A stretch of 64,000 nt of DNA, taken from NCBI GenBank assembly GCA_963821525.1, contig CAWGED010000019.1, positions 652,449-716,448 on the forward strand, written 5' to 3'. The DNA is from an uncultured Gemmatimonadales bacterium (GTDB lineage: Bacteria; Gemmatimonadota; Gemmatimonadetes; Gemmatimonadales; GWC2-71-9). Position numbers and translations under genes: made by a program. Of this stretch, positions 1 to 64,000 are shown in pieces (within the stretch, counting starts at the first letter, position 1; each line of letters starts with the position of its first letter). The notes below the pieces were generated by a model. That model searched no databases. It was not told where the DNA came from and saw nothing but the letters and a program-made list of their open reading frames with translations.

Positions 1-724
1 CGGGCGGCTCCATGGCGAGCAGTGCCGCAATCTGGATCAGGTGATTCTGCACCACGTCGCGCACCGCGCCGGCTTCTTCGTAGAAACGGCCTCGTCCCCT
101 GATGCCGAAGTGCTCCGCCATCGTGATCTGCACCCGCTCTACGTAATTGCGGTTCCAGATCGGCTCGAGAAACGAGTTCGCGAAGCGGAAGTACATCAGG
201 TTCAGCACCGGCTCCTTCCCCAGGTAGTGATCGATCCGGAAGATCGCGTCGTCGGGAAAAAACTCCTGCAGCGTTGCGTTGAGGCTCCTGGCACTCTCCA
301 GGTCCCGGCCGAAGGGCTTCTCGACGATCAACCGGCCACCTTGAGCGTCACCCGACTTGGCGAGTCCCTCCGCGACGGTGCGAAACAGGCTGGGCGGGAT
401 CGCGAGGTAGAAGAGCGGGTGCTTCGCACTGCCCAGTGCCCCCCGCAGCCGGTCGTACGTCCCCGGGTCCTGATACTCTCCTTCGACGTAGCGAAGCAGC
501 TCGGCAAGTTTGGCGAAGGCCCCCTCGTCCACCTTGCCGTGATGCTCCAGACTCTCCCGCGCCCGGGCCTTCAGCCGATCGGCGGTCCAGCCGGAGCGCG
601 CCACGCCCAGGATCGGCACGTCCAGGTGGTCCCTTCGGACCATGTCATATAGTGCGGGAAAGATCTGCTGGTAGGCGAGGTCTCCGGTCACACCGAAGAG
701 AACCAGGGCGTCCGAGCGAGGCAT
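1..724 (-). CDS. zwf: glucose-6-phosphate dehydrogenase, N-terminal part (gene runs off the left edge)
   Basis: Reverse translation from the ATG at 724-722 gives [22 protein letters not shown], which carries the GxxGDLA motif. Further on it gives FRIDHYLG. The + ORF 41..652 is its antisense shadow. ATGA start/stop overlap with gnd. Confidence 0.9.
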
Positions 725-1749
725 CATGGCTGATGGCCCGGCCCTTTCTCGACGTGGCCTCCGAATTGGAACCGCATCGCCGACAGCAATTGATCGGCGA
801 ACTCCGCCCCCTCGCGTGAGCTGAAACGCTGGAACAGCGCCGCGCTCAAGACGTGAGCCGGGACCCCTTCATCAACCGCGGCAGCCAGCGTCCAGCGACC
901 CTCACCCGAATCGGAGACTCGACCGCTGAAGCCGGCAAGCTCGGAATCTCGGTACAGCGCCTGTGCGGTGAGATCGAGCAGCCATGACGCAATCACACTC
1001 CCCCGCCGCCACACCTCGGCGATCTCCGCCAGGTTGAACTCGTAGCGGTACAGCTCGGGTTGCTTGAGCGGTGTCGTCTCCGCGTCGGCGCTCCGCTCCT
1101 GCATTCCGAGGTCGGCATGACGGAGCACATTGAAGCCCTCCGCGTAGGATGCCATCAGGCCGTATTCGATCCCGTTATGCACCATCTTAACGAAGTGTCC
1201 CGCTCCAGCGGGCCCGCAGTGCAGATAGCCCAGCTCGGCCCGATGCGGAGCACCATGGCGCTCTGGTGACCGTGAGGCCGCGTCGAGGCCGGGAGCCAGC
1301 GCCGCGAAGATGGGATCCAGTAATTCGACAGTCTGGTCTTCCCCTCCGATCATCAGGCAGTAGCCCCGTTCGAGCCCGCGTATCCCGCCGCTGGTGCCCA
1401 CATCCAGGTAGTGCACACCTCGCGGGCGGAGTTCCGCGGCACGCCGGATGTCTTCGGGGTAATGGGTGTTCCCTCCGTCGATGATGAGGTCGCCCGAGGA
1501 GAGCAGTGGAGCGAGATGGGTGATCTGGTCATCCACCAGGGCGGCGGGAAGCATCAACCAGACCGGGCGGGGCGGCTTGAGCTGATTCACGAGAGACGCC
1601 AGGGAATCGGCCTCAACGGCGCCTTCCTTTGCCAGGCCGGAGCGGGCTTCCGGCTTCACATCGTACACGACGCAGTGGTGTCCAGCCCGGAGCAGGCGCC
1701 GCACCATGTTGGCACCCATCCGTCCCAAACCGATCATGCCCAGCTCCAT
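724..1749 (-). CDS. gnd: 6-phosphogluconate dehydrogenase (decarboxylating), short form
   Basis: 341-aa ORF. N-terminus [19 protein letters not shown] is a Rossmann GxGxxG motif, and there is family-typical similarity throughout. Sits between glk and zwf. Confidence 0.9.
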
Positions 1750-1758
1750 TGGCAGCTC

Positions 1759-2772
1759 CTAGGTTGCGAACAGCGCCGGCGGGCCAGAGGTGTTCGAGCC
1801 GAAGTCGTAAAGCACGGCGCCAAGTATTGCGCTGCGGGTGAGGACGACATGAACCGGCAGGTTCGTCAGCAGCCCGGCCAGCCGCCCCTTCTTGATGAAG
1901 CTCTGGAGGAAACGCCCCTCACCCAAGACCGGCAGAAGTCGTGGTGGAATTCCACCCGCGAGATAGACGCCGCCAGTCGCAAGAACTCGCAGCGCGAGAT
2001 TTCCTGCCTCGGCCGCGAGAATCGAGACGAACATTTCAAGTGCTGCCGCGCTGAGCGGATCGGGGGTTGGCCTTTGAAGTCCGGCTTGAGTGATCATGGC
2101 TGCGGGGTCTGCCGCGTTTACGATGAGAGCCGCCGTCTCTCGGCTCGATGTGAAGTGTCCGGCACGGCGGAGGTAGTCGTAGATCCGGATGATCCCCGGC
2201 CCGGAGCAGACGCGTTCTACGCTGACGTGGTCGAACTCCTGTCGGAGATCCTGCAGCAGGCCGATTTCGAGCGGGGTAGTTGGAGCAAAATCTCCGTGGC
2301 CGCCCTCGGAAGGATGGGGCACATAGCGAAAGGAGTCCCAGGTAAGGAAAGCCTCGCCCAGCCCGGTTCCCGGCGCGATGACCGCAATGGCGCCCCCATC
2401 GGCTGGAGTGCCTTGATTGAGGATGTGGAGGTCGCCCGGGGTAAGCGTCGGAATAGCGCGGGCGATCGCTTCGAGGTCATTGATGAGGCGCACCGACTCC
2501 AGGCCCAGCTCTTCGGCCAGGCCTCTCTCGTCGAGCACCCACGGCAGGTTGGTGATTTTGGTCCGGCCGTCGAGCACCGGCCCCGCGACCGCGAAGCAGG
2601 CGCGATCAATCGGAAGCTCGTTCGTGGCGAGAAACCGGCGAACGAGTGCGGCGAGACTCTCGCCATCGCCGCTCGCATAGGAAGCGTGCGCCAGCGGGGC
2701 GCGCGGGCCCGACTCCTGACTGAAAATGCCCAGCGCCGTCTTAGTGCCGCCTACATCTCCTGCCAAAAGCAT
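1759..2772 (-). CDS. glk: glucokinase
   Basis: The ORF contains MLLAGDVGGTKTALGIF, the glucokinase N-terminal ATP-binding motif. The ATG at 2772 has a G-rich stretch upstream. An alternative upstream ATG lies at 2793. Confidence 0.85.
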   Translation of the reverse strand: MLLAGDVGGTKTALGIFSQESGPRAPLAHASYASGDGESLAALVRRFLATNELPIDRACFAVAGPVLDGRTKITNLPWVLDERGLAEELGLESVRLINDLEAIARAIPTLTPGDLHILNQGTPADGGAIAVIAPGTGLGEAFLTWDSFRYVPHPSEGGHGDFAPTTPLEIGLLQDLRQEFDHVSVERVCSGPGIIRIYDYLRRAGHFTSSRETAALIVNAADPAAMITQAGLQRPTPDPLSAAALEMFVSILAAEAGNLALRVLATGGVYLAGGIPPRLLPVLGEGRFLQSFIKKGRLAGLLTNLPVHVVLTRSAILGAVLYDFGSNTSGPPALFAT

Positions 2773-2864
2773 TGCGACATCCCACCCCTTCAAACGCGAC
2801 TACAACGACCGCATCCTTTCGCATGGTAGTCGTGTGCGAGGCGTTTTGGAATGGCGGGCGTTTC

Positions 2865-3001
2865 GGTGAACGGCGAACGGGGAGTGTCATCCGAGCGAGC
2901 GTAGCGAGAGAGGAATCCCAATGCGTGGTCTCACGGCCAGGCACGAGATTCCTCGCTTTGCTCGGAATGACAACTGTCTTCCTTCCCGTTCACCGTTCAC
3001 C
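2865..3001. repeat. heptamer-arm palindromic junction element E1 with inner conserved-core hairpin
   Basis: Outer arms GGTGAACGGCGAACGGG (2865-2881) and CCCGTTCACCGTTCACC (2985-3001) are complementary with 1 mismatch. The inner arms are GTCATCCGAGCGAGCGTAGCGAGAGAGGAATC (2886-2917) and GATTCCTCGCTTTGCTCGGAATGAC (2947-2971). Confidence 0.8.
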
Positions 3002-3012
3002 GCTCCCGCTTT

Positions 3013-5574
3013 CTAAAACCGAAACCCCGTCCCCACCGAGAAAATCGTCCCCTCCTCGCTGTGCGCCACGTCCAACCGCGCCACGACTTCGTCGAGCCCC
3101 GGCAGCCAGCCTAAGGACGGCGACGCCCAGAGTCCCCCGCCGAAGTCGGCGTGAAGTTTGGATGACGATTCTCCCTGATTCCACACTCTGCCCCCGTCGC
3201 CGAAGGCGAGGACACCAAGATCGGCGGAGATGAAGTTGACGTTGAAGCGGAACATTCTCACCCGGGTCTCGATACTGCCGTAGGCCGAGCCACGGTCGCC
3301 GGAGAAGCGGTCGGTGCGAAAGCCGCGGAGGGTAAGTGGACCACCGACGCGCGCGGCCTGGCGGAAGGGCGGCGCTCCGGTGAGCAGGACTCCACCCAAT
3401 CGTGTCGCCAGCACGAGGCGGCGCGATTGGCCGATTCCCCAGAGCGCCCGTCCTTGCGCGGAGATGCGACCGAATCCTCCCTGGTCCAGATCCATCCAGC
3501 CCGGAGCGCCGATCACCTCGAGGATTGCCTGGTAGCGCACCGGCTCTCGGACCGACTGGAGCGTGGAGTATTCCAGGCTTCCGCCTACGCCGGCGAAGCT
3601 GAAATTCCCGGAGCCGTAGGGATGCTGTTGCGCGATGAGCGTGGTGCTGCCGGTGGTGTCGGTGCTGCCGAACGAGATGAAGGGGCCCGCCTTGAAGGCC
3701 AGCTCCCGCCGGGAGGAAATCGAGATGCCGGCACCCAAGGCGACCTCGCGGACCTGGACCTCGTAGAAATCCTGATCTCTGGTTTGTTGAGTCTCGTTGC
3801 CGTAACCGAAGAAGCGCACCACGTCGATCCCCGTAGCCTTGCCCGTTAGTAAGAGGTGGAGATTCCTCAACACGTCCCGACGCTCGAACTCCAGAAGCAC
3901 CCTCGCACCCGCCGGCTTGGTCGCGAAGGTGAACGCACCTCGGAGCTGCTGGCGATAATTCTTCTCCTCGAAACCTTGCCAGTCGCGATGGGCGCGGATC
4001 CCCGCCACGACCCCCAGGTCTGCACTGTATCCCAGCTGTACCCCGGACTTGGTCGCAGCGCCCCAGTCCATCGGCTCCGGCGGATAGCCATCGCGCTCCC
4101 ATCGGATCCGACGGCCTGTGGCCCGTGGCACCACCCGCACTCCACCCGGCGGATCCACCCGGGTGCTATCGGACTCGGCGTAAAGCACCACCCGTTTGGT
4201 GGAAGGCCCTTCCCGCTCGAGGGCCACATTCCCCGAGCGGGAGGTGATGCGCACTCCCGTTCCCCCGTGTTCAACTCCAATGAGCTGGACAGAATCCTGG
4301 CCGCCTTCGAGGTGGAGTCTTATCTCCTCCGTCTCTTCGCGGGAGAATTGGCGATGAAAAGTCTCGACTCCGCCGGCCACGGCGAGGATCTCCACGGCTC
4401 CCTTGTCGGACCGCCGGACGGTCACCTTTTCGTCGGCATCAGATAGGACCAAGTCCGGGTAGTGATTGATGATGTAGTAGAACTGCTTGACGATTTTGGG
4501 CAGCAGGTCGCGACGAGACGCGATCCCGGTGAGGAGGAGCGACTGGGAAGCCACGCGTTGCGACTCGGGGAGCAGCGCGATGGCCTCCTCGATCCGATCG
4601 TTGGTCAGCGATTGAGCCAGCGCGGATGACACGCTGTCCCATGCGGGCCGATCGAGCCAAACCAAAAGCTGGCGGTCGAGGTCATATCCTCGATCGACCA
4701 GCGGCCCCACCTTCGGCATCTTCGGACCAAAGACCTGGTGGCCTGGTTCGTACTGGTTGAGGACCGCCGCGTTCCAACCCTGAGCGCGAAGGAACGCTTC
4801 TTCCTGACGAATCGCGATCGGCACCCAGCGCCCCACACTGCCGCTATCCGCCGCCAGGCCCCAAAGCCAATGCTCGGGACTTCGGTCGCGATCGCCGACC
4901 AGTACGTCGAGGAGACGGGAGGCGAGATACCGCTCCGTCGCGACTCGGGTCGTGGGATCGAGCCGAAGTTGCTCGAGCAATGCGGCCGTGGTGATCACCC
5001 GTGAAAACCTGCCGTAGGGCTCCCCGTCGAGCTCGGGAGCCCCCTCGACCCAGACCGGCCGGCCTCGCAGCGAATCGAGGAGATGGAACGAGTCGGTCGC
5101 AGCGCGGAGAACCACCAGCATCGGCTGAATCGCGTCCAGGCCGACACGCTGATACAACCCAGCTGCCACGAGCGGAGCCGTGGGGTGTACGTTGGCGACG
5201 AGATCCCGAAGGAGATTGTTGAACTCGGTATCGCGCAGGTTCCTGGGCAGCAGCGCGGTGACGGGATCTCGATCTACCGGAAGGATTCGAAGTGCCCTGC
5301 CGTCTGCTCCTCGCGCGATGACGACGTTGCCGAGGGGTCCGTTATCCGGCGCGAACGTGACCTGTCCCCCACCGAGCTGATCGGCGTTGGCCACCGTCAG
5401 GCACACGGTATCCGCCCAGAGCGCACGCCATCCCGCCCCGCGCGCGAGACCCGGGCCCTTGGGCTCCGCCAATCGCGGGCTGAGAACGACCGCGGCGGAG
5501 TCGGGAGGCTCTCCCGACGGGCGTTGAGTACCGCTCGCGGCAACGCAACCGCCGACAACCAGGAGCCAGAGCAA
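3013..5574 (-). CDS. Omp85/surface-antigen (D15) family outer-membrane protein with a large uncharacterised N-terminal region
   Basis: 853-aa ORF. The C-terminal ~300 aa have a beta-barrel pattern ending ...VARLDVAHSEEGTIFSVGTGFRF (terminal aromatic residue). The start is uncertain. TTG at 5574 gives MLWLLVVGGC. An ATG at 5599 in another frame would give a better signal peptide, but only if there is a 1-nt indel. Confidence 0.7.
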   Translation of the reverse strand: MLWLLVVGGCVAASGTQRPSGEPPDSAAVVLSPRLAEPKGPGLARGAGWRALWADTVCLTVANADQLGGGQVTFAPDNGPLGNVVIARGADGRALRILPVDRDPVTALLPRNLRDTEFNNLLRDLVANVHPTAPLVAAGLYQRVGLDAIQPMLVVLRAATDSFHLLDSLRGRPVWVEGAPELDGEPYGRFSRVITTAALLEQLRLDPTTRVATERYLASRLLDVLVGDRDRSPEHWLWGLAADSGSVGRWVPIAIRQEEAFLRAQGWNAAVLNQYEPGHQVFGPKMPKVGPLVDRGYDLDRQLLVWLDRPAWDSVSSALAQSLTNDRIEEAIALLPESQRVASQSLLLTGIASRRDLLPKIVKQFYYIINHYPDLVLSDADEKVTVRRSDKGAVEILAVAGGVETFHRQFSREETEEIRLHLEGGQDSVQLIGVEHGGTGVRITSRSGNVALEREGPSTKRVVLYAESDSTRVDPPGGVRVVPRATGRRIRWERDGYPPEPMDWGAATKSGVQLGYSADLGVVAGIRAHRDWQGFEEKNYRQQLRGAFTFATKPAGARVLLEFERRDVLRNLHLLLTGKATGIDVVRFFGYGNETQQTRDQDFYEVQVREVALGAGISISSRRELAFKAGPFISFGSTDTTGSTTLIAQQHPYGSGNFSFAGVGGSLEYSTLQSVREPVRYQAILEVIGAPGWMDLDQGGFGRISAQGRALWGIGQSRRLVLATRLGGVLLTGAPPFRQAARVGGPLTLRGFRTDRFSGDRGSAYGSIETRVRMFRFNVNFISADLGVLAFGDGGRVWNQGESSSKLHADFGGGLWASPSLGWLPGLDEVVARLDVAHSEEGTIFSVGTGFRF

Positions 5575-5626
5575 CGCGGGATTCCGGGAAGGTGTTCATT
5601 AGTGAGAGCAGAATAACAAAAGCGCG

Positions 5627-5756
5627 AAGGGGGAAAAGGGAACAGGGGAAAAGGAACGGTGGACCTCGCTTCGCTCGAGATGAGGTGGTCCCTCACCTTT
5701 CCCTTCTTCGATTCCCCTGTTCCCGGTTCCCTGTTCCCTTTTCCCGCTTTTCCCTC
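5627..5756. repeat. heptamer-arm junction element E2 (GGGAACA type) with single core motif
   Basis: The left arm is a GGGAAAA GGGAACA GGGGAAA AGGAACG array. The right arm is a pyrimidine mirror that includes CCCTGTTCCCTTTTCCC (5729-5745). The centre carries GGACCTCGCTTCGCTCGAGATGAGGTG (5661-5687). Confidence 0.75.
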
Positions 5757-5773
5757 ACTATACTTGTCCCCAC

Positions 5774-5855
5774 GCGAACGTGGCGGAACTGGCAGACGCG
5801 CAGGACTTAGGATCCTGTGGGGTAACCCTTCCGGGTTCGACTCCCGGCGTTCGCA
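5774..5855 (+). tRNA. tRNA-Leu (anticodon UAG)
   Basis: Acceptor stem GCGAACG/CGTTCGC. Anticodon stem CAGGA/TCCTG with loop CTTAGGA. Long variable arm. T arm CCGGGTTCGACTCCCGG. Discriminator A. No encoded CCA. Confidence 0.92.
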
Positions 5856-5868
5856 CTCAACGACTTAG

Positions 5869-5893
5869 GGCCTCCCAACTCGGGAGGCCTTTT
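5869..5893 (+). terminator. rho-independent terminator after tRNA-Leu
   Basis: GGCCTCCC-aactc-GGGAGGCC forms an 8-bp GC stem and is followed by TTTT. Confidence 0.75.
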
Positions 5894-6308
5894 CGTGGAT
5901 ACGGCTGTTGCATGTCACTGTCGCCGTGGGAAAGGCCGTTGCTCAGGCCCGACTCCTTAGCCGAGGAACCTGCTGGCCCGCCCGCGCGGGCCGAGGTGTC
6001 GTTCGTCCCGTCGAGCGTGGCGCTGAACAGCGCCACTAGCAAGATCGAGATCCGAGGAGAGCTAGCCCGTGGGCAGGGCGGAGACCACCGGAGAGCGTCT
6101 GGTTGTGGGTTTACTTCATGAATCCGACCGAGACGTACAACGGGCAGCCCATGGGCGGGGGCCGGTCCGACGAGCCCATTGAACTGGTTCATCCATTCGG
6201 CGCAGGGGACACGGCGCGAATTATGGCGCGCGGTCCATTCCATTGGGCGACCAACTCGGACGCCCCGCAGACCGACTCTTACGCCCGCTCTCGGTCGGCG
6301 CGCTCGGC

Positions 6309-7763
6309 TTACGGCGTAGCCGCGACCGCCGCGGCCGCGTTGAGCAGGCCCGCGCCCGTCGCGTCGGCGCCCCAGCAGATCTCTTCCGGCGGCGGAGAGA
6401 GCGGCACCAGAATGACCTGCCGGCACCCCGCGCCCAGAGGCACCGCCGAGCCCTCGATGATCGACTCGGCCTGTGCCTCGGTCAGGGTGGGGTTCTTCTG
6501 CAGCATCAGCGCGATGGTGCCGGTCACGTGCGGCGCCGCCTCCGAAGTGCCGCCGAGGAAGAAGAAGTCGGTCTGGCCGCGCTGGAGCTGATACGGCCCA
6601 ACGACCCACGAGCCCGGGGCGGCGATGTCGAGATCCTGCCCGTTGAGCTGCCGGCCGGAGAAGGCGGTGATGTAGAAGTCGCTCACGCTGGTCGGGTCGC
6701 CCACGTCCTGAGTGAACCACCAGTTGATATCCGGCACCCACTCGTGGGTCCAGCCACTCGCGGCTGCGGAGATGACCTGCGGCAGTGCGCCGGGGTAGCC
6801 CATGCCATTCTCACCCCCGTTGCCGGCGGAGAAGACCAGCAGCACTCCCTGTTGGAGCGCGAAGTTGACGGCGGCCTCGACCAGGGGGTCGTTCCCCCCA
6901 CTGCCCCAGCTGTTGTTCACCACCAGCGGCTGCCCCGCGAGCGGCCCCTGCTTGAGCTCCGCGAAGTAGAGCAGGCCCGCGGCCGCGACCGAGCTGGGGA
7001 AGCCGCAAGGGCTGGGATTCTGCGACGTCGGGCTCCCCTGGGTGCTGAGCTTTACCGGGATGACCGTCGCCTGTGGCGCGGTGCCCTGGAACCGCACGGT
7101 ACCGACGACCTGATACCCCAGCACCGTGCTGGTCACGTGCGTGCCGTGGGCACAGACGTCGTGCTGCCAAGCGTCGCCGGCCCGCTGGGTGACGTTGCCC
7201 GCGTCAACCGCGCCGCCGCCGGTGAAGGTGGTGGCGTACTGGGTGGCGATGCGGTCGGTGGGGAAGTATTGCGGCCAGGTGTAGAGCAACCCGGTGTCCA
7301 GGATGCCGACCCAGACGCCGGCGCCCGTCTGCACGACACCCCGCGTCGCGCTCAGCGGCGAGACGGTCGCGTTGATCGCGTCCTGATCCCAAGTGCTGAA
7401 GCCACCGGTAAAATCCGAGACGGGCACGAGAGGGGTGTTGGGCGGGAAATCGATCTCGGCGTCGAGTGCCGCGCCCTTGACGAAGGGCAGGGCCTTCACC
7501 GCAGCGAGCTGGCCGGCCATGGCCGCCAAAGTGAGGCCGTAGATCTGCGGGAACTGCTTCTTCACCCGGCCGATCGCGTTGAGCTGCGCGAGCTGGGCGC
7601 TCGTTGCCTTGCCCTTGAGGACGACGTTGATGCCGACTTGGCCAGAGGATGCGGCGGATGCTAACGACTGCGAGGAAGGAGTGGCGGGTTGGGTGGTCTC
7701 ATCGCTACAGGCAGCAAGCAATACGAGGCAGCCTGCTGCGAGTGTAAGGAAGCGGGAGTTCAT
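6309..7763 (-). CDS. subtilisin-like serine protease (peptidase S8), lipoprotein
   Basis: Catalytic triad contexts ILDTGL, CAHGTHVTSTV and GGTSEAAPHVTG. The ATG at 7763 gives MNSRFLTLAAGCLVLLAAC (lipobox) and is preceded by GGAGG. The ORF track extends to 7871. Confidence 0.88.
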   Translation of the reverse strand: MNSRFLTLAAGCLVLLAACSDETTQPATPSSQSLASAASSGQVGINVVLKGKATSAQLAQLNAIGRVKKQFPQIYGLTLAAMAGQLAAVKALPFVKGAALDAEIDFPPNTPLVPVSDFTGGFSTWDQDAINATVSPLSATRGVVQTGAGVWVGILDTGLLYTWPQYFPTDRIATQYATTFTGGGAVDAGNVTQRAGDAWQHDVCAHGTHVTSTVLGYQVVGTVRFQGTAPQATVIPVKLSTQGSPTSQNPSPCGFPSSVAAAGLLYFAELKQGPLAGQPLVVNNSWGSGGNDPLVEAAVNFALQQGVLLVFSAGNGGENGMGYPGALPQVISAAASGWTHEWVPDINWWFTQDVGDPTSVSDFYITAFSGRQLNGQDLDIAAPGSWVVGPYQLQRGQTDFFFLGGTSEAAPHVTGTIALMLQKNPTLTEAQAESIIEGSAVPLGAGCRQVILVPLSPPPEEICWGADATGAGLLNAAAAVAATP

Positions 7764-7930
7764 CAAGGCCTCCAGGGGGAAAGCCTCAACGCCGGGAGCC
7801 ACAGCGAGCAACCGTCGCGTGCGCGTCCGGCGGGGCTGTTTCATGCTACGGCGAGCGGGAGGACCACGCAAGTCAGTTGGTTACGACAGCGGAGCGCGAG
7901 CCGCAGAAGAGTGCAACAAGTTGCAACAGC

Positions 7931-7972
7931 CCTGTGGGGAAACCTTTCCGGGTTCGACTTCCGGCGTTCGCA
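7931..7972 (+). repeat. degenerate direct copy of the 3-prime 42 nt of tRNA-Leu (att-like scar)
   Basis: CCTGTGGGGAAACCTTTCCGGGTTCGACTTCCGGCGTTCGCA matches 5814-5855 at 39 of 42 positions, in the same orientation. No D arm or anticodon arm lies upstream. Confidence 0.8.
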
Positions 7973-8027
7973 TTTTGGCCCCCACTCGAGCATGTTGGGT
8001 CCATCGACTCGCACCAAGAGGTCCGGC

Positions 8028-8882
8028 ATGTTCAAGTCCGGTAGCCTGTGGCCTGCAATCCTCGCGACTACCCTCGCGGCCCAGGGCTGCAACCGGGTCA
8101 CCAAGAACGTCTCCTACGATCCCGCCGGCACCGACTCGCTTACAGCACTCGACATTTACCCGCCGAGGTTTGGCGGGCATCATCCGGTCGTCATCTTCAT
8201 TCACGGCGGAAGCTACGTCGAGGGCGACAAGAACACCGAGGTGGGCGCCAAGCCCAAAGCGTTCGCCGGCGAGGGATACGTCTTCGTCGCCCCCAACTAC
8301 CGCCTGTCTCCCGCGGTCAAGCACCCGGTCCACATCCAGGACGTCGCCAAGGCCATCGCCTGGGTGCACCATAACATCGGCCGCTACGGCGGTGACTCCA
8401 CCCGGCTCTTCGTCTTGGGCCATTCCTCCGGCGCCAGCATGGCAGCACTCATCGCCACCAATGAGCGTTACCTGAAGGCCGAAGGCCTGGATCTCTCGTC
8501 TTTGAGCGGGGCGATCCTGCTGGATGGCAGCGCCTATGATATCCCGCGCCGATTCTCCGAGGATTCGGCCGACGCTCATCGCCTGCTCGCCATCTTCGGC
8601 GACGATCCCGCGGTGTGGGAGGAGGCCTCCGCGCAGTATCACTGTCAAAAGAACAAGGGCATTCCGCCCTTCCTGATGTTCTTTCTCACCGCGCGCGCCG
8701 GAGGCACCCAGCAGTCTCAGGCCCTGGCGGGTGCCCTGGCCACAGCCGGGGTAAAAGTCGAGATCAAACCGATTCAGACCGTGGGGCACTACAAACTGAA
8801 TCTGGAGCTGGGGCTGGAAACGGATCCCGCCACTGCGGACGTCTTCTCGTTCCTGGAGACCTACAGCGCTCGGGGACCCTGA
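8028..8882 (+). CDS. alpha/beta hydrolase (carboxylesterase-like), lipoprotein
   Basis: Oxyanion motif VIFIHGGSY and nucleophile elbow GHSSGA. The ATG at 8028 gives MFKSGSLWPAILATTLAAQGC (lipobox). An alternative ATG lies at 7992. Confidence 0.8.
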   Translation: MFKSGSLWPAILATTLAAQGCNRVTKNVSYDPAGTDSLTALDIYPPRFGGHHPVVIFIHGGSYVEGDKNTEVGAKPKAFAGEGYVFVAPNYRLSPAVKHPVHIQDVAKAIAWVHHNIGRYGGDSTRLFVLGHSSGASMAALIATNERYLKAEGLDLSSLSGAILLDGSAYDIPRRFSEDSADAHRLLAIFGDDPAVWEEASAQYHCQKNKGIPPFLMFFLTARAGGTQQSQALAGALATAGVKVEIKPIQTVGHYKLNLELGLETDPATADVFSFLETYSARGP

Positions 8883-8901
8883 GCGTAATTGCGGGAGCTA
8901 T

Positions 8902-9294
8902 TCAGCCGGTCGAGGACCGGCTCCCACCGCGCTGCAGCAACGCCAGTCGCACCGCGTCTACCACGAGAGAAAAATCGTCGAGCTTGGAGATCAGTGGCAC
9001 ACCGCGCTGCTCGATCGGCGCGTGGACCTTGGGATCCCGTGCCGCTCCGGTGAGAAACACCACCCGGTGGAGCAGTTCGGGGACCCGGGAGACCAGCGAA
9101 TCGTAGAACGCGACCCCGCTTACTTCGGGCATCAGCACATCGCTCACCACGGCATCCACGTCCCCCGCCTCGACCACGCGCAACGCCTCGGCCCCGGACC
9201 CGGCTTCGAGGACCGCAAAGCCGCTGCGCTCGAAATAGCCTCGTAACGCCCGGCGAATCGACTTCTCGTCGTCAACCACGAGGACGGTGGACAT
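8902..9294 (-). CDS. single-domain response regulator (receiver only)
   Basis: 130 aa. VLVVDDEKSIR ... VVSDVLMPEVSG is the CheY-like receiver pattern. No output domain. Confidence 0.85.
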   Translation of the reverse strand: MSTVLVVDDEKSIRRALRGYFERSGFAVLEAGSGAEALRVVEAGDVDAVVSDVLMPEVSGVAFYDSLVSRVPELLHRVVFLTGAARDPKVHAPIEQRGVPLISKLDDFSLVVDAVRLALLQRGGSRSSTG

Positions 9295-9437
9295 GCTTAC
9301 TATTCAACAAGTTGCGATATGCGGGGTCAAGTAGTTCGATCGGTCTACACCCTCGTCTGTAGCCCGTCCCGTAAGCGTTCGACCGGCCGGACCGCTCCTA
9401 CTGCCCCCTCGCCCTGTGGCAGACTAAATTGCCGCCC

Positions 9438-10691
9438 ATGTCGGACATATCGATCGTAAAGACAAAGGAAGACGAAGCCTCCAAGTCCCTCCAGGTGACC
9501 GTGCCGGTGGATCGGGTTCGCCAGGCGGAGGACAAGGCTCTCAAGTACTACCGGCAGCGGGCCCGCCTGCCCGGCTTTCGCCAGGGACACGCCCCCGAAG
9601 GGGTGGTTCGCAAGCGCTTTGGTGACGCCATCCGGCAGACCGTGCTGGAAGAGGTGATCCGGGAGAGCTGGGAAGCGGCCCAGACCAGCGAGCAGCTCAA
9701 GCCGATCGCCGAGCCGCACATCCACAATCTCAAGTTCGAGACCGGTGGCCCGATCGAATTCGAGTTCCACGTCGAGGTCCGTCCCGAGGTTAAGCTCGAC
9801 CGCACCGGTGGCTTTACCCTGCACCGCCGGGTGCTTCCGGTGACGGATGCGGAGGTCGAGTCGCGCCTGCGTGACGTACAGGAACAGAAGGCGACCTGGA
9901 TCCCGGTCGAAGGGCAGAAGCCTTCACCCGGCCAGCAAGTGAGAATCGAAGTCGCGCCGCTTGAGGGAGAGAACGCCGCCGCCGCGCAGCCCTATGTGAT
10001 GGTGCTGGGCGAGGGCCGCGCGATCCCCGACGTCGAGGAGCGGGTGATGACGCTGCTTCCCGGAGAGTCGGTGGATACCGAAGTCCGCTTCCCGGAGGAC
10101 TTCTCGGATGAATCCCGCCGCGGCCAGACTCGCAAGGTGCGCATCGCGCTGCACGAGGTGAAACGGCAGGAGTTACCGGCCCTGGACGACAGCTTCGCGC
10201 GGGAAGTGGGAGACTTCGAAAGTCTCGATGCGCTGCGGGCCGCCATCCGGACCGATCTGGAGCGGGACGCGCAGCAGACCGCCGATCAGTCCGTACGTCA
10301 GGACCTGGTTCGCCAGCTGATCGAGGCTAACGGAATCACCGCCCCCGGTTCGTTGGTGGACCGGTTGATTCAGGGATACGGTCAGGCCTACCAGATTGAT
10401 CAGGCCCGTCTCGGGGACTTCGCCAATGAATTCCGTCCCATGGCGGAGTCCCAGGTAAAGCGGGACTTATTGCTCGACACCGTGGTGGAAAGCGAAAAAC
10501 TGGCAGCCACCGAGGCGGATATCGATGGTCGGGTTGCGGCGATGGCCCAGGCACGGGGGTTGCCGGTCGGACAGTTGTACGCCCAGCTGGAGAAGGCCAA
10601 CCGGCTGCGGGAACTGGAGCGTGGGATCACCGAGGAGAAGGCGTTCGCCTGGCTCCTCCAGCAAAGCACCATTGAGGAGAGCGCGAATTGA
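9438..10691 (+). CDS. tig: trigger factor
   Basis: [27 protein letters not shown] and the overall length fit trigger factor. Conserved tig-clpP-clpX order. The ORF track start at 9429 is a TTG; the ATG is at 9438. Confidence 0.9.
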
Positions 10692-10693
10692 CG

Positions 10694-11308
10694 ATGTCAA
10701 CTCTCTATCCGCCGTATGTGATTGAACGGTCGAGCCGCGGGGAGCGGTCCTACGATATCTTCTCCCGGCTGCTGATGGATCGGATCGTTTTCATGGGAGC
10801 GCCGATCAACGACGATGTGGCCAATATCGTGATCGCGCAGCTGCTCTTCCTGGAAGCGGACAATCCCGAGCGGGACATCTATCTCTACATCAACTCGCCG
10901 GGCGGTGTCGTCTCGAGCGGCCTCGCGATCTACGACACGATGCAGTACCTCAAGGCGCCGATCAATACCATCTGCATGGGGATGGCGGCCTCGATGGGCT
11001 CGTTCCTGCTGGCGGCGGGACTCAAGGGCAAGCGGAGCGCCCTGCCCCACTCCCGTATCATGATTCACCAGCCCTCGGGCGGTGCGCAGGGGACCGCGGC
11101 CGACATCGAGATCCAGGCGCGCGAGATCCTCTATCTCCGTTCGAAGCTGAACGGCCTGTACGCCCAGCACACCGGCCAGGCCATCGAGACCATCGAACGG
11201 GACATGGATCGCGACCGCTTCATGAGCGCCGAGGAGGCGAAGGAGTACGGGATCATCGACAGCGTAATCACCAAGCATACCGAGATTCAGCCGGCCAAGA
11301 ACCCTTGA
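10694..11308 (+). CDS. clpP: ATP-dependent Clp protease proteolytic subunit
   Basis: [38 protein letters not shown] and [11 protein letters not shown] (catalytic Ser context). An alternative TTG start at 10688 overlaps the tig stop. Confidence 0.93.
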
Positions 11309-11380
11309 CGCTCCCCCGGAGCCGGGGCACCTTTTGACTGTCTTCCCCGGCTCCCTTTCACCTTAGACCGCGGTTGGTAC

Positions 11381-13314
<1,934 letters not shown>

Positions 13315-13318
<4 letters not shown>

Positions 13319-13957
13319 ACAAGGCTTGGTTAGTGATCGCAATAGCCCTGACGATGGCCTGCGCCGGCGCTTCCCACGCCCAGAGCGGCGAAATGAGCGT
13401 CGCCGGGGGCGACCTTCCCCCACCCGGCTACGGCACTCTGAGCCAGGACGACATCTCGATCCGCTTCAACGCGGGAGACATCGATATCCGCATGGTGCCG
13501 CTGGACCAGCGGGTGATGCGGCTGCTGGGCCCCGACGTCTACGCCTCGCTCAACAAGCTCACGATAGACCGCGACGCTTCGATCGATTCTGTGGCCGCGC
13601 TGGGCGGAGCCTCGGATCCTGGATTGATGCTGGTGAGTTTCTTCGGACGACGGGACGGAGTGCGCTTCGAGCCACTCAACGTCTTCCTGGTAATCCGCAA
13701 TCAGACTTACCCAGCCGATCGGCATGGTCCCCTTCACCGCCAGCATCACCAACCGGCAGCTCGACACCCGGCAACAGGCCTCTGCGATCATGGTTTACAA
13801 CACGCCGATTCCGGTTTACGAAAGCTTCGGCGTCGCCTACGGCGTCATCGTGGTGCCAGGCGCCTGGAGCAACCAGCTCTCCAAGGTGCAACGGGAACGC
13901 ACTCGCGTCATGACAAAGGTGAGGCAGGGACAGGTGGATAGCGCGAAGGCGCCGTGA
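13315..13957 (+). CDS. hypothetical secreted protein, probable frame break near 13710
   Basis: The ATG at 13315 overlaps the previous stop (ATGA). Signal peptide [22 protein letters not shown]. The plausible sequence continues in the +1 frame from about 13712 ([18 protein letters not shown]...), next to a CCC run. Confidence 0.5.
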
Positions 13958-14185
13958 GGAAAGCGGGGAACGGGAACAGGGAACGGGGGGGAAAGGTTAC
14001 GAGCTACACCAGCACCTCATCCCGAGAGCCTGCCCCGAGCGCAGCGAGGGGAGCGTAGCGACGAGGGACCTACTAACCGAGCCATTGCGCATTGGCCAGG
14101 ACAGTAGGTCCCTCGCTGCGCTCGGGATGAGGTGCTCCTAATACTTGTCCGGTCTCCCTTTTCCCCCTCAGTCCTCGGTCCTTTC
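13958..14185. repeat. heptamer-arm junction element E3 (GGGAACA type) with inner conserved-core hairpin
   Basis: Outer arms GGAAAGCGGGGAACGGGAACAGGGAACGGGGGGGAAAGG and CCGGTCTCCCTTTTCCCCCTCAGTCCTCGGTCCTTTC. The inner right arm is GTAGGTCCCTCGCTGCGCTCGGGATGAGGTG (14104-14134). Its complement lies at 14013-14073, interrupted by internal duplications. Confidence 0.8.
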
Positions 14186-15159
14186 AACTTCTCGCTGAGG
14201 TTCCCCACCACCTCTCCACTCCCTCGAACGTCCTCCCCGCCACCAGCATCGCCGTCGACAGCACGTCCGCCTCGATTCCGCTGCGAGCCTCGACACTCAC
14301 CTGCACCATGCGATCCGCGGGATAACCGGTCGCAGGATCCATCACGTGGCCGCGGACTACGGCACCGTAGCGAATCACCGACATCGTGTTGGCGCTGGTC
14401 GCGAGCGCGCGGTCCCGCAGGACACCGGCGGGCCGGGAAGCCCCTGAGCCGGTCGGATCGGCCAGATCCACCCGCCAGCCTTCCTGACCCGGCGGCGCGC
14501 CCAACGCGATGCAATCACCGCTCACATCGATGAAGGCTCGCTCGACTCCGCGGGCCCGTAGCACACTCGCCGCCCGGTCCAGACCATAGCCCACTCCGAT
14601 CCCGCCGAGGTCGAGCTGAGTCACGGCGGAGGGAAGTGTCACTCGGTCTCCATCGATCAGCATCACACTGGCTCGTACCGCCTTCTCCGCTTCCCGGAGC
14701 TCCATCGCGCCGGGCGGCGCTTTCCTCGGCTCACGGAAACCCCAGACCCGCATCAACGGCTCGACTCGCGATATTGAATGCCCCGCCCGTCGAGCGTCGA
14801 GCACGAGCCGCGGCGCTGAGCACCTCGAGCAGGTCCCCATCCACCTTCATCGCCGACTTCCCGGCGTGACGGTTCATCTCGGAGAGGTCGCTCGCGTCAT
14901 CGAACCGGGAGAGCCGGCCTTCGACGCGACGCAGCTCCGCCAGGGCCAGAGCGGCGGCTTCAAGGCCGGCAGCCTCGGACTCGTGGAAGAGCATCAGGTG
15001 AACCGGCTGTCCCATGGCCCAGGACCAGCGTTCTACCAGGCGGGAAGGCGGGGAGGCGGGAAGGCGGGAAGAAGCGCTCATCAGACCGGCCGACCGACCG
15101 CCTGACTGACCGACCGCCATCACCGCCCCCAGCATCGACACGAAGTCCCGGCGGTTCAC
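14184..15159 (-). pseudogene. apbE: FAD:protein FMN transferase (ApbE), frame-disrupted as sequenced near 14765-14770
   Basis: The N-terminal frame (14731..15159) has a Tat-like MNRRDFVSMLGAVMAV and ends ...TGGAFNI. The C-terminal frame (14184..14840) continues VEPLMRVWGF...DLGGIGVGYG. One extra base separates the frames. GTGA overlap with the upstream gene. Confidence 0.8.
15039..15070. repeat. octanucleotide tandem array GGCGGGAA x4 inside apbE
   Basis: GGCGGGAA GGCGGGGA GGCGGGAA GGCGGGAA. It encodes SRLPASPPSR just after the signal peptide on the minus strand. Confidence 0.8.
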
Positions 15160-15662
15160 TTCTGTTCCACCAGGTGGAGTTCGGTGAGAATCAGCCAGCT
15201 CTGCAGGTAGAAGGTGATCGCCATGGCCGTGCTGGAGAGCTCCAGCAGCCAGCTGAACCGCGGATCAACGTAGCGTACCAGCCAAAGCGAGCTGAACGAC
15301 ACCAGCAGGGCCACGAATGGCTCGACGATCAGAAAGCGCCTCAAACGGGGCGAGAGCCGGGAGCAGAGAGCTACTCCCAGGCCCGAGAACGCAAAAATCA
15401 CCGCCATGCTCAGAATGTGCGTGTGGGTCAACGTGAGCATCTCGGCGTACGACTTGGCAAACTGCATCGCCCCTTCGGCCGCGGTACTGTCGGACCCGCG
15501 GTACCGGTCGCTGATCCCCGAGGGCGCCATGTGGGTCGTGTGCAGGACGAAAAGCAGGGCCGTGGTGTAGCCCACCACCTGAACGATGGTGAGCCACCGG
15601 GCCACGCTGCGGAATGGCGGTGGGACATCGCGCCAGAGATACTCGATGTTCCTGGAATTCAT
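15156..15662 (-). CDS. small polytopic membrane protein with paired His motifs (unknown family)
   Basis: The ATG at 15662 overlaps the upstream stop (ATGA). About four hydrophobic helices. HTTHMAP and THTHIL motifs lie at helix ends. Confidence 0.6.
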   Translation of the reverse strand: MNSRNIEYLWRDVPPPFRSVARWLTIVQVVGYTTALLFVLHTTHMAPSGISDRYRGSDSTAAEGAMQFAKSYAEMLTLTHTHILSMAVIFAFSGLGVALCSRLSPRLRRFLIVEPFVALLVSFSSLWLVRYVDPRFSWLLELSSTAMAITFYLQSWLILTELHLVEQK

Positions 15663-16141
15663 TGGAGTTTGCCCGCCGCGTGCCACGCGGTGAGATCGGC
15701 GACCGCCTTGCGGACGGCCAGGGTGACGGAATTCACGCTGATCGTTGCTCCCGAGATGGACCGAATGTCCTTCCCGACTTCCATGGGATCCTGCGCCGTC
15801 TTCCCCCGGAATTGCTTGCGCCACGAGTCGTACGCCACCTCGCCGCCGTAGGGCTCGCGGTAGACCAGGATATCAACGTCCTTCAGGTGATCACCCGGAT
15901 CCACCGCGACCAGAAACGTGATGGGCTGGTCCTTCCCCTTCACATTCCGCACGACGGCATACCCCAGCAACGAATCGGCCCGCTCGACCCGAAGCACCGG
16001 CGCATCATCCACCTTGACGGTGTCGGCGCGGGCTCCATCCCCGAACACCCGGGCGAGACTCGCCTGGAGCTTCTTGGCGGGGGCGTCCTGAGCGGTGAGA
16101 GGTGAGAAGTGAGACGTGAGAAGGACAAGACTCACCGCCAC
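15659..16141 (-). CDS. FMN-binding domain protein (periplasmic, flavinylation target type)
   Basis: The C-terminal IRSISGATISVNSV matches the FMN_bind S-G-A-T flavinylation motif seen in NqrC/RnfG-type proteins. GTG start. The first codons lie inside repeat E4. Confidence 0.7.
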   Translation of the reverse strand: MAVSLVLLTSHFSPLTAQDAPAKKLQASLARVFGDGARADTVKVDDAPVLRVERADSLLGYAVVRNVKGKDQPITFLVAVDPGDHLKDVDILVYREPYGGEVAYDSWRKQFRGKTAQDPMEVGKDIRSISGATISVNSVTLAVRKAVADLTAWHAAGKLQ

Positions 16142-16232
16142 GAATCGGCGCGCATAGAAGGCGATTCACGGGTTACTCGTCATTGGCGATTCCTCGTGTT
16201 TCCTCTCACCTCTCACGCTCTCACGTCTCACG
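16094..16232. repeat. heptamer-arm junction element E4 (GTGAGAN type)
   Basis: Left arm GGTGAGAGGTGAGAAGTGAGACGTGAGAAGG (16094-16124). Right arm CCTCTCACCTCTCACGCTCTCACGTCTCACG (16202-16232). Four heptamers per arm. Confidence 0.85.
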
Positions 16233-17369
16233 TCAAAACTGGTATCCAACCCCCAGCGCCAACACCTCGTTCTCCCCTGCTCCGGCCTGATTGTCGCGTA
16301 GCTGGTAGTCGGCCTTGAAGGCAACATTCCAGAGCGGCTTGTACGTCAGGCCAAAGGTGGTGATCCGGCGAGCAAGCGTGGCATCGTCCGGCGTGCCGGC
16401 AGCTGCCTTGGCCTGGGTATCGTAGTGATCGTACCGCACAAACGCGTTGAGGCGCTGGCTCGATTTGGGAGCGAGGAGCCCGAGCAGATTGTATCCGCCC
16501 TCGACGTAGCCACCGGCGATCCGTCGGCCGACGCCCTGTCCGTAGACCGCGTTGATCTTGTCGGCGTCGTAGACCTCGATGGTGCCTCCCACCGCGCGCA
16601 GCATGAAGGGCCCGTTGTCCCAGCGGGCGTCACCCATCAGCACCAGAACGGGAGCGTCGAATGCGCCGGTGCCGAGTCCGGGAACCTGGTTGGCCGTGCC
16701 ACCATACCAGAACGAACCGCCGACCTTGAGACCCGCCTGGGCATACTCCACCCGTCCGGTGAACGAAGGATTGGCGAAGCTCGCCTCTTTCCCCTCCTGG
16801 CGTCCCTCACGAATGCCTTGTTCCGCCGTGAACCCCTCGGCCTTGAGCCCATTCACCAGGAAGACCCGGTAACTGAGCCCGTTGACTCCCGGAATCTGGC
16901 CGACGGCGCCGACGCCGATGTCACGCCAAGTGGTGGGAATGACATCGTTGTCGAAGTCGGGCCGCTCGACTCCATTGAAGCTGGGTGGCTCGTGGGTCTC
17001 GTTGATGATGCCGATCGGCGGAAGCAGGAGTCCGGTCCGCAGCGTGAATGCGTTGGAGAAACGGTAATCCAGATACGCCTGCTCGAGTGCAACCTCGCCG
17101 CCCGATTCTCCGCCTTCGATCTTGGTGTCCTCCAACTCCAGCTCGGAGTGCAGGGTGATCCGCTCGTTGAACGCGTAGCCGGCGTAGATCACGAATCGCT
17201 TCACGTTCACCAAGCCGGGTGTGTCGGGCCCGGTGGAGTTGGAGTAGTGGACCTCCCCGTACCCGCCGATGGTGAGTTTGCCGGCTTCGTCCTGCGCGGA
17301 GAGCTGGGCAACGGGGAGTAGACACAGGCCAACCGCCCCGATGCGGACAATCAAGTTCATGAGTGACAA
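16233..17369 (-). CDS. outer-membrane porin-like beta-barrel protein
   Basis: Signal peptide MSLMNLIVRIGAVGLCLLPVAQLSAQ. Alternating beta-strand pattern. C-terminal ...VLALGVGYQF ends in an aromatic residue. Confidence 0.7.
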   Translation of the reverse strand: MSLMNLIVRIGAVGLCLLPVAQLSAQDEAGKLTIGGYGEVHYSNSTGPDTPGLVNVKRFVIYAGYAFNERITLHSELELEDTKIEGGESGGEVALEQAYLDYRFSNAFTLRTGLLLPPIGIINETHEPPSFNGVERPDFDNDVIPTTWRDIGVGAVGQIPGVNGLSYRVFLVNGLKAEGFTAEQGIREGRQEGKEASFANPSFTGRVEYAQAGLKVGGSFWYGGTANQVPGLGTGAFDAPVLVLMGDARWDNGPFMLRAVGGTIEVYDADKINAVYGQGVGRRIAGGYVEGGYNLLGLLAPKSSQRLNAFVRYDHYDTQAKAAAGTPDDATLARRITTFGLTYKPLWNVAFKADYQLRDNQAGAGENEVLALGVGYQF

Positions 17370-17383
17370 GGGGAAAGATTAGT

Positions 17384-17398
17384 TGAGAATGATTATCA
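17384..17398 (-). promoter_or_regulatory. candidate Fur box (7-1-7 type)
   Basis: The reverse complement TGATAATCATTCTCA matches TGATAATnATTATCA at 13 of 14 specified positions. It lies 15-29 nt upstream of the porin start, in a locally AT-rich leader within a GC-rich genome. Confidence 0.5.
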
Positions 17399-17522
17399 GA
17401 TAGAACTCTGACTAGTTTAGTCCCCTTTTGCGAGTTCGTCAACCAGATTTCCCCTTAGTACCACGGTTCACGTTTCCTCGGACAGGCCGAACCGCTAGAC
17501 TCTGTTGAATCCCGGAGGATGT

Positions 17523-18374
17523 ATGGCCTACCTGCCCCTGCGCGGAGTCGAACTCGCGGCCCCCGCCGCCCGCGTGTACGACGAATGGCTTGCCGCACTC
17601 GACGCCGATCTGTCTGCGCCCGGCGCCGACTGGTACCGGATCGCTCGGGACGTGCTGTTCGAGATCTGGTATCCCGGCCATTCGGACTACGACGGCATGG
17701 TCGCCGATGCGAAGCTCCCTGCAGCGAGCCGCATCGCGCTGCTCGGCCTGGATCCGCACAACATCACGCTCGAGCCCGAGTACTACGGCGATGTTGACGC
17801 GCCGCGCTTTGCCCGGGTGAAACCGCTGCTTTGGCTTTGGTACTCCTTCGATCGCTCTCCGCTGGGAGGACAGCACGTCTATCTCGGCCTCCGGTTCCGC
17901 CGCCTCCTGGCGCCTCGGATTTTTGCCCGCTGCGGAGAGAACTTCAAATGCTTCCAGCACGTCGAGTTCTCCTATGGATACAGCCTGGAGGTGGGGGACA
18001 ACGTGGTGGTTCACCGTCACGTGCTGCTGGACGACCGCGGTGGGCTCACCCTGGGCAACCGGGTCAGCATCTCGGATTACGCCAACATCTACAGTCACAC
18101 CCACAGCATCGTGGAGCAGCGCGAAGTGACTAACGCCCCCACCGTGATCGAGGACGACGTGCGCATCACCTACCACGCCACGGTGCTGGCGGGAGTCCGG
18201 GTGAAGGCCAACGCCATGGTGGGCGCCATGGCCCTCGCCACCAAGGACGTCAGGTCCTATCACGTGAACGTCGGGATTCCCGCCAAATCGGTTCGGGTCA
18301 AGCCGAATGCACCACCAGAGGCGTATGTGACCGAACGGGTTGGGGGCCGGCATCCCGGGGAGCCACCTCGCTGA
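17523..18374 (+). CDS. hexapeptide-repeat (left-handed beta-helix) acyl/acetyltransferase
   Basis: The C-terminal half has repeated [LIV]-G-x4 hexapeptides (LEVGDNVVVHRHVLLDDRGGLTLGNRVSISDYANI...VIEDDVRITYHATVLAGVRVKANAMVGAMA). The ATG at 17523 gives MAYLPL. Confidence 0.75.
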   Translation: MAYLPLRGVELAAPAARVYDEWLAALDADLSAPGADWYRIARDVLFEIWYPGHSDYDGMVADAKLPAASRIALLGLDPHNITLEPEYYGDVDAPRFARVKPLLWLWYSFDRSPLGGQHVYLGLRFRRLLAPRIFARCGENFKCFQHVEFSYGYSLEVGDNVVVHRHVLLDDRGGLTLGNRVSISDYANIYSHTHSIVEQREVTNAPTVIEDDVRITYHATVLAGVRVKANAMVGAMALATKDVRSYHVNVGIPAKSVRVKPNAPPEAYVTERVGGRHPGEPPR

Positions 18375-18433
18375 CCGCGGGCATTCTCGCTCTTCTGCTC
18401 CTGGTCGTCGCACTGGGACTCGCCGTTTCCCTG

Positions 18434-20455
18434 GTGCGATCGCGCCGGCGTTCCTTGGCACTGGAGCAGGACCGGAGCCAGCTCGCCCTCCAGCTCGACC
18501 GCCGCATCAACGAGATCTTCTCGCTTCAGGAATTGAGCTACGTGCTGGCCGAGTCGCTCCAGCTCGAGCGAGTGGCCGAGCAGGTGGTGCGCTACACCAT
18601 GCGGTTCCTCCAGGCCGACGGTGCCATCGTGATCCTGGCGGCGGAGGATGGCAGCAGCCTGATGGTGGCCGGCGCCGAGGGTTCGTTATCCGCTCTCAGT
18701 GGCCAACGACTCGCCGCCGATGACGCGACACTGGTGATGCGGGCGCTGCAGAACGAGCGGATCGAAGTCGAGCAGGATGTCTCGGGAGAGGGTGTCCTCC
18801 TGATCGGCGATGCCAGGGCCCAAATCGCCGCGGCCGCTCCGCTCCGCGCCCATGGATTTGCGATGGGCGCTCTCGCGGTGGCGGGCCACCGTTCGGGCAG
18901 CTTCGGCCCCGAGGATCTCTGGCTCCTGTCTACTGTGGCGACGCATGTCGCCGTGGTGATGGCCAACAGCCGGCTCTTCGAAATGGTGCGGCAGGCGAAA
19001 GAGGAGTGGGAAACCGCGTTCAACTCACTCGCCGAAGGCATCGCCGTGGTTGATGAGAAGGGCCGGATCAGTCGCGCCAATCGTGCCTTCGCGCGGATGC
19101 TCGATTCCCCTCTCCCTACCCTGATCGGCCGGAACTTCTGGCCGACCGTGGTCGGAGACAGCGAAGGGCCCGGCGATCTCTTCGCCGCCGCGAGCCGGGG
19201 AGAACGACCCTCGCCGGTCATGGTCCGGAGCGAGGTGCTCCACCGGATGCTGCGACTCACCGCGGCTCCACTTTCCGAGCCGCTGGACGGCACGGCGACC
19301 GTCATCCTCATCGAGGATGTGACGGAGCAACGGGCGCTCGAGGCCCAGCTCATTCAGAACGAAAAGCTGGCGGCGGTGGGGCAGCTGGTCTCCGGCGTCG
19401 CCCACGAGCTCAACAACCCGCTCACCTCGATCGCGGGACTGTCGGAGTTCCTGCTCGAGCGAAAAGATCTCCGGGCGAGCGACCGGGAGCACCTGCGGGT
19501 GGTGCACGAGCAGGCCGCGCGTGCCGGACTCATCGTACAGAATCTGCTGACCTTCGCCCGGAAGGAGACGCCCGAGCCGGCCGGGGTGGACTTGAACACC
19601 GTGGTGGAACGCACCGCGTTGCTCGTGGCCTACGACCTCCGGCTCCGCGGCATCGAGCTGGACCAGAAGTTGAGCACCGAAGAGATCAGCGTGAAGGGAA
19701 ACCGCTACGAGCTGCAGCAGGTGCTGCTGAACCTGCTGACCAATGCGACCCACGCGATCTCCAAGCTGCACCCTGACGCGGCGCGCCGAATCACCGTCGA
19801 GACATTGAGGGATGGCACCCAGGCGGTGCTCCGGGTACGGGATACCGGGCCCGGCGTGCCGCAGCAGCTCGTCTCCCAGCTCTTTACCCCGTTCTTCACC
19901 ACCAAGGACCCGGGCGAGGGAACCGGGTTGGGCCTCTCGATCAGTTACGGGATCGTCGAGTCACACGGCGGCCGCCTGAGCTATGCGCCTGCTGTTGGTG
20001 GGGGAGCCGAATTCACCGTCTCACTTCCCCACGTGCCTCATGGGGGAGAAGCGCCGGCGGTTCAGCCCGCGGGCCTCGAAGGGCTGCCTCGGGGGAAGGC
20101 TGGGCGCTCCATTCTCGTCGTGGATTCGGACCGGGCAGTCCATCGCACGGCGGTGGCACTCTTCGGCATGGCTGGTCATCGCGTGGTCAGCGTGCTGACC
20201 GGCGACGAAGCGATGCCGCTCGCGCAGGAAGGGGAGTATGACCTGGTGCTGGCCGATTCTCGCGCGACGATGAAGGGGGAAGGATTCGTGACCCACCTGC
20301 TGGCCGCGCGACCCGGGTGGAAGAGCCGGGTGGTTCTCACCGTCCCGGCCGATACCAGTTCGGTCCAGCTGCAACGCGAGGGATTCAGAGTCGTGGAGCG
20401 GCCGATCACCGTCCGCCAGCTGAGCGCCGCGGCGCAGGCACTGCTCGAGGGCTAG
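18434..20455 (+). CDS. hybrid sensor histidine kinase (GAF-PAS-HisKA-HATPase-receiver)
   Basis: H-box [16 protein letters not shown]1 and G2 boxes ([32 protein letters not shown]). C-terminal receiver-like ILVVDSD...LVLADS. An in-frame hydrophobic helix at 18371-18433 has no canonical start codon. Confidence 0.85.
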
Positions 20456-21927
20456 TAACCCGCCTCCTCAGCCCGGCGGAACGGCTGGAGAGTGATCCTG
20501 CCGTGCAGTTTCCGGGCGACCTGATCCGCGCTCGCCACCGCCCAGAAATTCCCGCCCGCGTCGAGCACCGGCGCATCGATGAACCACCGCCGAGCCGAGA
20601 GAAAGACGTTGCCGGTAAGCTGAAGGTCGGTGCTGACCGAATCGATCACGACACCGTCATCCACTCCGTCGAACAGATTGCCCCGGATCCTGATCCGGGT
20701 ACTCCGTTCCACCAGGATCCCCTGCCCCACCTTGGCGATCGTGTTGTCGCCGATCCGATAATCCCGGCTCGGCTCATCGCCATCCTTGGAGGTAAAGAGC
20801 CGGATACCGACCTTGCCGCCGATGATGATGTTGCCGTTCAGCTCGTTCTCGCCCCCGTGCTCGATGGCGATGCCGCCAGTACGGGAGCCCACGACGGAGT
20901 TCTTCTCCACCGTGTTCGCCCGGGAGTATCCCAGCCAGAACCCGTAGTCCGAACTGTCGGCCCGATTCTCCAGGAAGGTGTTCCATTCGCTGAAGGTGGA
21001 CTCGAACGCATTGTGATAGGCGAACGAGGCGTCGTTCCGGATCACGAGATTGCCGATCGAGCCCGAGACCTCCGGTCGCTGGCCACTCAGGAAGAACCCG
21101 TCTCCCGACCAGGTGAGGTCGTTGTCCGCGATGAAATTCGAATCGCTGCGCTGCCGGAGCAGGAGGGCCGCGCTATCGCAGCCGTGGCGATAGCCGGGAC
21201 TCTCGCAGCGCACGTTGTGATCCGCCTTGTTACGGAGAATGGTATTGCGCGATGAACGCCAGAGATGGATTCCCCAACCCGAGTTGCCGCTGACATCGTT
21301 GTCGGCGATGATCGCGTTCCGGCTCTCGAACAACCCGATGCCGTTCTGCGCCCCACGCGCGATAACCCCGGTTACCGAGGCGCCGCTGGTTCGCTTGAGA
21401 TAGACGCCGTGGCCGTAGGTCTCAAACGTGTCGGGATGGAAGATGTCGAGCCAGTCGGCCTGATCGTAACGCTGCGGAGTCGAGCGCAACGTCTGGCTTC
21501 TCGATTGGGAGACATCCACCCCGCTGATCCGGTGTCCGCTTCCTCCATCGAGCTTGATGCCGTAGCGGTACCCCCGGATCCGGCCTCCGCGAACCGCGAC
21601 ACTGTCGACACCCGTGCTGGTGATTCCGATTCCTCGAAAGTCTGCCGGAACCGAGTCTCCGCTTTCGAGCGTGACACCGGTGAGGTCGATCCTGGTTCCC
21701 GGAGCAGAGGCGACGATGATGCCGCGCTCGTTGGGATCCGGGATGCGATAGCGGCCGGGACAGATCTTCACGTCCCCGCTCACTTGGGTACCCGGTTTCT
21801 GCAGTCGGGTGCAGGCGACGGCGTGAACCGGGAACGGGGAACGGGGAACAGGGGATCCCGTTGACTCGATAGGACCGATCGAGAGGGACAGCAGCAGGAC
21901 TGTTGCGATGGCTAGACGAATCATCAT
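20452..21927 (-). CDS. secreted right-handed parallel beta-helix repeat (PbH1/NosD-like) protein
   Basis: The ATG at 21927 overlaps the corrected hisF stop (ATGA). Signal peptide [18 protein letters not shown]. Repeated motifs follow (...N.I..N....G..GI.L...). In the ORF track it is fused to hisF only through read-through. Confidence 0.75.
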
Positions 21928-22698
21928 GGTCTCACAACATAGCCCCGCTCCCGCAGGTAGGCTCGCGCCTCGGGAAGAGAGGAACCTTGATAGTGGAAAA
22001 TCGATGCGGCCAGAACTCCATGAGCCCCGGCCTCGAACGCCTCGGCGAGATGCGCCAGGCTTCCCGGCACCGCCCGACGCAATGACCGGAATGCTCACCC
22101 GGCGCGTAGTCTCTCGCAGCAGGTCGAGATCATAGCCTGAGCGGGTGCCGTCCCGGTCCATCGAGGTCAGCAGAATCTCGCCCGCCCCCAACTGCTCCAG
22201 CCTGACCATCCATTCGAGACCGTCGAGCCCGGTTGGCTCGCGTCCTCCATTCACGTACACCGCCCAGCTCATCGGGTTGCCGTCTGTCGGGGATGGTGTC
22301 CGCTTTGCGTCAACCGCCGCCACGATGCATTGAGCGCCGAAGCTGTCCGAGAGTCGCCGTACCAGCTCGGGATCGCGCGCCGCCGCGGTATTCACCGCGA
22401 TCTTGTCGGCTCCCGCCCGCAATACCGCCCCGGCGTCTTCCAGCGACCGGATCCCGCCCCCCACGGTGAAGGGGATGAGGAGCCTCTCCGCCACGCGAGC
22501 GACCATGTCGAGCGTGGTCGCCCGGGACTCGTTGCTGGCGGAGATATCGAGTAACACCAGCTCATCCGCCCCTTCGGCGTCATACCGCGCGGCCTGTTCG
22601 ACCGGATCACCGGCATCCCGGAGCGACTCGAAATGCACCCCTTTGACCACCCGTCCACCGGCGACGTCGAGACAGGGGATGATTCGACGGGCTAGCAT
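21924..22698 (-). pseudogene. hisF: imidazole glycerol phosphate synthase cyclase subunit HisF, frame-disrupted as sequenced near 22060-22063
   Basis: [23 protein letters not shown]...[10 protein letters not shown], then the frame is lost. Removing one A restores [45 protein letters not shown] and a stop at 21924. Confidence 0.88.
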
Positions 22699-22714
22699 GG
22701 TAGAAAGGGAGGCA

Positions 22715-22824
22715 ATTGAAGATTGAAGATTTTAGATCTCAGATTGAGAATTGAAAAATTGCAAATTGGCAATTGCAAATTGGTTGCTCGTTCAATCTGC
22801 AATCTAAAATCTTCAATCTTCAAT
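22715..22824. repeat. heptamer-arm junction element E5 (GATTGAA type)
   Basis: ATTGAAGATTGAAGATTTTAGAT (22715-22737) is the perfect 23-nt reverse complement of 22802-22824. The interior is AT-rich CAATTG/GCAAATTG low complexity. The right arm encodes the NUDIX C-terminus RIED-stop. Confidence 0.9.
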
Positions 22825-23280
22825 CCTCAGCACGTCCTCCAGCTCCCCCGCATTCCCCCGGCCCAACAACACTTCAATGTCCGTCAGCGCCCGCCGCTCG
22901 CGGGGCCAGGCGAGACGCTCGCGGGCCGCGGGAAAGGACAGCCACTCGAAGGCGTCGTGCTCACTGCTCAAGCGTACCGCTGCGTTCGGTACGAAGACCG
23001 CGAAGACCGGAATGAAGGCTACCTCGTCCACCCGGTGGCGATAGAACGTTTCCACCCGGCTCAGGTTGTAAAGTCGTTCCGGCGTGAGACCGGTTTCTTC
23101 CCGCAACTCGCGAAGCGCAGCCTGGAGCGGAGTCTCTCCCTCTTCGATGCTCCCATGCACTACTTCCCAGGCGCCGCTGCAGCGGCCTCCAGGAGCACGG
23201 CGAAGCGCCAGGACTTCAAGCGTCGAGCCCGCGCGTCGCAGCGGGTAGACATCAACGAAGGTGACCCGGAACGTCGTCAC
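22813..23280 (-). CDS. NUDIX hydrolase
   Basis: NUDIX box GSIEEGETPLQAALRELREETGL. The GTG start overlaps the hisH stop (GTGA). Confidence 0.85.
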   Translation of the reverse strand: MTTFRVTFVDVYPLRRAGSTLEVLALRRAPGGRCSGAWEVVHGSIEEGETPLQAALRELREETGLTPERLYNLSRVETFYRHRVDEVAFIPVFAVFVPNAAVRLSSEHDAFEWLSFPAARERLAWPRERRALTDIEVLLGRGNAGELEDVLRIED

Positions 23281-23897
23281 GGATTCCAGCTGCCGAATCT
23301 CGCGAGCAAGGCGACTCCAGCCTGCTGCGATTTCTCCGGGTGGAATTGCACGCCGAGGACGTTTTCCCGCCCGACAATCGCAGGGAACGCTCCGCCGTAG
23401 TCGCCCAGAGCCAGCGCGGTGTCGGCCGCGAGATCGAAGGGATGGTAACTGTGGACGTGGTAGTAGAACGTGGCCCCATCCGGAAAGAGCGGCATGAGAA
23501 CCGGATGGCGCCTGCCCTGCTCGGTCGGCCGAATCTCCGCCCATCCAACGTGAGGGAGTGGGAGGCCGGACCGGAACCGGATCACCCGTCCCTCGAGGAT
23601 TCCCAGTCCCCTGGCCTCCGGGGCTTCCTCGCTCTCCGGAAACAGGAGCTGCAATCCGAGGCAGATGCCGAGCACGGGCCTGCCCGCTGCGGCGACGGCG
23701 CGGATCGCGTCGGGAAGGCCACGCTCCGCGAGATTGCGGGAACCTTGTCCGAAGTGGCCTACTCCGGGCACTACGAGCCGACCGGCCTTGCGCAGCTCAT
23801 CTGGATCGGCCGAGAGCATGGCCTCGTGGCCGGCAGCGGCCAGGGCCCGGACCACGCTGCTGAGATTGTTGACTCCGTAATCCACCACAGCGATCAC
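23277..23897 (-). CDS. hisH: imidazole glycerol phosphate synthase glutamine amidotransferase subunit
   Basis: [27 protein letters not shown] (catalytic Cys) and VQFHPEKS. The GTG start overlaps the hisB stop (GTGA). The rest of the 278-aa track ORF upstream is out-of-gene read-through. Confidence 0.9.
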
Positions 23898-24485
23898 AGC
23901 ACGCCCTTGGTAGACGGAACACCCTTGACTCGAGGATCCCGCGAGATCGCGGATTCCAGGGCGCGAGCAAACGCCTTGAACGCGGCTTCCACGATGTGAT
24001 GCGGGTTGTCTCCCCGGATCAGGTCCATGTGGGCCGTGAGACCGGCATGCTGTACCAGGGCGCGGAAGAACTCCGGAGTGAGGAAGACGTCGTAGTCTCC
24101 CAGCATCTGCCACTTGGGGATGTCCACGTGATACGCCAGGAAAGGGCGACCCGAGACGTCGATCACCACTCGCACCAGGGCGTCATCCAGCGGCACCAGC
24201 GCATCGGCGTAACGGCGGATTCCGGCGCGATCTCCCAGCGCCTTGGCGATGGCCTGGCCGAGTACGATGCCGGTGTCCTCCACCGTATGATGCCCGTCCA
24301 CGTGGAGGTCGCCCTCGACCCTCGAGCTCGAGGTCGAGCAGCCCATGCCGGGCGAATGCCTCGAGCATGTGATCGAAGAAGCCCAGCCCGGTCTTGACCC
24401 GCGCCTCGCCGGTTCCGTCCAGGTTCACCCGGGCGCGGAGCGTGGTTTCTTTGGTTGTCCGGAAGACTTCGGCGGTGCGTATCAT
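23894..24485 (-). pseudogene. hisB: imidazoleglycerol-phosphate dehydratase HisB, frame-disrupted as sequenced near 24318-24321
   Basis: The N-terminus [55 protein letters not shown] is in one frame. [22 protein letters not shown]...STKGVL is in another. One extra G in a GGG run separates them. Confidence 0.88.
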
Positions 24486-24486
24486 A

Positions 24487-24599
24487 GGGAGTAGGGAGTA
24501 GGTGTTGGGCAGTAGGGCGCGGGGGGCGGACTCATGGTGGGACGAAGCCTTGCAACCTCGGTGAAACGCCCTACCCCCTACTCCCCACTTCCTACAACC
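24487..24599. repeat. heptamer-arm junction element E6 (GGGAGTA type)
   Basis: Left arm GGGAGTAGGGAGTAGGTGTTGGGCAGTAGGGCG. Right arm CGCCCTACCCCCTACTCCCCACTTCCTACAACC, ending 2 nt before the hisC stop. Confidence 0.85.
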
Positions 24600-24601
24600 T
24601 G

Positions 24602-25714
24602 TCAGTCCTTGAGAATTGCCGAAAGGCCCGCCACCACCGCCGCGGTGTCCTCCGCCGTCCCCACCGATATCCTCAAACACTCGGCCAGCCCAGCGCCGCT
24701 CGACACGTCCCGCACCAGAATCCCATGCTCCTCCACCAGCCGCCGGAACACGGTGCGGGCGGGAACCCGGTCGCAGCGGACCAGGACGAAATTGGCCTTG
24801 CTGGGGAACGGATGCAGCCCGGCGATGGAGCCCAGGAAGCCGAGGAAGCGGTCCCGCTCCTGGGCGATCGCCTTGGCCCGCGTGGCGAACTCCGCACTGT
24901 GCTTGAGCATCACCTCCGCCGCCACCAGCGTGATCGCATTCACGTTGTAGGGCAGCTTGGCCTTCGCTATCTCCCGGGCGACATCCGGATGAGCCAGCGC
25001 GTAGCCGAACCGGAGGCCCGCCATGCCCATCGCCTTCGACAGGGTTCGCAGCACGACGATTCGGGGCGACTGGCGCAGCAGGGTAAGCGCCGTTGGGCCG
25101 CCGAAGTCCTGGTAGGCTTCGTCGCAGAGCAGAAGCGACTCGGTCCGCTCCAGCAACGTCGCCACACCGTCCTCCGGCAGGACGGACCCGGTGGGATTGT
25201 TGGGCGAGTTCAGCACCACGACCCGGGCCCGCTCGCGCCGTGCCACGGCGGCGAGCGCATCCACATCGTAGGCGTATTCCGCTCCGAGCGGCACTGGGAG
25301 ATATCGCCCGCCCATCACTCCGGTCATGATCCGGTAGAGCGCGAAGGAAGGCTGGGGCACCACGACCGGATCGCCGGTATTCACCGCGACCGAAATCGAA
25401 GCCTGGATCACCTCGTTGGACCCGTTCCCAACCAGCACTCCCTCCGGATCCCAATCGTGCTTCGCCGCGATCTGCTCGACCAGCTTCCGCGGCACGAACT
25501 CAGGATAACGGTTCCACGGCGTAGCAAGCGCGCGCTCGATTACCTCCCGCTTGAGATGCTCGGGAACATCGAACGGCGATTCGTTCTGATTGAGCTTTCG
25601 CTCGGCGGAGAGGCCGGAGAGCGTGTAGGCGGAGAGGGAGAGGACGGTAGGCTTGATCAGTCCGGCAATTTCAGATTGCCGATTGCTGATTGCAGATTGG
25701 GAGGGGCTCGTCAT
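24602..25714 (-). CDS. hisC: histidinol-phosphate aminotransferase
   Basis: [15 protein letters not shown] and [15 protein letters not shown] (PLP lysine context). The ATG at 25714 is preferred. An alternative start lies at 25756. The first codons lie in the left arm of repeat E7. Confidence 0.88.
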
Positions 25715-25821
25715 TTCCGGCTCACGTTCAGTCGCCAACCAACCCGCAGAATTCAATTACCAATTTTCAATTACCAATTACCAATTGTCAATCTTAAATC
25801 TTCAATCTTAAATCTCCAATC
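25664..25821. repeat. heptamer-arm junction element E7 (GATTGNN / CAATTAC type)
   Basis: Left arm GATTGCC GATTGCT GATTGCA GATTGGG. The right arm is ten heptamers: CAATTAC CAATTTT CAATTAC CAATTAC CAATTGT CAATCTT AAATCTT CAATCTT AAATCTC CAATCAC. Arm complementarity is only partial (GATTG/CAATC core). Confidence 0.8.
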
Positions 25822-25823
25822 AC

Positions 25824-28085
25824 CTACTCCTTCCTCCTCGCCAGCACCACCTCCAGCCGTTTCGAAAGCGCCTTGGCTCGGAAGGGCTTGGTGAGGAAAT
25901 CGTCGGCGCCCAGCTCGAAGACCCGGACTTCGTTGTCCTCGTCGCCTTTGGCGGTGAGAACGATGACTGGGGTCTTCCTGGTGGCGGGACGGGAGCGGAG
26001 CTGTGAAAGCACCGAGTATCCGTCCATGTCCGGCAGGTTCAAGTCGAGCACGACCACATCGGGGGCGTGGCGGTCCACCTGGTCCAGCGCCTCGACCCCA
26101 TTTCTTGCCTCGAGGACCGCGTATCCCTCGCGGGCCAGCAGATCCTTCATGACCCGACGCAGCGAATCCTCGTCGTCCACCAGGAGGACCGATGCTCCGT
26201 GGACCGGCCGGACGACTTCGACGCTCGCGGCCTCATCGTCAATCAGGTCGAAGGCGGTCGTGAGATCGGCGACCGGAATATTGACCGCGGGGACGGGACC
26301 CGAGGGCGTGCCGTGGTGGGGACCGGGTGTGCTGCGCTTGGACGGAAGCGGCGTGTTGACGCTTGGCGTCGCCGGGCGGCCGGTGCTGCGCTCGTCCATC
26401 GGAACGTCCACCACGCGAAGCAGCTCCTCTACGCTGGTTTCGCCGCTCAATACATGTTGCACACCGCTTTCGAACAGCGACTTCATCCCGTTGGCCCTGG
26501 CGGCTTCGGCGATCTTGTCCGCCTGACCGCCCGCTCCGATCCTCCGCTCCAGCTCGGCGTTCATCGTAAGAATCTCGACCACCGAGAATCGCCCGCGGTA
26601 CCCGGTCATGGCGCAATCGGGGCAGCCGACGGCCCGATAGAGCGTCGTGCCCGGCGGGATGTAGCGCCGGATCCGGGTCGGGATATCTCCGTCGTTGACC
26701 TCGCGACAGCGGGGACAGATCCGCCGCATGAGGCGCTGGGCGATCACCCCGCGGAGGGCCGGGCCGATCTTGTACGGCTCCATCCCCATGTCCACCAGAC
26801 GGGTGATGGCGTTGGGTGCGTCGTTGGTGTGCAGGGTCGAGAGCACCAGGTGGCCGGTCAGCGAGGCCTGCAGCGCGATCTGCGCCGTCTCCCGGTCGCG
26901 CACCTCACCCACCAGCACCACGTCGGGGTCCTGGCGGAGGATCGACCGGAGTGCCGCCGAGAAGGTGAGTCCCGCCTTCTCGTGCACCTGCACCTGGACG
27001 ATGCCCTTGCCCAAGCGGTATTCGACCGGGTCCTCGACGGTGACGATGTTGACGCCGTCGCTCTGAACCATGCGCAGCGCGGAGTAGAGCGTCGTGGTCT
27101 TGCCCGAGCCGGTCGGCCCGGTGACCAGGACGATGCCCTCCTTGTTGTTGAGCAGGTTCTTGATCGCTTCGCGCTCTTCCTCGCTCATGCCGAGCGAATC
27201 GAGCGAGAGCACCGTGGCCTTGGCGTTGAGAATCCGGATGACGACCTTCTCGCCGAGGGAGGCGGGGAGGGTCGAGACCCGCAGGTCCACGGGGGAGCCG
27301 TTCACCGCGACCCGGGCGCGGCCGTCCTGCGGGCGCAGCCGGTCAGCGATGTCCAGCCCGGACATGATCTTGATGCGCGAGATGAGTGGTGCGCCCGCGG
27401 TCCGCGGAATGTTCATGACCTGGCGCAAGACTCCGTCGATCCGGTAGCGAACCGCAACGCCCGCTTCGCCCGGCTCGATGTGAATGTCGCTTGCCCGAGA
27501 CAGGATTCCGTCCGAAAGCATCAGGTCGACCAATCGCACCACCGGCCGCTGACTGGCCTCGTCGGCCGAGGCGCTGAGCTCGGCCAGCCCCTCGTTGTCA
27601 TCCAGCTGGGTGACCTCGAGGCCCTCGTCCATATTCCCCAGCAGCTGGCTCATTACCTCCGAGCTGCCGCGGTAGAGCTCATCCATCTTTTCGGCGATGC
27701 GGGACGGCGAGCACAGGTGCATCCGCACCTCGCGGCCGGTGGCGAAGGCGAGATCCTTTTCCGCGTCGATGTCGTTGGGGTTCGCCGTCGCGATCTCGAG
27801 ATACGAGTCGCTGATGCCGATGGGGATGATGTTGAAGCGACGGACCAGCGGTTCGGGTACCGCTTCGCGCGCTTTCTGATCGACCTGATTCAGGTCCGCG
27901 ACGGGCAGTCGGAACCGTGCAGCGGCGGCCTTCAGGATGTCGTCGTCCTTCGCCTCTTTGCGCTGGACCAGCGTGGTCCAGAGCGAGACCGGCTCCTTGC
28001 CTGGTGCCTCGCGCAAACTATCGAGGACCCCGGGCTTCAGAATCTTCTCCAGGCTGGGGACGAGCCACTCATCCGTAAACTGCAT
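25824..28085 (-). CDS. GspE/PilB-family secretion ATPase with C-terminal response-regulator receiver domain
   Basis: T2SSE N-terminal domain. Walker A VTGPTGSGKTTT. Tetracysteine CPRC...CPDC. A Pro-rich linker is followed by LLVDDEDSLR...VVLDLNLPDMDG...TAKGD...KPF (REC). Confidence 0.88.
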   Translation of the reverse strand: MQFTDEWLVPSLEKILKPGVLDSLREAPGKEPVSLWTTLVQRKEAKDDDILKAAAARFRLPVADLNQVDQKAREAVPEPLVRRFNIIPIGISDSYLEIATANPNDIDAEKDLAFATGREVRMHLCSPSRIAEKMDELYRGSSEVMSQLLGNMDEGLEVTQLDDNEGLAELSASADEASQRPVVRLVDLMLSDGILSRASDIHIEPGEAGVAVRYRIDGVLRQVMNIPRTAGAPLISRIKIMSGLDIADRLRPQDGRARVAVNGSPVDLRVSTLPASLGEKVVIRILNAKATVLSLDSLGMSEEEREAIKNLLNNKEGIVLVTGPTGSGKTTTLYSALRMVQSDGVNIVTVEDPVEYRLGKGIVQVQVHEKAGLTFSAALRSILRQDPDVVLVGEVRDRETAQIALQASLTGHLVLSTLHTNDAPNAITRLVDMGMEPYKIGPALRGVIAQRLMRRICPRCREVNDGDIPTRIRRYIPPGTTLYRAVGCPDCAMTGYRGRFSVVEILTMNAELERRIGAGGQADKIAEAARANGMKSLFESGVQHVLSGETSVEELLRVVDVPMDERSTGRPATPSVNTPLPSKRSTPGPHHGTPSGPVPAVNIPVADLTTAFDLIDDEAASVEVVRPVHGASVLLVDDEDSLRRVMKDLLAREGYAVLEARNGVEALDQVDRHAPDVVVLDLNLPDMDGYSVLSQLRSRPATRKTPVIVLTAKGDEDNEVRVFELGADDFLTKPFRAKALSKRLEVVLARRKE

Positions 28086-28177
28086 TTAACCTCAAGCCTG
28101 ATAACTAATTAGGGGAGGACGGAGGGAGCCGGTTCGCCTCCTCAAAGGTAAGGTAGCTGACCCAGAGATTACAGGGG

Positions 28178-30238
28178 CTACAAAACGCCCCACCAATCCG
28201 GATTCACGTCCACCATCACGCCGACGTCCCCCGTCTTCAGTGCGACTCCTGCCTCTACTCGGAGGAGCCTCATAAGAAATTCCGCCGCCACACCAGCCAC
28301 TGGACGGACTCCTGGTGTGTTATCCCAAGGGGTGTTGGGTACCTCGTCGCTGGTCCACCCGGCAGCGAGGAAGGGACCCACGCTAATGGTTTGCCCGGTC
28401 GATGCAAAGGAGCCCAGCGGAATCGCGACAAAGGGTACTGGAAAGTCCCACTCAAGCCTGCCCAAGGCGATAGCCCTGCCGCCATAGGCTCGAAACGGTT
28501 CTCCTGGCAGCGTTCCTCGTCCGCCCAGAACGAAGCTCCGATAGGCAGGAAGTCCTGCCGTCCCCCAACCCCCGTAGGCCGTGAAGCCCAGCGTCCCAGG
28601 GCCGAGCGGCATAGCCACCGTGCCCTCGCCGGTCGCCCTGAAATATTCGTTCCCCCCTGTGCTGGCCTCGACCGCGACAGATCCGCTGGTGAGTGCCAGT
28701 CCGCGCGAAGCGCCCAGCTCGCCCGCATTCCTGGACAAGGCGACTCCTCCCACGAAGCTCGCGTCGGAGCCCAACGCAGGATTGGAGCGATAACTGCCGT
28801 GGGCGGGACTGGCTTCGACATCGAGAGAGGATGGGTCTTCATACCCCGCCGTCAGTGAAATCGCCGTGACTCCTGAGAGTGGGTATCGCACACCAATCCC
28901 GATCCGATCGACCATCACGTAATCGCCGTAATCCTCGCCGGCTTCCTGAGACAGGATCGAATTCAATACGCCTGAGATGACGGGAACGTCACTGAAGTCA
29001 TGGATCGACCTGCCGCCCTCCAGTGTTACGGTGGCCGGCCCCGTCGCTACGCTGATGGCAAGCCCTCCTGTGAATCGCTCGTCTGAAGTCCCGAAGGCGA
29101 CCCGCGGTTTGAGCAGAATCCTCCGCTGGTCCAAGGCCAGCGTCGCGGCGGCACCGAGCGTCAGCCCCTGTACTCGATTCACCCGGATAATGTCGCTGAC
29201 TGAGGGGATGGCCAGGCCGCCGGAGCCCAGACCTGATAGAATCCGCCCCCCGGCGATGCGGCCGAATTCCACCCGGAGCGAGTCGAGGTCGCGCTGCGTG
29301 ACTGGCGCGGCGACTTCGCCCAGAGACTGGGCAAGCGGTTGACTCCACTGGCCGCCAGTGTCGGAGGCCGCGAGCATCCCTCCAATGGCCGGGCCCCTCA
29401 GGACTTCGGGAGGTATCGCCACATCGAAATCGTAGTCCCCGATTTCCCAGCGACCCCGGATGATTCCCCGCGCCGGGAAGTCGAGCCACTGACTGCGCCG
29501 CCGGATCTCGATCTCCTGCCGATAGGGAAGCCACCAGCGGTCTTCGAACCGGGCATTTTCGAGCATGATGGAAATGTCTTCCAGGCCCTTTTCCAGATAC
29601 GCCGCCGGGGTAAACCCGAAGCGGAACCGCACCAGCTCGGCGCTCGTTGCATCGAGAGAAAGCGTTCCCACCACGAGAGGCTGACTCCAGTCTTTGGGAC
29701 GCACCTGGAGCTGGTAGACCAGCAGCTCGCCGCCCCGGGTCTCGATGCGAAGCGAATCGATCAGCGCGAAGTCGTAGCGAGTCAGGCCGTCGGGCGAGAG
29801 CGGGTGAACCACGTCTCTCACCTCGTCGCCCTCGCCGATCCGGATCCGGTTACCGAAGTTGTTGGTGACGATGCCGAGGTGATCGCGATGATAGTTGATG
29901 TCGGTCGGCAGCCAGCGACCGTCCCGCCAACCGAGGATGATCTGCTTGCTCAGATCCGGGGCGCGCCAATAGACTTCGACGTCGAGCTCGTCGGCCTTGA
30001 CCAGGCGTGGCGCCCCTTGCAGCGCGTCGCCCACTTGGGCAAGGAACAGCACGAAACCGTGAGCCCGCGTTCGATAGCTGCGCAGGGAGGAGTCGCGCTG
30101 AACCTGTGCCCTCACTTCTGTGGCGCGAGCAGCCAGATCCAGGGCTTCCGGCGAGTTCCACTGCTGGGCGGCCAGGGTCGTCGAGAGACCGGGCAGCAGC
30201 AGGAGCGCGGCGTACCATCGTGAACGTCTAATCCCCAT
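28178..30238 (-). CDS. large outer-membrane protein with Omp85-like C-terminal barrel (unknown function)
   Basis: The ATG at 30238 gives MGIRRSRWYAALLLLPGLSTTLAAQ (signal peptide). The C-terminus is rich in G/A/S beta strands and ends ...VDVNPDWWGVL. Confidence 0.6.
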   Translation of the reverse strand: MGIRRSRWYAALLLLPGLSTTLAAQQWNSPEALDLAARATEVRAQVQRDSSLRSYRTRAHGFVLFLAQVGDALQGAPRLVKADELDVEVYWRAPDLSKQIILGWRDGRWLPTDINYHRDHLGIVTNNFGNRIRIGEGDEVRDVVHPLSPDGLTRYDFALIDSLRIETRGGELLVYQLQVRPKDWSQPLVVGTLSLDATSAELVRFRFGFTPAAYLEKGLEDISIMLENARFEDRWWLPYRQEIEIRRRSQWLDFPARGIIRGRWEIGDYDFDVAIPPEVLRGPAIGGMLAASDTGGQWSQPLAQSLGEVAAPVTQRDLDSLRVEFGRIAGGRILSGLGSGGLAIPSVSDIIRVNRVQGLTLGAAATLALDQRRILLKPRVAFGTSDERFTGGLAISVATGPATVTLEGGRSIHDFSDVPVISGVLNSILSQEAGEDYGDYVMVDRIGIGVRYPLSGVTAISLTAGYEDPSSLDVEASPAHGSYRSNPALGSDASFVGGVALSRNAGELGASRGLALTSGSVAVEASTGGNEYFRATGEGTVAMPLGPGTLGFTAYGGWGTAGLPAYRSFVLGGRGTLPGEPFRAYGGRAIALGRLEWDFPVPFVAIPLGSFASTGQTISVGPFLAAGWTSDEVPNTPWDNTPGVRPVAGVAAEFLMRLLRVEAGVALKTGDVGVMVDVNPDWWGVL

Positions 30239-30260
30239 CGATCCCCCTGTCCCCTGTCTC

Positions 30261-30830
30261 GTGAGAATAACCTTCATCCTCTGCCTGGCCAGCGTCGCCG
30301 CCTGCGGCTCCAAAGGCGCCAACACGCCCCGACCCAAGAGCGTCATCACCCAGACTCTCCCGGTCGACCAGCTCTATCTCCTCGAGGCCGGCGGGATACC
30401 TCCCGCCGATACCTCGGTGATCTTCAAGACCGGCCAACCGCGCACCGTGATCATGCGGCATCCCGCGCCCGACAACGGAGTCTTCGCGGAGCTGGTCTTC
30501 CCCGCCGACATGTTCGAGAACAAGGGACCGGACGATTCGGTGACGGTGAAAGCAAGTGTCCGGCCCGGCCTCTACGGGCTCGACGTCTCCTCGACCGTCG
30601 AAACCGACAAGACCGGCATCGTACGGTTCAAATATCCGGTGCACTTCTCGGCGCCACAGGGTGCCCTCGCGAAGTACGGGAGCGCGGTTCGTTACGAGCA
30701 GGTCCTGCAGATCGGACGGCAAACCGAGGATAGTCGTTACGCGCTCTACGTTTCGACCCGCCGCGCGTCCGACAATCTGGAGGCGCCCATGCTGCTGCCG
30801 GGCCGGTTTGTGGTGGGCGCACCCAGATAG
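30261..30830 (+). CDS. hypothetical lipoprotein
   Basis: The GTG at 30261 gives VRITFILCLASVAACGS (lipobox). No recognisable domain. Confidence 0.55.
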   Translation: MRITFILCLASVAACGSKGANTPRPKSVITQTLPVDQLYLLEAGGIPPADTSVIFKTGQPRTVIMRHPAPDNGVFAELVFPADMFENKGPDDSVTVKASVRPGLYGLDVSSTVETDKTGIVRFKYPVHFSAPQGALAKYGSAVRYEQVLQIGRQTEDSRYALYVSTRRASDNLEAPMLLPGRFVVGAPR

Positions 30831-30845
30831 TACCCTTACCTCCCC

Positions 30846-32336
30846 ATGGATTCTCTCGAAGTCTTTCTGTCCCGGGCCAGGCCGGGGATGGTTCCGGTCA
30901 CGCGTGAGGTAGTGCTGGACGGCGACACGCCCGTCTCCGCCTTCGCCAAACTGCACCGGGGTCCCTACGGCTTTTTACTCGAGTCCCTGGAAGGTGGGGA
31001 GAAGTGGGCCCGCTACACCTTTCTCTCGACCAATCCCCGTGAGGTCTACCGCTACCGAGGCCGGACCGCGGAACGCTGGCGCGAAGAAACCGGCTGGCAG
31101 GTGGTCGGGGAGGACGTGGCTCCTCTGGAACACCTTAGCGCCACGATGCGACAACACCCCTCGGTTGAAGTTCCGGGCCTGCCCCGCTTCACCGGAGGCG
31201 CCGTCGGCTTCATCGGCTACGACATCGTCCGGACTCTGGAGCGGCTGCCTAACGCGCCCCGGGACGACCGTTCGCTGCCCGATGCTGTACTGATGGTAGC
31301 GGATACCCTCCTCGTCCTCGACAACCTGTACAACCGCGCCACGGTCATCGCGAACGTCGAGGTCGTGGAGAACATGACGCGGGCCCAATTGGAAAGCCTT
31401 TATCGCGGAGCCGAAGAAAAGATCGGGGAATGGCTGGAGCGACTGGGACAAGCGTCCCCCATCGGGCCGCTTCACCTGCCGCCTGAAGCTCCGGTTCCAA
31501 AGGCGACTTCACCCTACGAAGACGGGAAATTCCAGGACGGAGTCCGGCGGATCCAGGAATACATCACGGCGGGCGACACCTTTCAGACCGTCCTTTCCCG
31601 CCGGCTGGATCTGACGGCGCCGGACCCGATGTTGACCTACCGGTACCTTCGCGCGCTGAATCCCGCGCCCTATCTCTATTTCCTCCATTGCGACGAACTG
31701 CACATCGTGGGCAGCTCGCCCGAGGTTCTGGTTCGGGTGGAGAATGAGGAAGTCACCCTGCGCCCCATCGCCGGCACTCGGCCTCGGGGCGCTACCCCGC
31801 AGGCCGACGCGTTACTCGCCACCGAGCTGGAGGCCGACCCCAAGGAGCGGGCGGAGCACCTCATGCTGGTGGACCTGGGACGCAACGACGTTGGCCGGGT
31901 GGCGCGATACGGCACAGTTCGAATCACGACATTCATGGTGATCGAACGCTACTCCCATGTGATGCACCTGGTGAGCGAGGTGCGCGGCACCCTGCGGGAA
32001 GGGCTCGATGCCCTCGACGCGCTCGCTGCCTGCTTCCCGGCCGGAACGGTTTCTGGAGCACCCAAGGTCCGGGCGATGGAAATCATCGACGAGCTGGAGC
32101 CGGTGAGGCGCGGTCCGTATGCTGGCGCTGTGGGCTACATCGGCTGGGGCGGGAAGAGTCTCGACACCGCGATCGCGATCCGGACCGTGGTGATGAAGGG
32201 GAATCGGGCATGGGTGCAGGCGGGTGCCGGCATAGTGGCCGATTCCGATCCGCAGGGTGAATGGAAGGAGACCGAGGCCAAGGCGCGGGCCGTCCTGGCA
32301 GCCATGGGGCTGGCGGGACTGCGGTGGGAGGAGTAG
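30846..32336 (+). CDS. trpE: anthranilate synthase component I
   Basis: 496 aa. Chorismate-binding family motifs are present (FLLES...; GAVGYIGYD; VADSDP). Confidence 0.9.
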   Translation: MDSLEVFLSRARPGMVPVTREVVLDGDTPVSAFAKLHRGPYGFLLESLEGGEKWARYTFLSTNPREVYRYRGRTAERWREETGWQVVGEDVAPLEHLSATMRQHPSVEVPGLPRFTGGAVGFIGYDIVRTLERLPNAPRDDRSLPDAVLMVADTLLVLDNLYNRATVIANVEVVENMTRAQLESLYRGAEEKIGEWLERLGQASPIGPLHLPPEAPVPKATSPYEDGKFQDGVRRIQEYITAGDTFQTVLSRRLDLTAPDPMLTYRYLRALNPAPYLYFLHCDELHIVGSSPEVLVRVENEEVTLRPIAGTRPRGATPQADALLATELEADPKERAEHLMLVDLGRNDVGRVARYGTVRITTFMVIERYSHVMHLVSEVRGTLREGLDALDALAACFPAGTVSGAPKVRAMEIIDELEPVRRGPYAGAVGYIGWGGKSLDTAIAIRTVVMKGNRAWVQAGAGIVADSDPQGEWKETEAKARAVLAAMGLAGLRWEE

Positions 32337-32344
32337 AAATCCCC

Positions 32345-33946
32345 ATGCCCTTCAAGCTCGTCCCGTTCACCGGCGATCAGGATTTCGACCTCTCCGCCAA
32401 GAACGCATATATCGTCGGGCGGGCGGTGACGAGCGACATTCCGATTTTCGATCCTACGATCTCCCGCCGCCACGCCGAGCTGGTCCCCAACACGACCGGC
32501 GTCACGGTGAAGGACCTCGGCAGCTCGAACGGCACATTTATCAATGGCACGCGGGTCACCGAGGGGACGCTCGCCGCGAATGATTCGGTGACCTTCGGCA
32601 AAGTCGTCTTCCAGCTCAAGTCTCTCGAGGTCACACCGCTTCGTCCGCCGGCCAACCAGGCCCCGGCTCCCAACCAGACGATCGTTCGCCAGGTCTCGGT
32701 GAGCGGAGGGATGCCGGCGGTGATGTCGCCCTCGGCATCGGGAAGCCCGAGCGGTGTGGGACAACTGAAGGTGGCGGGAGTCTCGACCCAGGAGCGGCAA
32801 GCCAAGAAGCTCTCGCTGCTCCTGGAAGTGGCTCAGAAGCTCTCGGGCGAGCTGGACCTCGACAAGGTGTTGGGCCGGGTCGTGACCACGACGTTCGATG
32901 TGATGAACGTGGACCGGGTCTCGGTGCTGCTGCGCAACGACGGTACCGGGGAACTCATTCCCCGAATGTCGAAGAGCCGCCTGGGCGATGCCTCGGCCCA
33001 GCACGTGCCCCGGTCGATCGCGCGCAAGGCGGTCGAGGAGCGGGTCGCGATTCTGTCCGACAACGCGGCAGCGGATGACCGGTTCAAGGGCGGTCAGTCC
33101 ATCATGATCCAGAGCGTCCGCAGCGCCATGTGCATTCCGCTCATGGCCTCGGCGGAGCAGGTGCTGGGCATCCTTTACGTGGACAACCTCACCGCGACGA
33201 ATTCGTTCAGTGACGAGGACCTGCAATTCCTGATCGCATTCGGAGGCCTCGCCGCGATCGCGATCAAGACCAGCCGCTTCGCCGAACAGATCCAGCGCGA
33301 AGCGATGGTCCGCTCCAACTTCGAGCGCTACTTCGCGCCCAACGTCGCCGCGGAGATCGCTCAGCAGCAGGGTGCCGTCAAGCTGGGCGGCGACAGGCGC
33401 CCGGTCACGATTCTGTTCAGCGACATCCGGGGCTTCACCAGCATGTCGGAACACATGAGCCCGGATGCGATCGCCGGGCTGCTCACCGACTACTTCACCG
33501 AGATGGTGGAGGTGGTCTTCAGCCACGGCGGGACGCTGGACAAATTCATCGGCGATGCAATCATGGCCCTCTGGGGTGCACCGATTCCCCACGCCGATGA
33601 CCCTGACCGCGCGGTAGCGGCGGCGATCGGGATGCAGCGCGCGCTGGTCGCGCTCAACGAGAAGTGGAAAGAGGAAGGAAAGCCAGAAATCGGCGTGGGG
33701 ATCGGCATCAACTATGGCGACACCTTCGCCGGCAACATCGGCAGCCACCTGCGGCTCGAATACACCGTGATCGGAGACGCCGTCAACGTCGCCTCACGGC
33801 TCTGCTCCAAGTCCTCGAAGGGAGAAATCCTGATCAGCGACCCGCTGTACCAGATGCTGAAGGCCAAGCCGGCCGTGGAACCGCTCGAACCCCTCGCGGT
33901 GAAGAACCGGGGGGCGCCGGTGCCGGTGTGGAAGGTGAAGATTTAG
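32345..33946 (+). CDS. FHA-GAF-class III adenylate/guanylate cyclase
   Basis: FHA signature: GRAVTSDIPIFDPTISRRHAEL...GSSNGTFINGTRV. Central GAF domain. Cyclase motifs ILFSDIRGFTSMSE, GDAIMALWGAP and YTVIGDAVNVASRL. Confidence 0.88.
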   Translation: MPFKLVPFTGDQDFDLSAKNAYIVGRAVTSDIPIFDPTISRRHAELVPNTTGVTVKDLGSSNGTFINGTRVTEGTLAANDSVTFGKVVFQLKSLEVTPLRPPANQAPAPNQTIVRQVSVSGGMPAVMSPSASGSPSGVGQLKVAGVSTQERQAKKLSLLLEVAQKLSGELDLDKVLGRVVTTTFDVMNVDRVSVLLRNDGTGELIPRMSKSRLGDASAQHVPRSIARKAVEERVAILSDNAAADDRFKGGQSIMIQSVRSAMCIPLMASAEQVLGILYVDNLTATNSFSDEDLQFLIAFGGLAAIAIKTSRFAEQIQREAMVRSNFERYFAPNVAAEIAQQQGAVKLGGDRRPVTILFSDIRGFTSMSEHMSPDAIAGLLTDYFTEMVEVVFSHGGTLDKFIGDAIMALWGAPIPHADDPDRAVAAAIGMQRALVALNEKWKEEGKPEIGVGIGINYGDTFAGNIGSHLRLEYTVIGDAVNVASRLCSKSSKGEILISDPLYQMLKAKPAVEPLEPLAVKNRGAPVPVWKVKI

Positions 33947-33948
33947 TC

Positions 33949-34083
33949 GATTGAAGATTGAGGATTTCAGATTGAAGATTGGGAACTGCAATTTCAGATG
34001 GAAGATTTCAGATTGAAGATTTGAAGCCGATGCTCAAAACTGCAGTTCAAATCTGAAATCTGACATCTTAAATCTGAAATCTG
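33949..34083. repeat. heptamer-arm junction element E8 (GATTGAA type)
   Basis: The left arm is eleven heptamers starting GATTGAA GATTGAG GATTTCA GATTGAA (33949-34026). The right arm is TTCAAAT CTGAAAT CTGACAT CTTAAAT CTGAAAT (34040-34083). It lies between convergent genes and overlaps the maf C-terminus. Confidence 0.88.
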
Positions 34084-34637
34084 TACCCAACCCCAGCCTC
34101 ACCCAACAGCTTCAGCACCAGTCGCACCGGCAACCCCATCACACCGAAAAAATCGCCATCGATCCGCTCGACCAGCGCGGCGCCGTAGCCCTGGATGCCG
34201 TAGGCGCCGGCTTTGTCCATCGGTTCTCCGGTGGCGATGTACGCTCGGAGAAAGTCGTCGTTGCACGGAGAAAAGGTTACCGAGGTGATGTCGGTGGCCT
34301 GGCGAAGGGTCCCGTTCGAAACCAGGGCCACTGACGTGATCACCTGATGGGTCTGGCCCTGCAGCTTCCGGAGCATTGCAAGAGCCTCGTCGGAGTCCGC
34401 CGGCTTCTCCAGCAGATCATCACCCAGCAGTACGATGGTGTCGGCACCGAGGACCAGGTCCCCCTTCACGCTGCGAGCCTTGTCCCGCGCCAGGCGTTCC
34501 GCATACTCCACCGGCGTTTCCCCCGCCGCTCGCTGCTCTTCGATGTGCGACGGCCGGACCTCGACCGGAATGCCGAGCATCTCGAGCAGCTGACGGCGCC
34601 GGGGAGAGGCGGAGGCGAGGATGAGGGGGTGGGGCAT
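34068..34637 (-). CDS. maf: Maf-like nucleoside triphosphate pyrophosphatase
   Basis: The ATG at 34637 gives MPHPLILASASPRRRQLLEMLGI, the Maf signature. ...AGAYGIQG is also present. Confidence 0.9.
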   Translation of the reverse strand: MPHPLILASASPRRRQLLEMLGIPVEVRPSHIEEQRAAGETPVEYAERLARDKARSVKGDLVLGADTIVLLGDDLLEKPADSDEALAMLRKLQGQTHQVITSVALVSNGTLRQATDITSVTFSPCNDDFLRAYIATGEPMDKAGAYGIQGYGAALVERIDGDFFGVMGLPVRLVLKLLGEAGVGYRFQI

Positions 34638-34643
34638 GAGGAA

Positions 34644-34737
34644 GGGATAGAGGGAGTAGGGATTGGGGAGTAGGGAGTAGGGCGAACCGATTGGGCGGAG
34701 GAAGTGGCCCACTCCCCACCCCCTACTCCCTACAACC
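34644..34737. repeat. heptamer-arm junction element E9 (GGGAGTA type)
   Basis: Left arm GGGATAGAGGGAGTAGGGATTGGGGAGTAGGGAGTAGGGCG. Right arm CCCACTCCCCACCCCCTACTCCCTACAACC, ending 2 nt before the dtd stop. Confidence 0.85.
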
Positions 34738-34739
34738 GG

Positions 34740-35183
34740 TCAGGGTGTCCGCTCCAGCACCAACGTCACCGGCCCGTCATTATGTATCTCGACCTGCATC
34801 ATCGCCCCAAACTCTCCGGTCTCTACCTTGAGTCCCTTGGCGCGCAGGGCGGCGACGAAGCGTTCGTAGAGTGGGATCGCGACTTCGGGCCGCGCGGCAT
34901 CGATGAATGACGGTCGGCGGCCCTTCGCGGCGTCGCCGTAGAGCGTGAACTGGGAGATCACCAGGATCGCCCCGCCCACCTCGTCCAGACCGAGGTTCAT
35001 CTTGTCCTGGGCATCGCTGAATAGCCGAAGGCTCGCGACCTTCTCGGCCATCCAGTCCACCTCGGCCGGGGTGTCGGAATGGGTGAATCCCACGAGGAGG
35101 CAGAACCCGCGGTCGATCGCGCCAGCAATCCGGCCCTCGATCGTGACCGATGCGCGAGTAACGCGCTGCAGGACGACGCGCAC
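34740..35183 (-). CDS. dtd: D-aminoacyl-tRNA deacylase
   Basis: [17 protein letters not shown]...SQFTLYGD...GRRPSF is the Dtd family pattern. Confidence 0.9.
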
Positions 35184-35331
35184 CTGGGATCTCCGCTGTA
35201 GGCTGGGACTCGGATGGCTGAGAGTCGGCTTATTCTAATGTGCCAGGCGACTCGGCGGAGGAGGCCGGCGCCCGGCTCGCGACCCGGGGAGCCCCTCCGG
35301 CATCTCTCCCAGAACCGCAACTCAGGGATCC

Positions 35332-36624
35332 ATGACCGTCCGCCGCCGCCGTAACCGACTCGGGCTCTTCATCGCCTGCCTTTCACTCCAGGCAGCGATG
35401 GGTGCTGCTCAGGGGAGTCCACGCGATACCGCGCTCACCCGGCAGTACCTCCATGAGGCCGACAGCATCGCGGACGGAGACGCGGGACTGCTCTGGGGCC
35501 TTTCCCTCGCCGGACCGATGATGCTGGTGGATCGGGACACCCGCGCCATCATCGCCAACGTTGCCGATGGTGAAGGGCGATTGAAGCAGGCGGGATCGGT
35601 GTTCGTGGGAACTCTGCCCGCGGACCAGAACGTGAGCAACACCGGCTTCAACTGGGCCGGCCGGCGATGGACCATGGTGGCGCTGCCGGTGCCCCAGGAC
35701 CCGGTATCTCGTGCGGCACTCATGATGCACGAGCGCTGGCACCGGATCCAGGACAGCCTCGGCTTTCCCGCCTCGAGCCCAACCAACGACCATCTCGATA
35801 CTCGGGATGGCCGGCTCTGGCTGCGACTCGAAGGCCGCGCGCTACAGCGAGCCATGGTTACGAAAGGCGAGAAGCGCCGCACAGCGGCAAGCGACGCGGT
35901 GCTCTTCCGGCGCTATCGCCGTCAGCTGATCTCCGGCGCCGACAGCAGCGAGCGAGCACTCGAGATGAACGAGGGGCTGGCCGAGTATACCGGTTTGACG
36001 TTGGCCGGTTTCAGCGATTCCGCGATCGCGAGGCAGGTGGCGACGCTCGATACCGCGTCGAGCCTGGGCCGCTCGTTCGCCTATTACACCGGACCCGCTT
36101 ACGGACGACTGCTCGACGTGCTGGGGATGGTCTGGCGCCCTTCACTGAATCCGGCTCAGGATCTCGCGGCTCTGCTGGCAACCGCCCTCTTACCCACACC
36201 GATTCCGAATCTGACCGATGCGGTCCAACGGGCCGGAGCCTATGGCTATGAACAGGTAAGGCAGCAGGAAGAGGCCCGAGCCATCGCACGAATCGCCCGT
36301 CAGGCCGAGCTGCGACAACGCTTCGTCAGCGGACCGGTGCTGCGCCTGCCGCTCCGCGACATGCGAGTCGGATTCGACCCCAACCGGGTCGAGCCGCTTG
36401 ATTCGGTGGGACCGGTATATGCGGCTCTGCGGATCGTGGACAGCTGGGGTGTTTTGGACGTGACCGACGGCGGTGGACTGATCCGTGACTGGCAGGAGGC
36501 GATCGTCCCGGCCCCGGAGATTACCAAGGGCAAGATCTCAGGACCGGGCTGGACGCTCGATCTCGCCAAGGGGTGGATTCTGGTTCCCGGGACGCGTCAG
36601 GGAGACTACACCGTAAGTCACTGA
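35332..36624 (+). CDS. putative secreted zinc metallopeptidase (HExxH...E)
   Basis: Signal-like N-terminus. HERWH at MMHERWHRIQD, and a downstream EMNEGLAEY glutamate. The family is not identified. Confidence 0.5.
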   Translation: MTVRRRRNRLGLFIACLSLQAAMGAAQGSPRDTALTRQYLHEADSIADGDAGLLWGLSLAGPMMLVDRDTRAIIANVADGEGRLKQAGSVFVGTLPADQNVSNTGFNWAGRRWTMVALPVPQDPVSRAALMMHERWHRIQDSLGFPASSPTNDHLDTRDGRLWLRLEGRALQRAMVTKGEKRRTAASDAVLFRRYRRQLISGADSSERALEMNEGLAEYTGLTLAGFSDSAIARQVATLDTASSLGRSFAYYTGPAYGRLLDVLGMVWRPSLNPAQDLAALLATALLPTPIPNLTDAVQRAGAYGYEQVRQQEEARAIARIARQAELRQRFVSGPVLRLPLRDMRVGFDPNRVEPLDSVGPVYAALRIVDSWGVLDVTDGGGLIRDWQEAIVPAPEITKGKISGPGWTLDLAKGWILVPGTRQGDYTVSH

Positions 36625-36672
36625 TCCTGCTCAAGCCGCCAGCCAAGCTGCGAGGGTGGTAGACTTAGGTGT

Positions 36673-37541
36673 ATGCCGTTGCGTCCCTTCCCCGGCACTC
36701 GGTGGATTCACCAGCGCCGGCGCGGTAGTCGTTCGCCCCACCGGCCCGACCCTCCACCTGGTCCAATGATCGGCTGACCACCGCCTGGCTCGGCCACGCG
36801 ACGGTCCTTCTCAACCTGTTTGGACGCTGGATCCTCACCGACCCAGCCCTGCGCCGGCGGGTCGGCGTGCATTTTGGTTTGGGCACCATCGGACCTCGCC
36901 GGCTCATTCCCGCCGCTCTACGCCCCAGAGATATCCCTTCGCTGGATCTGCTGTTGATCTCTCATGCCCACATGGATCATCTCGACTACGGGACGCTGCG
37001 CTACTTGCCCAGGCGAACGCCGGTCGTCACCAGCCGCGGCAACGCCGACCTTCTGGGCCGGTTCACGCAGGTCGAGGAGCTGTCGTGGGGCGAAGAGGTG
37101 GAAGTCTCTGGCATCGGCGTGCGCGCGATTCCTGCCCGGCATTGGGGTGCCAGGGTGATGACCGCCAGGGTGATGACCGATCGCCATCGCGGCTACGGCG
37201 GATTTCTGCTGGAGTACCAAGGCATGCGAGTCGTGTTCGCGGGAGACACCGCGTACACCGACCGTTATCGCGAGATCGGCGCCGAGGCTCCAGTGGATCT
37301 GGCCATCGTCCCGATTGGCGCCTACGACCCGTGGATCGACAATCACGCGAGCCCGGAGCAGGCGTGGGCAATGACCCGAGATCTGCGGGCGCGGTATGTC
37401 ATGCCGGTGCACCACTCCACGTTCCGCTTGAGCCGTGAACCCCCTGATGAGCCGATCCGCCGCTTCCTCGCCGCGGCGGGACCGGAGCGCGACAGGATCG
37501 TCGCCACAGAGGTCGGCGCGACCTGGAGCCTCCCCACGTGA
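36673..37541 (+). pseudogene. MBL-fold metallo-hydrolase (NAPE-PLD-like pattern), N-terminus frame-disrupted near 36726
   Basis: WLGHATVLLNLFGRWILTDP and LLISHAHMDHLD are in frame 0. That frame has a stop at 36726-36728 and no canonical start before 36867. The ATG at 36673 is in frame 1. Confidence 0.65.
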
Positions 37542-39344
37542 AACTGCATGTCACTCGCAAACAGGTCGGCTGGTTTGGCGTTATCACGTTCCTGCTCACC
37601 GTCATCGCGATCTATGGCGGGGCCTGGCTGCTGGAGCGCGCGCTCATGCTGCCAGTCAATGCCTACATCAGAGACCGCACGCTCGCCTTTCTCCAGGAGA
37701 AGAACGTAGAAGGTCTGGTCATCACCTTCCCCAAACTCGACCTGAGCCTGGTCCGCCGACGGCTGGTCATCAACGATCTCAAGATCCGCTACGACAACAA
37801 GGACAGCACCCGCTACGAGCGCTTCCAGGCCACGGTACCGCGAATCACGCTGACGGGCGTCGACCTCGGAGACGTGATCTGGCACCGGCATCTCCGGCTC
37901 GACGCCGTGCGGCTCTCCAGTCCGGTCCTGAGTCGGCTTCGCGAATCGATCGATAGCGGCGCCAAGCCGCCGATCCCTGCCTCGGCGGCTGATGAAAATG
38001 AGGTAGTACCCGACTCACTCGCGGCCCAGATTCCGGCCCTCGACAGCGTGGTCTTTAACCTGGTCTCCAGCTGGCTGCCGGACGACTTTCGCAACGCCCG
38101 CATCGAGCTGATAGCGGTGGACGACGCCACGATCGTTTCTACGGCCCGAGAAGGGAGCAAGGCTTCCCGCGATTCGACCTCGCAGCCTGGCGCTCCGGAT
38201 CCGAGGCATTCAGCTGGACAGTACGGAGCGGCGAGTGTTCGAATCGGCCCGACTCTCTGCCGCTTCGCTTTTTCACCTCACCAGCGGCCTGCGCGGCTCG
38301 CTCCGCATTGACAGCCTGATCCTTCAGCTGGATCCCAACGACACCACCGTCGAGTTCACCTCGCTCCGCACCTTCCCCGCCGATAGCGGGCACTCACTTT
38401 ACCTCGGCGGCTTCAAGCGGGGGCATCACGGACGGACCTTCTCGCTTGATACCATCGCCTACGAGCCGCTCAAGACCGATTCGGCGTTCTTTGCCCACGG
38501 CCCCAGCCGGCGGACCAGGGTCCGGTTGTCCTTGAAGGGCATGAAAGGCAGCGGAGTCGAGGCGGCCGCATTGCCCCGGGGGCAGGCGGTGGTGCAGCGG
38601 GTCGGGATCGATTCGCTCCGAATCGATGCCATAGTCGATACCCGGACCGACCCGCACCCAAGGCCACGCCAGTTGTGGCCCCAGGTCCTGGCCCAGGCTT
38701 CCTGGCGCCTCGGGATCGACACCGTACAGTTGGAGCACGGTTACATCCACTACGGCGAGCTCAAGGCCAACCGCCCGGAGCCGGCGGTGGTGTGGTTCTC
38801 GAACATTTCGGCCACCATCACAGGACTGGGCAACCATCCCGACAGCACCCGGATTTCTACTCCGGCCGTGATGCTGGCCAAGGGACAGTTCATGGGTCAG
38901 GGATCGCTCGAGGCCCGGCTCGAGGTCCCAATCGTTCCGGATCATTTCGCCATGAGGGCCGAGGGCAAAGCGGCGGATCTCCGTGCGGAGGTGTTGAACC
39001 GGTTTCTTCTTACCGCGATGGGGGTGCGGGTGACCAGCGGCCGAGCTCACCGGGCGACCTTTGCCTTTCGGGTGGCTAACGGTAAAGCGACCGGAGATAT
39101 GACTCTGATCTACGACAGCCTGGCCGTCCAAATCGTGGATCGGACCACACGGAAGAAAGGGCTGGACGAGAAGCTGAAGACCTTCTTCGCCAACAAGTTT
39201 ATGATGCGCAGCAGCAACATGCCGGACGACAAGGGCAAGCTCGACCCTGCACCGATTTCCTACCGATACAAATTGGGGGAGACCTTCTGGGGCGGGATCT
39301 GGCGGTCCTTGAGGAGCGGCCTAACCAAGACGATCAAGAAGTAG
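37538..39344 (+). pseudogene. membrane-anchored large protein, paralogue 1 (AsmA/DUF748-like architecture), frame break near 38183-38190
   Basis: The GTG start overlaps the MBL stop (GTGA). N-terminal TM helix. The two ORF pieces (37538..38311 and 38235..39344) join as ...SRDSTS / LALRIRGIQLDSTERRVFE by comparison with paralogue 2. Confidence 0.65.
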
Positions 39345-39375
39345 TTAATTCCCGCTCTGCCTGGAGCCGCATCCA

Positions 39376-41175
39376 ATGAGCCGTAAAGCCAAAATTTGGC
39401 TGTTGGTACTACTCGTCTTCGTGGTGACCATCTCAGTCGCCTTGTGGATACTGCCAACCAAGTTCGAGGCCGCGCTTCGCGCCACGGTCAACGACTATCT
39501 CCGCGAGAAGACCCTCGCGATGCTCGACGAAACCGATGTCGCCGGGCTGAATGTGGAGTTCGGGTCGCTGGACCTGAGTTTTGCCCAGCGCCATCTGATC
39601 ATCAACGACATCCGCATCAGGTACGACCATCGCGACTCCACCAAATACGTGCGGTTCACGGCCGAAACGCCGCGGGTGGCCCTCATGGGGCTGGACCTCC
39701 TCGACATCATCAAGCACCAAAGTTTTCGGTTGAGCCGAGGTGCGCATCGACCGCCCGGTGCTGAGTCAACTTCAGGAACTGAGCGGAAAACCCAAGAAGC
39801 CTGAGAAGCAACCTCGTGCCGTCGCGGTAACCGAAGAAGACACGCTTCCGATGGCGCCCCGGTCGAGCTGGATACCCTGCTCTACCATGCGGTGGCTGCC
39901 TGGCTTCCCGATGAAATACGCCAGGGGCGCATCGATCTCATCGCCCTCAATCACGGCAGCGTCCTGTCGGTTACCAAACGGGGCAAGGATGTCACCCGGG
40001 ACTCGCTCGGCAACATTGATCTGAAACTTCGAGGTCTGGGGCTCGACAGTCTCAAGCAGAAGGTCTTCGAGGGGATCTCCGTCGACCTGCAAATGGCGCT
40101 TCACGTGTCCGGACAAGCCGATTCGGTCCAGATAGACACGGTTGCGATGCGGCTCGATCCCAAGGATACGGTGCTTACCGTGCGAAGGGCTCGATCCACC
40201 CCGTCGAACCCCGAGAAGTCGGCCCTTTTCCTGGAAGGACTCAAACGCTCCAGCCGTGAGGGGCAGCTCAAGCTTGATACCTTGACGTTCGGCCCTCGTG
40301 CCAGTGATCAGAAATGGCTCGCGCGAGCCACCAAGCGGCGAAGTCGAATCCGGTTCAACCTGGGACAGCTCACGATCGACGGTACGCTGCTCCGTCGGGT
40401 CTTGGGTGAGCGGGTCGAGCTTCGTCGGATTGGCGTGGGAAGCATGACCCTCGACGTGCTTGCCGACCGGCGGGCCGAGAAAAACCCTCCGAAGCCGCGC
40501 ACGATGTGGTCCCAGCGTCTGGCCGACCTGGATTGGGCGGTGCGAGTCGACACCATCTCCCTGAAAAAGGGCACCATACGCTACGGGGAGATCAACGCGG
40601 GGCGTCCCGAGGTGGCACTGCTTTACTTCTCCGATGTCAACGCCATGGTGACCAATCTCGGCAACAAGGAAGGCTACGGCGGAAAGACCGCCCCCGTTGC
40701 CAAGATTGACGCTACTGCCAAGCTGATGGGCAAGGGTGCCGTCAAAGCCCACATGGAGATACCCCAGACACCCGGCACTCACGTCTCCAGCGTCTCGGGG
40801 AGCCTTGGCACGTTCCAGGGTCCGGAGCTCAACTCGATGCTGCTCTATGCAGCGGGAGTGAAACTCAAGAGCGGGCGGATGGACTCCGTCAGCTTCAATT
40901 TCAAGGTGGCGAACGGATTGTCTGCCGGCAGCTTCTCCTCGACCTTCGACAGCCTGAGTCTCGAAATAGTGAACCGGGTGAGCCAGAAGCGCGGGCTCAA
41001 GGAAAAGCTGATGGGCAAGGCGGCGAACGCCCTGGTGCGGAACTCGAACCGTCCCGGCGAGAAGAGCTACCGGCCCGAGGTCCCGATCAAGTACGAGCTC
41101 AAGAACAGCGACAGCTTCTTCGGGATGGTATGGCAGTCGCTGAAGTCCGGGTTGCTGAAGATGATGAAGGACTAG
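39376..41175 (+). pseudogene. membrane-anchored large protein, paralogue 2, two compensating frame breaks near 39735 and 39857-39861
   Basis: Aligns with paralogue 1 (LDLSxxxRxLxINDxxIRYDxxDSTxYxRF; C-terminal F(W/F)GxxWxSLxSGL). The segment 39740-39860 reads correctly only in frame 2 (EVRIDRPVLSQLQEL...). Confidence 0.65.
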
Positions 41176-41179
41176 AAAG

Positions 41180-41333
41180 CAGCCGTCAGCCATCAGCCGT
41201 CAGACAGCCAGCTGTTAGCTATTAGCTGTCATAGAGGCCGCAATGAGAGACCCTCCGACGGGTTGCGTCGGAGGGTCTCGTTATTGGCTGATCGCCAACA
41301 GCTAATAGCTGACGGCTCTGACGGCTGACGGCC
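41180..41333. repeat. heptamer-arm junction element E10 (CAGCCGT / TTAGCTN type) with central GC hairpin
   Basis: Left arm CAGCCGT CAGCCAT CAGCCGT CAGACAG ... TTAGCTA TTAGCTG. The right arm mirror is CAGCTAATAGCTGACGGCTCTGACGGCTGACGGCC. It lies between convergent genes. Confidence 0.85.
41247..41279. terminator. perfect 13-bp GC-rich hairpin, candidate bidirectional terminator
   Basis: GAGACCCTCCGAC-gggttgc-GTCGGAGGGTCTC. Only weak T tracts flank it (GTTATT on +, TCATTG on -). Confidence 0.5.
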
Positions 41334-43159
41334 TACTCGACCGTCACACTCTTCGCCAGGTTCCTCGGCTGGTCCACGTTGCAGCCGCGGCGGAGCGCCA
41401 CGTAGTACGAGAAGAGCTGCAGCGGGACGATCGCGAGGATCGGCGTGAGCAGATCGATCGTCTCCGGGATGGTGAAGGTTGCGGTGGCGAGACGGCTGAT
41501 CTGGTCGTCCCCGTCGTTCTTGATGGCGATGACCTGGCCGCCGCGAGCCCGGACTTCCTCGACGTTGGAAATGATCTTGCCGTGCACCGCGTCGCGCGGC
41601 GCGATGAACACGACCGGCATGTTCTCGTCGATCAGCGCGATGGGTCCGTGCTTCATCTCCGCCGCCGGGTACCCCTCGGCGTGGATGTAGGAGATTTCCT
41701 TGAGCTTGAGGGCACCCTCGAGCGCCACCGGGAAATTGACTCCCCGTCCCAGGTAGAGCGCGTTGTTGGTGCGCCAGAACCGCTCGGCGAGCGCTTCGAC
41801 TTCGTCCGACCGATCCAGGATCGTCTGCACCTGCTCCGGCAGAGCCCGCAGCGCCTGGATGATCTGCCGGCCCTGCAGAATGCTCAGGTTGCGGAGCCGG
41901 GCGAAGCGCAGCGTGATCAGAGAGAGCGCGATCACCTGGCTGCTGAACGCCTTGGTGCTCGCGACACCCACCTCGGGACCGGCGTGCAGATAGATACCGC
42001 CGTCCACTTCGCGGGCGATGGTCGAACCCACCACGTTCACGACTCCGATGGTCCGGGCGCCGCGACGCTTGGCTTCGCGGATGGCGGCGAGCGTGTCCGC
42101 CGTCTCACCCGACTGCGAGATCCCGATGACCAGGGTGTGATCGTCCACCACCGGATTCCGGTAACGGAACTCGGAGGCGTATTCCACTTCGACCGGAATG
42201 CGGGCCAGCTCCTCCAGCATGTACTCGCCAATCAGGCCGGCGTGCCACGAAGTGCCGCAGGCGGTGATGACGATCCGGTTGATCCGCTTGATGTCGTCGT
42301 CGGTGAGGTTGAGGCCCGAGACCCGTGACGTCCCCTCTTCCTCGAGCAAGTGACCCCGCATCGTGTTCCGAACGGTGTCGGGCTGCTCGAAGATCTCCTT
42401 CAGCATGAAATGGGAATACCCGCCACGTTCGATGGTGGCGATGTCCCACTCGATGCGGTTGACCGTCTTCTCGATTCGGGTCGCGGCCAGGTCCCGCACG
42501 TGATAGCCCTTCCGGTTCAGCACCACCATCTCGCCGTCATCGAGATAGACGACCGAGCGGGTGTGGGCCAGGATGGCGGAAGCATCGGAGGCGACGAACC
42601 ACTCGTTCTCTCCCACTCCAACCAGGAGGGGAGATCCCTTCCGGGCGGCGACCAGGACGTCGGGCTCTTCGGAGCAGATCACCGCGATGCCGTAGGCGCC
42701 GTCGACTTCTCTCAGCGCCTGGGCTACGGCTTCCTCGATGTTGCCGTTGTAGCACTCGCCAACCAGGTGGGCGAGCACTTCGGTATCGGTTTCGGACTTG
42801 AAGGTGTGACCGCGCTGCTCGAGCGCCCGGCGGATGGCGCCGGAGTTCTCGATGATCCCGTTATGGATCAGCGCGATGCGGCCGGTCTGGTCGGTGTGAG
42901 GATGCGCGTTCGGCGTGGTCGGAGCACCATGCGTCGCCCAACGAGTGTGGCCGATGCCGAGGCTTCCCTTCGGCATGGCTCCTTCGAGCTGCTTCTCGAG
43001 TGCGGAGAGTTTCCCGGCCTGCTTCATGACCGTGAGGCCGGCCCCGTTCACCACCGCGATTCCTGAAGAGTCGTACCCGCGGTACTCCAGCCTTCTCAGC
43101 CCCTCCAGCAACAGGCCCGCAGCCTGGCGGGGGCCCACATATCCCACAATGCCACACAT
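41333..43159 (-). CDS. glmS: glutamine--fructose-6-phosphate aminotransferase
   Basis: The ATG at 43159 gives MCGIVGYVG (N-terminal nucleophile Cys). SIS domains. C-terminal ...NLAKSVTVE. Confidence 0.93.
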   Translation of the reverse strand: MCGIVGYVGPRQAAGLLLEGLRRLEYRGYDSSGIAVVNGAGLTVMKQAGKLSALEKQLEGAMPKGSLGIGHTRWATHGAPTTPNAHPHTDQTGRIALIHNGIIENSGAIRRALEQRGHTFKSETDTEVLAHLVGECYNGNIEEAVAQALREVDGAYGIAVICSEEPDVLVAARKGSPLLVGVGENEWFVASDASAILAHTRSVVYLDDGEMVVLNRKGYHVRDLAATRIEKTVNRIEWDIATIERGGYSHFMLKEIFEQPDTVRNTMRGHLLEEEGTSRVSGLNLTDDDIKRINRIVITACGTSWHAGLIGEYMLEELARIPVEVEYASEFRYRNPVVDDHTLVIGISQSGETADTLAAIREAKRRGARTIGVVNVVGSTIAREVDGGIYLHAGPEVGVASTKAFSSQVIALSLITLRFARLRNLSILQGRQIIQALRALPEQVQTILDRSDEVEALAERFWRTNNALYLGRGVNFPVALEGALKLKEISYIHAEGYPAAEMKHGPIALIDENMPVVFIAPRDAVHGKIISNVEEVRARGGQVIAIKNDGDDQISRLATATFTIPETIDLLTPILAIVPLQLFSYYVALRRGCNVDQPRNLAKSVTVE

Positions 43160-43173
43160 CCTGAGGAGCCTCG

Positions 43174-44553
43174 CTATACCATGAGTTCGCGGCAAGCCGA
43201 CACCAGTTGTTCGGCTGCTTCGGCGGTTGGCGCTTCGGCGATGAACCGCACGATCGGCTCAGTTCCCGAAGGCCGAATGTGTACCCATCGGTCCTCCCAC
43301 GCGAGCCGCAGTCCATCGCGAGTGTCCGCTACCGCATCACTGAATCGCGCGGTCAGCTTCGCGTACACGGGAGCCAAGTCCTTGCCCCGCTGTCCCTTAG
43401 CCTTAACTATCCGGTACTGCGGCTGCCCGGCGACCAACCGGGAAACAGCCTGCCCGGATCGGGCGAGCAGGTGCAAAATTAGCGCCACACCCACTGGTGC
43501 GTCACGCCCAATGTGGAGTGCGGGCAGAATCACACCACCGTTGCCTTCACCCCCGATTACCGCCCCCTCATCCCGAATCGCGCGAGCGACGTTCGCCTCA
43601 CCCACTGCGGCGCGGACGAAACGGGCGCCACACATCCGGGCGGCATCCTCGACCACAAGACTGGTGGAGAGGTTGGCGACGACCACCGGCGGACCGGCGG
43701 ACCGGCGGACCGGCGGAACAGCGGACCCATCGAGAACAGAGCGCACCGCGAACGCCAAGGTGTAGTCCTCGCCGATCGGACGCCCCGTTTCATCCACCAG
43801 GGCCAGTCGGTCTACATCGGGATCCACCGCCAGACCAATCACCGCACCGCTCTCGCGAACCAGCCGGGAAAGCTCGCCCAGATTCTCGGGGAGTGGCTCG
43901 GGCGCCCGGGGAAATTTTCCGTCGGTCTCCAGATTGATTCCGGAGACTCGACATCCCAGCCGCTCCAACAGCTGGGGAATCGTGGTTCCACCAGCGCCGC
44001 GAACACAATCGAGCGCCACGGTGAACTTTTTCGCCCGGATCGCTTCGACATCCAGACCGGGAAGCGCCAAGACCTGTTCGAGATGCCGCTTGATAGCATC
44101 ACGATCTTCGCGATACTGGCCAACTCCCTCCCATCCGGTGCGAGCCGGCCCCTGTTCGGCGAGGGCGCGGACCGCATTGCCGGCGGCGCCGTCGAGGAAG
44201 ATCCCGTCGGGACCGACGAACTTGAGGGCGTTCCACTCGATCGGGTTGTGACTCGCGGTGAGAATGAGCCCGGCCCCGGCGTGGTGATGCTCGACCGCGA
44301 GCTGCACGGTGGGCGTCGGTACTACGCCGACATCGATGACCTCGACGCCCACCGACATGAGGCCCGCCGTGGCGGCTCGGGCGTACATCGGCCCGCTGGT
44401 GCGCGCATCCCGCCCCAGGACGACGACCGGCTTGCCGTTCTGCCGGGCCCAGTCACCAAGGGCCGCGGCATGGCGCGCGACGAGTTCGGGTGTCAGGTCC
44501 TTGCCGACAATGCCACGCATGCCGGAAACGCTGATCATCAATGTGTCGGACAT
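43174..44553 (-). CDS. glmM: phosphoglucosamine mutase / phosphohexomutase family
   Basis: SGMRGIVG and the TASHNP phosphoserine loop. Lies directly upstream of glmS. Confidence 0.85.
   Translation of the reverse strand: MSDTLMISVSGMRGIVGKDLTPELVARHAAALGDWARQNGKPVVVLGRDARTSGPMYARAATAGLMSVGVEVIDVGVVPTPTVQLAVEHHHAGAGLILTASHNPIEWNALKFVGPDGIFLDGAAGNAVRALAEQGPARTGWEGVGQYREDRDAIKRHLEQVLALPGLDVEAIRAKKFTVALDCVRGAGGTTIPQLLERLGCRVSGINLETDGKFPRAPEPLPENLGELSRLVRESGAVIGLAVDPDVDRLALVDETGRPIGEDYTLAFAVRSVLDGSAVPPVRRSAGPPVVVANLSTSLVVEDAARMCGARFVRAAVGEANVARAIRDEGAVIGGEGNGGVILPALHIGRDAPVGVALILHLLARSGQAVSRLVAGQPQYRIVKAKGQRGKDLAPVYAKLTARFSDAVADTRDGLRLAWEDRWVHIRPSGTEPIVRFIAEAPTAEAAEQLVSACRELMV
43685..43724. repeat. 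octanucleotide tandem array ACCGGCGG x4 (+1 degenerate) inside glmM
   Basis: ACCGGCGG occurs at 43685, 43693, 43701 and 43709, followed by AACAGCGG. It encodes AVPPVRRSAGPPV on the minus strand. Confidence 0.85.
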
Positions 44554-44716
44554 GGGCGGAAAGGTAGGAGGGGCGGCGGAGTGACGGTATGGTGCTAAGG
44601 TGGTATGGCTGGAGGGCGGACAGGGCGGACAGGCGGCAAGCGGACGGCGTAAGTCGCGGCTGCAAGTCCCTCACTACCACCATCCCGCCCTCCCGCCGTC
44701 CGCCCTACCGCCTACC
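44554..44716. repeat. junction element E11 (GGCGGAC type, G-rich/C-rich arms)
   Basis: The left arm includes GGAGGGCGGACAGGGCGGACAGGCGGCAAGCGGACGGCG. The right arm is CCCTCACTACCACCATCCCGCCCTCCCGCCGTCCGCCCTACCGCCTACC. It runs from the glmM start codon to the stop of the next gene. Confidence 0.7.
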
Positions 44717-45822
44717 TACACGTCTATGGGCAACGCTGCCGGATCAGGAAACGCGTTAATGAACGCCTCGACAACCGCGGGATCGAATTGGGTGCCGGAG
44801 CAGGTCCGGAGCTCGGTGTAGGCATCAGCAGGATTTCGCGAGGCCCGGTAGGCCCGGTTGGTAGTCATGGCGTCGAACGCGTCCACCACTCCAACGATGC
44901 GGGACTCGATCGGGATGAGGTCTCCCTTGAGCCCGTCGGGGAATCCTTTGCCATCCATCCGCTCGTGGTGGGAGCGCACGATCCGCAGTACCACGCCCTT
45001 TTCCCGCGCCAGCGGCGCCAGGATCTTCTCGCCGAGGAGTGTGTGCTCGGTGATGTGCTGGAATTCGTCGGGAGTGAGCGGACCGGGTTTGTTGAGCACC
45101 GCTTCGCGGGTACCGATTTTCCCGATGTCGTGCAGCTCCGCCCCCAGGCGAATGTGCTCCAGCATTTCACCCGTGTAGCCGAGACGCAGTGCGGTCTTCA
45201 CGGCATAGCGGCTGACCCGGCGAGAATGGCCCTGGGTGTAGGCGTCCTTCGCTTCGAGAGCGTGAGCCAGCGTCTGCACCGCCTCGAGGAACAGCTCGCT
45301 GATCCGGGTGGCCTGGCTCCGTACCCGCCGCTCGAGATTCTTCTGGTAGAACCGCCGCTGGAGCAGCAGCTCACGCTTCTCGAGAGCCTTGAGCACCCGG
45401 GCCCGAACCTCCTCCAGCATCGCCGGCTTCTGGAGGTAATCGAGCGCCCCTTTTTCCAGACACGCGACCGCGGTCTTCACCTCGGCGACGCCGGAGAGCA
45501 TGATGATCGCCGTGTCGGGATAGCGCGCGAGGACTCCCTCCAATAGGCCCAGCCCGTCCATTCCCGGCATGTTGATGTCGGAGATGACCAGCGGGACCTC
45601 ACCTTCACTTTCGAGCAGGGCCAGAGCCTCCTCACCGTTCCCCGCTTCGAGGCAGGTGAAGCCGAGGCTCTGAATCATGCGGACCATGGTGCTGCGCACC
45701 TTGAGGTCGTCGTCGGCCACGAGCGCGCGGGGTGCAAGCACCCTGGGCTCCGGGGGCGTGACTCCCCGCAAATGCGCCCTGAACCCTCTAGCGGGCGATC
45801 GATCCACCGGTTTCTCTTTCAC
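44716..45822 (-). CDS. response regulator with HD-GYP phosphodiesterase domain
   Basis: Receiver motif: LVADDDLKV...VISDINMPGMDG. HD-GYP motifs: HDIGKIG ... HHERMDGKGFPDGL. Confidence 0.85.
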   Translation of the reverse strand: MKEKPVDRSPARGFRAHLRGVTPPEPRVLAPRALVADDDLKVRSTMVRMIQSLGFTCLEAGNGEEALALLESEGEVPLVISDINMPGMDGLGLLEGVLARYPDTAIIMLSGVAEVKTAVACLEKGALDYLQKPAMLEEVRARVLKALEKRELLLQRRFYQKNLERRVRSQATRISELFLEAVQTLAHALEAKDAYTQGHSRRVSRYAVKTALRLGYTGEMLEHIRLGAELHDIGKIGTREAVLNKPGPLTPDEFQHITEHTLLGEKILAPLAREKGVVLRIVRSHHERMDGKGFPDGLKGDLIPIESRIVGVVDAFDAMTTNRAYRASRNPADAYTELRTCSGTQFDPAVVEAFINAFPDPAALPIDV

Positions 45823-45876
45823 CTTGCCGCGCTTTGTTCAGGGCCATTAGGTTCCCGCCACCCTTTCTCCTCGGCA

Positions 45877-47040
45877 ATGACCAGGATTCGCTCGAACGAT
45901 CTGGATCGGGGTTTCTCCACCCGTGCAGTGCACGCCGGCCAGCAGGAAGATCCGCTGGCCGGGGCCGTGATGACACCAATCTACCAGACCAGTACCTATG
46001 TCCAAGAGGGTCTGGGGCGCCATAAGGGCTACGAGTACGCCCGCACCCAGAACCCCACCCGCGAGGCGCTGGAGCGCAATGTCGCGAGCCTGGAGGGCGG
46101 GCAATACGGCTTCGCGTTCGGCTCCGGTCTCGCCGCGACCGACACGGTACTCAAGCTGCTTTCCGCCGGAGACCACGTCGTCTGCGGCGAGAACGTCTAC
46201 GGCGGAACCCACCGGCTGATGGAACGGGTCTACGCCCGGTTGGGACTCACCTTCACGTTCGTGGATTCGCGCGACATCCGGAATATCGAGCGGGCCGTAA
46301 CACCCGCGACCCGGATGATCTACTGCGAGACGCCCACCAATCCGATGATGCACCTCACGGATCTCGCCGCGGTGGGCGATCTCACTCAGGCGCGCGGGCT
46401 GCTCCTCACCGTCGACAATACCTTCGCGACACCGTTCTTCCAGCGGCCGCTCTCATCGGGCGCGGACATCGTCATTCATTCGACGACGAAGTACCTGAAC
46501 GGCCACAGCGACATGGTGGGCGGTGTCGTCATCACGTCTCGCGACGACCTCGCGGAGCGGATCGGCTTTCTTCAGAACGGAGCAGGCGCGGTTCCCGGTC
46601 CCATGGATTGCTGGCTCGCGCTGCGCGGCATCAAGACGCTGCCGCTCCGCATGCGCCGGCACGACGAAAATGGGCGCCGGATAGCGCAGTGGCTCAGCCA
46701 ACATCGTGCCATCACCAGGATTTACTACCCCGGCCTGCCGTCTCATCCCCAGCACGACCTGGCCTGCCGGCAGATGAGCGGCTTCGGCGGGATGATCTCG
46801 ATCGACCTGGGCGACCCGGAGAAGGCCCGGCGCATGGCCGAGCGCACGAAAATCTTCGCGCTCGCCGAGTCCCTGGGCGGAGTGGAAAGCCTGATCGGTC
46901 ATCCCGCGTCAATGACACACGCGTCAGTTCCGGTGGCGATGCGTCAGGCGATGGGCCTCACCGACAGCTTGATTCGCCTGAGCTGCGGGATCGAGGATGC
47001 CGACGACCTGATGGCCGATCTGGAGCAGGCCCTGGGATAG
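45877..47040 (+). CDS. Cys/Met-metabolism PLP-dependent enzyme (cystathionine gamma-synthase / lyase family)
   Basis: TRAVHAGQ...TPIYQTSTY and HSTTKYLNGHSD (PLP lysine). Confidence 0.85.
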   Translation: MTRIRSNDLDRGFSTRAVHAGQQEDPLAGAVMTPIYQTSTYVQEGLGRHKGYEYARTQNPTREALERNVASLEGGQYGFAFGSGLAATDTVLKLLSAGDHVVCGENVYGGTHRLMERVYARLGLTFTFVDSRDIRNIERAVTPATRMIYCETPTNPMMHLTDLAAVGDLTQARGLLLTVDNTFATPFFQRPLSSGADIVIHSTTKYLNGHSDMVGGVVITSRDDLAERIGFLQNGAGAVPGPMDCWLALRGIKTLPLRMRRHDENGRRIAQWLSQHRAITRIYYPGLPSHPQHDLACRQMSGFGGMISIDLGDPEKARRMAERTKIFALAESLGGVESLIGHPASMTHASVPVAMRQAMGLTDSLIRLSCGIEDADDLMADLEQALG

Positions 47041-47119
47041 AACCGTCGTTCCGTATCAGAATGAAACGAAGTAGAATTCCCGACGTAGGGTCGCTCTCCT
47101 CACCACGGACGAGCCGTCT

Positions 47120-48136
47120 ATGAGCACCTCGGTTCCAAGCACCCGGCCGCGGCGTACCCTGCCCCAGATCGCCGCCGTTTCCTGGGAGCACCCTGCCGAT
47201 CGCGCCGCCCTTCAGGCGATGCGGGCGATTCCCGGCTTCGACGAAGCGGTCCGCAAGATCGTGGCGATCCTGGGCGGAGAGCGGGGTATTCGCCTCCTCT
47301 TCCAGGCCAACGCCGTGAAGGCCGGGCCCTCTCAATTTCCCACGCTCTACAGCACTCATGTCGAGGTGTGCACCACCTTCGACTGGCCCAAGGTCCCCGA
47401 GCTTTTCGTTACCCAGACTCCGATCTTCAACGCCGGAGCGTACGGCGTGGACGATCCCTTCATCGTCCTGCACTCCGCCGCGCTGGAGATGCTCGACGAC
47501 GAGGAGATGCGAGCGCTCATCGCGCACGAGATGGGACACGTGATCAGCGGCCATGCGCTCTATCGCACCATCGCCGAGATCCTGCTGCTGGTGAGTTTCT
47601 CGGCACTGCCCATTCTCGCGGGAATCGCGCTCCTTCCGATCCGCCTCGCCCTGCTGGAATGGATGCGGAAGTCGGAGCTCTCGAGCGATCGTGCCGGCCT
47701 GCTGGGGAGCCAGGATCCGCTCGCGTCGCAGCGGCTCTTCATGAAGATGTCGGGCGGGGTGCGGCCGCCGAACGTGGTGGGTCAGCTCAACCTCGACGCT
47801 TTCATGGCCCAGGCGCAGGAATACTCCCAGAGCAACGAGGGTCTCGATGTGATCTACAAGATCCTCAATACCCTGGCACTGACCCATCCGATGCACACCG
47901 TGCGCGCCGGGGAGCTGCAGCAATGGATGGCCACCGGGGAGTACGACCGGATTCTTCGGGGCGAGTACACCAAGCGCGGGCCGGAGACTGCCTCGCGGCC
48001 GCTCCGGGATGACTTCGCCGAGGCGGGAAGTCACTATGCCCGGGAGACCCGGGAGACGCTGGATCACGTTGTCGACGCCGCCAAGAAGGCAGCGAGCCGG
48101 ATGGGAGACGCCTTCCGGAAAGCGCAGGAGAAATGA
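47120..48136 (+). CDS. M48-family zinc metallopeptidase
   Basis: The HEMGHVISGH HExxH motif is followed by hydrophobic helices and a downstream SELSSDR glutamate. Confidence 0.8.
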   Translation: MSTSVPSTRPRRTLPQIAAVSWEHPADRAALQAMRAIPGFDEAVRKIVAILGGERGIRLLFQANAVKAGPSQFPTLYSTHVEVCTTFDWPKVPELFVTQTPIFNAGAYGVDDPFIVLHSAALEMLDDEEMRALIAHEMGHVISGHALYRTIAEILLLVSFSALPILAGIALLPIRLALLEWMRKSELSSDRAGLLGSQDPLASQRLFMKMSGGVRPPNVVGQLNLDAFMAQAQEYSQSNEGLDVIYKILNTLALTHPMHTVRAGELQQWMATGEYDRILRGEYTKRGPETASRPLRDDFAEAGSHYARETRETLDHVVDAAKKAASRMGDAFRKAQEK

Positions 48137-49420
48137 GAGTACTGGTCGTCGGAGGTGGAGGACGGGAACACGCGCTTTGCTGGGCGCTTCGTCACGACCT
48201 TCCCTCAGCCGACATCTATTGTGCGCCGGGGAATCCCGGCACCGCGGAAATCGCCACCAATCTCGAAATCTCCGCCACCGACATCGATCGCCTCGCCGAT
48301 GCGGCGGACGCCTACGGCGTCGATCTCACCGTCATAGGACCCGAGCAGCCCCTCGCGCTGGGACTCGCCGACCGGCTGCGGGCCGAGGGTCGTTCGGTGT
48401 TCGGACCCGGAGCTGCCGGGGCGGCGATCGAAGCATCGAAGGCCTTCGCGAAGGAAGTGATGAAGAAGGCGGGCGTCCCCACCGCGGCGAGCCGGTCGTT
48501 CGATCGCCTGGACGAGGCGCTTCAGTACGTGGACAGTCACGCCGAACCGCTGGTGGTGAAAGCCTCGGGTCTCGCGGGTGGCAAGGGTGCCGTGGTGTGC
48601 GCGACTCGCGCGGATGCGCGCAGCGCGGTTCGCACCATGCTGGGAGAAGGTCGATTCGGCTTGGCCGGCCGGGTCGTCGTCATCGAAGAGTTCATGGAAG
48701 GCGAGGAACTGTCGCTGCTCGCGATCACCGATGGACACGCGAGTCGAGCTGCTTCCAGCGGCGCAGGATCACAAGCGGTTGGGCGAGGGAGATGACGGAC
48801 CCAACACCGGCGGTATGGGTGCCTACAGCCCGGTCTCCATCGGCACTCCCGCTCTCCTCGAGCGGGTGCAGCATGAAGTCCTGCTCCCGACGCTTCAGCA
48901 ACTTGCCCGTGAAGGGGCACCTTTCTCCGGGGTGCTCTACGCCGGCCTGATGATCGGACCCGACGGCAGCCCTCGCGTCGTCGAGTTCAATTGCCGGTTC
49001 GGAGACCCCGAGGCGCAGGTCATTCTCCCTCTACTCGCCGGCGGCCTCGCGGAGTGCATGGCCAGTGTGGCGCGGGGGCAGGCGCCGACTGCGTTGTCGC
49101 TCGAGCCTGGACTCTTTGCCGTCACGACGGTCCTCGCCGCTCGCGGCTACCCGGATGTTCCAGTGAAGGGAGCGGAAATCACCATTCCCGAATCGCTTCC
49201 TTCGGAGGTAACCGTTTTTCATGCCGGCACCGCGCGTGATGAAGACGGCACTCTGCGAGTGGCGGGAGGTCGAGTGCTGAATGTGACCGCCGTCGCCTCG
49301 AGCTTCGAAGAGGCCCAGGCGAAGAGCAGAGAAGCGGCCGAAGCAATTCAGTTCGATGGGAAAGTCTTCCGCAGAGACATCGGCTGGAGGGAGGCGGCGC
49401 GACTGACTTCCCGCGTGTGA
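48133..49420 (+). pseudogene. purD: phosphoribosylamine--glycine ligase PurD, frame-disrupted as sequenced near 48735-48742
   Basis: MRVLVVGGGGREHALCWAL...EELSLLAITDG is in one frame. TRVELLPAAQDHKRLGEGDDGPNTGGMGAYSP...EFNCRFGDPE is in the next. Confidence 0.88.
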
Positions 49421-49533
49421 CGCAGATCCTGCCTTAATCGTCTTTCATCGGTTGTTATTTCGAACTTACCTGCAGTTGTAGGCGGAATTCCTACACGCCG
49501 ACGCCCTCCCCGAGTGTGACGCAGATCCTGCCT
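49415..49533 (+). repeat. 20-nt perfect direct repeat pair flanking a 79-nt lower-GC insert
   Basis: GTGTGACGCAGATCCTGCCT occurs at 49415-49434, overlapping the purD stop, and again at 49514-49533. The insert contains the hairpin TGTAGG-cggaatt-CCTACA. Confidence 0.8.
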
Positions 49534-49605
49534 CAGTTCGTACCTTCCTGTGTCATTATTTCGGCGTCGCCTGCTCTGGCAGGCGGGAATTCTTACGGAG
49601 GATGT

Positions 49606-50028
49606 ATGTTTTCATCGCGCAGTCGCAGGATCTCGGCCCTCCTCTCACTGTCCCTCGTGGGGCTGGCGGGCATGGCATGTGGTAGTTCGACAAGTTACGG
49701 CGGCGGTGGTGGTGGTGGAAGTAACTTCCCGACTCCCACCGGCGCACAGGTGATCATGGTGCACGGTGCGCAGACCAAGAACAACACGGCGTTCAGCCCG
49801 AACCCGTTCACGGTTTCGTTGAACGGCGCGGCTTCGGTCAGCGTCGAATTCGGCAATGACGACAATGTGACCCATACGGTCACCGAAAGCGTCGCGAACC
49901 CGACCTTCAACAGCGGCAATCTGGCCAAGGGGACGACGTTCACCCACAACTTCACAACGGCCGGCACGTACAACTACCACTGCAGCATCCACCCGAACAT
50001 GGTGGGAACGATTCAGGTAAACCCGTAG
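49606..50028 (+). CDS. cupredoxin (amicyanin/plastocyanin-like blue copper protein), lipoprotein
   Basis: Lipobox LAGMAC. Gly-rich tether. Copper ligand pattern HTVTE ... YHCSIHPNM (C-x2-H-x2-M). Confidence 0.85.
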   Translation: MFSSRSRRISALLSLSLVGLAGMACGSSTSYGGGGGGGSNFPTPTGAQVIMVHGAQTKNNTAFSPNPFTVSLNGAASVSVEFGNDDNVTHTVTESVANPTFNSGNLAKGTTFTHNFTTAGTYNYHCSIHPNMVGTIQVNP

Positions 50029-50054
50029 CACCGGTTTGCCGGAGCTTTCGAGCG

Positions 50055-50081
50055 GGGCGCCCTTGCCGGCGCCCTTTTTTT
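50055..50081 (+). terminator. rho-independent terminator after cupredoxin
   Basis: GGGCGCC-cttgcc-GGCGCCC followed by seven T. Confidence 0.85.
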
Positions 50082-50120
50082 CTCCACCTTCAACCTCTCC
50101 AGGACTCCAGAGAGGCCACC

Positions 50121-50663
50121 GTGCCGGAAACACCCCTCGCAGGGTGGGAAAGCTTCTACGTCATTCTCGGCTCGTCGGCCGCCGCGCTGACCGGGCTCCA
50201 GTTCGTCGTCATGGCGCTGGTGGCTGATGTGCCTCGGGCGGGCTCGATCCACGACATCGCGACCTACGGAACCCCCTCGGTGGTGCATTTCTGCTCCGCG
50301 CTGCTCGTCTCGGCCATTCTGAGCGCGCCCTGGCCTGATCTCGAGGCAGTCCATATCCCGCTGGTTCTCACGGCGGCCGCAGGGCTCGTCTACATGGTGG
50401 TCGTCATTCGGCGAGCGCGCTCGCGGGGCCAGTACCAGCCAGTGCTGGAGGACTGGATCTGGCACACCATGCTCCCCTTCACAGGGTACGCCGTCCTCTG
50501 CGGCGCTGCTCTGAAGCTGCAGACTCACCCCACCGGCGCACTCTTCCTGATCGGCGGCGCGACGCTCCTGCTTGTGTTCATCGGGATTCACAACGCGTGG
50601 GACACGGTAGTCTGGATCGCGACCCAGGGGACCCAGCGGAACAAGGCGGAGAGCAAGGAGTAG
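50121..50663 (+). CDS. hypothetical polytopic membrane protein
   Basis: GTG start. Five hydrophobic segments. No recognisable motif. Confidence 0.55.
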   Translation: MPETPLAGWESFYVILGSSAAALTGLQFVVMALVADVPRAGSIHDIATYGTPSVVHFCSALLVSAILSAPWPDLEAVHIPLVLTAAAGLVYMVVVIRRARSRGQYQPVLEDWIWHTMLPFTGYAVLCGAALKLQTHPTGALFLIGGATLLLVFIGIHNAWDTVVWIATQGTQRNKAESKE

Positions 50664-51092
50664 CTACTGCGGTTCCTCGGCGGGCAGGTTGCCAAGGGCG
50701 GCAGGGACGGCTCGTTGGATGGCCGCGAGGAGCTGGTCGCCGGCGATCGGCTTATGCAGATAGCCGCTCACTCCGGAGGCTCTGTAGCGCGCTTCGACTT
50801 CGGGGGCATCGTCAGCGGTGTAGATGAGGGTGGGCACCAGCACCCCGCTTTCCACCAGATGCTGGTGCACCTCCAGCCCCGTCATCTGCGGCATGTGCGC
50901 GTCGAGCAGCAGGCAGTCGGGGGGATCTCCTCCCACCGCCAGCGAGTCGATGAACTCCGGGCCGGAAGCGTAGACCGTCGCCTTCAGCCCCAGCGACTCG
51001 CAGAGCCGTCGCAGGCCCACCCGAACCGATGCCTCGTCCTCGACGATCGCGACTGCGATCGGATGACCGGATCTCGAATCCTCGAGAGGCAT
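50664..51092 (-). CDS. single-domain response regulator
   Basis: AIVEDEASVR...LLLDAHMPQMTG...HKP. ATGA overlap with the upstream kinase. Confidence 0.85.
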   Translation of the reverse strand: MPLEDSRSGHPIAVAIVEDEASVRVGLRRLCESLGLKATVYASGPEFIDSLAVGGDPPDCLLLDAHMPQMTGLEVHQHLVESGVLVPTLIYTADDAPEVEARYRASGVSGYLHKPIAGDQLLAAIQRAVPAALGNLPAEEPQ

Positions 51093-53227
51093 CAGGGTGG
51101 CAAGGAGTGGTGAGCGGGCGCAGTGAGTGAGGCCGGCGATGACTCCAGTGTAAGCGCCTGAGTCGGGGTGTCGCCGTCGCGCCTCAAGAGGCCGGAGGAG
51201 AGCAGGCAGTACATGGTCGCGCCCCGATCGGCGTTATTCTCGGCCCAGAGCCTGCCCCCGTGCGCGGCGACAATCGTTCGGGAAATCGACAGACCCAGCC
51301 CAAGTCCCTCGGGCTTGGTAGTGACAAACGGCTCGAAGAGACGGTCCAGCAGGGTCGACGGAATCCCGGTTCCACAGTCCCGAATCGAGATCAGGATGTT
51401 GTTCCGGGTATCGGCATTGGCGATAAGCGTCAATCGCCGATCCGACGCCGCCGTGGTGTTCATCGCCTCGCAGGCATTGATGATCAGGTTGAGTAACACC
51501 TGCTGGAGCTGCACCCGGTCCCCAAGCACCGGCGGAAGATCCCGGGCCACGAGGGCGGTGGAGGTGACCCGCCGGGTAATCAGCTCCGCGTGAGCCAGCT
51601 CGAGCACTTCGGACAGGAGCTCCCGGATATCCATCGGCTGAAGGTGAGTGTCGCCCCGCTTGAGCAGGGCCCGCAGGCGTCGGATGACCTGGGCGGCGCG
51701 TTGGTCCTCGGAGGCGATGTCTGCCAGAATCGCGTCCAGTTCGTCCAGGTCGGCAGGCTGCCGCTTGAGGAGCCGTCTGGCGGCCTCCGCGTTACTGGAG
51801 ATCGAAGTGAGCGGTTGATTCAGCTCGTGCGCCAGCGCGCCGGAGAGCTGACCCAATACCGCGACGCGCGCGAGGTGGGAGAGCTCACGCCGCTGCTCCT
51901 CAATTTGCATCTGAGCTCTGGCGGCGGGCCGTCACATTCGCCCGCGTCACGACCACGCCGCCGTCCGGTCGCGCCAGCGCTTCAAGGCTCAAGGCGTAGC
52001 GCTCCCGGTGGCCGTCCTGTTCGTCATCGTACTCCATCTCAAAACGGCGACTTTCGTGGTGAAGCACCCCCTGGATACCCGCCAACGTGCGTATCGCCGT
52101 CGTATCCCCCCGTTCGGCGGCGAAACGACAGGCCGCCACGTAATCGTCTCCCACGCCCACCCGGTGGAACCGCTCGACGAGGGCGTTGTCGGCGAAGCGC
52201 CGCCAGGAATCGTTGACCTCCAGCACTATCCCGCGGGCGTCGAGGATGGCGACATGGTCGTGAAGGGATGCCAGTAGCGCGTGATAGAGCTGCACGACCT
52301 TGTGGCGCCCGCTGTTCACCGCGGCGATGCAAAGCACCGGAAGCGTCGTCAGCAGCAGAAAGACCTGCAACAGCAGGACGTTGGTATCGGTTGGGGTCGC
52401 CATGAAAGGGCCGGTGCCGCGATCGGCGGCCCAGATCGCACCAAACGCCACGAGGGTCAAGGCCAGACTGGCTCCTGCGGGGCCAAAGCGCAGCGCGGCC
52501 CAGATCAACACTGGCAGCGGGGAGTAAAGCGGCAGAGCGACGTGCCAGGGGTGACGGTCGCGCCACAGGAGCGCCACGGCACAGGTCACGACGAGTGCCA
52601 CCGTCAGCAGGATGGCCTCGAGGATCCGTCGGCCGTTCGATCCGACGAGACCACAGGCTCGGGGCGCCGGCAATGGTGAGCACCAGTGCCGGCAGAAGGG
52701 TCAGGCCGGTGAGCGCGTTCGACATGAACCAACCGCGCCAGGGATCCCAGTACGTCGTGGCCCCTCCATGCAGCACCACGTCCGCCGCCCCGAGCGTCGC
52801 CCCCACCGCCGGCGCGATGATCACCGCGCCGAGGACGAAGAGACCCAGCGCCCGAACGCTTTCCAGCCGGGGCGGGCCGCCGAACGCCCAATGCAGCAAC
52901 AGGGCAGCGGTGAGGGCACGCGCGATATTGGCAACATCGGCCAGCACCACCCACGTGAGGCTCCACTGGGGCCAGTGGGTGATGAAGTGCGCGATGGCAC
53001 CGACGAGGATGTACCAGACCCAATCGCGCCGGGCCGAGAGGATGAGAGCCGCCAGTGAGGATGGCGTAGGGTGGGAACATGACGGCAGCGCCCACTTCCG
53101 GGTACTGCAAGAGGGCGCCCGCGGCATTGCCGAGCAGGATGGCCGGCGCGAACAACAGGAGACCAGGCGCAAGGGGGATGATCCCTGCGTCGGCCTTGGG
53201 AGCATAGCCGGGCCGTGGTTCGCTCAT
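51092..53227 (-). pseudogene. MASE1-PAS-HisKA-HATPase sensor histidine kinase, three frame breaks (about 53052-53056, 52630-52635 and 51905-51925)
   Basis: Four ORF pieces join colinearly. They run MSEPRPGY...MFPPYAILT, then AALILSARRDWVWYILVG...APSLWS, then RRILEAILLTV...PAS, then QMQIEEQRRELSHLARVAVLGQLSGALAHELNQPLTSI ... GLGLGLSISR. Confidence 0.75.
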
Positions 53228-53440
53228 GAAGGTGCCGCTTGTTCCAGGGGAGCACGGAGCCGTCGGTGCTCCGACCAACTCCGCACTGAATATGACTGAA
53301 CACTACGCTACCGGCTACCGCCTCTTGTCACGAGGTGCTGTCGGCAGGTTCAGCCACGGCGCCGGTCAGCCAGTTCAAGACGTAACGCGCCGTCGTGCAG
53401 ACCATGGATGCCGTTCCTAACGACTATACATTTAGAGAGA

Positions 53441-54265
53441 ATGCCTGAACTGCCCGAAGTCGAAACCATCGTCCAGGATATTCGGCCGGACCTGGTTGGC
53501 CGGACCATCCGGCGAGCCTCTCTGTCCCACGTCGATGTGTTGCGGGGAGTCACTCGACCAAAGCTGCTCGCGGCCCTGAAGGGGGCCGCCATTCGCAGCG
53601 TGACCCGGCGAGCGAAGCACGCCGTCATCGCGCTCGGAGAGCGGCGTCTGGTGATCCAGCCGGGGATGACCGGATCGCTCACCGTTCGAAGAGATCCACT
53701 GAGCCGGGACGAGGCGAAATACGCCGTTCTCCGGGCTCCGCTCGATTCCGGTCGCGAACTGGTCTACCAGGATGTACGGCGACTCGGCACCCTGTTGCTC
53801 CTCAACGAGCGGCAATGGGCGGCATACGACGCCGCCATCGGGCCCGAGCCGCTGGAGCCGGGTTTCACGGCCGGGGCATTTCAGGCCTCACTCAAACGCA
53901 CCCGGCAGGCCATCAAGAAGGCGCTGATGGACCAGAAGCTCATCGCCGGCGTGGGAAACATCTACGCGAACGAGGCGCTCTTCGCGGCGGGCATTGATCC
54001 GTCCCGCTCCGCGTCGTCGTTAAGCAAGGATGAATATGGCCGGCTCTTCGTCGAGCTCCGGCGCATCCTGAGCGCCGCCATCGAGGCCGAGGGCACAACG
54101 TTTCGGGACTATCGCACCGGCACCGGTGAACCCGGGAATTTCCAGCTCGAGTTGCTGGTCTACGGCCGGGAAGGTGAACCCTGCCGTCGCTGCGGGACGC
54201 GACTGGTGGGGACGCACACGATTGATGCGCGGATTACCGTGTTCTGCTATAGGTGTCAGCGGTGA
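53441..54265 (+). CDS. mutM: formamidopyrimidine-DNA glycosylase
   Basis: MPELPEVETI N-terminal catalytic Pro-Glu. C-terminal zinc finger CRRCGTRL...CYRCQ. Confidence 0.92.
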   Translation: MPELPEVETIVQDIRPDLVGRTIRRASLSHVDVLRGVTRPKLLAALKGAAIRSVTRRAKHAVIALGERRLVIQPGMTGSLTVRRDPLSRDEAKYAVLRAPLDSGRELVYQDVRRLGTLLLLNERQWAAYDAAIGPEPLEPGFTAGAFQASLKRTRQAIKKALMDQKLIAGVGNIYANEALFAAGIDPSRSASSLSKDEYGRLFVELRRILSAAIEAEGTTFRDYRTGTGEPGNFQLELLVYGREGEPCRRCGTRLVGTHTIDARITVFCYRCQR

Positions 54266-54269
54266 AATA

Positions 54270-54412
54270 GGCAGGGAGTAGGTTGTAGGGTGGTGGGGAG
54301 TGGGGCGTGTACCTGTCGCTCGACTTGTGACCACAGGCTCCAGACTCCAGACTCCAGACTCCGACTCCCTACTCCCTACTCCCTACTCCCTACTCCCCAC
54401 TCACCCACAACC
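54270..54412. repeat. heptamer-arm junction element E12 (GGGAGTA / CCAGACT / CCCTACT type)
   Basis: Left arm GGCAGGGAGTAGGTTGTAGGGTGGTGGGGAGTGGGGCG. The right arm is CCAGACT x3, CCGACT, CCCTACT x4, then CCCCACTCACCCACAACC, and it ends at the GTG start of the next gene. Confidence 0.88.
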
Positions 54413-54413
54413 T

Positions 54414-55507
54414 GTGACCCGTTCACCCACGCTCGCCCTTCCAACCACCGACCTCGTTCGGCTCAAGGAACGGGTGCGTCGATTGGCGGAGGATCGGCCC
54501 GGGGTCTATCGGATGCTCGACCCGCGCGGCCGGGTGATCTACGTGGGCAAAGCGAAGCAGGTCCGGACTCGGCTGCTCTCCTATTTCCGGGCCGACCATC
54601 CTGACGAGAAGGCCGCGCGCATTCTCCACGCCGCCGCCGACATCGCCTGGGATTATGTGCCGAGCGAGTTCGCGGCCTATCTGGGCGAGCTGCGGCAGAT
54701 CGTTCGCCACCGGCCGATGTTCAACCAGCGGATGAACCGGACGCGAAAGACCTTGTTCATCCGAGTCCAGGGAGGTTCCGCGCCCAAGGTGTCGGCAGGA
54801 GGTCCTCTGGATGAGAGTGCCCGGTGCTACGGCCCATTCATCAGCGCGGAACGGGTGCGGGATGCCGTCCGGGGCATCAATGACCTTCTCGGTCTCCGGG
54901 ACTGCGCGCCGAACATGCCCATGGTCTTCGCCGGGCAGACCGATCTGTTCGACGTGGAAAGGCGCGCCGCCTGCATGCGTCACGATTTCGGCTTCTGCAC
55001 CGGTCCATGCGCCGGCTTCGTGACCGAGAGGGAATATCTCCGTCGGGTGGACACGGCCGTCGCCTTCCTCGAGGGGCGTACCATCCAGCCGCTCGACCGG
55101 GTGATCAACGAGATGCAGCAGGCGGCCGATGCCGGCGAGTTCGAGCGCGCGACAGTGTGGCGGGAGCGATTCGAGCGGCTGGAATGGCTGCTGGCGGCGA
55201 TCGCGCGAGCACGTACCGCGGTAGATGGGCTGAGCTTTGTCTATCGCGATCCGGGACTCAAGGGAGACGATCGCGCCTACCTGATCCGCCAAGGGCGTAG
55301 TGCTCGCGTCGTATCCTTTTCCCTCAACACCGATAGAGCAGGAAGCCTTCCGCGCGGTGGTGAAGGATGCGTTGTCCAGCTCCGGCGCCCTCTGCCGGTC
55401 CCCTGCCCTCATGCCACCTGGATGAGATCCTGCTCGTGATGTCGTGGTTCCGTCGCCATCCGCAGGCGTTCCGCCGTACCACGCCCCTCAATTCCTGGGT
55501 GGCCTGA
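54414..55507 (+). pseudogene. UvrC N-terminal-half homologue (GIY-YIG nuclease + UVR motif), two frame breaks near 55297-55300 and 55400-55418
   Basis: GVYRMLDPRGRVIYVGKAKQVRTRLLSYF is the GIY-YIG motif. A Cys-rich region and a UVR-like EFERATVWRERFERLEW follow. The C-terminus reads on in frame 1 (VLASYPFPSTPIEQEAFRAVV...) and then in frame 2 (LDEILLVMSWFRRHPQAF...), reaching the stop at 55505-55507. Confidence 0.7.
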
Positions 55508-57683
55508 ATGCGTGGCCGGCTGCTGCTCGCGGCCCTTGCCGGCATCCCCTTCGTGCTCGGCGCGCAGGAAGCACCCGAGCGGGCAGCGCTCCAGCGCCTC
55601 CAGGATTCCCTTGCCTCGGTTCGTGATACCCTCGCTCTCCGCCGCCTCGACCGCTGGCTGGAGGCTGGCGCAGGGGGAACCGTTCGAGGGGGAGGACTCC
55701 TCCTCAGGCGCAGCCTCGTCCGAATCAGGATGGGTCAGCTCGGCGATGGCTGGAATCTCGGCGCCGCCCAACGACTCGCCCGCCAGGCGACAAAATCGCA
55801 GCCCGATTGGCCCGCGGCCTGGTACCTGAGCGGTCTCGCCTCCCAGGAGATGGGGCGTTGGCGCGCCGAGACAGGATCCAATCTCGGAACCCGAGTGGGA
55901 TTCAGCGCCCTCGAGGGACGCGGCCCGGCAATACCTCCAGGCACTCGCGATCGATCCTGGGTACCTCCCCGCGCTGCGCGCCTTGAACGAGGTCGCCTCC
56001 GTCCTCGAGGACACGACCCTGATCCGCTCGACGGTACTGCCCGCGCTCCGCCGCGCTGGAGCGACGGATACCGGAAACGACGCCGTCATCCTGCTTGCGC
56101 GAGGCCGGTACGAGCGGCTGATGGGAGACGCCGATTCTTCTCTGCCGCGCTGCGGGTGTACGCCGAGCCTGGAGAAGAGAAACGGCGCGGCATTACATGA
56201 GCTGGCATGGAGTGCGGCCCTGGCCGGAGACAGCAACGCCGTGCGGGTCTACTACGAGGGCGCTTCCTCCGACGACTCGGCCGCGGTTGTGGCCTACCGT
56301 TCGGACCTTGAGCTGCTGGCCGACGACAGTACACTCGCAGCCTTCGACTCGACGAACGGAGAAGCGCGCACCGAATTCCTCCGTCGCTTCTGGACTCTGC
56401 GCGACCGCCGGGACCTCCGCACCGAAGGCCAGCGTCTGCTGGAGCACTTCCGCCGTCGCACCTACGCCGAGCGCCATTTCGCATTGCTCACCAATCGGCG
56501 ATTGAGCTCCATCGACGATATCTACCGGTCAGCGGGTCTGCCTTTCGACGACCGCGGCATGGTCTACCTGCGCCAAGGAGAGCCCGACGAAATCATCCAT
56601 CCCGTTCTTGCCGGGATGATGCCTAACGAGACATGGGTCTATCGCCGCGGCGAAGGAGACCTGCTGCTCCACTTCAAGGGCGGCGGCGCCTACACGGTCG
56701 GCGGGGATATCCAGGACTACCGCCTGGTGAGGAGCATCTTCGAATTGGGCGCCGGGTCCGATGCGCAGATCGAAATGCTGCTGGCCTCTCGGGCCGACCT
56801 CCTGGATGTCTACGCCAAGTTCCTCAACTGGGGCCAGTACGCCCGAGCTCGCGCGGCGGACCGGGAGCAGGAGATCGTGGAGGGCAGCATCGAGGTGGCG
56901 ACAGTTACCGATGCCAACGTGCGGCATTATCGGAGGAGCATCGCGTCAGAGGCCGACGCCGTGGCGATGGGTGAACTCGACGGGTCTCCGCTGGTACACC
57001 TCGTGCATCGCCGTTCCGCTGGAAGACGAGCAGCGTAGATGCGGACCAGGTTCGGTTGCCCGTCAGGATTCGGGTGGGCTTCTACGATGCGTCGGGCGTT
57101 CCCGGTCCGGCCTTCGATCGCGACACGGTGCTCAAGGTGCGGAGGACGGAGGACGGTCTCGAAGCCCAGGGCCACCTGGAGTTCGCACTCCCGCCCGGCG
57201 CGTGGCTGTACCGAGTCAGTGTCGAAACCAGCGACTCGACCGGGAGGATTCTGCCGGAGGATTCCGTTCGAGTCGAGCCGGTCAGCGGATCTCCGCTCTC
57301 GTTGAGCGGCATCGCCCTGGGGACCCGGTCGAAGGGAGTGGAATGGGTTTCGGCGCCGGGAGATACCGCGGTCTTCAACCCCCGTGCGACATTCGATCCC
57401 GCGGATCAAGTCGAGCTGTATTTCGAGGCGTACGGCCTGGAGACCACGCAGCCGGTTCGGACCGAAGTCCGGATCGCTCAAGGCAAGCGCGATGCACTGC
57501 GATTGAGTTACGAGCAACCGGTCTCCGGCACCCCACTCCGAGTTCGTCGCTCCCTCGACATCGCGAATGTGAAGCCGGGTAGGTACCGGCTCGAGGTGCG
57601 AGTGAGTGACACAGAGCGGAGAGGAAGCGACGACTGCGAGGGAAATCGAAGTGAAGCGACGGACGGCGCGAGACTCGAAGTAG
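55508..57683 (+). pseudogene. GWxTD-domain-like secreted protein, at least three frame breaks (about 55912-55920, 57000-57045 and 57612-57620)
   Basis: Signal peptide MRGRLLLAALAGIPFVLGAQ. FWTLRDRR...YAERHF...DDRGMVYLRQGEPDEI...NETWVY matches the GWxTD-family layout. The colinear pieces are 55508..56200, 55983..57038 and 57056..57796. A corrected C-terminus would stop at 57681-57683, 2 nt from the convergent gene. Confidence 0.6.
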
Positions 57684-57685
57684 TC

Positions 57686-58327
57686 TCAGGGCCCGCCCTC
57701 GAGTCGAACCGGCGCCCACCAGTCAGGACGCCGCTCGAGCATGGTGGGTTGAACAGCACCGGCCGCCTGAGGCCAGATGTACCAACCCTGCGGTGAGTCG
57801 TCGAAGACTCGGAATGCCATTCGAGGCAAGTCTCCCGCCTTCGCCTCGCGGAAATACGCCTGATCCAGCTTGAGTTCGAGCGACCACCCGGTCGGACGAT
57901 TCTCCGTCCGAACTTCCCACCCGCCACCTTCCCGATCCTTTCCCAGTCGCCAATCCGGATCATCCCTCGGCGGCTGCCATTTTCCGTTCTTTCCTCGGAA
58001 GACGACACTGCTATCGATCATGCGGCGGAAATACCACTGGAAGTCGTCGTGGTCCGGAGCTGGCGAGGCGTCGCCCTGGGTGTCCATGCTGATGACGAGA
58101 TCATCCCCCCAGTAATAGGTCGAGTCCTCGATTTCCGCAGCGAGGTACACACTTTCCTCCCACCGGGCGAGCCAGAGACGTACGACGCCTCCCGGACGCT
58201 GGATCAGGCAGGATGGGGTTCCCCACTCTCCTGCTGTCGCACGACCGTCGAAGACCGGAGCGGTACTCGCGGTGGTCACCCGGAGCGTATCGGCAACGAG
58301 ACCCAGAACCAGCAGCGCGGGGATCAT
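57686..58327 (-). CDS. hypothetical secreted protein (possible CBM9/DOMON-like fold)
   Basis: Signal-like MIPALLVLGLVA. Trp/Asp-rich. No catalytic motif. The family assignment is a guess. Confidence 0.45.
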   Translation of the reverse strand: MIPALLVLGLVADTLRVTTASTAPVFDGRATAGEWGTPSCLIQRPGGVVRLWLARWEESVYLAAEIEDSTYYWGDDLVISMDTQGDASPAPDHDDFQWYFRRMIDSSVVFRGKNGKWQPPRDDPDWRLGKDREGGGWEVRTENRPTGWSLELKLDQAYFREAKAGDLPRMAFRVFDDSPQGWYIWPQAAGAVQPTMLERRPDWWAPVRLEGGP

Positions 58328-58333
58328 CCGATT

Positions 58334-58825
58334 TCAGTCTTCGTCCAGGCCGAGTAAAGGCACGAGACGCGCGCGCGGCGGGAGGCCGGCCTCGAGCTCC
58401 ATGATGCCGACAGTCGGAGGGAGATTGAACCGCCGCCGGCCGGCGCCTCCCGGGTTCATCACGGTGACGACCACATCGAGTGTTACCAGGAGCGGCTTGT
58501 GGGTGTGGCCGAAGACGATCACTTCGGCCTCGGGGTAGGCCTCGTACAGCAATTCCGGAGTGGGAGAGCCGAACTGATCTCCGTGGGTAACCACGAAGTC
58601 GAGCCCTTCTATCCTGGCCTGGACCACGTCCGGTAATCGGCTCCGAAGCTCGGATCCGTCAGTGTTGCCGTAGACCGCGGTGACCGGCGCAATCGCCTCG
58701 AGCTCATCAAGGAGTGCCGCCGGACCGATGTCCCCCGCGTGAAGAATATGGTCAACCTCGCGGAAGACCTCGAAGACCTCGGGCCGGAGAAGCCCATGAG
58801 TATCAGAGATGATGCCGAGGCGCAT
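58334..58825 (-). CDS. YfcE/MJ0936-family metallophosphoesterase
   Basis: ISDTHG, HAGDIG and GHTHKP motifs. Confidence 0.88.
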   Translation of the reverse strand: MRLGIISDTHGLLRPEVFEVFREVDHILHAGDIGPAALLDELEAIAPVTAVYGNTDGSELRSRLPDVVQARIEGLDFVVTHGDQFGSPTPELLYEAYPEAEVIVFGHTHKPLLVTLDVVVTVMNPGGAGRRRFNLPPTVGIMELEAGLPPRARLVPLLGLDED

Positions 58826-58828
58826 CGT

Positions 58829-58937
58829 GGGGATTGAAGATTCGAAAGATTTAAGATTTCAAATTGAACAGCCTCTAGGTCGCATATCCCTTCTGATGCG
58901 CCCAAATCTTCAATCTGAAATCTTAAATCTTCAATTC
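58829..58937. repeat. heptamer-arm junction element E13 (GATTGAA type)
   Basis: Left arm GGGGATTGAAGATTCGAAAGATTTAAGATTTCAAATTGAA. Right arm AAATCTTCAATCTGAAATCTTAAATCTTCAATTC. A 15-nt core AGATTTAAGATTTCA is complementary between the arms. The element overlaps the ubiX stop. Confidence 0.85.
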
Positions 58938-59515
58938 TCTCCCTTCCAACTTTTCCCAACGTCCACCTCCACCCCCAGCTGATCGATGACTCGCTGCACC
59001 ACAAAATCCACCAGCTCGCCGATCTGGGTCGGGCGGTGATAGAAGCCGGGTGCCGCGGGGATTACGACGGCGCCGGCTTCGGTGACCGAGACGAGGTTGC
59101 GGAGATGAATCAGGGAGAGAGGAGTCTCCCGGGGGACCAGGATCAGCTTGCGCCGTTCCTTGAGCACCACGTCCGCGGCACGCTCGACCAGTGAACGGCT
59201 GGTGCCGCCCGCGATCGCCGCCACGGTGCCCATCGAACAGGGACAGATGACCATCCCGGCGGTCTTGACCGAGCCCGATGCCGGTTTGGCGCCGCGATCG
59301 TCGTCGGGGTAGACCGTGACACTGGACCAGTCTCCTCCCGTTACCGCGCGGAGCCCCGCCTCATCGTTGATGCCGCACTCGGCGTGGAGCAGCCTCCACC
59401 CATGACTGGTTACGATCAGCCAGACGGGGAGTCGGTGACGCGCCAGAAGCTCCAGCAACCGCACGGCGTATGGCGCCCCCGAGGCACCGGTGATCGCGAG
59501 GACGATCGGCAGCAC
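58931..59515 (-). CDS. ubiX: flavin prenyltransferase UbiX family
   Basis: ITGASGAPYAVRLL ... PCSMGTVAAIA. The UbiX/Pad1 pattern holds throughout. Confidence 0.9.
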   Translation of the reverse strand: MLPIVLAITGASGAPYAVRLLELLARHRLPVWLIVTSHGWRLLHAECGINDEAGLRAVTGGDWSSVTVYPDDDRGAKPASGSVKTAGMVICPCSMGTVAAIAGGTSRSLVERAADVVLKERRKLILVPRETPLSLIHLRNLVSVTEAGAVVIPAAPGFYHRPTQIGELVDFVVQRVIDQLGVEVDVGKSWKGEN

Positions 59516-59715
59516 AGCTCAGCGTCCGCGGCGATTTGCCGTAGGGTTCCTCACCGGGTGGCTTGGCGGGGGTGGCGGGGGTAGCTGGTCGCCGGGGAGC
59601 GACTCCTTAGTTCCTCGCTTGCCCTTCTGCGGATTGGGAGTCGTCCGCCTCCAGAATATGGGACTCCTGTTCTGTCTTCTTTCTTCGCCTGCTCATGGCT
59701 CTCCTCTCAGAGTGT

Positions 59716-60648
59716 TCATACCAGCCTGTCCACCAACGCGAATCCAAACACCGTGAGGCTCATGATGCCGTTCATCGTGAAGAAGGCGGCATCGAGCCGC
59801 GACAAATCGCCGGGCCTTACCAGCCGGTGCTCGTACGCCAGAATCAACGCCGCTGCACCCACACCGACATAGAACCAGGCGCCGAACCCCGCCCCCAGCC
59901 CGAACAGCACCAGGGCGGGAATGGTGATCCCGTGCAAGAGCTTCGCGAAGAGAATACTTCGCTTTTCACCGAGTCGCACGACCGCGCTGCGGAGTCCTTC
60001 ACCCTTGTCGAACGCCTGATCAGGCAACGCGTAGAAGATGTCGAACCCAGCGACCCAGGTGGCGACCGCGAGACTGACCGCGATCAAGGTCCACCAGGGG
60101 CTGCTCCAGGCCCCGGTGATCGCCAGATATCCTCCCACCGGAGCAATTGCCAGACTCATTCCCAGCCACAGGTGTGGCCACCAGGTGAATCTCTTGCTCA
60201 GGCTGTACAGCATGACCCAGCCGAGTGCGAGCGGGCTCAGGTAGAGACAGAGACGGTTGAGACCGGCTGCAGAAGCGACGAAGAGCGCGGCAGCGATGAC
60301 GACGGAGACCCAGGCCTGAGCAACACTCAGCGCCCCGCGGGGAAGCTCCCGGTTTTGAGTCCGCGGATTTCGCGCGTCGAACTCCCGGTCCACGATCCGA
60401 TTGAAGGCCATCGCCACCCAGCGCGCCGCCGAGAACGCAATGACCACGAGGCCTACCTGCCGCCAGGTGACGCCACGCTGAAACGATGCTTCGAGAACAC
60501 CGAGCAGGGCGAAGGGGAGCGCGAAGAGGGTGTGGGGCAGCTTGACCAGGTTGGCATAGCGAACCAGCAGGGACTCGCCGGCGAAGGTCTGGCCTTCCCG
60601 CCCGACCGGCAGTCGATGGTCAATAGTCGATGGTCGATGGTCTTTCAT
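59716..60648 (-). CDS. UbiA-family aromatic prenyltransferase (UbiA/MqnP type)
   Basis: NRIVDREFDARNPRT is the first Asp-rich motif, and the protein has multiple TM helices. The ATG at 60648 lies in the loop of repeat E14, and the first 12 codons lie in its left arm. Confidence 0.85.
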   Translation of the reverse strand: MKDHRPSTIDHRLPVGREGQTFAGESLLVRYANLVKLPHTLFALPFALLGVLEASFQRGVTWRQVGLVVIAFSAARWVAMAFNRIVDREFDARNPRTQNRELPRGALSVAQAWVSVVIAAALFVASAAGLNRLCLYLSPLALGWVMLYSLSKRFTWWPHLWLGMSLAIAPVGGYLAITGAWSSPWWTLIAVSLAVATWVAGFDIFYALPDQAFDKGEGLRSAVVRLGEKRSILFAKLLHGITIPALVLFGLGAGFGAWFYVGVGAAALILAYEHRLVRPGDLSRLDAAFFTMNGIMSLTVFGFALVDRLV

Positions 60649-60732
60649 CGCGATGCCGACCTGCGCTCCTGTTTCCGGATCAAGGGACCATCGACCATTG
60701 ACCACCGACCATTGACGATCGACCACCGACCG
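60610..60732. repeat. heptamer-arm junction element E14 (CGATGGT type)
   Basis: Left arm CAGTCGATGGTCAATAGTCGATGGTCGATGGTC. Right arm GACCATCGACCATTGACCACCGACCATTGACGATCGACCACCGACCG. There is a 13-nt perfect complement at the inner ends. Confidence 0.88.
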
Positions 60733-60733
60733 C

Positions 60734-61462
60734 TCATTTCCGGGTTCCGACGTGAATCGCGGCGATGCCGCCCAGGACGAGGCGGTAGTTCACGTCGCAG
60801 AATCCCTGAGTCGCAATTCGGGCTGAAAGCTCATCCGGTCCTGGAAACGCGAGCACCGAATCAGGCAGATAGGTATACGCGTCGCGATGTCGTGAGATGA
60901 GCCGGCCGATCAGCGGAAGCACTCGCCTGAAATAGAAGAAGTACAAGGAACGCATCGGTTCTCGCGGCGGGGTCGTGAATTCCAGGATCACGAACCTTGC
61001 ACCCTTCTTGAGCACCCGCGCCGCCTCCGCCAGGCCCTGGTCCAGATCTGCCAGGTTGCGCACACCGAATCCGACGGTCGCTCCGTCAAACACCCCGCTA
61101 TTGAATGGAAGCTCCAGGGCATCGGCGTTGAGAGGCAGGACCCGGTCGGATTTCTCGCGACCCAGCTGGAGCATGGGGAGGACGAAGTCCGCCCCGATCA
61201 CCCGGCCGTCAAATCCCCGTTGACCGCCGAGGGCCGCCGCCAGGTCCAGAGTCCCCGCGCACAAATCGAGGAACAAGCCCTTGGGTGCCCGTCGCCAGTC
61301 CAGCCTCGCCACGGCTTGTCGCCGCCAGGTGGTATCCACGTTGAGACTGAGCAAGTGATTGAGAAAGTCGTAGCGGGGGGCGATGGAAGTGAACATCGCG
61401 CGGACGTACGACCGCTTCTCAGCGCCGGGCTGGAGGGGTAACTTACTATCTGTGGCTAACAT
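60734..61462 (-). CDS. ubiE: demethylmenaquinone/ubiquinone C-methyltransferase
   Basis: VRAMFTSIAPRYDFLNHLLSL is the UbiE/MenG signature. SAM motif LDLCAGTLD. Confidence 0.9.
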   Translation of the reverse strand: MLATDSKLPLQPGAEKRSYVRAMFTSIAPRYDFLNHLLSLNVDTTWRRQAVARLDWRRAPKGLFLDLCAGTLDLAAALGGQRGFDGRVIGADFVLPMLQLGREKSDRVLPLNADALELPFNSGVFDGATVGFGVRNLADLDQGLAEAARVLKKGARFVILEFTTPPREPMRSLYFFYFRRVLPLIGRLISRHRDAYTYLPDSVLAFPGPDELSARIATQGFCDVNYRLVLGGIAAIHVGTRK

Positions 61463-61515
61463 AGGCGCGCAATGTAGTCCCCGGCGAACCGGCTCCGCAA
61501 GCCGACGGCTGGCCC

Positions 61516-62118
61516 ATGGCTGAGCCGCGGGAACTCGTCACTCTCACCGATCAGGAAGTCGTTGCCCTCGCCCGGGACGGCCGCGAAGCCGCCTACCGCG
61601 AGTTGATCCGCAGATACGAGCGCCCGGTGTTCTCGCTGGTCCTTCGGATGGTGCGTGATCGGCAACTCGCGGAAGACCTTTCTCAAGAAACCTTCATCAA
61701 AGCGCTCAACGCGATTGGATCGTACCGGCCGGAGTACAAATTCTCCAGCTGGATCTTCAAGATCGCGAACAATGCCGCGATCGATCATCTGAGACGTCGC
61801 GAGCTGGACACCCTGTCGCTCGACGGGGCGCCGCACGCTGCGACACCGGAAGAAATCGAAGCCACGGCCCTCCAGGTGGGAGACAAGGGGGAAACGCCTC
61901 TCGAAGAACTCGAGGCTCGTGAGCTGGGCAGCGCCATCGAGCGTGCCATCGCGCAACTCCGACCGGAGTATCGCGCCTGCATTCTGCTGCGTCATGTCGA
62001 GGGTCTGGCGTATGAAGAAATCGCCCAATCGCTCGACCTGCCGCTCGGTACTGTGAAGACCTATATCCATCGTGCTCGACACGAACTCAGAGACCTTCTC
62101 GCACATCTGAAACAGTGA
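61516..62118 (+). CDS. ECF-type RNA polymerase sigma factor
   Basis: Region 2: DLSQETFIKAL...WIFKIANNAAIDHLR. Region 4: ILLRHVEGLAYEEIAQSLDLPLGTVKTYIHRAR. Confidence 0.9.
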   Translation: MAEPRELVTLTDQEVVALARDGREAAYRELIRRYERPVFSLVLRMVRDRQLAEDLSQETFIKALNAIGSYRPEYKFSSWIFKIANNAAIDHLRRRELDTLSLDGAPHAATPEEIEATALQVGDKGETPLEELEARELGSAIERAIAQLRPEYRACILLRHVEGLAYEEIAQSLDLPLGTVKTYIHRARHELRDLLAHLKQ

Positions 62119-62155
62119 AACCCATGTCCACACCCCGCCGTAAAGCCACGCGTCT

Positions 62156-62950
62156 ATGACCGATCACACCTTGCACTTGCGCCCCGACGAGCTGGACCTG
62201 CTTCTGGAAGGCAGGCTCCCTACTGATCGGACGTCACACATCGAAACGTGCGAGGAATGCCGCTCTGCTTTGGATGAATTGCGGGACGTAGTGGCGCAGT
62301 TGAATGCCCTCCCGGCGCTGGAGCCGCCTGCGGGATTTTCCGAACTCGTGATGGCCTCGGTGCGAGTCACACCGCTTGCGGTTGGACAGCACCTCACTGC
62401 CGATGATCTCGACGCGTGGCTCGCCGGGGCGTTGCACCAGGAGGGACGGAATCACCTTTGGGCCTGCACCGAATGCCGGCAACTGGCGGACGCTGAGCGC
62501 GCCCTGGTTTATCGGCTGGAACAGCTCCCGCTTTTCCAGCCTGGAGCGCGTTTCGAAGAGCGTGTGATGGCCAAGGTGGCGATCCCGAAGAGTTGGCGCT
62601 CGCGGATCTTCGCCAGCCGGCGTTCGGTTGCCTTGGCGGCGGGACTGGGCAGTCTGGTCGTTGGATCGATGGGTGCAAGCGTGGCATGGAGTCTTACCCA
62701 CCAGGATACTCTGGCCGCGCTGGGTACCTGGGCCACTACGGTTGCGACCCAATGGACCCTGGCAGCAGCACAGGGCATTGGCTCCCGCATCCTCGCGCAG
62801 CCCTGGGTCCTGGAGCTTCGCTCCGCGGCGAGCCCGGGCCGGATAGCAGCGCTCACCGCGGGAGCGACCGCTCTTTATACTGGCGGTCTCTTCGCGATGC
62901 GCCGGCTCCTGGCCTTGCCCGCTCCGCGAGTGGCTCGTGCCCTTCCATAA
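62156..62950 (+). CDS. zinc-finger anti-sigma factor with C-terminal membrane segments
   Basis: HIETCEECRSAL (HxxxCxxC) is followed by a second HLWACTECRQL copy. The C-terminus is hydrophobic. Confidence 0.75.
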   Translation: MTDHTLHLRPDELDLLLEGRLPTDRTSHIETCEECRSALDELRDVVAQLNALPALEPPAGFSELVMASVRVTPLAVGQHLTADDLDAWLAGALHQEGRNHLWACTECRQLADAERALVYRLEQLPLFQPGARFEERVMAKVAIPKSWRSRIFASRRSVALAAGLGSLVVGSMGASVAWSLTHQDTLAALGTWATTVATQWTLAAAQGIGSRILAQPWVLELRSAASPGRIAALTAGATALYTGGLFAMRRLLALPAPRVARALP

Positions 62951-64000
62951 GAGAGCGCTGATTCTTGGTCTCGGGTGGGCGCTGGTCCTGGCCCGCCCGG
63001 TTCATGCTGCGTGCGACCCTGACGACAGATTCACCGACACGTTCTCCGCCTCAATCACATTCTTCCGCCAGTTGTTCCACGACGAACCCCCTCGGGTGGT
63101 TCGGGATCACATCGTCTCGATTTCTTCGCAGGCCAGCTCCCTCACCTTCGAGTACGAGGATGGAGGAACCCTGCGCATCTCCCTGCACGACGGGCAGCTG
63201 CAGATCGATGATCGGGTGGTGGGCCGGTTCCCTCAGGGTGGTGCGCTGGAGACGAGTTGGCGGCAGTTCGTCCTCGAAGCAGCGCGGATCGGGACGGGAG
63301 AAGTTCTGACCCTCGCCAGAGACTGGCAGCCGGATGGACTGAGTCGCGATGAGCAGGGTCTCGTCTCACTGGTGCAGGAGCGGCTCGCCGCGCTGAGCGC
63401 GCCAGAAGCCGGAGCCGGGCTGCCACAGGCCGTGCCGCCAGCCGACGCCGGCGGTCTGGTCATCGATATCTCGGACCTGAGCGATCCTGATCATCTCGAG
63501 CCGCTCTTCCGCCGGGCAGCGGGACTCGAGGGCACTGGGTTGCGGGTGACCGTGCCGGGAGGCCAGGCCCGCGCCGGTCACTTCAGCATCGGCTCCGGCG
63601 AGACCGTGAAGGGACCGTTGCTGGTGATCCGGGGCGACGCGGATGTATTCGGAACGCTCGAGGGAAATCTCGCCACCGTAGACGGCAACGTGACAGTGTA
63701 TCCCGGGGCGGTCGTAACCGGAGACGTCCTCGCCGTAGCCGGTGACGTGCGCGATCGTGGCGGGGAAATCCGTGGGGAGATTCGAACCCTCCGAGCCCAA
63801 CCCACTCCCCCTCAGCCTACTCCGCCTCCCGAACCCGCACCAAGCCGTCTCGGGCTCACCGCGCGCAATGCCGCAGGGCTCGCCGGTGTCTTCATCACTC
63901 TGCTGCTGATCGGGACCGGCATGGTGATGTTCGCGAGACCGCCGCTGGAAGTGGTCTCGGATACCGTGGCGCACTCCTTCGGGCGGGCATTCCTGGTGGG
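62937..64000 (+). CDS. bactofilin-like (polymer-forming beta-helix repeat) protein with signal peptide and C-terminal TM segment, partial
   Basis: The frame-0 reading from the GTG at 62937 stays open to the window end, so it is not in the ORF track. MPFHKRALILGLGWALVLARPVHA. GETVKGPLLVIRGDADVFGTLEGNLATVDGNVTVYPGAVVTGDVLAVAGDV. A Pro-rich linker is followed by a TM helix. Confidence 0.65.
   Translation, partial: MPFHKRALILGLGWALVLARPVHAACDPDDRFTDTFSASITFFRQLFHDEPPRVVRDHIVSISSQASSLTFEYEDGGTLRISLHDGQLQIDDRVVGRFPQGGALETSWRQFVLEAARIGTGEVLTLARDWQPDGLSRDEQGLVSLVQERLAALSAPEAGAGLPQAVPPADAGGLVIDISDLSDPDHLEPLFRRAAGLEGTGLRVTVPGGQARAGHFSIGSGETVKGPLLVIRGDADVFGTLEGNLATVDGNVTVYPGAVVTGDVLAVAGDVRDRGGEIRGEIRTLRAQPTPPQPTPPPEPAPSRLGLTARNAAGLAGVFITLLLIGTGMVMFARPPLEVVSDTVAHSFGRAFLV

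Follow-up and report, generated by a model that had tools for sequence, protein, structure and literature searches.

Palindromes with tandem heptanucleotide arms at gene ends of a Gemmatimonadales genome

Introduction

Several gene junctions in a 64,000-nt stretch (hereafter the window) of the metagenome-assembled genome of a Gemmatimonadales soil bacterium are occupied by long palindromes, which raises the question of what these elements are, how they arise and whether they act on the neighbouring genes. The original prediction listed fourteen junctions with a common architecture, namely a 5' arm of tandem units of about 7 nt, a unique centre, and a 3' arm that is the imperfect reverse complement of the first.

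Periodicity, pairing and folding

The heptamer-repeat palindromes at gene ends are genuine and lie far above chance expectation. Tandem Repeats Finder detected period-7 arrays at 13 of the 14 sites, the exception being 44554-44716, which carries arrays of period 9 and 8 and none of period 7. Sequence identity at lags of 7, 14 and 21 nt within the fourteen elements was 0.49, 0.43 and 0.37, versus approximately 0.26 outside them. In total, 27 merged period-7/14/21 arrays (871 nt) were found in the window, a number that shuffled sequence failed to reproduce (2.45±1.26 arrays, maximum 7, in forty block-wise dinucleotide shuffles of the window). The folding z against shuffles ranged from -1.3 to -12.7 and was -3.4 or lower in 11 of the 14 elements, with weak plus-strand folding at 24487, 25664 and 44554. 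A related population yielded indel-free copies in ten independent metagenome assemblies, and the elements are therefore not an assembly artefact. Inverted heptamer-array pairs are clear in twelve elements, for which the proposed common architecture stands, and marginal in 13958 and 44554.

The elements and their unit families

The window holds about one element per 4.5 kb and at least seven unit families; no strand is assigned to the palindromes. The GGGAAC/GGTGAAC family is common to 2865, 5627, 13958 and 21825. The element at 2865-3001, with GGTGAAC/GGCGAAC arms (2865-2884 and 2982-3001; inverted repeat 21 nt, 90%; folding z -9.0), is flanked by the stop of an 853-aa gene (3013, minus strand) and the glucokinase start (2793, minus strand), and encloses a nested motif pair (2886-2917/2947-2971). 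In the sole divergent-type spacer among the elements, between the start of the 853-aa gene and tRNA-Leu (5774-5856), the element at 5627-5756 carries GGGAAMA/TGTTCCC arms (5627-5663/5713-5749; 37 nt, 81%; z -4.6) and a nested motif copy at 5664-5685. The marginal member at 13958-14185 begins with a GGGAAC run of period 6-7 (13966-13987) and ends in a degenerate, pyrimidine-rich arm adjoining the ApbE stop codon (14184, minus strand); its inverted repeats were recovered (z -6.1), and its core consists of two nested palindromes (14013-14029/14118-14134 and 14062-14115) that belong to a separate REP-like motif. The centres of these three elements share this separate conserved palindromic motif, and in other soil contigs (L138, L150, L180, L198) arrays flank an unrelated palindromic motif as well. 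Overall, element centres are either unique or contain a REP-like motif or a GC-rich hairpin of the ordinary sort. The fourth member, an unpaired (GAACGGG)x4 array at 21825-21855 (minus strand) that was missing from the original list, lies in a coding region directly after the signal peptide of a beta-helix/NosD-like gene.

The GATTGAA family is common to 22715, 25664, 33949 and 58829. At 22715-22829, ATTGAAG/TTCAATC arms (22715-22747/22792-22824; 33 nt, 94%; z -8.4), whose unit order is mirrored (P=0.026), surround an inner AAATTGC array (22756-22782), and the NUDIX gene stop (22813-22815, minus strand) falls inside the first repeat unit. The element at 25664-25821 is composed of GATTGCN arrays followed by CAATTAC and TCAATCT arrays, 2 nt from the stop of a PilB-like ATPase gene (25824, minus strand), with folding E of -30.7 on the plus and -41.1 on the minus strand. 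Between convergent genes at 33949-34083, GATTGAA x11 and AAATCTG x5 arms (33991-34025/34046-34080; 35 nt, 86%; z -5.2) follow a cyclase stop at 33946, and the Maf stop (34068) lies within the array. The GATTGAA/GATTTAA and AAATCTT arms at 58829-58937 (58846-58868/58909-58931; 23 nt, 96%) overlap the stop of a minus-strand gene (58931-59515).

The GGGAGTA family is common to 24487, 34644 and 54270. GGGAGTA/TACTCCC arms occur at 24485-24599 (25 nt, 80%; z a weak -1.9 on the plus strand), 2 nt from the hisC stop (24602, minus strand), and at 34644-34737, between the dtd stop (34740, minus strand) and the Maf start, where the inverted repeats were recovered. They were likewise recovered at 54270-54413 (z -3.5), between the fpg stop (54265, plus strand) and a convergent ORF; here the 5' arm is GGGAGTA-like and the 3' arm reads CAGACTC x5, then ACTCCCT x5.6.

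Further elements carry other units. That at 16094-16232 spans the interval from a porin stop (16233, minus strand) to the start of an FMN-binding gene and has GTGAGAN/TCTCACN arms (TGAGAGG x4.7 and TCTCACG x4.3 by Tandem Repeats Finder; inverted repeat recovered; z -5.0). GTCGATG x4.4/GACCATC x6.6 arms at 60610-60732 (60612-60642/60686-60716; 31 nt, 84%; z -5.2) lie 1 nt off the stop of a minus-strand gene (60734-61462). Between the convergent stops at 41175 and 41333 (glmS), the palindrome at 41180-41333 (z -12.7) is built from outer CAGCCGT/AGCTGTT and AACAGCT/GACGGCT arrays around a perfect GC-rich hairpin (41245-41279). The marginal member at 44554-44716 (z -1.3), G-rich then C-rich with period-9 and period-8 arrays (44613-44633, 44683-44712), extends from the stop of an HD-domain response-regulator gene (44716, minus strand) to the glmM start (44553); approximately 75 nt of it beside glmM, conserved with a relative, could represent a 5' region or promoter.

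A search for exact (GGGAGTA)x3 matched more than 120 stretches from many phyla, where the array–centre–inverse-array layout was seen again. Families also recur across loci in the window, and the units are therefore not locus-specific, contrary to what had been supposed. The abundance of (GGGAGTA)x3 in filamentous cyanobacteria and many other phyla bears out the suspected link to the STRR repeats. In viral contigs, the same query gave 46 matches versus 8 and 7 for scrambles of identical composition; this excess and the recurrence of units across phyla rule against plain slippage as an account of the unit vocabulary.

Placement at gene junctions

Stop codons are mostly overlapped by the elements or lie 0-4 nt away from them, and gaps of 16-71 nt can separate the elements from start codons (e.g., 2865, 5627 and 22715). 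Where genes run co-directionally, only 0-13 nt separate the 3' arm from the following start codon, if the two do not overlap outright; efficient termination is unlikely there because this interval leaves no room for a promoter. With the window and relatives pooled, arrays were present at 10 of 26 convergent, 18 of 106 co-directional and 2 of 24 divergent junctions, and convergent junctions are favoured over divergent ones (P=0.019).

Bidirectional intrinsic terminators consist of an A-tract, a GC hairpin and a T-tract. The elements resemble them in the hairpin between convergent genes, whose flanks, purine-rich on the 5' and pyrimidine-rich on the 3' side, are able to pair, and 41180 holds a GC hairpin of this type; they differ in that no U-tract follows the stem and that many lie within gene strings, directly before a start. 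Classical U-tract terminators are ruled against by this missing U-tract and by canonical terminator matches that are not enriched (8 versus 12 expected).

Polarity and arm symmetry

The purine content is higher in the first arm than in the last in 13 of the 14 elements, in agreement with the predicted polarity and its single exception, since 41180 is neutral (0.49 versus 0.51). On both strands the G-rich array comes first (57 versus 8), even among non-complementary neighbouring arrays (48 versus 12), and per unit family the polarity is near-absolute across phyla. This G-rich-first polarity is a robust feature that plain slippage does not account for. Neighbouring array pairs at the Gemmatimonadota loci were inverted in 12 cases, direct in 2 and unrelated in 5, and a mirrored unit order was weak (P<0.06 in 3 of 12 elements; combined P 0.01).

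Polarity speaks for two of the alternatives considered. In the first, the arrays would be periodic binding sites on single-stranded RNA or DNA, with each subunit of a protein contacting one unit; binding of this protein to the first-emerging arm would decide hairpin formation in an attenuation-like manner. HutP reads UAG-N4 repeats and TRAP offers a further analogy; (GGGAGUA)n equals (UAG-N4)n, and the unit-specific, near-absolute polarity and the preferred unit vocabulary fit as well. Similar paired arrays in Geobacter are annotated as regulator sites (PMC2700814), a Nostoc preprint describes effects of heptamer repeats on expression, and a cold-shock-protein idea was put forward by MacGregor (PMC4679880). 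Nevertheless, at least seven unrelated unit families in 64 kb would call for numerous readers or for one without specificity, relatives freely change copy number and units, and no candidate protein was identified, which together make such a reader improbable. The second alternative, break-repair scars, supposes that G-rich heptamers were added to both 3' ends of a double-strand break before the ends were joined, which would yield the head-to-head polarity of telomere fusions. It agrees with G-rich strands that point, 5' to 3', at the centre from either side, even with differing units, with unequal arms and with unique centres. We regard it as the least probable of all, given that intact hairpins or REP-like palindromes occupy the centre where the junction is expected, many units are not G-rich, no candidate enzyme is known, and copy-number change appears gradual and confined to single arms.

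Turnover at orthologous junctions

Across relatives, the same junctions retain a palindrome while first the copy number and then the unit type change, and arm complementarity is maintained. No array indels were seen at about 99.9% nucleotide identity; copy number was altered at 98.4%; unit families were unchanged at 89.7%; units were replaced at 2 of 4 junctions at 85.9%; and more distant relatives have a plain GC hairpin or nothing at the junction. At the glmS 3' junction, a plain GC hairpin in L002 and L005 corresponds to a hairpin flanked by (AGCCGTC)n...(GACGGCT)n in the window, L001, L003, L004 and L127, the arms in L003 amounting to about 5 versus about 13-15 units. The Maf/cyclase junction shows a compact perfect hairpin spanning both stop codons in L002, GATTGAA-family arms in the window and L127, and GTCGATG arms in L001. 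One arm counts 7.9 copies in L003 compared with 16.6 in L004, the opposite arm being constant at 4.7.

These observations argue against mobile elements of the MITE, REP or REPIN kind, with heptamer arrays as terminal inverted repeats and a transposase encoded elsewhere, because orthologous junctions retain the element during gradual change and copies differ in arm length and unit order. Mobility would explain the unit families shared by several window loci, the common terminus ...TACAACC of the three GGGAGTA elements, and the conserved core motif, widespread in soil metagenomes, of the three GGGAAC-armed ones. Yet the centres are unique and unalignable beyond a 20-nt motif, no target-site duplications were seen in the element sequences inspected, no transposase was found among 20 window proteins scanned, and REP-defining features are lacking; this origin is hardly more credible than break repair and slightly less so than a protein reader.

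A more serious contender, though still an unlikely one, is a functionless mutational by-product, in which heptamer slippage and DNA-level quasipalindrome template-switching at intergenic inverted repeats would leave tolerated junk that selection purges from promoters. It accords with arms that are unequal and drifting, outright unit replacement between 86%-identical genomes, the close relatives L005 and L006 with no arrays and short spacers, and occasional arrays inside coding sequence. The absence of a G·U signature on the sense strand (27 wobble-compatible mismatches on the sense versus 31 on the antisense strand) points the same way; nor did sense-transcript selection emerge from RNA stability, which favoured the sense RNA in 11 of 18 elements (P=0.48). 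The near-absolute polarity per unit family across phyla is not expected from a neutral process, and persistence of the palindrome at the same junctions despite sequence replacement, enrichment at convergent junctions and stability of the arrays in the population sampled from 10 metagenomes also speak against it.

Comparison with known repeat systems

No Rfam family matching the elements was found. The suggestion that their combination of features was unrecognised in GC-rich non-cyanobacteria has to be withdrawn, for arrays in Xanthomonas (PMC4692102) and sites in Geobacter metallireducens (PMC2700814) precede them. Rehm et al. (2015) described 186 intergenic GGGAATC arrays of 2-26 units in Xanthomonas, on average 28 nt from the end of the upstream ORF, with 70-75 pairs inverted in "convergent" orientation, a layout that takes in most arrays and can fold into stem-loops, fewer arrays between divergent genes, and positions kept between species while length and sequence vary (PMC4692102). 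The present elements resemble them in these general features and in their GC-rich non-cyanobacterial host. Xanthomonas, however, has one dominant, G-quadruplex-capable unit at about one array per 27 kb, compared with the several families and greater density here, where GATTGAA, GTCGATG and CAGCCGT are incapable of G-quadruplexes.

As outlined in PMC4692102 and PMC4679880, the STRR repeats of Calothrix and Nostoc are likewise dispersed intergenic tandem 7-nt units of several types per genome. The present analysis found GGGAGTA and CAGCCGT/CAGCTAT arrays in Nostoc, Okeania, Moorena, Rivularia and others. Most arrays of cyanobacteria lack an inverted partner, with few inverted pairs in Nostoc (PMC4692102) and 34 of 161 neighbouring pairs inverted in the mostly cyanobacterial loci fetched, in contrast with 12 of 19 here. 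The arrays of G. metallireducens, mostly paired on opposite strands, comprising 4-5 tandem units of 7-8 nt at dozens of loci and including GGACCGG x4 elements, are similar; their annotation is that of regulator binding sites whose copy number and consensus are fixed, and their description includes neither variable-length arms nor 3'-end placement (PMC2700814).

The proposed likeness to REP/BIME elements of enterobacteria and pseudomonads is fair as a functional analogy, both being extragenic, hairpin-forming and stop-adjacent at co-directional and convergent genes; termination, mRNA stabilisation and supercoiling have been proposed as roles of the latter (PMC3733652, PMC3116915). REPs are 20-40 nt long, share a consensus across the family, have a GTAG/CGTC head and are mobilised by a RAYT transposase (PMC3733652, PMC3116915), whereas the present elements have tandem arrays as arms, a consensus limited to the 7-nt unit and no sign of mobility.

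Proposed origin and role

The explanation we favour, at somewhat better than even chances, is that slippage-grown microsatellites flank 3'-end or intercistronic hairpins that work like REP/BIME; period-7 arrays with the same unit family inverted in both arms speak for it. STRR-type heptanucleotide microsatellites would expand on both flanks of intergenic hairpins just past stop codons, and array growth would convert short hairpins into imperfect palindromes of 90-230 nt. The arrays probably originate by replication slippage in 7-nt units, for which Mrazek's polymerase-footprint idea, as cited in PMC4679880 and PMC4692102, offers a rationale. The arms would expand largely independently, complementarity being kept by a complementary stem start and perhaps by occasional arm-to-arm template switching.

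The elements belong to an already described, poorly understood kind of bacterial 7-base microsatellite and do not form a new class. With lower confidence, we propose that they are transcribed within 3' UTRs and intercistronic spacers and function like REP/BIME hairpins, where they might insulate convergent genes from each other or partially terminate transcription between them, and form barriers to decay within strings of co-directional genes.

Structure and distribution of the heptamer palindromes

The fourteen junction palindromes, named here by their start positions, were recovered largely as the original prediction had described them. Period-7 arrays were identified by Tandem Repeats Finder at 13 of the 14 sites, and sequence identity within the elements amounted to 0.49, 0.43 and 0.37 at lags of 7, 14 and 21 nt, respectively, versus approximately 0.26 elsewhere. 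In total, 27 merged arrays of period 7, 14 or 21 were found in the window, a frequency not reproduced by 40 block-wise dinucleotide shuffles of the same sequence, which yielded 2.45 ± 1.26 arrays (maximum 7). The arms are inverted complements of each other, with ungapped arm pairs of 21-39 nt that are 79-96% complementary, and the fold of 11 of the 14 elements is at least 3.4 SD more stable than that of shuffled sequences. The proposed polarity was also confirmed, in that the purine content of the first arm exceeds that of the last arm in every element except 41180-41333.

Several details of the earlier description had to be amended. The fourteen junctions are alike with two exceptions, namely element 44554-44716, whose arrays are of period 9 and period 8 rather than 7, and element 13958-14185, which bears a GGGAAC run on one side only. 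The units, formerly regarded as locus-specific, are shared, as GATTGAA, GGGAGTA and GGGAAC each recur at several loci of the window. The tight abutment to start and stop codons was upheld mainly for the stop-codon side. Period-8 arrays were additionally encountered at 15038-15116 and 43685-43727 of the window and at 8513-8565 of L003 and L004, two related loci around glmS, where a purine-first palindrome has the array as its 3' arm; those listed comprise AGGCGGGA (4.2 copies), ACCGGCGG (5.4 copies) and TTCCGTCC (6.6 copies). The array period is thus mostly, but not exclusively, 7.

The elements belong, as a Gemmatimonadales example, to a class of heptanucleotide repeats that has been reported before but is unexplained, and they are not categorically new. 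The arrays comprise at least three head-to-tail 7-nt copies, as in heptanucleotide SSRs and STRRs, and they are dispersed over 14 junctions within 64 kb, only one clear array (21825-21855) being situated inside coding sequence. Their lengths vary unit by unit at conserved positions between related strains (L003 and L004; the window and the related glmS loci L127 and L001), and the arms form Xanthomonas-type pairs, in which the same unit occurs on opposite strands, close together within one spacer and with the G-rich strands convergent. The combination had been considered unrecognised in GC-rich non-cyanobacterial genomes, a view that cannot be maintained, since inverted heptamer pairs have been described in the GC-rich Xanthomonas, where 186 GGGAATC arrays, approximately 90% of them intergenic, lie at a mean distance of 28 nt from the upstream ORF and are seldom located between divergent genes (Rehm et al. 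2015, PMC4692102). Among these, 70-75 array pairs are convergent on opposite strands, and between species the arrays keep their position while varying in length and sequence (PMC4692102). Tandem heptanucleotide sites also occur in pairs in Geobacter metallireducens (PMC2700814), and (GATAGRA)n arrays in Chloroflexus (PMC6749651). As cited in PMC4692102 and in MacGregor 2015 (PMC4679880), Mrazek found heptanucleotides to be the most over-represented long SSRs and put forward the idea of polymerase slippage; according to the same two papers, this over-representation among long bacterial microsatellites has been noted since 2007. On the origin and function of heptanucleotide repeats, the literature searched yielded speculation only.

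Rfam, queried with the window both at the gathering threshold and with E ≤ 1 as the limit, yielded no matching family for the elements. The tRNA-Leu was the sole match above threshold, and below it there were only chance matches to miRNA hairpins at 5610-5758 (28-33 bits versus gathering scores of 85-96). Exact (GGGAGTA)x3 gave at least 120 matches among the 185,579 species genomes scanned, and the matches listed fall in filamentous cyanobacteria, Planctomycetota, Acidobacteriota, Chloroflexota, Alphaproteobacteria, Nitrospira and Gemmatimonadales. Devosia, Terriglobales, Planctomycetota, Stigonema and Nostoc likewise show a (GGGAGTA)n array, a unique centre and a (TACTCCC)n array in that order. 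In the Gemmatimonadota loci, 12 of 19 pairs of neighbouring arrays were inverted and 2 direct, in contrast with a mostly cyanobacterial set in which 34 of 161 were inverted; inverted pairing is therefore the rule in the former and a minority arrangement in the latter. The Gemmatimonadales lineage represents a dense, multi-unit, almost fully palindromic case of heptanucleotide repeats. In a contig assigned to a Saprospirales MAG (L073, 6209-6772), a stretch of 560 nt was seen to carry several GAGTAGG arrays together with TAGGGTT/GTTTAGG, the latter corresponding to the plant-type telomere unit TTTAGGG in rotated form.

Comparison with other repeat classes

REP/BIME elements, to which the palindromes had been likened, are imperfect palindromes of 20-40 nt that follow one consensus throughout a genome, carry a GTAG/CGTC head and have a cognate RAYT (IS200/IS605-like) transposase. 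Membership of the REP class was rejected because the present elements share no consensus beyond the 7-nt unit and their centres cannot be aligned; no transposase was detected among the 20 window proteins scanned. CRISPR arrays consist of 23-50 nt repeats with unique spacers of similar length, which differ from 7-nt units that directly abut one another without spacers. MITEs were rejected, the centres being unique and devoid of flanking duplications, and orthologous junctions changing gradually instead of by presence or absence of a fixed unit. G-quadruplex formation would demand a GGG-N4 unit, to which GGGAGTA and GGGAACA conform, while GATTGAA, GTCGATG, GTGAGAN and CAGCCGT contain no G3 run. 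The units without G-runs behave like the G-rich ones, so G-quadruplexes are not the general explanation. Intrinsic (Rho-independent) terminators share the stems, but no T-run follows them here. A terminator consensus scan of 22001-42000 returned 8 sites versus 12 ± 3.7 expected, hence no enrichment, and none of the 8 coincides with the main stem-loop of an element; a weak site (41199-41180, minus strand) lies inside the 5' arm array of element 41180. The intrastrand-triplex (TMECO) motifs reported in PMC4666352 are a different thing.

A separate REP-like candidate, distinct from the arms, is nested in the centres of the three GGGAAC-armed window elements: 2886-2917/2947-2971 in element 2865, 5664-5685 in element 5627 and 14013-14029/14118-14134 in element 13958. 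Its consensus is GTCATyCCGAGCGnAGCGAGGrATC (reverse strand CCTCGCTnnGCTCGrrATGA). A metagenome scan gave at least 120 matches; among the matches listed, copies often form inverted pairs approximately 60 nt apart, and heptamer arrays flank about 10 of 155 copies. The motif matched no Rfam family, and the literature searched by sequence contained nothing relevant. A string TA(T/A)ACTTGTCC is common to 5757-5771 and 14140-14155, 3' of two GGGAAC-armed elements, and TATACT at 5759-5764, 9 nt before the tRNA-Leu, resembles a -10 box. The string may be a promoter carried with, or adjoining, this element type.

Genomic setting

The elements are accommodated among ordinary housekeeping genes, including those for glucokinase and ClpX, his genes, glmS/glmM, dtd, maf and fpg, and the GlmS of the window is 99-100% identical to NCBI proteins named Gemmatimonadales bacterium. 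On the gene map, which derives from a codon-usage model and is approximate, nine elements separate co-directional genes (minus-strand genes in every case), four lie between convergent genes and one occupies a divergent-type spacer beside the tRNA-Leu. When the window and six related loci were considered together, arrays were present at 10 of the 26 convergent junctions, at 18 of the 106 co-directional ones and at 2 of the 24 divergent ones (Fisher P = 0.019 for convergent versus divergent). The arrays next to the NUDIX and Maf genes include the stop codons of these genes (22813-22815 and 34068-34070) in their first heptamer units, which means that the stop and the last few codons are supplied by the repeat. 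In such genomes the elements account for many long spacers, and likewise for stop codons located within repeats and for ORFs that are called too long.

Three further genes of the window deserve mention. The hisF gene (21940-22698, minus strand) is apparently frameshifted near 22060, one frame matching the first 214 residues and another containing the typical C-terminus (...AASIFHYQG...), and the 748-aa ORF at 20452-22698 is consequently an artefactual fusion with the downstream signal-peptide/NosD-like beta-helix gene; the frameshift is either a long-read indel error or the mark of a pseudogene. A single 645-aa ORF (11381-13318, plus strand) encodes ClpX (zinc finger, AAA and D2-small domains; residues 8-388), followed by a low-complexity linker and an EngB/YihA-type GTPase domain (residues 474-632); the two are either genuinely fused or joined through a missed stop or frameshift. 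Finally, 25824-28085 (minus strand) encodes a secretion ATPase of the PilB/GspE type, which contains MshEN and T2SSE domains and, at its C-terminus, a response-regulator receiver domain.

Graded turnover in related genomes

Fetched loci of 21.8 kb around glmS permitted the same junctions to be compared over a range of divergence. At approximately 99.9% identity, ten loci from different metagenomes were fetched, and the seven compared base by base differed by 9-17 substitutions and zero indels, so that their arrays are identical; the behaviour of a hypervariable contingency locus is thereby rejected at the population scale. L003 and L004 (98.4% identical) share their units and differ in copy number (7.9 versus 16.6, 13.6 versus 5.6 and 12.9 versus 9.9), the change often being confined to one arm. 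At 89.7% identity (L127), matching unit families are found at the same four junctions as in the window, with different lengths and arrangements, and at 85.9% identity (L001) the unit is replaced at two of the four, where GTCGATG stands instead of GATTGAA or GGCGGAC. The most distant loci (L002, L005 and L006; 76-79% identical or not alignable) contain few or zero arrays and short spacers. In L002 and L005 the glmS 3' junction bears simple GC-rich stem-loops without arrays, and the maf/cyclase junction of L002 bears a 44-nt perfect hairpin overlapping both stop codons. The persistence of a plain hairpin where arrays are absent implies that the junction hairpin is the conserved feature and the heptamer arms a lineage-specific elaboration that turns over. 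The expectation that the palindrome would be kept in relatives was borne out, copy number and then the units changing around it. Because close relatives cover every stage, from array-free junctions through plain hairpins and short arrays to long arrays, they offer a good natural series on how the arrays arise and act.

Proposed origin and role

We lean, by a modest degree, towards an account in which unit-wise slippage would affect each arm of a pre-existing palindrome on its own, and in which the elements would serve as read-through intercistronic or 3'-UTR hairpins rather than strict terminators. The arms are unequal in length, copy number shifts in single arms, and heptamer arrays also flank the unrelated REP-like palindrome on other soil contigs. 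Unit variants follow a mirrored order in the two arms to a small extent only (combined P = 0.01), which gives weak support to the alternative of exact mirror copies produced by inverted duplication.

The position after the stop codon, the enrichment at convergent junctions and the persistence of the hairpin suggest a functional role like that of REP/BIME hairpins or U-tract-less terminators. Selection acting on the sense transcript by way of G·U pairs was not supported: wobble counts were 27 sense versus 31 antisense, the sense RNA had the higher stability in 11 of 18 elements, and a hint of 7 of 9 in the window was lost with more loci. At co-directional junctions the 3' arm extends up to the next start codon, where efficient termination would silence the downstream gene. 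The lack of G·U asymmetry and of a U-tract, together with this placement of the 3' arm, argues against a strong RNA-level role and favours a read-through hairpin over a strict terminator.

Polarity and unit vocabulary

Over all fetched loci, complementary neighbouring arrays were purine-first in 57 cases, pyrimidine-first in 8 and neutral in 11 (P = 3e-10), and they split 32 to 3 by G minus C. The polarity persists (48 to 12) for neighbouring arrays of unrelated units and is near-absolute per unit family, namely 13 to 0 for GGGAGTA, 4 to 0 for GTCATTT, 3 to 0 for GTCGATG and 3 to 0 for AGCCGTC, the last being the one exception of the window and consistent in cyanobacteria too. Since a palindrome reads alike on both strands, the polarity belongs to the element itself and does not reflect gene orientation. 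Provision of stop codons in all three frames does not explain it (0.55 observed versus 0.53 expected from composition), nor does inheritance from ordinary hairpins, because array-free junctions are mildly biased (24 to 12, P = 0.065), which is insufficient for 57 to 8. Possible causes are a weak hybrid between pyrimidine RNA and purine DNA on the 3' side of the hairpin, a need to prevent C-rich, Rho-loading RNA from emerging first, and the addition of repeats to 3' ends at breaks. The unit vocabulary is not random either, as (GGGAGTA)x3 occurs 46 times in viral contigs versus 8 and 7 times for two same-composition scrambles.

A more far-reaching reading, which we regard as improbable, holds that the elements are one face of a cross-phylum system that relies on a dedicated, strand-aware mechanism, instead of generic slippage, to write or maintain its arrays. 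It draws on the units common to cyanobacteria, Planctomycetota, Acidobacteriota, Alphaproteobacteria and Gemmatimonadota, on the roughly 6-fold excess of one unit over its scrambles, and on the G-rich strand running 5' to 3' towards the central hairpin in a near-absolute, unit-specific manner, even without complementarity between arrays. Such a mechanism might involve a polymerase that extends ends or switches templates where hairpins induce stalls or breaks, or else a conserved reader of 7-nt periodic nucleic acid. Separate slippage of the arms of a read-through hairpin is still the account that we prefer. The polarity rule spans phyla and unit types, so that any mechanism for heptamer repeats must explain it, and it constitutes the most useful new handle on this class.

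Follow-up and report, generated by a model that had tools for sequence, protein, structure and literature searches.

Organization of the operon

The DNA analysed here (the window, 64 kb in length) comes from a soil bacterium of the order Gemmatimonadales and contains a four-gene operon behind a Fur-type site. The four genes lie on the minus strand and encode a 16-strand porin, a secreted FMN_bind protein, a four-helix membrane protein and ApbE, in agreement with the first-pass annotation of this DNA. The overlaps it described, ATGA between the FMN_bind and membrane-protein genes (15659-15662) and GTGA between the membrane-protein and ApbE genes (15156-15159), are both present, and the leader that it called AT-rich has 39.5% G+C, against 64.4% for the operon. 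The features of the locus are as follows.

17414-17442, minus strand: sigma-70-like promoter, TTGACG-N17-TAAACT, whose spacing to the box is kept in orthologous leaders
17384-17398, no strand assigned: predicted Fur-family operator (the box), from sequence match and ortholog conservation; coding strand TGATAATCATTCTCA; ~15 nt downstream of the -10 element
17376-17383, minus strand: box extension, ACTAATCT in the window; ortholog consensus ACTAGTcT
16233-17360, minus strand: outer-membrane 16-strand porin of 375 aa with signal peptide, from Pfam, AF2 and Foldseek
16089-16234, minus strand: predicted intercistronic hairpin around the FMN_bind start, from folding energy and heptad conservation
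15659-16141, minus strand: secreted FMN_bind protein, putative ApbE substrate, with SGAT at 15743-15754; Pfam FMN_bind (PF04205), 1.1e-9
15156-15662, minus strand: four-helix inner-membrane protein, PF27139, with THTH codons at 15417-15428, from homolog annotation and AF2
14184-15159, minus strand: ApbE FAD:protein FMN transferase, split by a 1-nt insertion, from two Pfam fragments

Operator and promoter

The sequence TGAGAATGATTATCA at 17384-17398 matches the classical Fur consensus TGATAATNATTATCA at 13 of 14 positions, as originally proposed, and is the sole match with three or fewer mismatches in the window. Since none of 100 dinucleotide shuffles yielded a match with one mismatch or fewer, the box is not a chance occurrence. 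Conservation in orthologous leaders, on which the original proposal had hinged, was found in 63 of 71 Gemmatimonadales leaders, which carry the family motif TGA[A/T/G]AA[T/C]CATTCTCA regardless of the upstream neighbour. In these leaders the box is located ~12-15 nt downstream of the conserved -10 element of a TTGACA-N17-TAnAnT promoter, a position predicted to allow a bound protein to block transcription. Positions 15-22, the box extension, played no part in site selection and carry 0.6-1.7 bits, except for one variable position at 0.4 bits. The porin ORF was called at 16233-17369, but its true start is more likely the ATG at 17360, because the resulting 375 aa match the orthologs; this places the box 24-38 nt upstream of the start and corrects the earlier figure of 15-29 nt. 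The divergent hexapeptide acetyltransferase gene (17505-18374) was rejected as part of the regulon, because it is adjacent in only 32 of 69 loci whereas the box is kept regardless.

Across ~1 Mb of flanking Gemmatimonadales DNA together with the window, practically no strong site was found outside this leader. Among distant AT-rich relatives, the module is likewise preceded by one box of this kind, or by two, in L087, L093 and L096, and L093 has a perfect AATGAGAATGATTCTCATT. The distant lineages L083, L085, L089, L090 and L092 lack this box, which counts against the Fur-box reading, and two of them present a different palindrome.

Experimentally based Fur boxes have been reported in Enterococcus faecalis, where TGAGAAT-N-ATTCTCA is the box of the fhu, feoAB and ycl iron ABC transporter genes (PMC6056675), and in Xanthomonas campestris, where AATGAgAATcATTctCATT is the box at Fur-regulated TonB receptors (PMC1790865); the delta-proteobacterial box TGAAAAT-N-ATTTTCA is a comparative-genomics prediction. 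The Gemmatimonadales family consensus agrees with the first two boxes and shares with them the 7-1-7 palindrome, the half-site ATTCTCA and a location at promoters of envelope uptake genes. The Gemmatimonadales box differs from them in its degenerate left half-site, TGA[A/T/G]AA[T/C], in its conserved 3' extension, ACTAGT, and in that its binding by Fur is a prediction from sequence; it also lies downstream of the -10 element, not over it. We infer Fur as the binder and iron as the signal; the protein could instead be Zur, Mur or another member of the Fur family.

Distribution and gene neighbourhood

Throughout the Gemmatimonadales (~80 species genomes), the four families occur in the same order in every locus whose contig reaches far enough, so that the co-occurrence anticipated by the first-pass annotation is borne out. 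Outside this order, the triad of porin, FMN_bind and PF27139 genes was present in all ten contexts sampled, down to about 29-33% identity, and these three genes make up the conserved core, with ApbE adjacent in some lineages only; a search with a narrower alignment returned Gemmatimonadales loci only. In L093 and L094, ferritin and a TonB-dependent receptor are encoded in the same operon, with the ferritin gene translationally coupled to the membrane-protein gene and the receptor gene following it. A ferritin gene also neighbours the module in L085 and L086, a TonB-dependent receptor gene lies downstream of it in L087, and L095 harbors a gene of the GDT1/UPF0016 family (Mn/Ca transporters) ~500 nt downstream.

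The ferritin and receptor neighbours suggest links to iron that are independent of the box. Three observations count against the reading as reductive iron acquisition set out below: it is atypical for ferritin to be controlled by a Fur repressor box, and the operon encodes neither a dedicated Fe(II) permease nor a cytoplasmic electron donor. No oxidoreductase partner is encoded across the contexts sampled.

Porin, flavoprotein and intercistronic hairpin

The barrel proposed for the first gene product is supported by a weak match, above threshold, to Pfam Porin_O_P (PF07396; 25.8 bits, cutoff 20.9) and by an AF2 model with 16 strands, at a pLDDT of only 63, for which Foldseek returned OmpC, OmpF and OmpK36 as best matches (E about 1e-10). 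The invariant residues comprise E36, E73, E75, E77, E93, E121, H123, E124 and D351, and the only invariant basic residues are R55, R133, R184 and R309, making the charged set mostly acidic; their placement in the lumen rests on a model with low loop confidence. Given this mostly acidic set and its model-based lumen position, a phosphate porin seems unlikely. The Porin O/P label thus appears to describe the fold only, and the model suggests a general-porin fold with an acidic lumen that would suit cations in general, that is, a cation-type porin. A 16-strand barrel of comparable size is common to the window porin, OprO/OprP (PF07396) and OmpF/OmpC. Where the anion porins OprO and OprP have an Arg/Lys ladder, however, the window porin presents an E73/E75/E77 ladder and an N-E-x-H-E-P loop, and, unlike all of these proteins, its gene is fixed beside a flavoprotein gene.

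In the FMN_bind protein, SGAT occupies residues 130-133 within the ISGATIS motif noted previously, and the [S/T]GAT motif (SGAT or TGAT) is invariant in eight homologs, including distant lineages. The N-terminus resembles a signal peptide, with a short n-region devoid of the charge seen in orthologs, and the protein is predicted to be an exported ApbE substrate. It shares its domain and flavinylated Thr motif with RnfG, NqrC and the N-terminal FMN_bind domain of NosR, yet its matches to NCBIfam rnfG and NosR are weak and all far below the family cutoffs. Unlike these proteins, it is predicted to be a soluble signal-peptide protein, and no Rnf, Nqr or Nos partner subunits were found near its gene. 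The possibility that FMN_bind and ApbE stand in for NosR and NosX was rejected on the NosR score and on the absence of nosZ, nosF, nosY and nosL nearby. A NosD-like beta-helix ORF, fused or adjacent to hisF, is located two genes away and outside any nos cluster.

The spacer between the porin and FMN_bind genes contains GTGAGAN heptad repeats, which correspond to the repeat, then termed E4, reported there by the first-pass annotation. The (GTGAGAN)n array following the porin stop is predicted to pair with (NTCTCAC)n in the signal-peptide codons of FMN_bind, forming a hairpin that encloses the FMN_bind start (dG -73.8 kcal/mol, z -4.5) and that is conserved, with variable heptad number, in L002-L006. 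An Rfam scan of the leader and of this hairpin gave no match to the FMN riboswitch or to any other known RNA, and that idea was rejected.

The membrane protein

The Pfam family PF27139 (Aq_1264_TM), to which no function is assigned, is annotated on every listed homolog of the membrane protein, including proteins 89-93% identical to it, and we assign the window protein to this family through that precomputed annotation of its homologs. After clustering at 90% the family has about 2,800 members; at 50% identity it falls into about 260 clusters. A Pfam scan of the window protein at E<=0.1 gave no match, and a scan of 55 family members at E<=5 gave scattered weak matches only, one of them a single match to PepSY_TM_like_2 (0.096). 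A PDB sequence search with the 55-sequence profile found no relatives, Foldseek matched the AF2 model (four helices, pLDDT 86) to generic four-helix bundles only (best E 0.6), and a literature search on aq_1264 found nothing. The protein also falls outside the six membrane-protein classes associated with flavinylation (NapH-like, MsrQ-like, PepSY-like, DsbD, Nqr/Rnf-like and DUF4405). The earlier statement that the module could not be mapped to a named system was thus nearly right: it is absent from the published flavinylation classes, but its membrane protein does belong to a named Pfam family.

Both histidine motifs put forward earlier as haem or metal ligands, HTTH (residues 41-44) and THTH (residues 79-82), are present in the window protein, but only the second is conserved. 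H80 and H82 (THxH) are invariant in 55 of 55 members, whereas H41 is found in 14 and H44 in 6 of the 55. The H80-x-H82 pair maps to the predicted periplasmic end of helix 2 and, lying on a single helix at the periplasmic face of the model, bears little resemblance to a classical bis-His haem site. The protein has no recognisable redox cofactor site, its only two conserved histidines sharing one helix and one membrane face, and this too counts against the reading as reductive iron acquisition. In nearly all contexts the FMN_bind stop codon either overlaps the start of the membrane-protein gene or directly adjoins it, and, as judged from the sequence, the membrane-protein gene is translationally coupled to FMN_bind.

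ApbE

The ApbE gene was recovered as ORFs in two frames, 14731-15159 and 14184-14840, which yield two Pfam fragments (PF02424; profile positions 1-81 and 76-248) and no single full-length frame. The gene proposed earlier, with its frame still to be checked, is present in both parts but split by one extra nucleotide, inserted in GCGAG at 14766/14767, that three close relatives lack; ApbE is intact in L002, L003, L005 and L006. Its N-terminus, VNRRDFVSMLGAVMAV, presents a twin-arginine-like motif (NRRDFV), read from the sequence, and the enzyme is predicted to be exported via Tat.

The insertion is probably an assembly error, although a frameshifted ApbE in the window counts against the iron-acquisition reading. 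If the frameshift were real, the operon would be decaying in this genome and FMN_bind would go without flavinylation by its cognate enzyme, a scenario in line with the insertion relative to three relatives and with the uncharged n-region of FMN_bind. We regard it as very unlikely: both ApbE halves are 83-91% identical to intact orthologs and contain no further lesions, and other broken ORFs in the window, together with similar breaks in long-read MAG relatives, point to consensus indel errors. The fused- or shifted-looking ORFs in the window are ClpX-EngB (11381-13318), HisF plus NosD-like (20452-22698) and the gene at 13330-13941; genes are broken in a similar way in the closest relatives, which are contigs of long-read MAGs.

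Proposed function and alternative explanations

The operon probably serves iron reduction or uptake under iron scarcity. Starting from the gene content and its conservation across the order, the conserved operator, the flavinylation motif and the folds, we propose a direction of electron flow, a substrate, a metal specificity and a role for the membrane protein, and we give a probability of roughly 0.55 to the resulting reading, in which this is an iron-starvation operon encoding a periplasmic flavin module that Fur represses and that acquires iron by reducing it. A Fur-family repressor bound to the palindrome immediately after the promoter would keep the operon off. Derepression would yield an envelope module whose outer-membrane component is the 16-strand porin, of cation type. 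In the periplasm it would have a soluble FMN_bind protein, covalently flavinylated on the Thr of SGAT by the Tat-exported ApbE, and in the inner membrane a four-helix partner made 1:1 with the flavoprotein through translational coupling. This partner, which would display its invariant His-x-His site, plus Glu, at the periplasmic face, may dock the flavoprotein and tie it to the membrane, either letting electrons in from quinol or accepting or transporting the product. At the flavin, Fe(III) species arriving via the porin would be reduced to Fe(II) for uptake. ApbE-flavinylated proteins have been tied to iron reduction and assimilation in published work (PMC8238504, PMC11334425). The iron-responsive envelope module suggested by the first-pass annotation is supported in part, by co-occurrence, box conservation and iron-gene neighbours, but not in its HTTH conservation or a classical haem site.

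The 7-1-7 boxes of Fur-family members overlap in sequence, actinobacterial Zur boxes having the form TGAAAATNATTTTCA (TGAAAAT-N-ATTTTCA), and the operator could belong to another metalloregulator of the family (Zur, Mur/Mn, Nur or PerR), with the module handling Mn(II) or Zn(II) uptake or redox and the acidic porin and HxH protein forming a transport path. An acidic lumen that suits cations in general, the GDT1/UPF0016 gene in L095 and the existence of Mur-regulated Mn porins, such as MnoP of Bradyrhizobium, fit this view. We nevertheless consider it unlikely. The ferritin and TonB-dependent receptor genes in or beside the operon speak for iron; in Enterococcus and Xanthomonas this exact variant of the box is on record as a Fur site and not as a Zur site; and with Zn, which is redox-inert, a covalent flavoprotein would have no evident task. 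Iron scarcity could also select for replacement rather than acquisition: the flavoprotein and its membrane partner would substitute for a haem or Fe-S periplasmic route in a respiratory or repair reaction, the porin supplying the substrate. Flavodoxin-for-ferredoxin swaps under Fur control are established biology, the literature on ApbE systems describes functional redundancy between flavins and cytochromes, and the Gemmatimonadales operon encodes no iron transporter. Such an iron-sparing carrier seems quite improbable, since no sampled context contains an oxidoreductase partner and since acquisition better accounts for the strict coupling to a cation-type porin of the outer membrane and for the repeated occurrence of ferritin and TonB-dependent receptor genes nearby.

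Relation to known flavinylation systems

Iron-assimilation ApbE systems include PepSY-like/FoxB and P19/FTR1-associated FMN_bind clusters (Meheust et al. 2021, PMC8238504; Huang et al. 2024, PMC11334425). The window module has in common with these a secreted FMN_bind protein with [S/T]GA[S/T], a small membrane partner and an extracytosolic ApbE encoded alongside, as well as links to iron genes and a proposed role in iron reduction or assimilation. In contrast to them, its membrane partner is PF27139, with one periplasmic HxH and without the four-His two-haem arrangement, and a dedicated outer-membrane porin is fixed in the module. The terms "porin" and "Gemmatimon" are absent from the main text of both papers, and a literature search for an iron-regulated FMN_bind/porin operon or for Gemmatimonas Fur found nothing relevant.

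A more tentative possibility is that the triad constitutes an undescribed cytochrome-free pathway for reductive metal uptake spanning both membranes, in which the acidic porin admits the metal and the covalent flavoprotein reduces it. The four-helix HxH protein would then be a new class of membrane component, either an entry point for electrons from quinol to flavin that dispenses with the usual two-haem design, or an Fe(II) permease of a new type that receives the product directly from the flavoprotein. ApbE-flavinylated proteins increasingly stand out as a major path for electrons outside the bacterial cytoplasm, one whose membrane step is the least understood; PF27139 would represent a seventh, structurally unrelated membrane partner for flavinylated systems, and the module includes an outer-membrane pore as a fixed part. 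The clear regulatory handle makes its function directly testable by iron limitation, and the Gemmatimonadota, an abundant and poorly studied soil phylum, would gain from this locus their first operator motif and a first candidate member of a Fur regulon.

Gene content and reading frames

The window, whose G+C content is 64% and whose closest homologs bear names that place it in the Gemmatimonadales, contains four consecutive minus-strand genes of the families named in the first-pass annotation:

16233-17360, minus strand, outer-membrane barrel, 375 aa
15659-16141, minus strand, FMN_bind protein, 160 aa
15156-15662, minus strand, membrane protein (PF27139), 168 aa
14184-15159, minus strand, ApbE

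The overlaps reported there are seen in the sequence, with ATGA joining the FMN_bind stop to the membrane-protein start and GTGA joining the membrane-protein stop to the ApbE start. The porin start, placed in that annotation at a TTG (17369), probably has to be moved, as the ATG used by 375-aa orthologs lies three codons downstream. The ApbE N-terminus carries a Tat-like NRRDFV motif in its sequence, and its N-terminal linker contains an 8-nt tandem repeat (AGGCGGGR, 3-4 copies, 15038-15069) encoding SRLPASPPSRL; because the unit is not a whole number of codons, slippage in this repeat would shift the ApbE frame. Directly 3' of ApbE, nested near-perfect inverted repeats at 14011-14136 (19 nt at 95%, 17 nt at 100% and 27 nt at 81%) look like a REP-like element or terminator structure, and an 87-nt stretch has a further copy that matches the close-relative locus L004 at a different place.

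The frame of ApbE, about which the annotation had been cautious, proved to be split in two. Alignment with three relatives locates one extra base in GCGAG at 14766/14767, and the protein is otherwise 83-91% identical to intact orthologs. Elsewhere in the window, ClpX and EngB read as a single 645-aa ORF (11381-13318), HisF appears joined to a NosD-like beta-helix protein in one ORF (20452-22698), and a small secreted-protein gene (13054-13957; gene given as 13330-13941) seems to switch frame near 13700. The closest relatives, long-read MAG contigs, have genes broken in a similar way. We therefore read the ApbE frameshift as a probable consensus error, and the pattern suggests that the fusions and frame breaks of the window, the ApbE insertion included, are assembly indel errors. 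That this genome carries a genuinely decaying operon, with a truly frameshifted ApbE, is very unlikely.

A conserved operator-like box in the porin leader

The candidate Fur-type operator, TGAGAATGATTATCA at 17384-17398, is the sole match to TGATAATNATTATCA with three or fewer mismatches in the 64 kb, and none of 100 shuffles yielded a match with one mismatch or fewer. It lies in a leader of 39.5% G+C, with a promoter-like TTGACG-N17-TAAACT site about 15 nt upstream. Eighty Gemmatimonadales species genomes, each harboring a relative of the membrane protein, were fetched, and boxes were called in ortholog leaders at four or fewer mismatches to TGAGAATNATTCTCA. The proposed box was borne out in 63 of the 71 usable porin leaders, with consensus TGA[A/T/G]AA[T/C]CATTCTCA. 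These leaders also share an ACTAGTcT sequence directly 3' of the box, which was not used in site selection, and a TTGACA-N17-TAnAnT element at a fixed distance 5' of it. The upstream neighbor is variable (a hexapeptide acetyltransferase gene in only 32/69 loci), which assigns the box to the porin operon, and the motif is essentially restricted to the porin leader in approximately 1 Mb of fetched sequence.

Conservation of the module

In every Gemmatimonadales locus whose contig extends far enough, the four genes co-occur in the same order, co-occurrence being a check that the annotation had proposed. Ten contexts were sampled outside the order, mostly from AT-rich lineages and at 29-49% identity. 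In these, the FMN_bind gene is always 5' of the PF27139 gene, usually overlapping it, and is always accompanied by a barrel-family homolog. ApbE is adjacent only in some (L085, L090 and L092), so that porin, flavoprotein and PF27139 protein constitute the conserved core.

Several of these distant loci carry iron-related neighbors or boxes. Translational coupling links the PF27139 gene of L093/L094 to a ferritin gene, which is followed by a TonB-dependent receptor, and the leader there contains two boxes, one a perfect AATGAGAATGATTCTCATT. L087 presents two boxes and a downstream TonB-dependent receptor, a ferritin gene adjoins the module in L085/L086, and TGAGAGTTGGTCTCA is found in the L096 leader. 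The box was not found in the leaders of L083, L085, L089, L090 and L092. A different palindrome, TTATTT-N9-11-AAATAA, lies 5' of the module in L085 (7330-7360) and L090 (395-425), suggesting from its position in place of the box a change of regulator.

EamA/DMT-family transporter genes adjoin the triad in three AT-rich contexts (L083, 5352-6257; L087, 562-1377; L089, 5329-6261), in none of which ApbE is adjacent. This superfamily includes the RibN riboflavin transporter, and a role of these neighbors in flavin supply is conceivable. In one lineage, a DUF6686 gene (119 aa) lies directly 5' of the porin gene (L090, 425-784; L091, 5669-6028) and may be an additional operon member.

Properties of the encoded proteins

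The barrel is modeled by AF2 with 16 strands, at a pLDDT of only 63 and with poorly modeled loops, and in the PDB it matches OmpC, OmpF and OmpK36 best (E ~1e-10, TM ~0.6). Residues invariant over ~29% identity include E36, E73, E75, E77, E93, an N120-E121-x-H123-E124-P125 loop and D351. This acidic pattern, in contrast to the Arg/Lys ladder of OprP/OprO, suggests a cation-selective pore. The FMN_bind protein has a signal-peptide-like N-terminus without a membrane anchor, and the flavinylation motif recognized in it earlier, [S/T]GAT, is invariant among the homologs compared.

The porin/FMN_bind spacer contains (GTGAGAN)n heptads, which were not found elsewhere in the window. Their complement is supplied by (NTCTCAC)n heptads that form FMN_bind signal-peptide codons (LLTSHxSxLTAQ), and the two arrays are predicted to fold into a long hairpin (16089-16234) around the FMN_bind start (dG -73.8 kcal/mol, z -4.5). 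The spacer heptads also occur in the close relatives L002-L006, their number differing between relatives (~10 in L002), and the hairpin heptads are absent from L009. The hairpin may govern how much porin is made relative to flavoprotein, or may stabilize porin mRNA.

Annotation of its homologs assigns the membrane protein to Pfam PF27139 (Aq_1264_TM), which comprises ~2,800 members at 90% clustering and ~260 clusters at 50% identity. AF2 returns a confident four-helix bundle (pLDDT 86), for which no PDB relatives by sequence or fold and no consistent Pfam relationship were found. By the positive-inside rule, the N-terminus and Arg-rich loop 2 are predicted to be cytoplasmic, and H80, H82, E74, K70, the Y54-x-G56 loop and W127/R130 to point into the periplasm, where the flavoprotein resides. 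H80 and H82 are invariant (55/55 family members); the HTTH histidines, put forward earlier as potential haem or metal ligands, are not conserved (H41, 14/55; H44, 6/55). Unlike the two-haem transmembrane design of MsrQ, PepSY and DUF4405, the invariant histidines lie two residues apart (i, i+2) in a single helix, both at the same face of the membrane, and could bind a metal, ligate one haem between subunits or serve as a docking site.

Proposed function

The module belongs to the known ApbE-flavinylated extracytosolic electron-transfer systems, but none of the six membrane classes in published flavinylation classifications (NapH-like, MsrQ-like, PepSY-like, DsbD, Nqr/Rnf-like and DUF4405) fits its PF27139 component, and its integral, conserved dedicated porin is absent from those classifications. 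Literature searches turned up neither a study of PF27139/aq_1264 nor one of a Gemmatimonadota Fur motif.

Compared at the sequence level, this exact variant of the box is already in print as a Fur box in other bacteria. In Enterococcus faecalis, TGAGAATGATTCTCA, TGAGAACGATTCTCA and TGATAACGATTCTCA lie upstream of ycl, feoAB and fhu genes under Fur control (PMC6056675), the Xanthomonas Fur consensus is AATGAgAATcATTctCATT (PMC1790865), and the delta-proteobacterial Fur box predicted by comparative genomics is WTGAAAATNATTTTCAW. Control by a Fur-family regulator other than Fur, or by a metal other than iron, is unlikely. The best-supported model is reductive iron acquisition under Fur-family control, in which a repressor bound just downstream of the transcription start would be released under metal starvation, most likely of iron. 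Derepression would yield a cation pore for the outer membrane and a covalent flavoprotein for the periplasm, along with the flavoprotein's 1:1 membrane partner and a flavin transferase, which together would perform periplasmic redox chemistry on incoming iron; PF27139 could act as electron entry point, permease or only anchor. This model agrees with two papers that tie flavinylated proteins to iron assimilation (PMC8238504, PMC11334425). That the operon instead stands in for a cytochrome route so as to spare iron is unlikely. The clear regulatory handle renders the module experimentally tractable.

Elsewhere in the window, 25824-28085 encodes a type II/IV secretion ATPase (T2SSE and MshEN domains) with a C-terminal response-regulator receiver domain.
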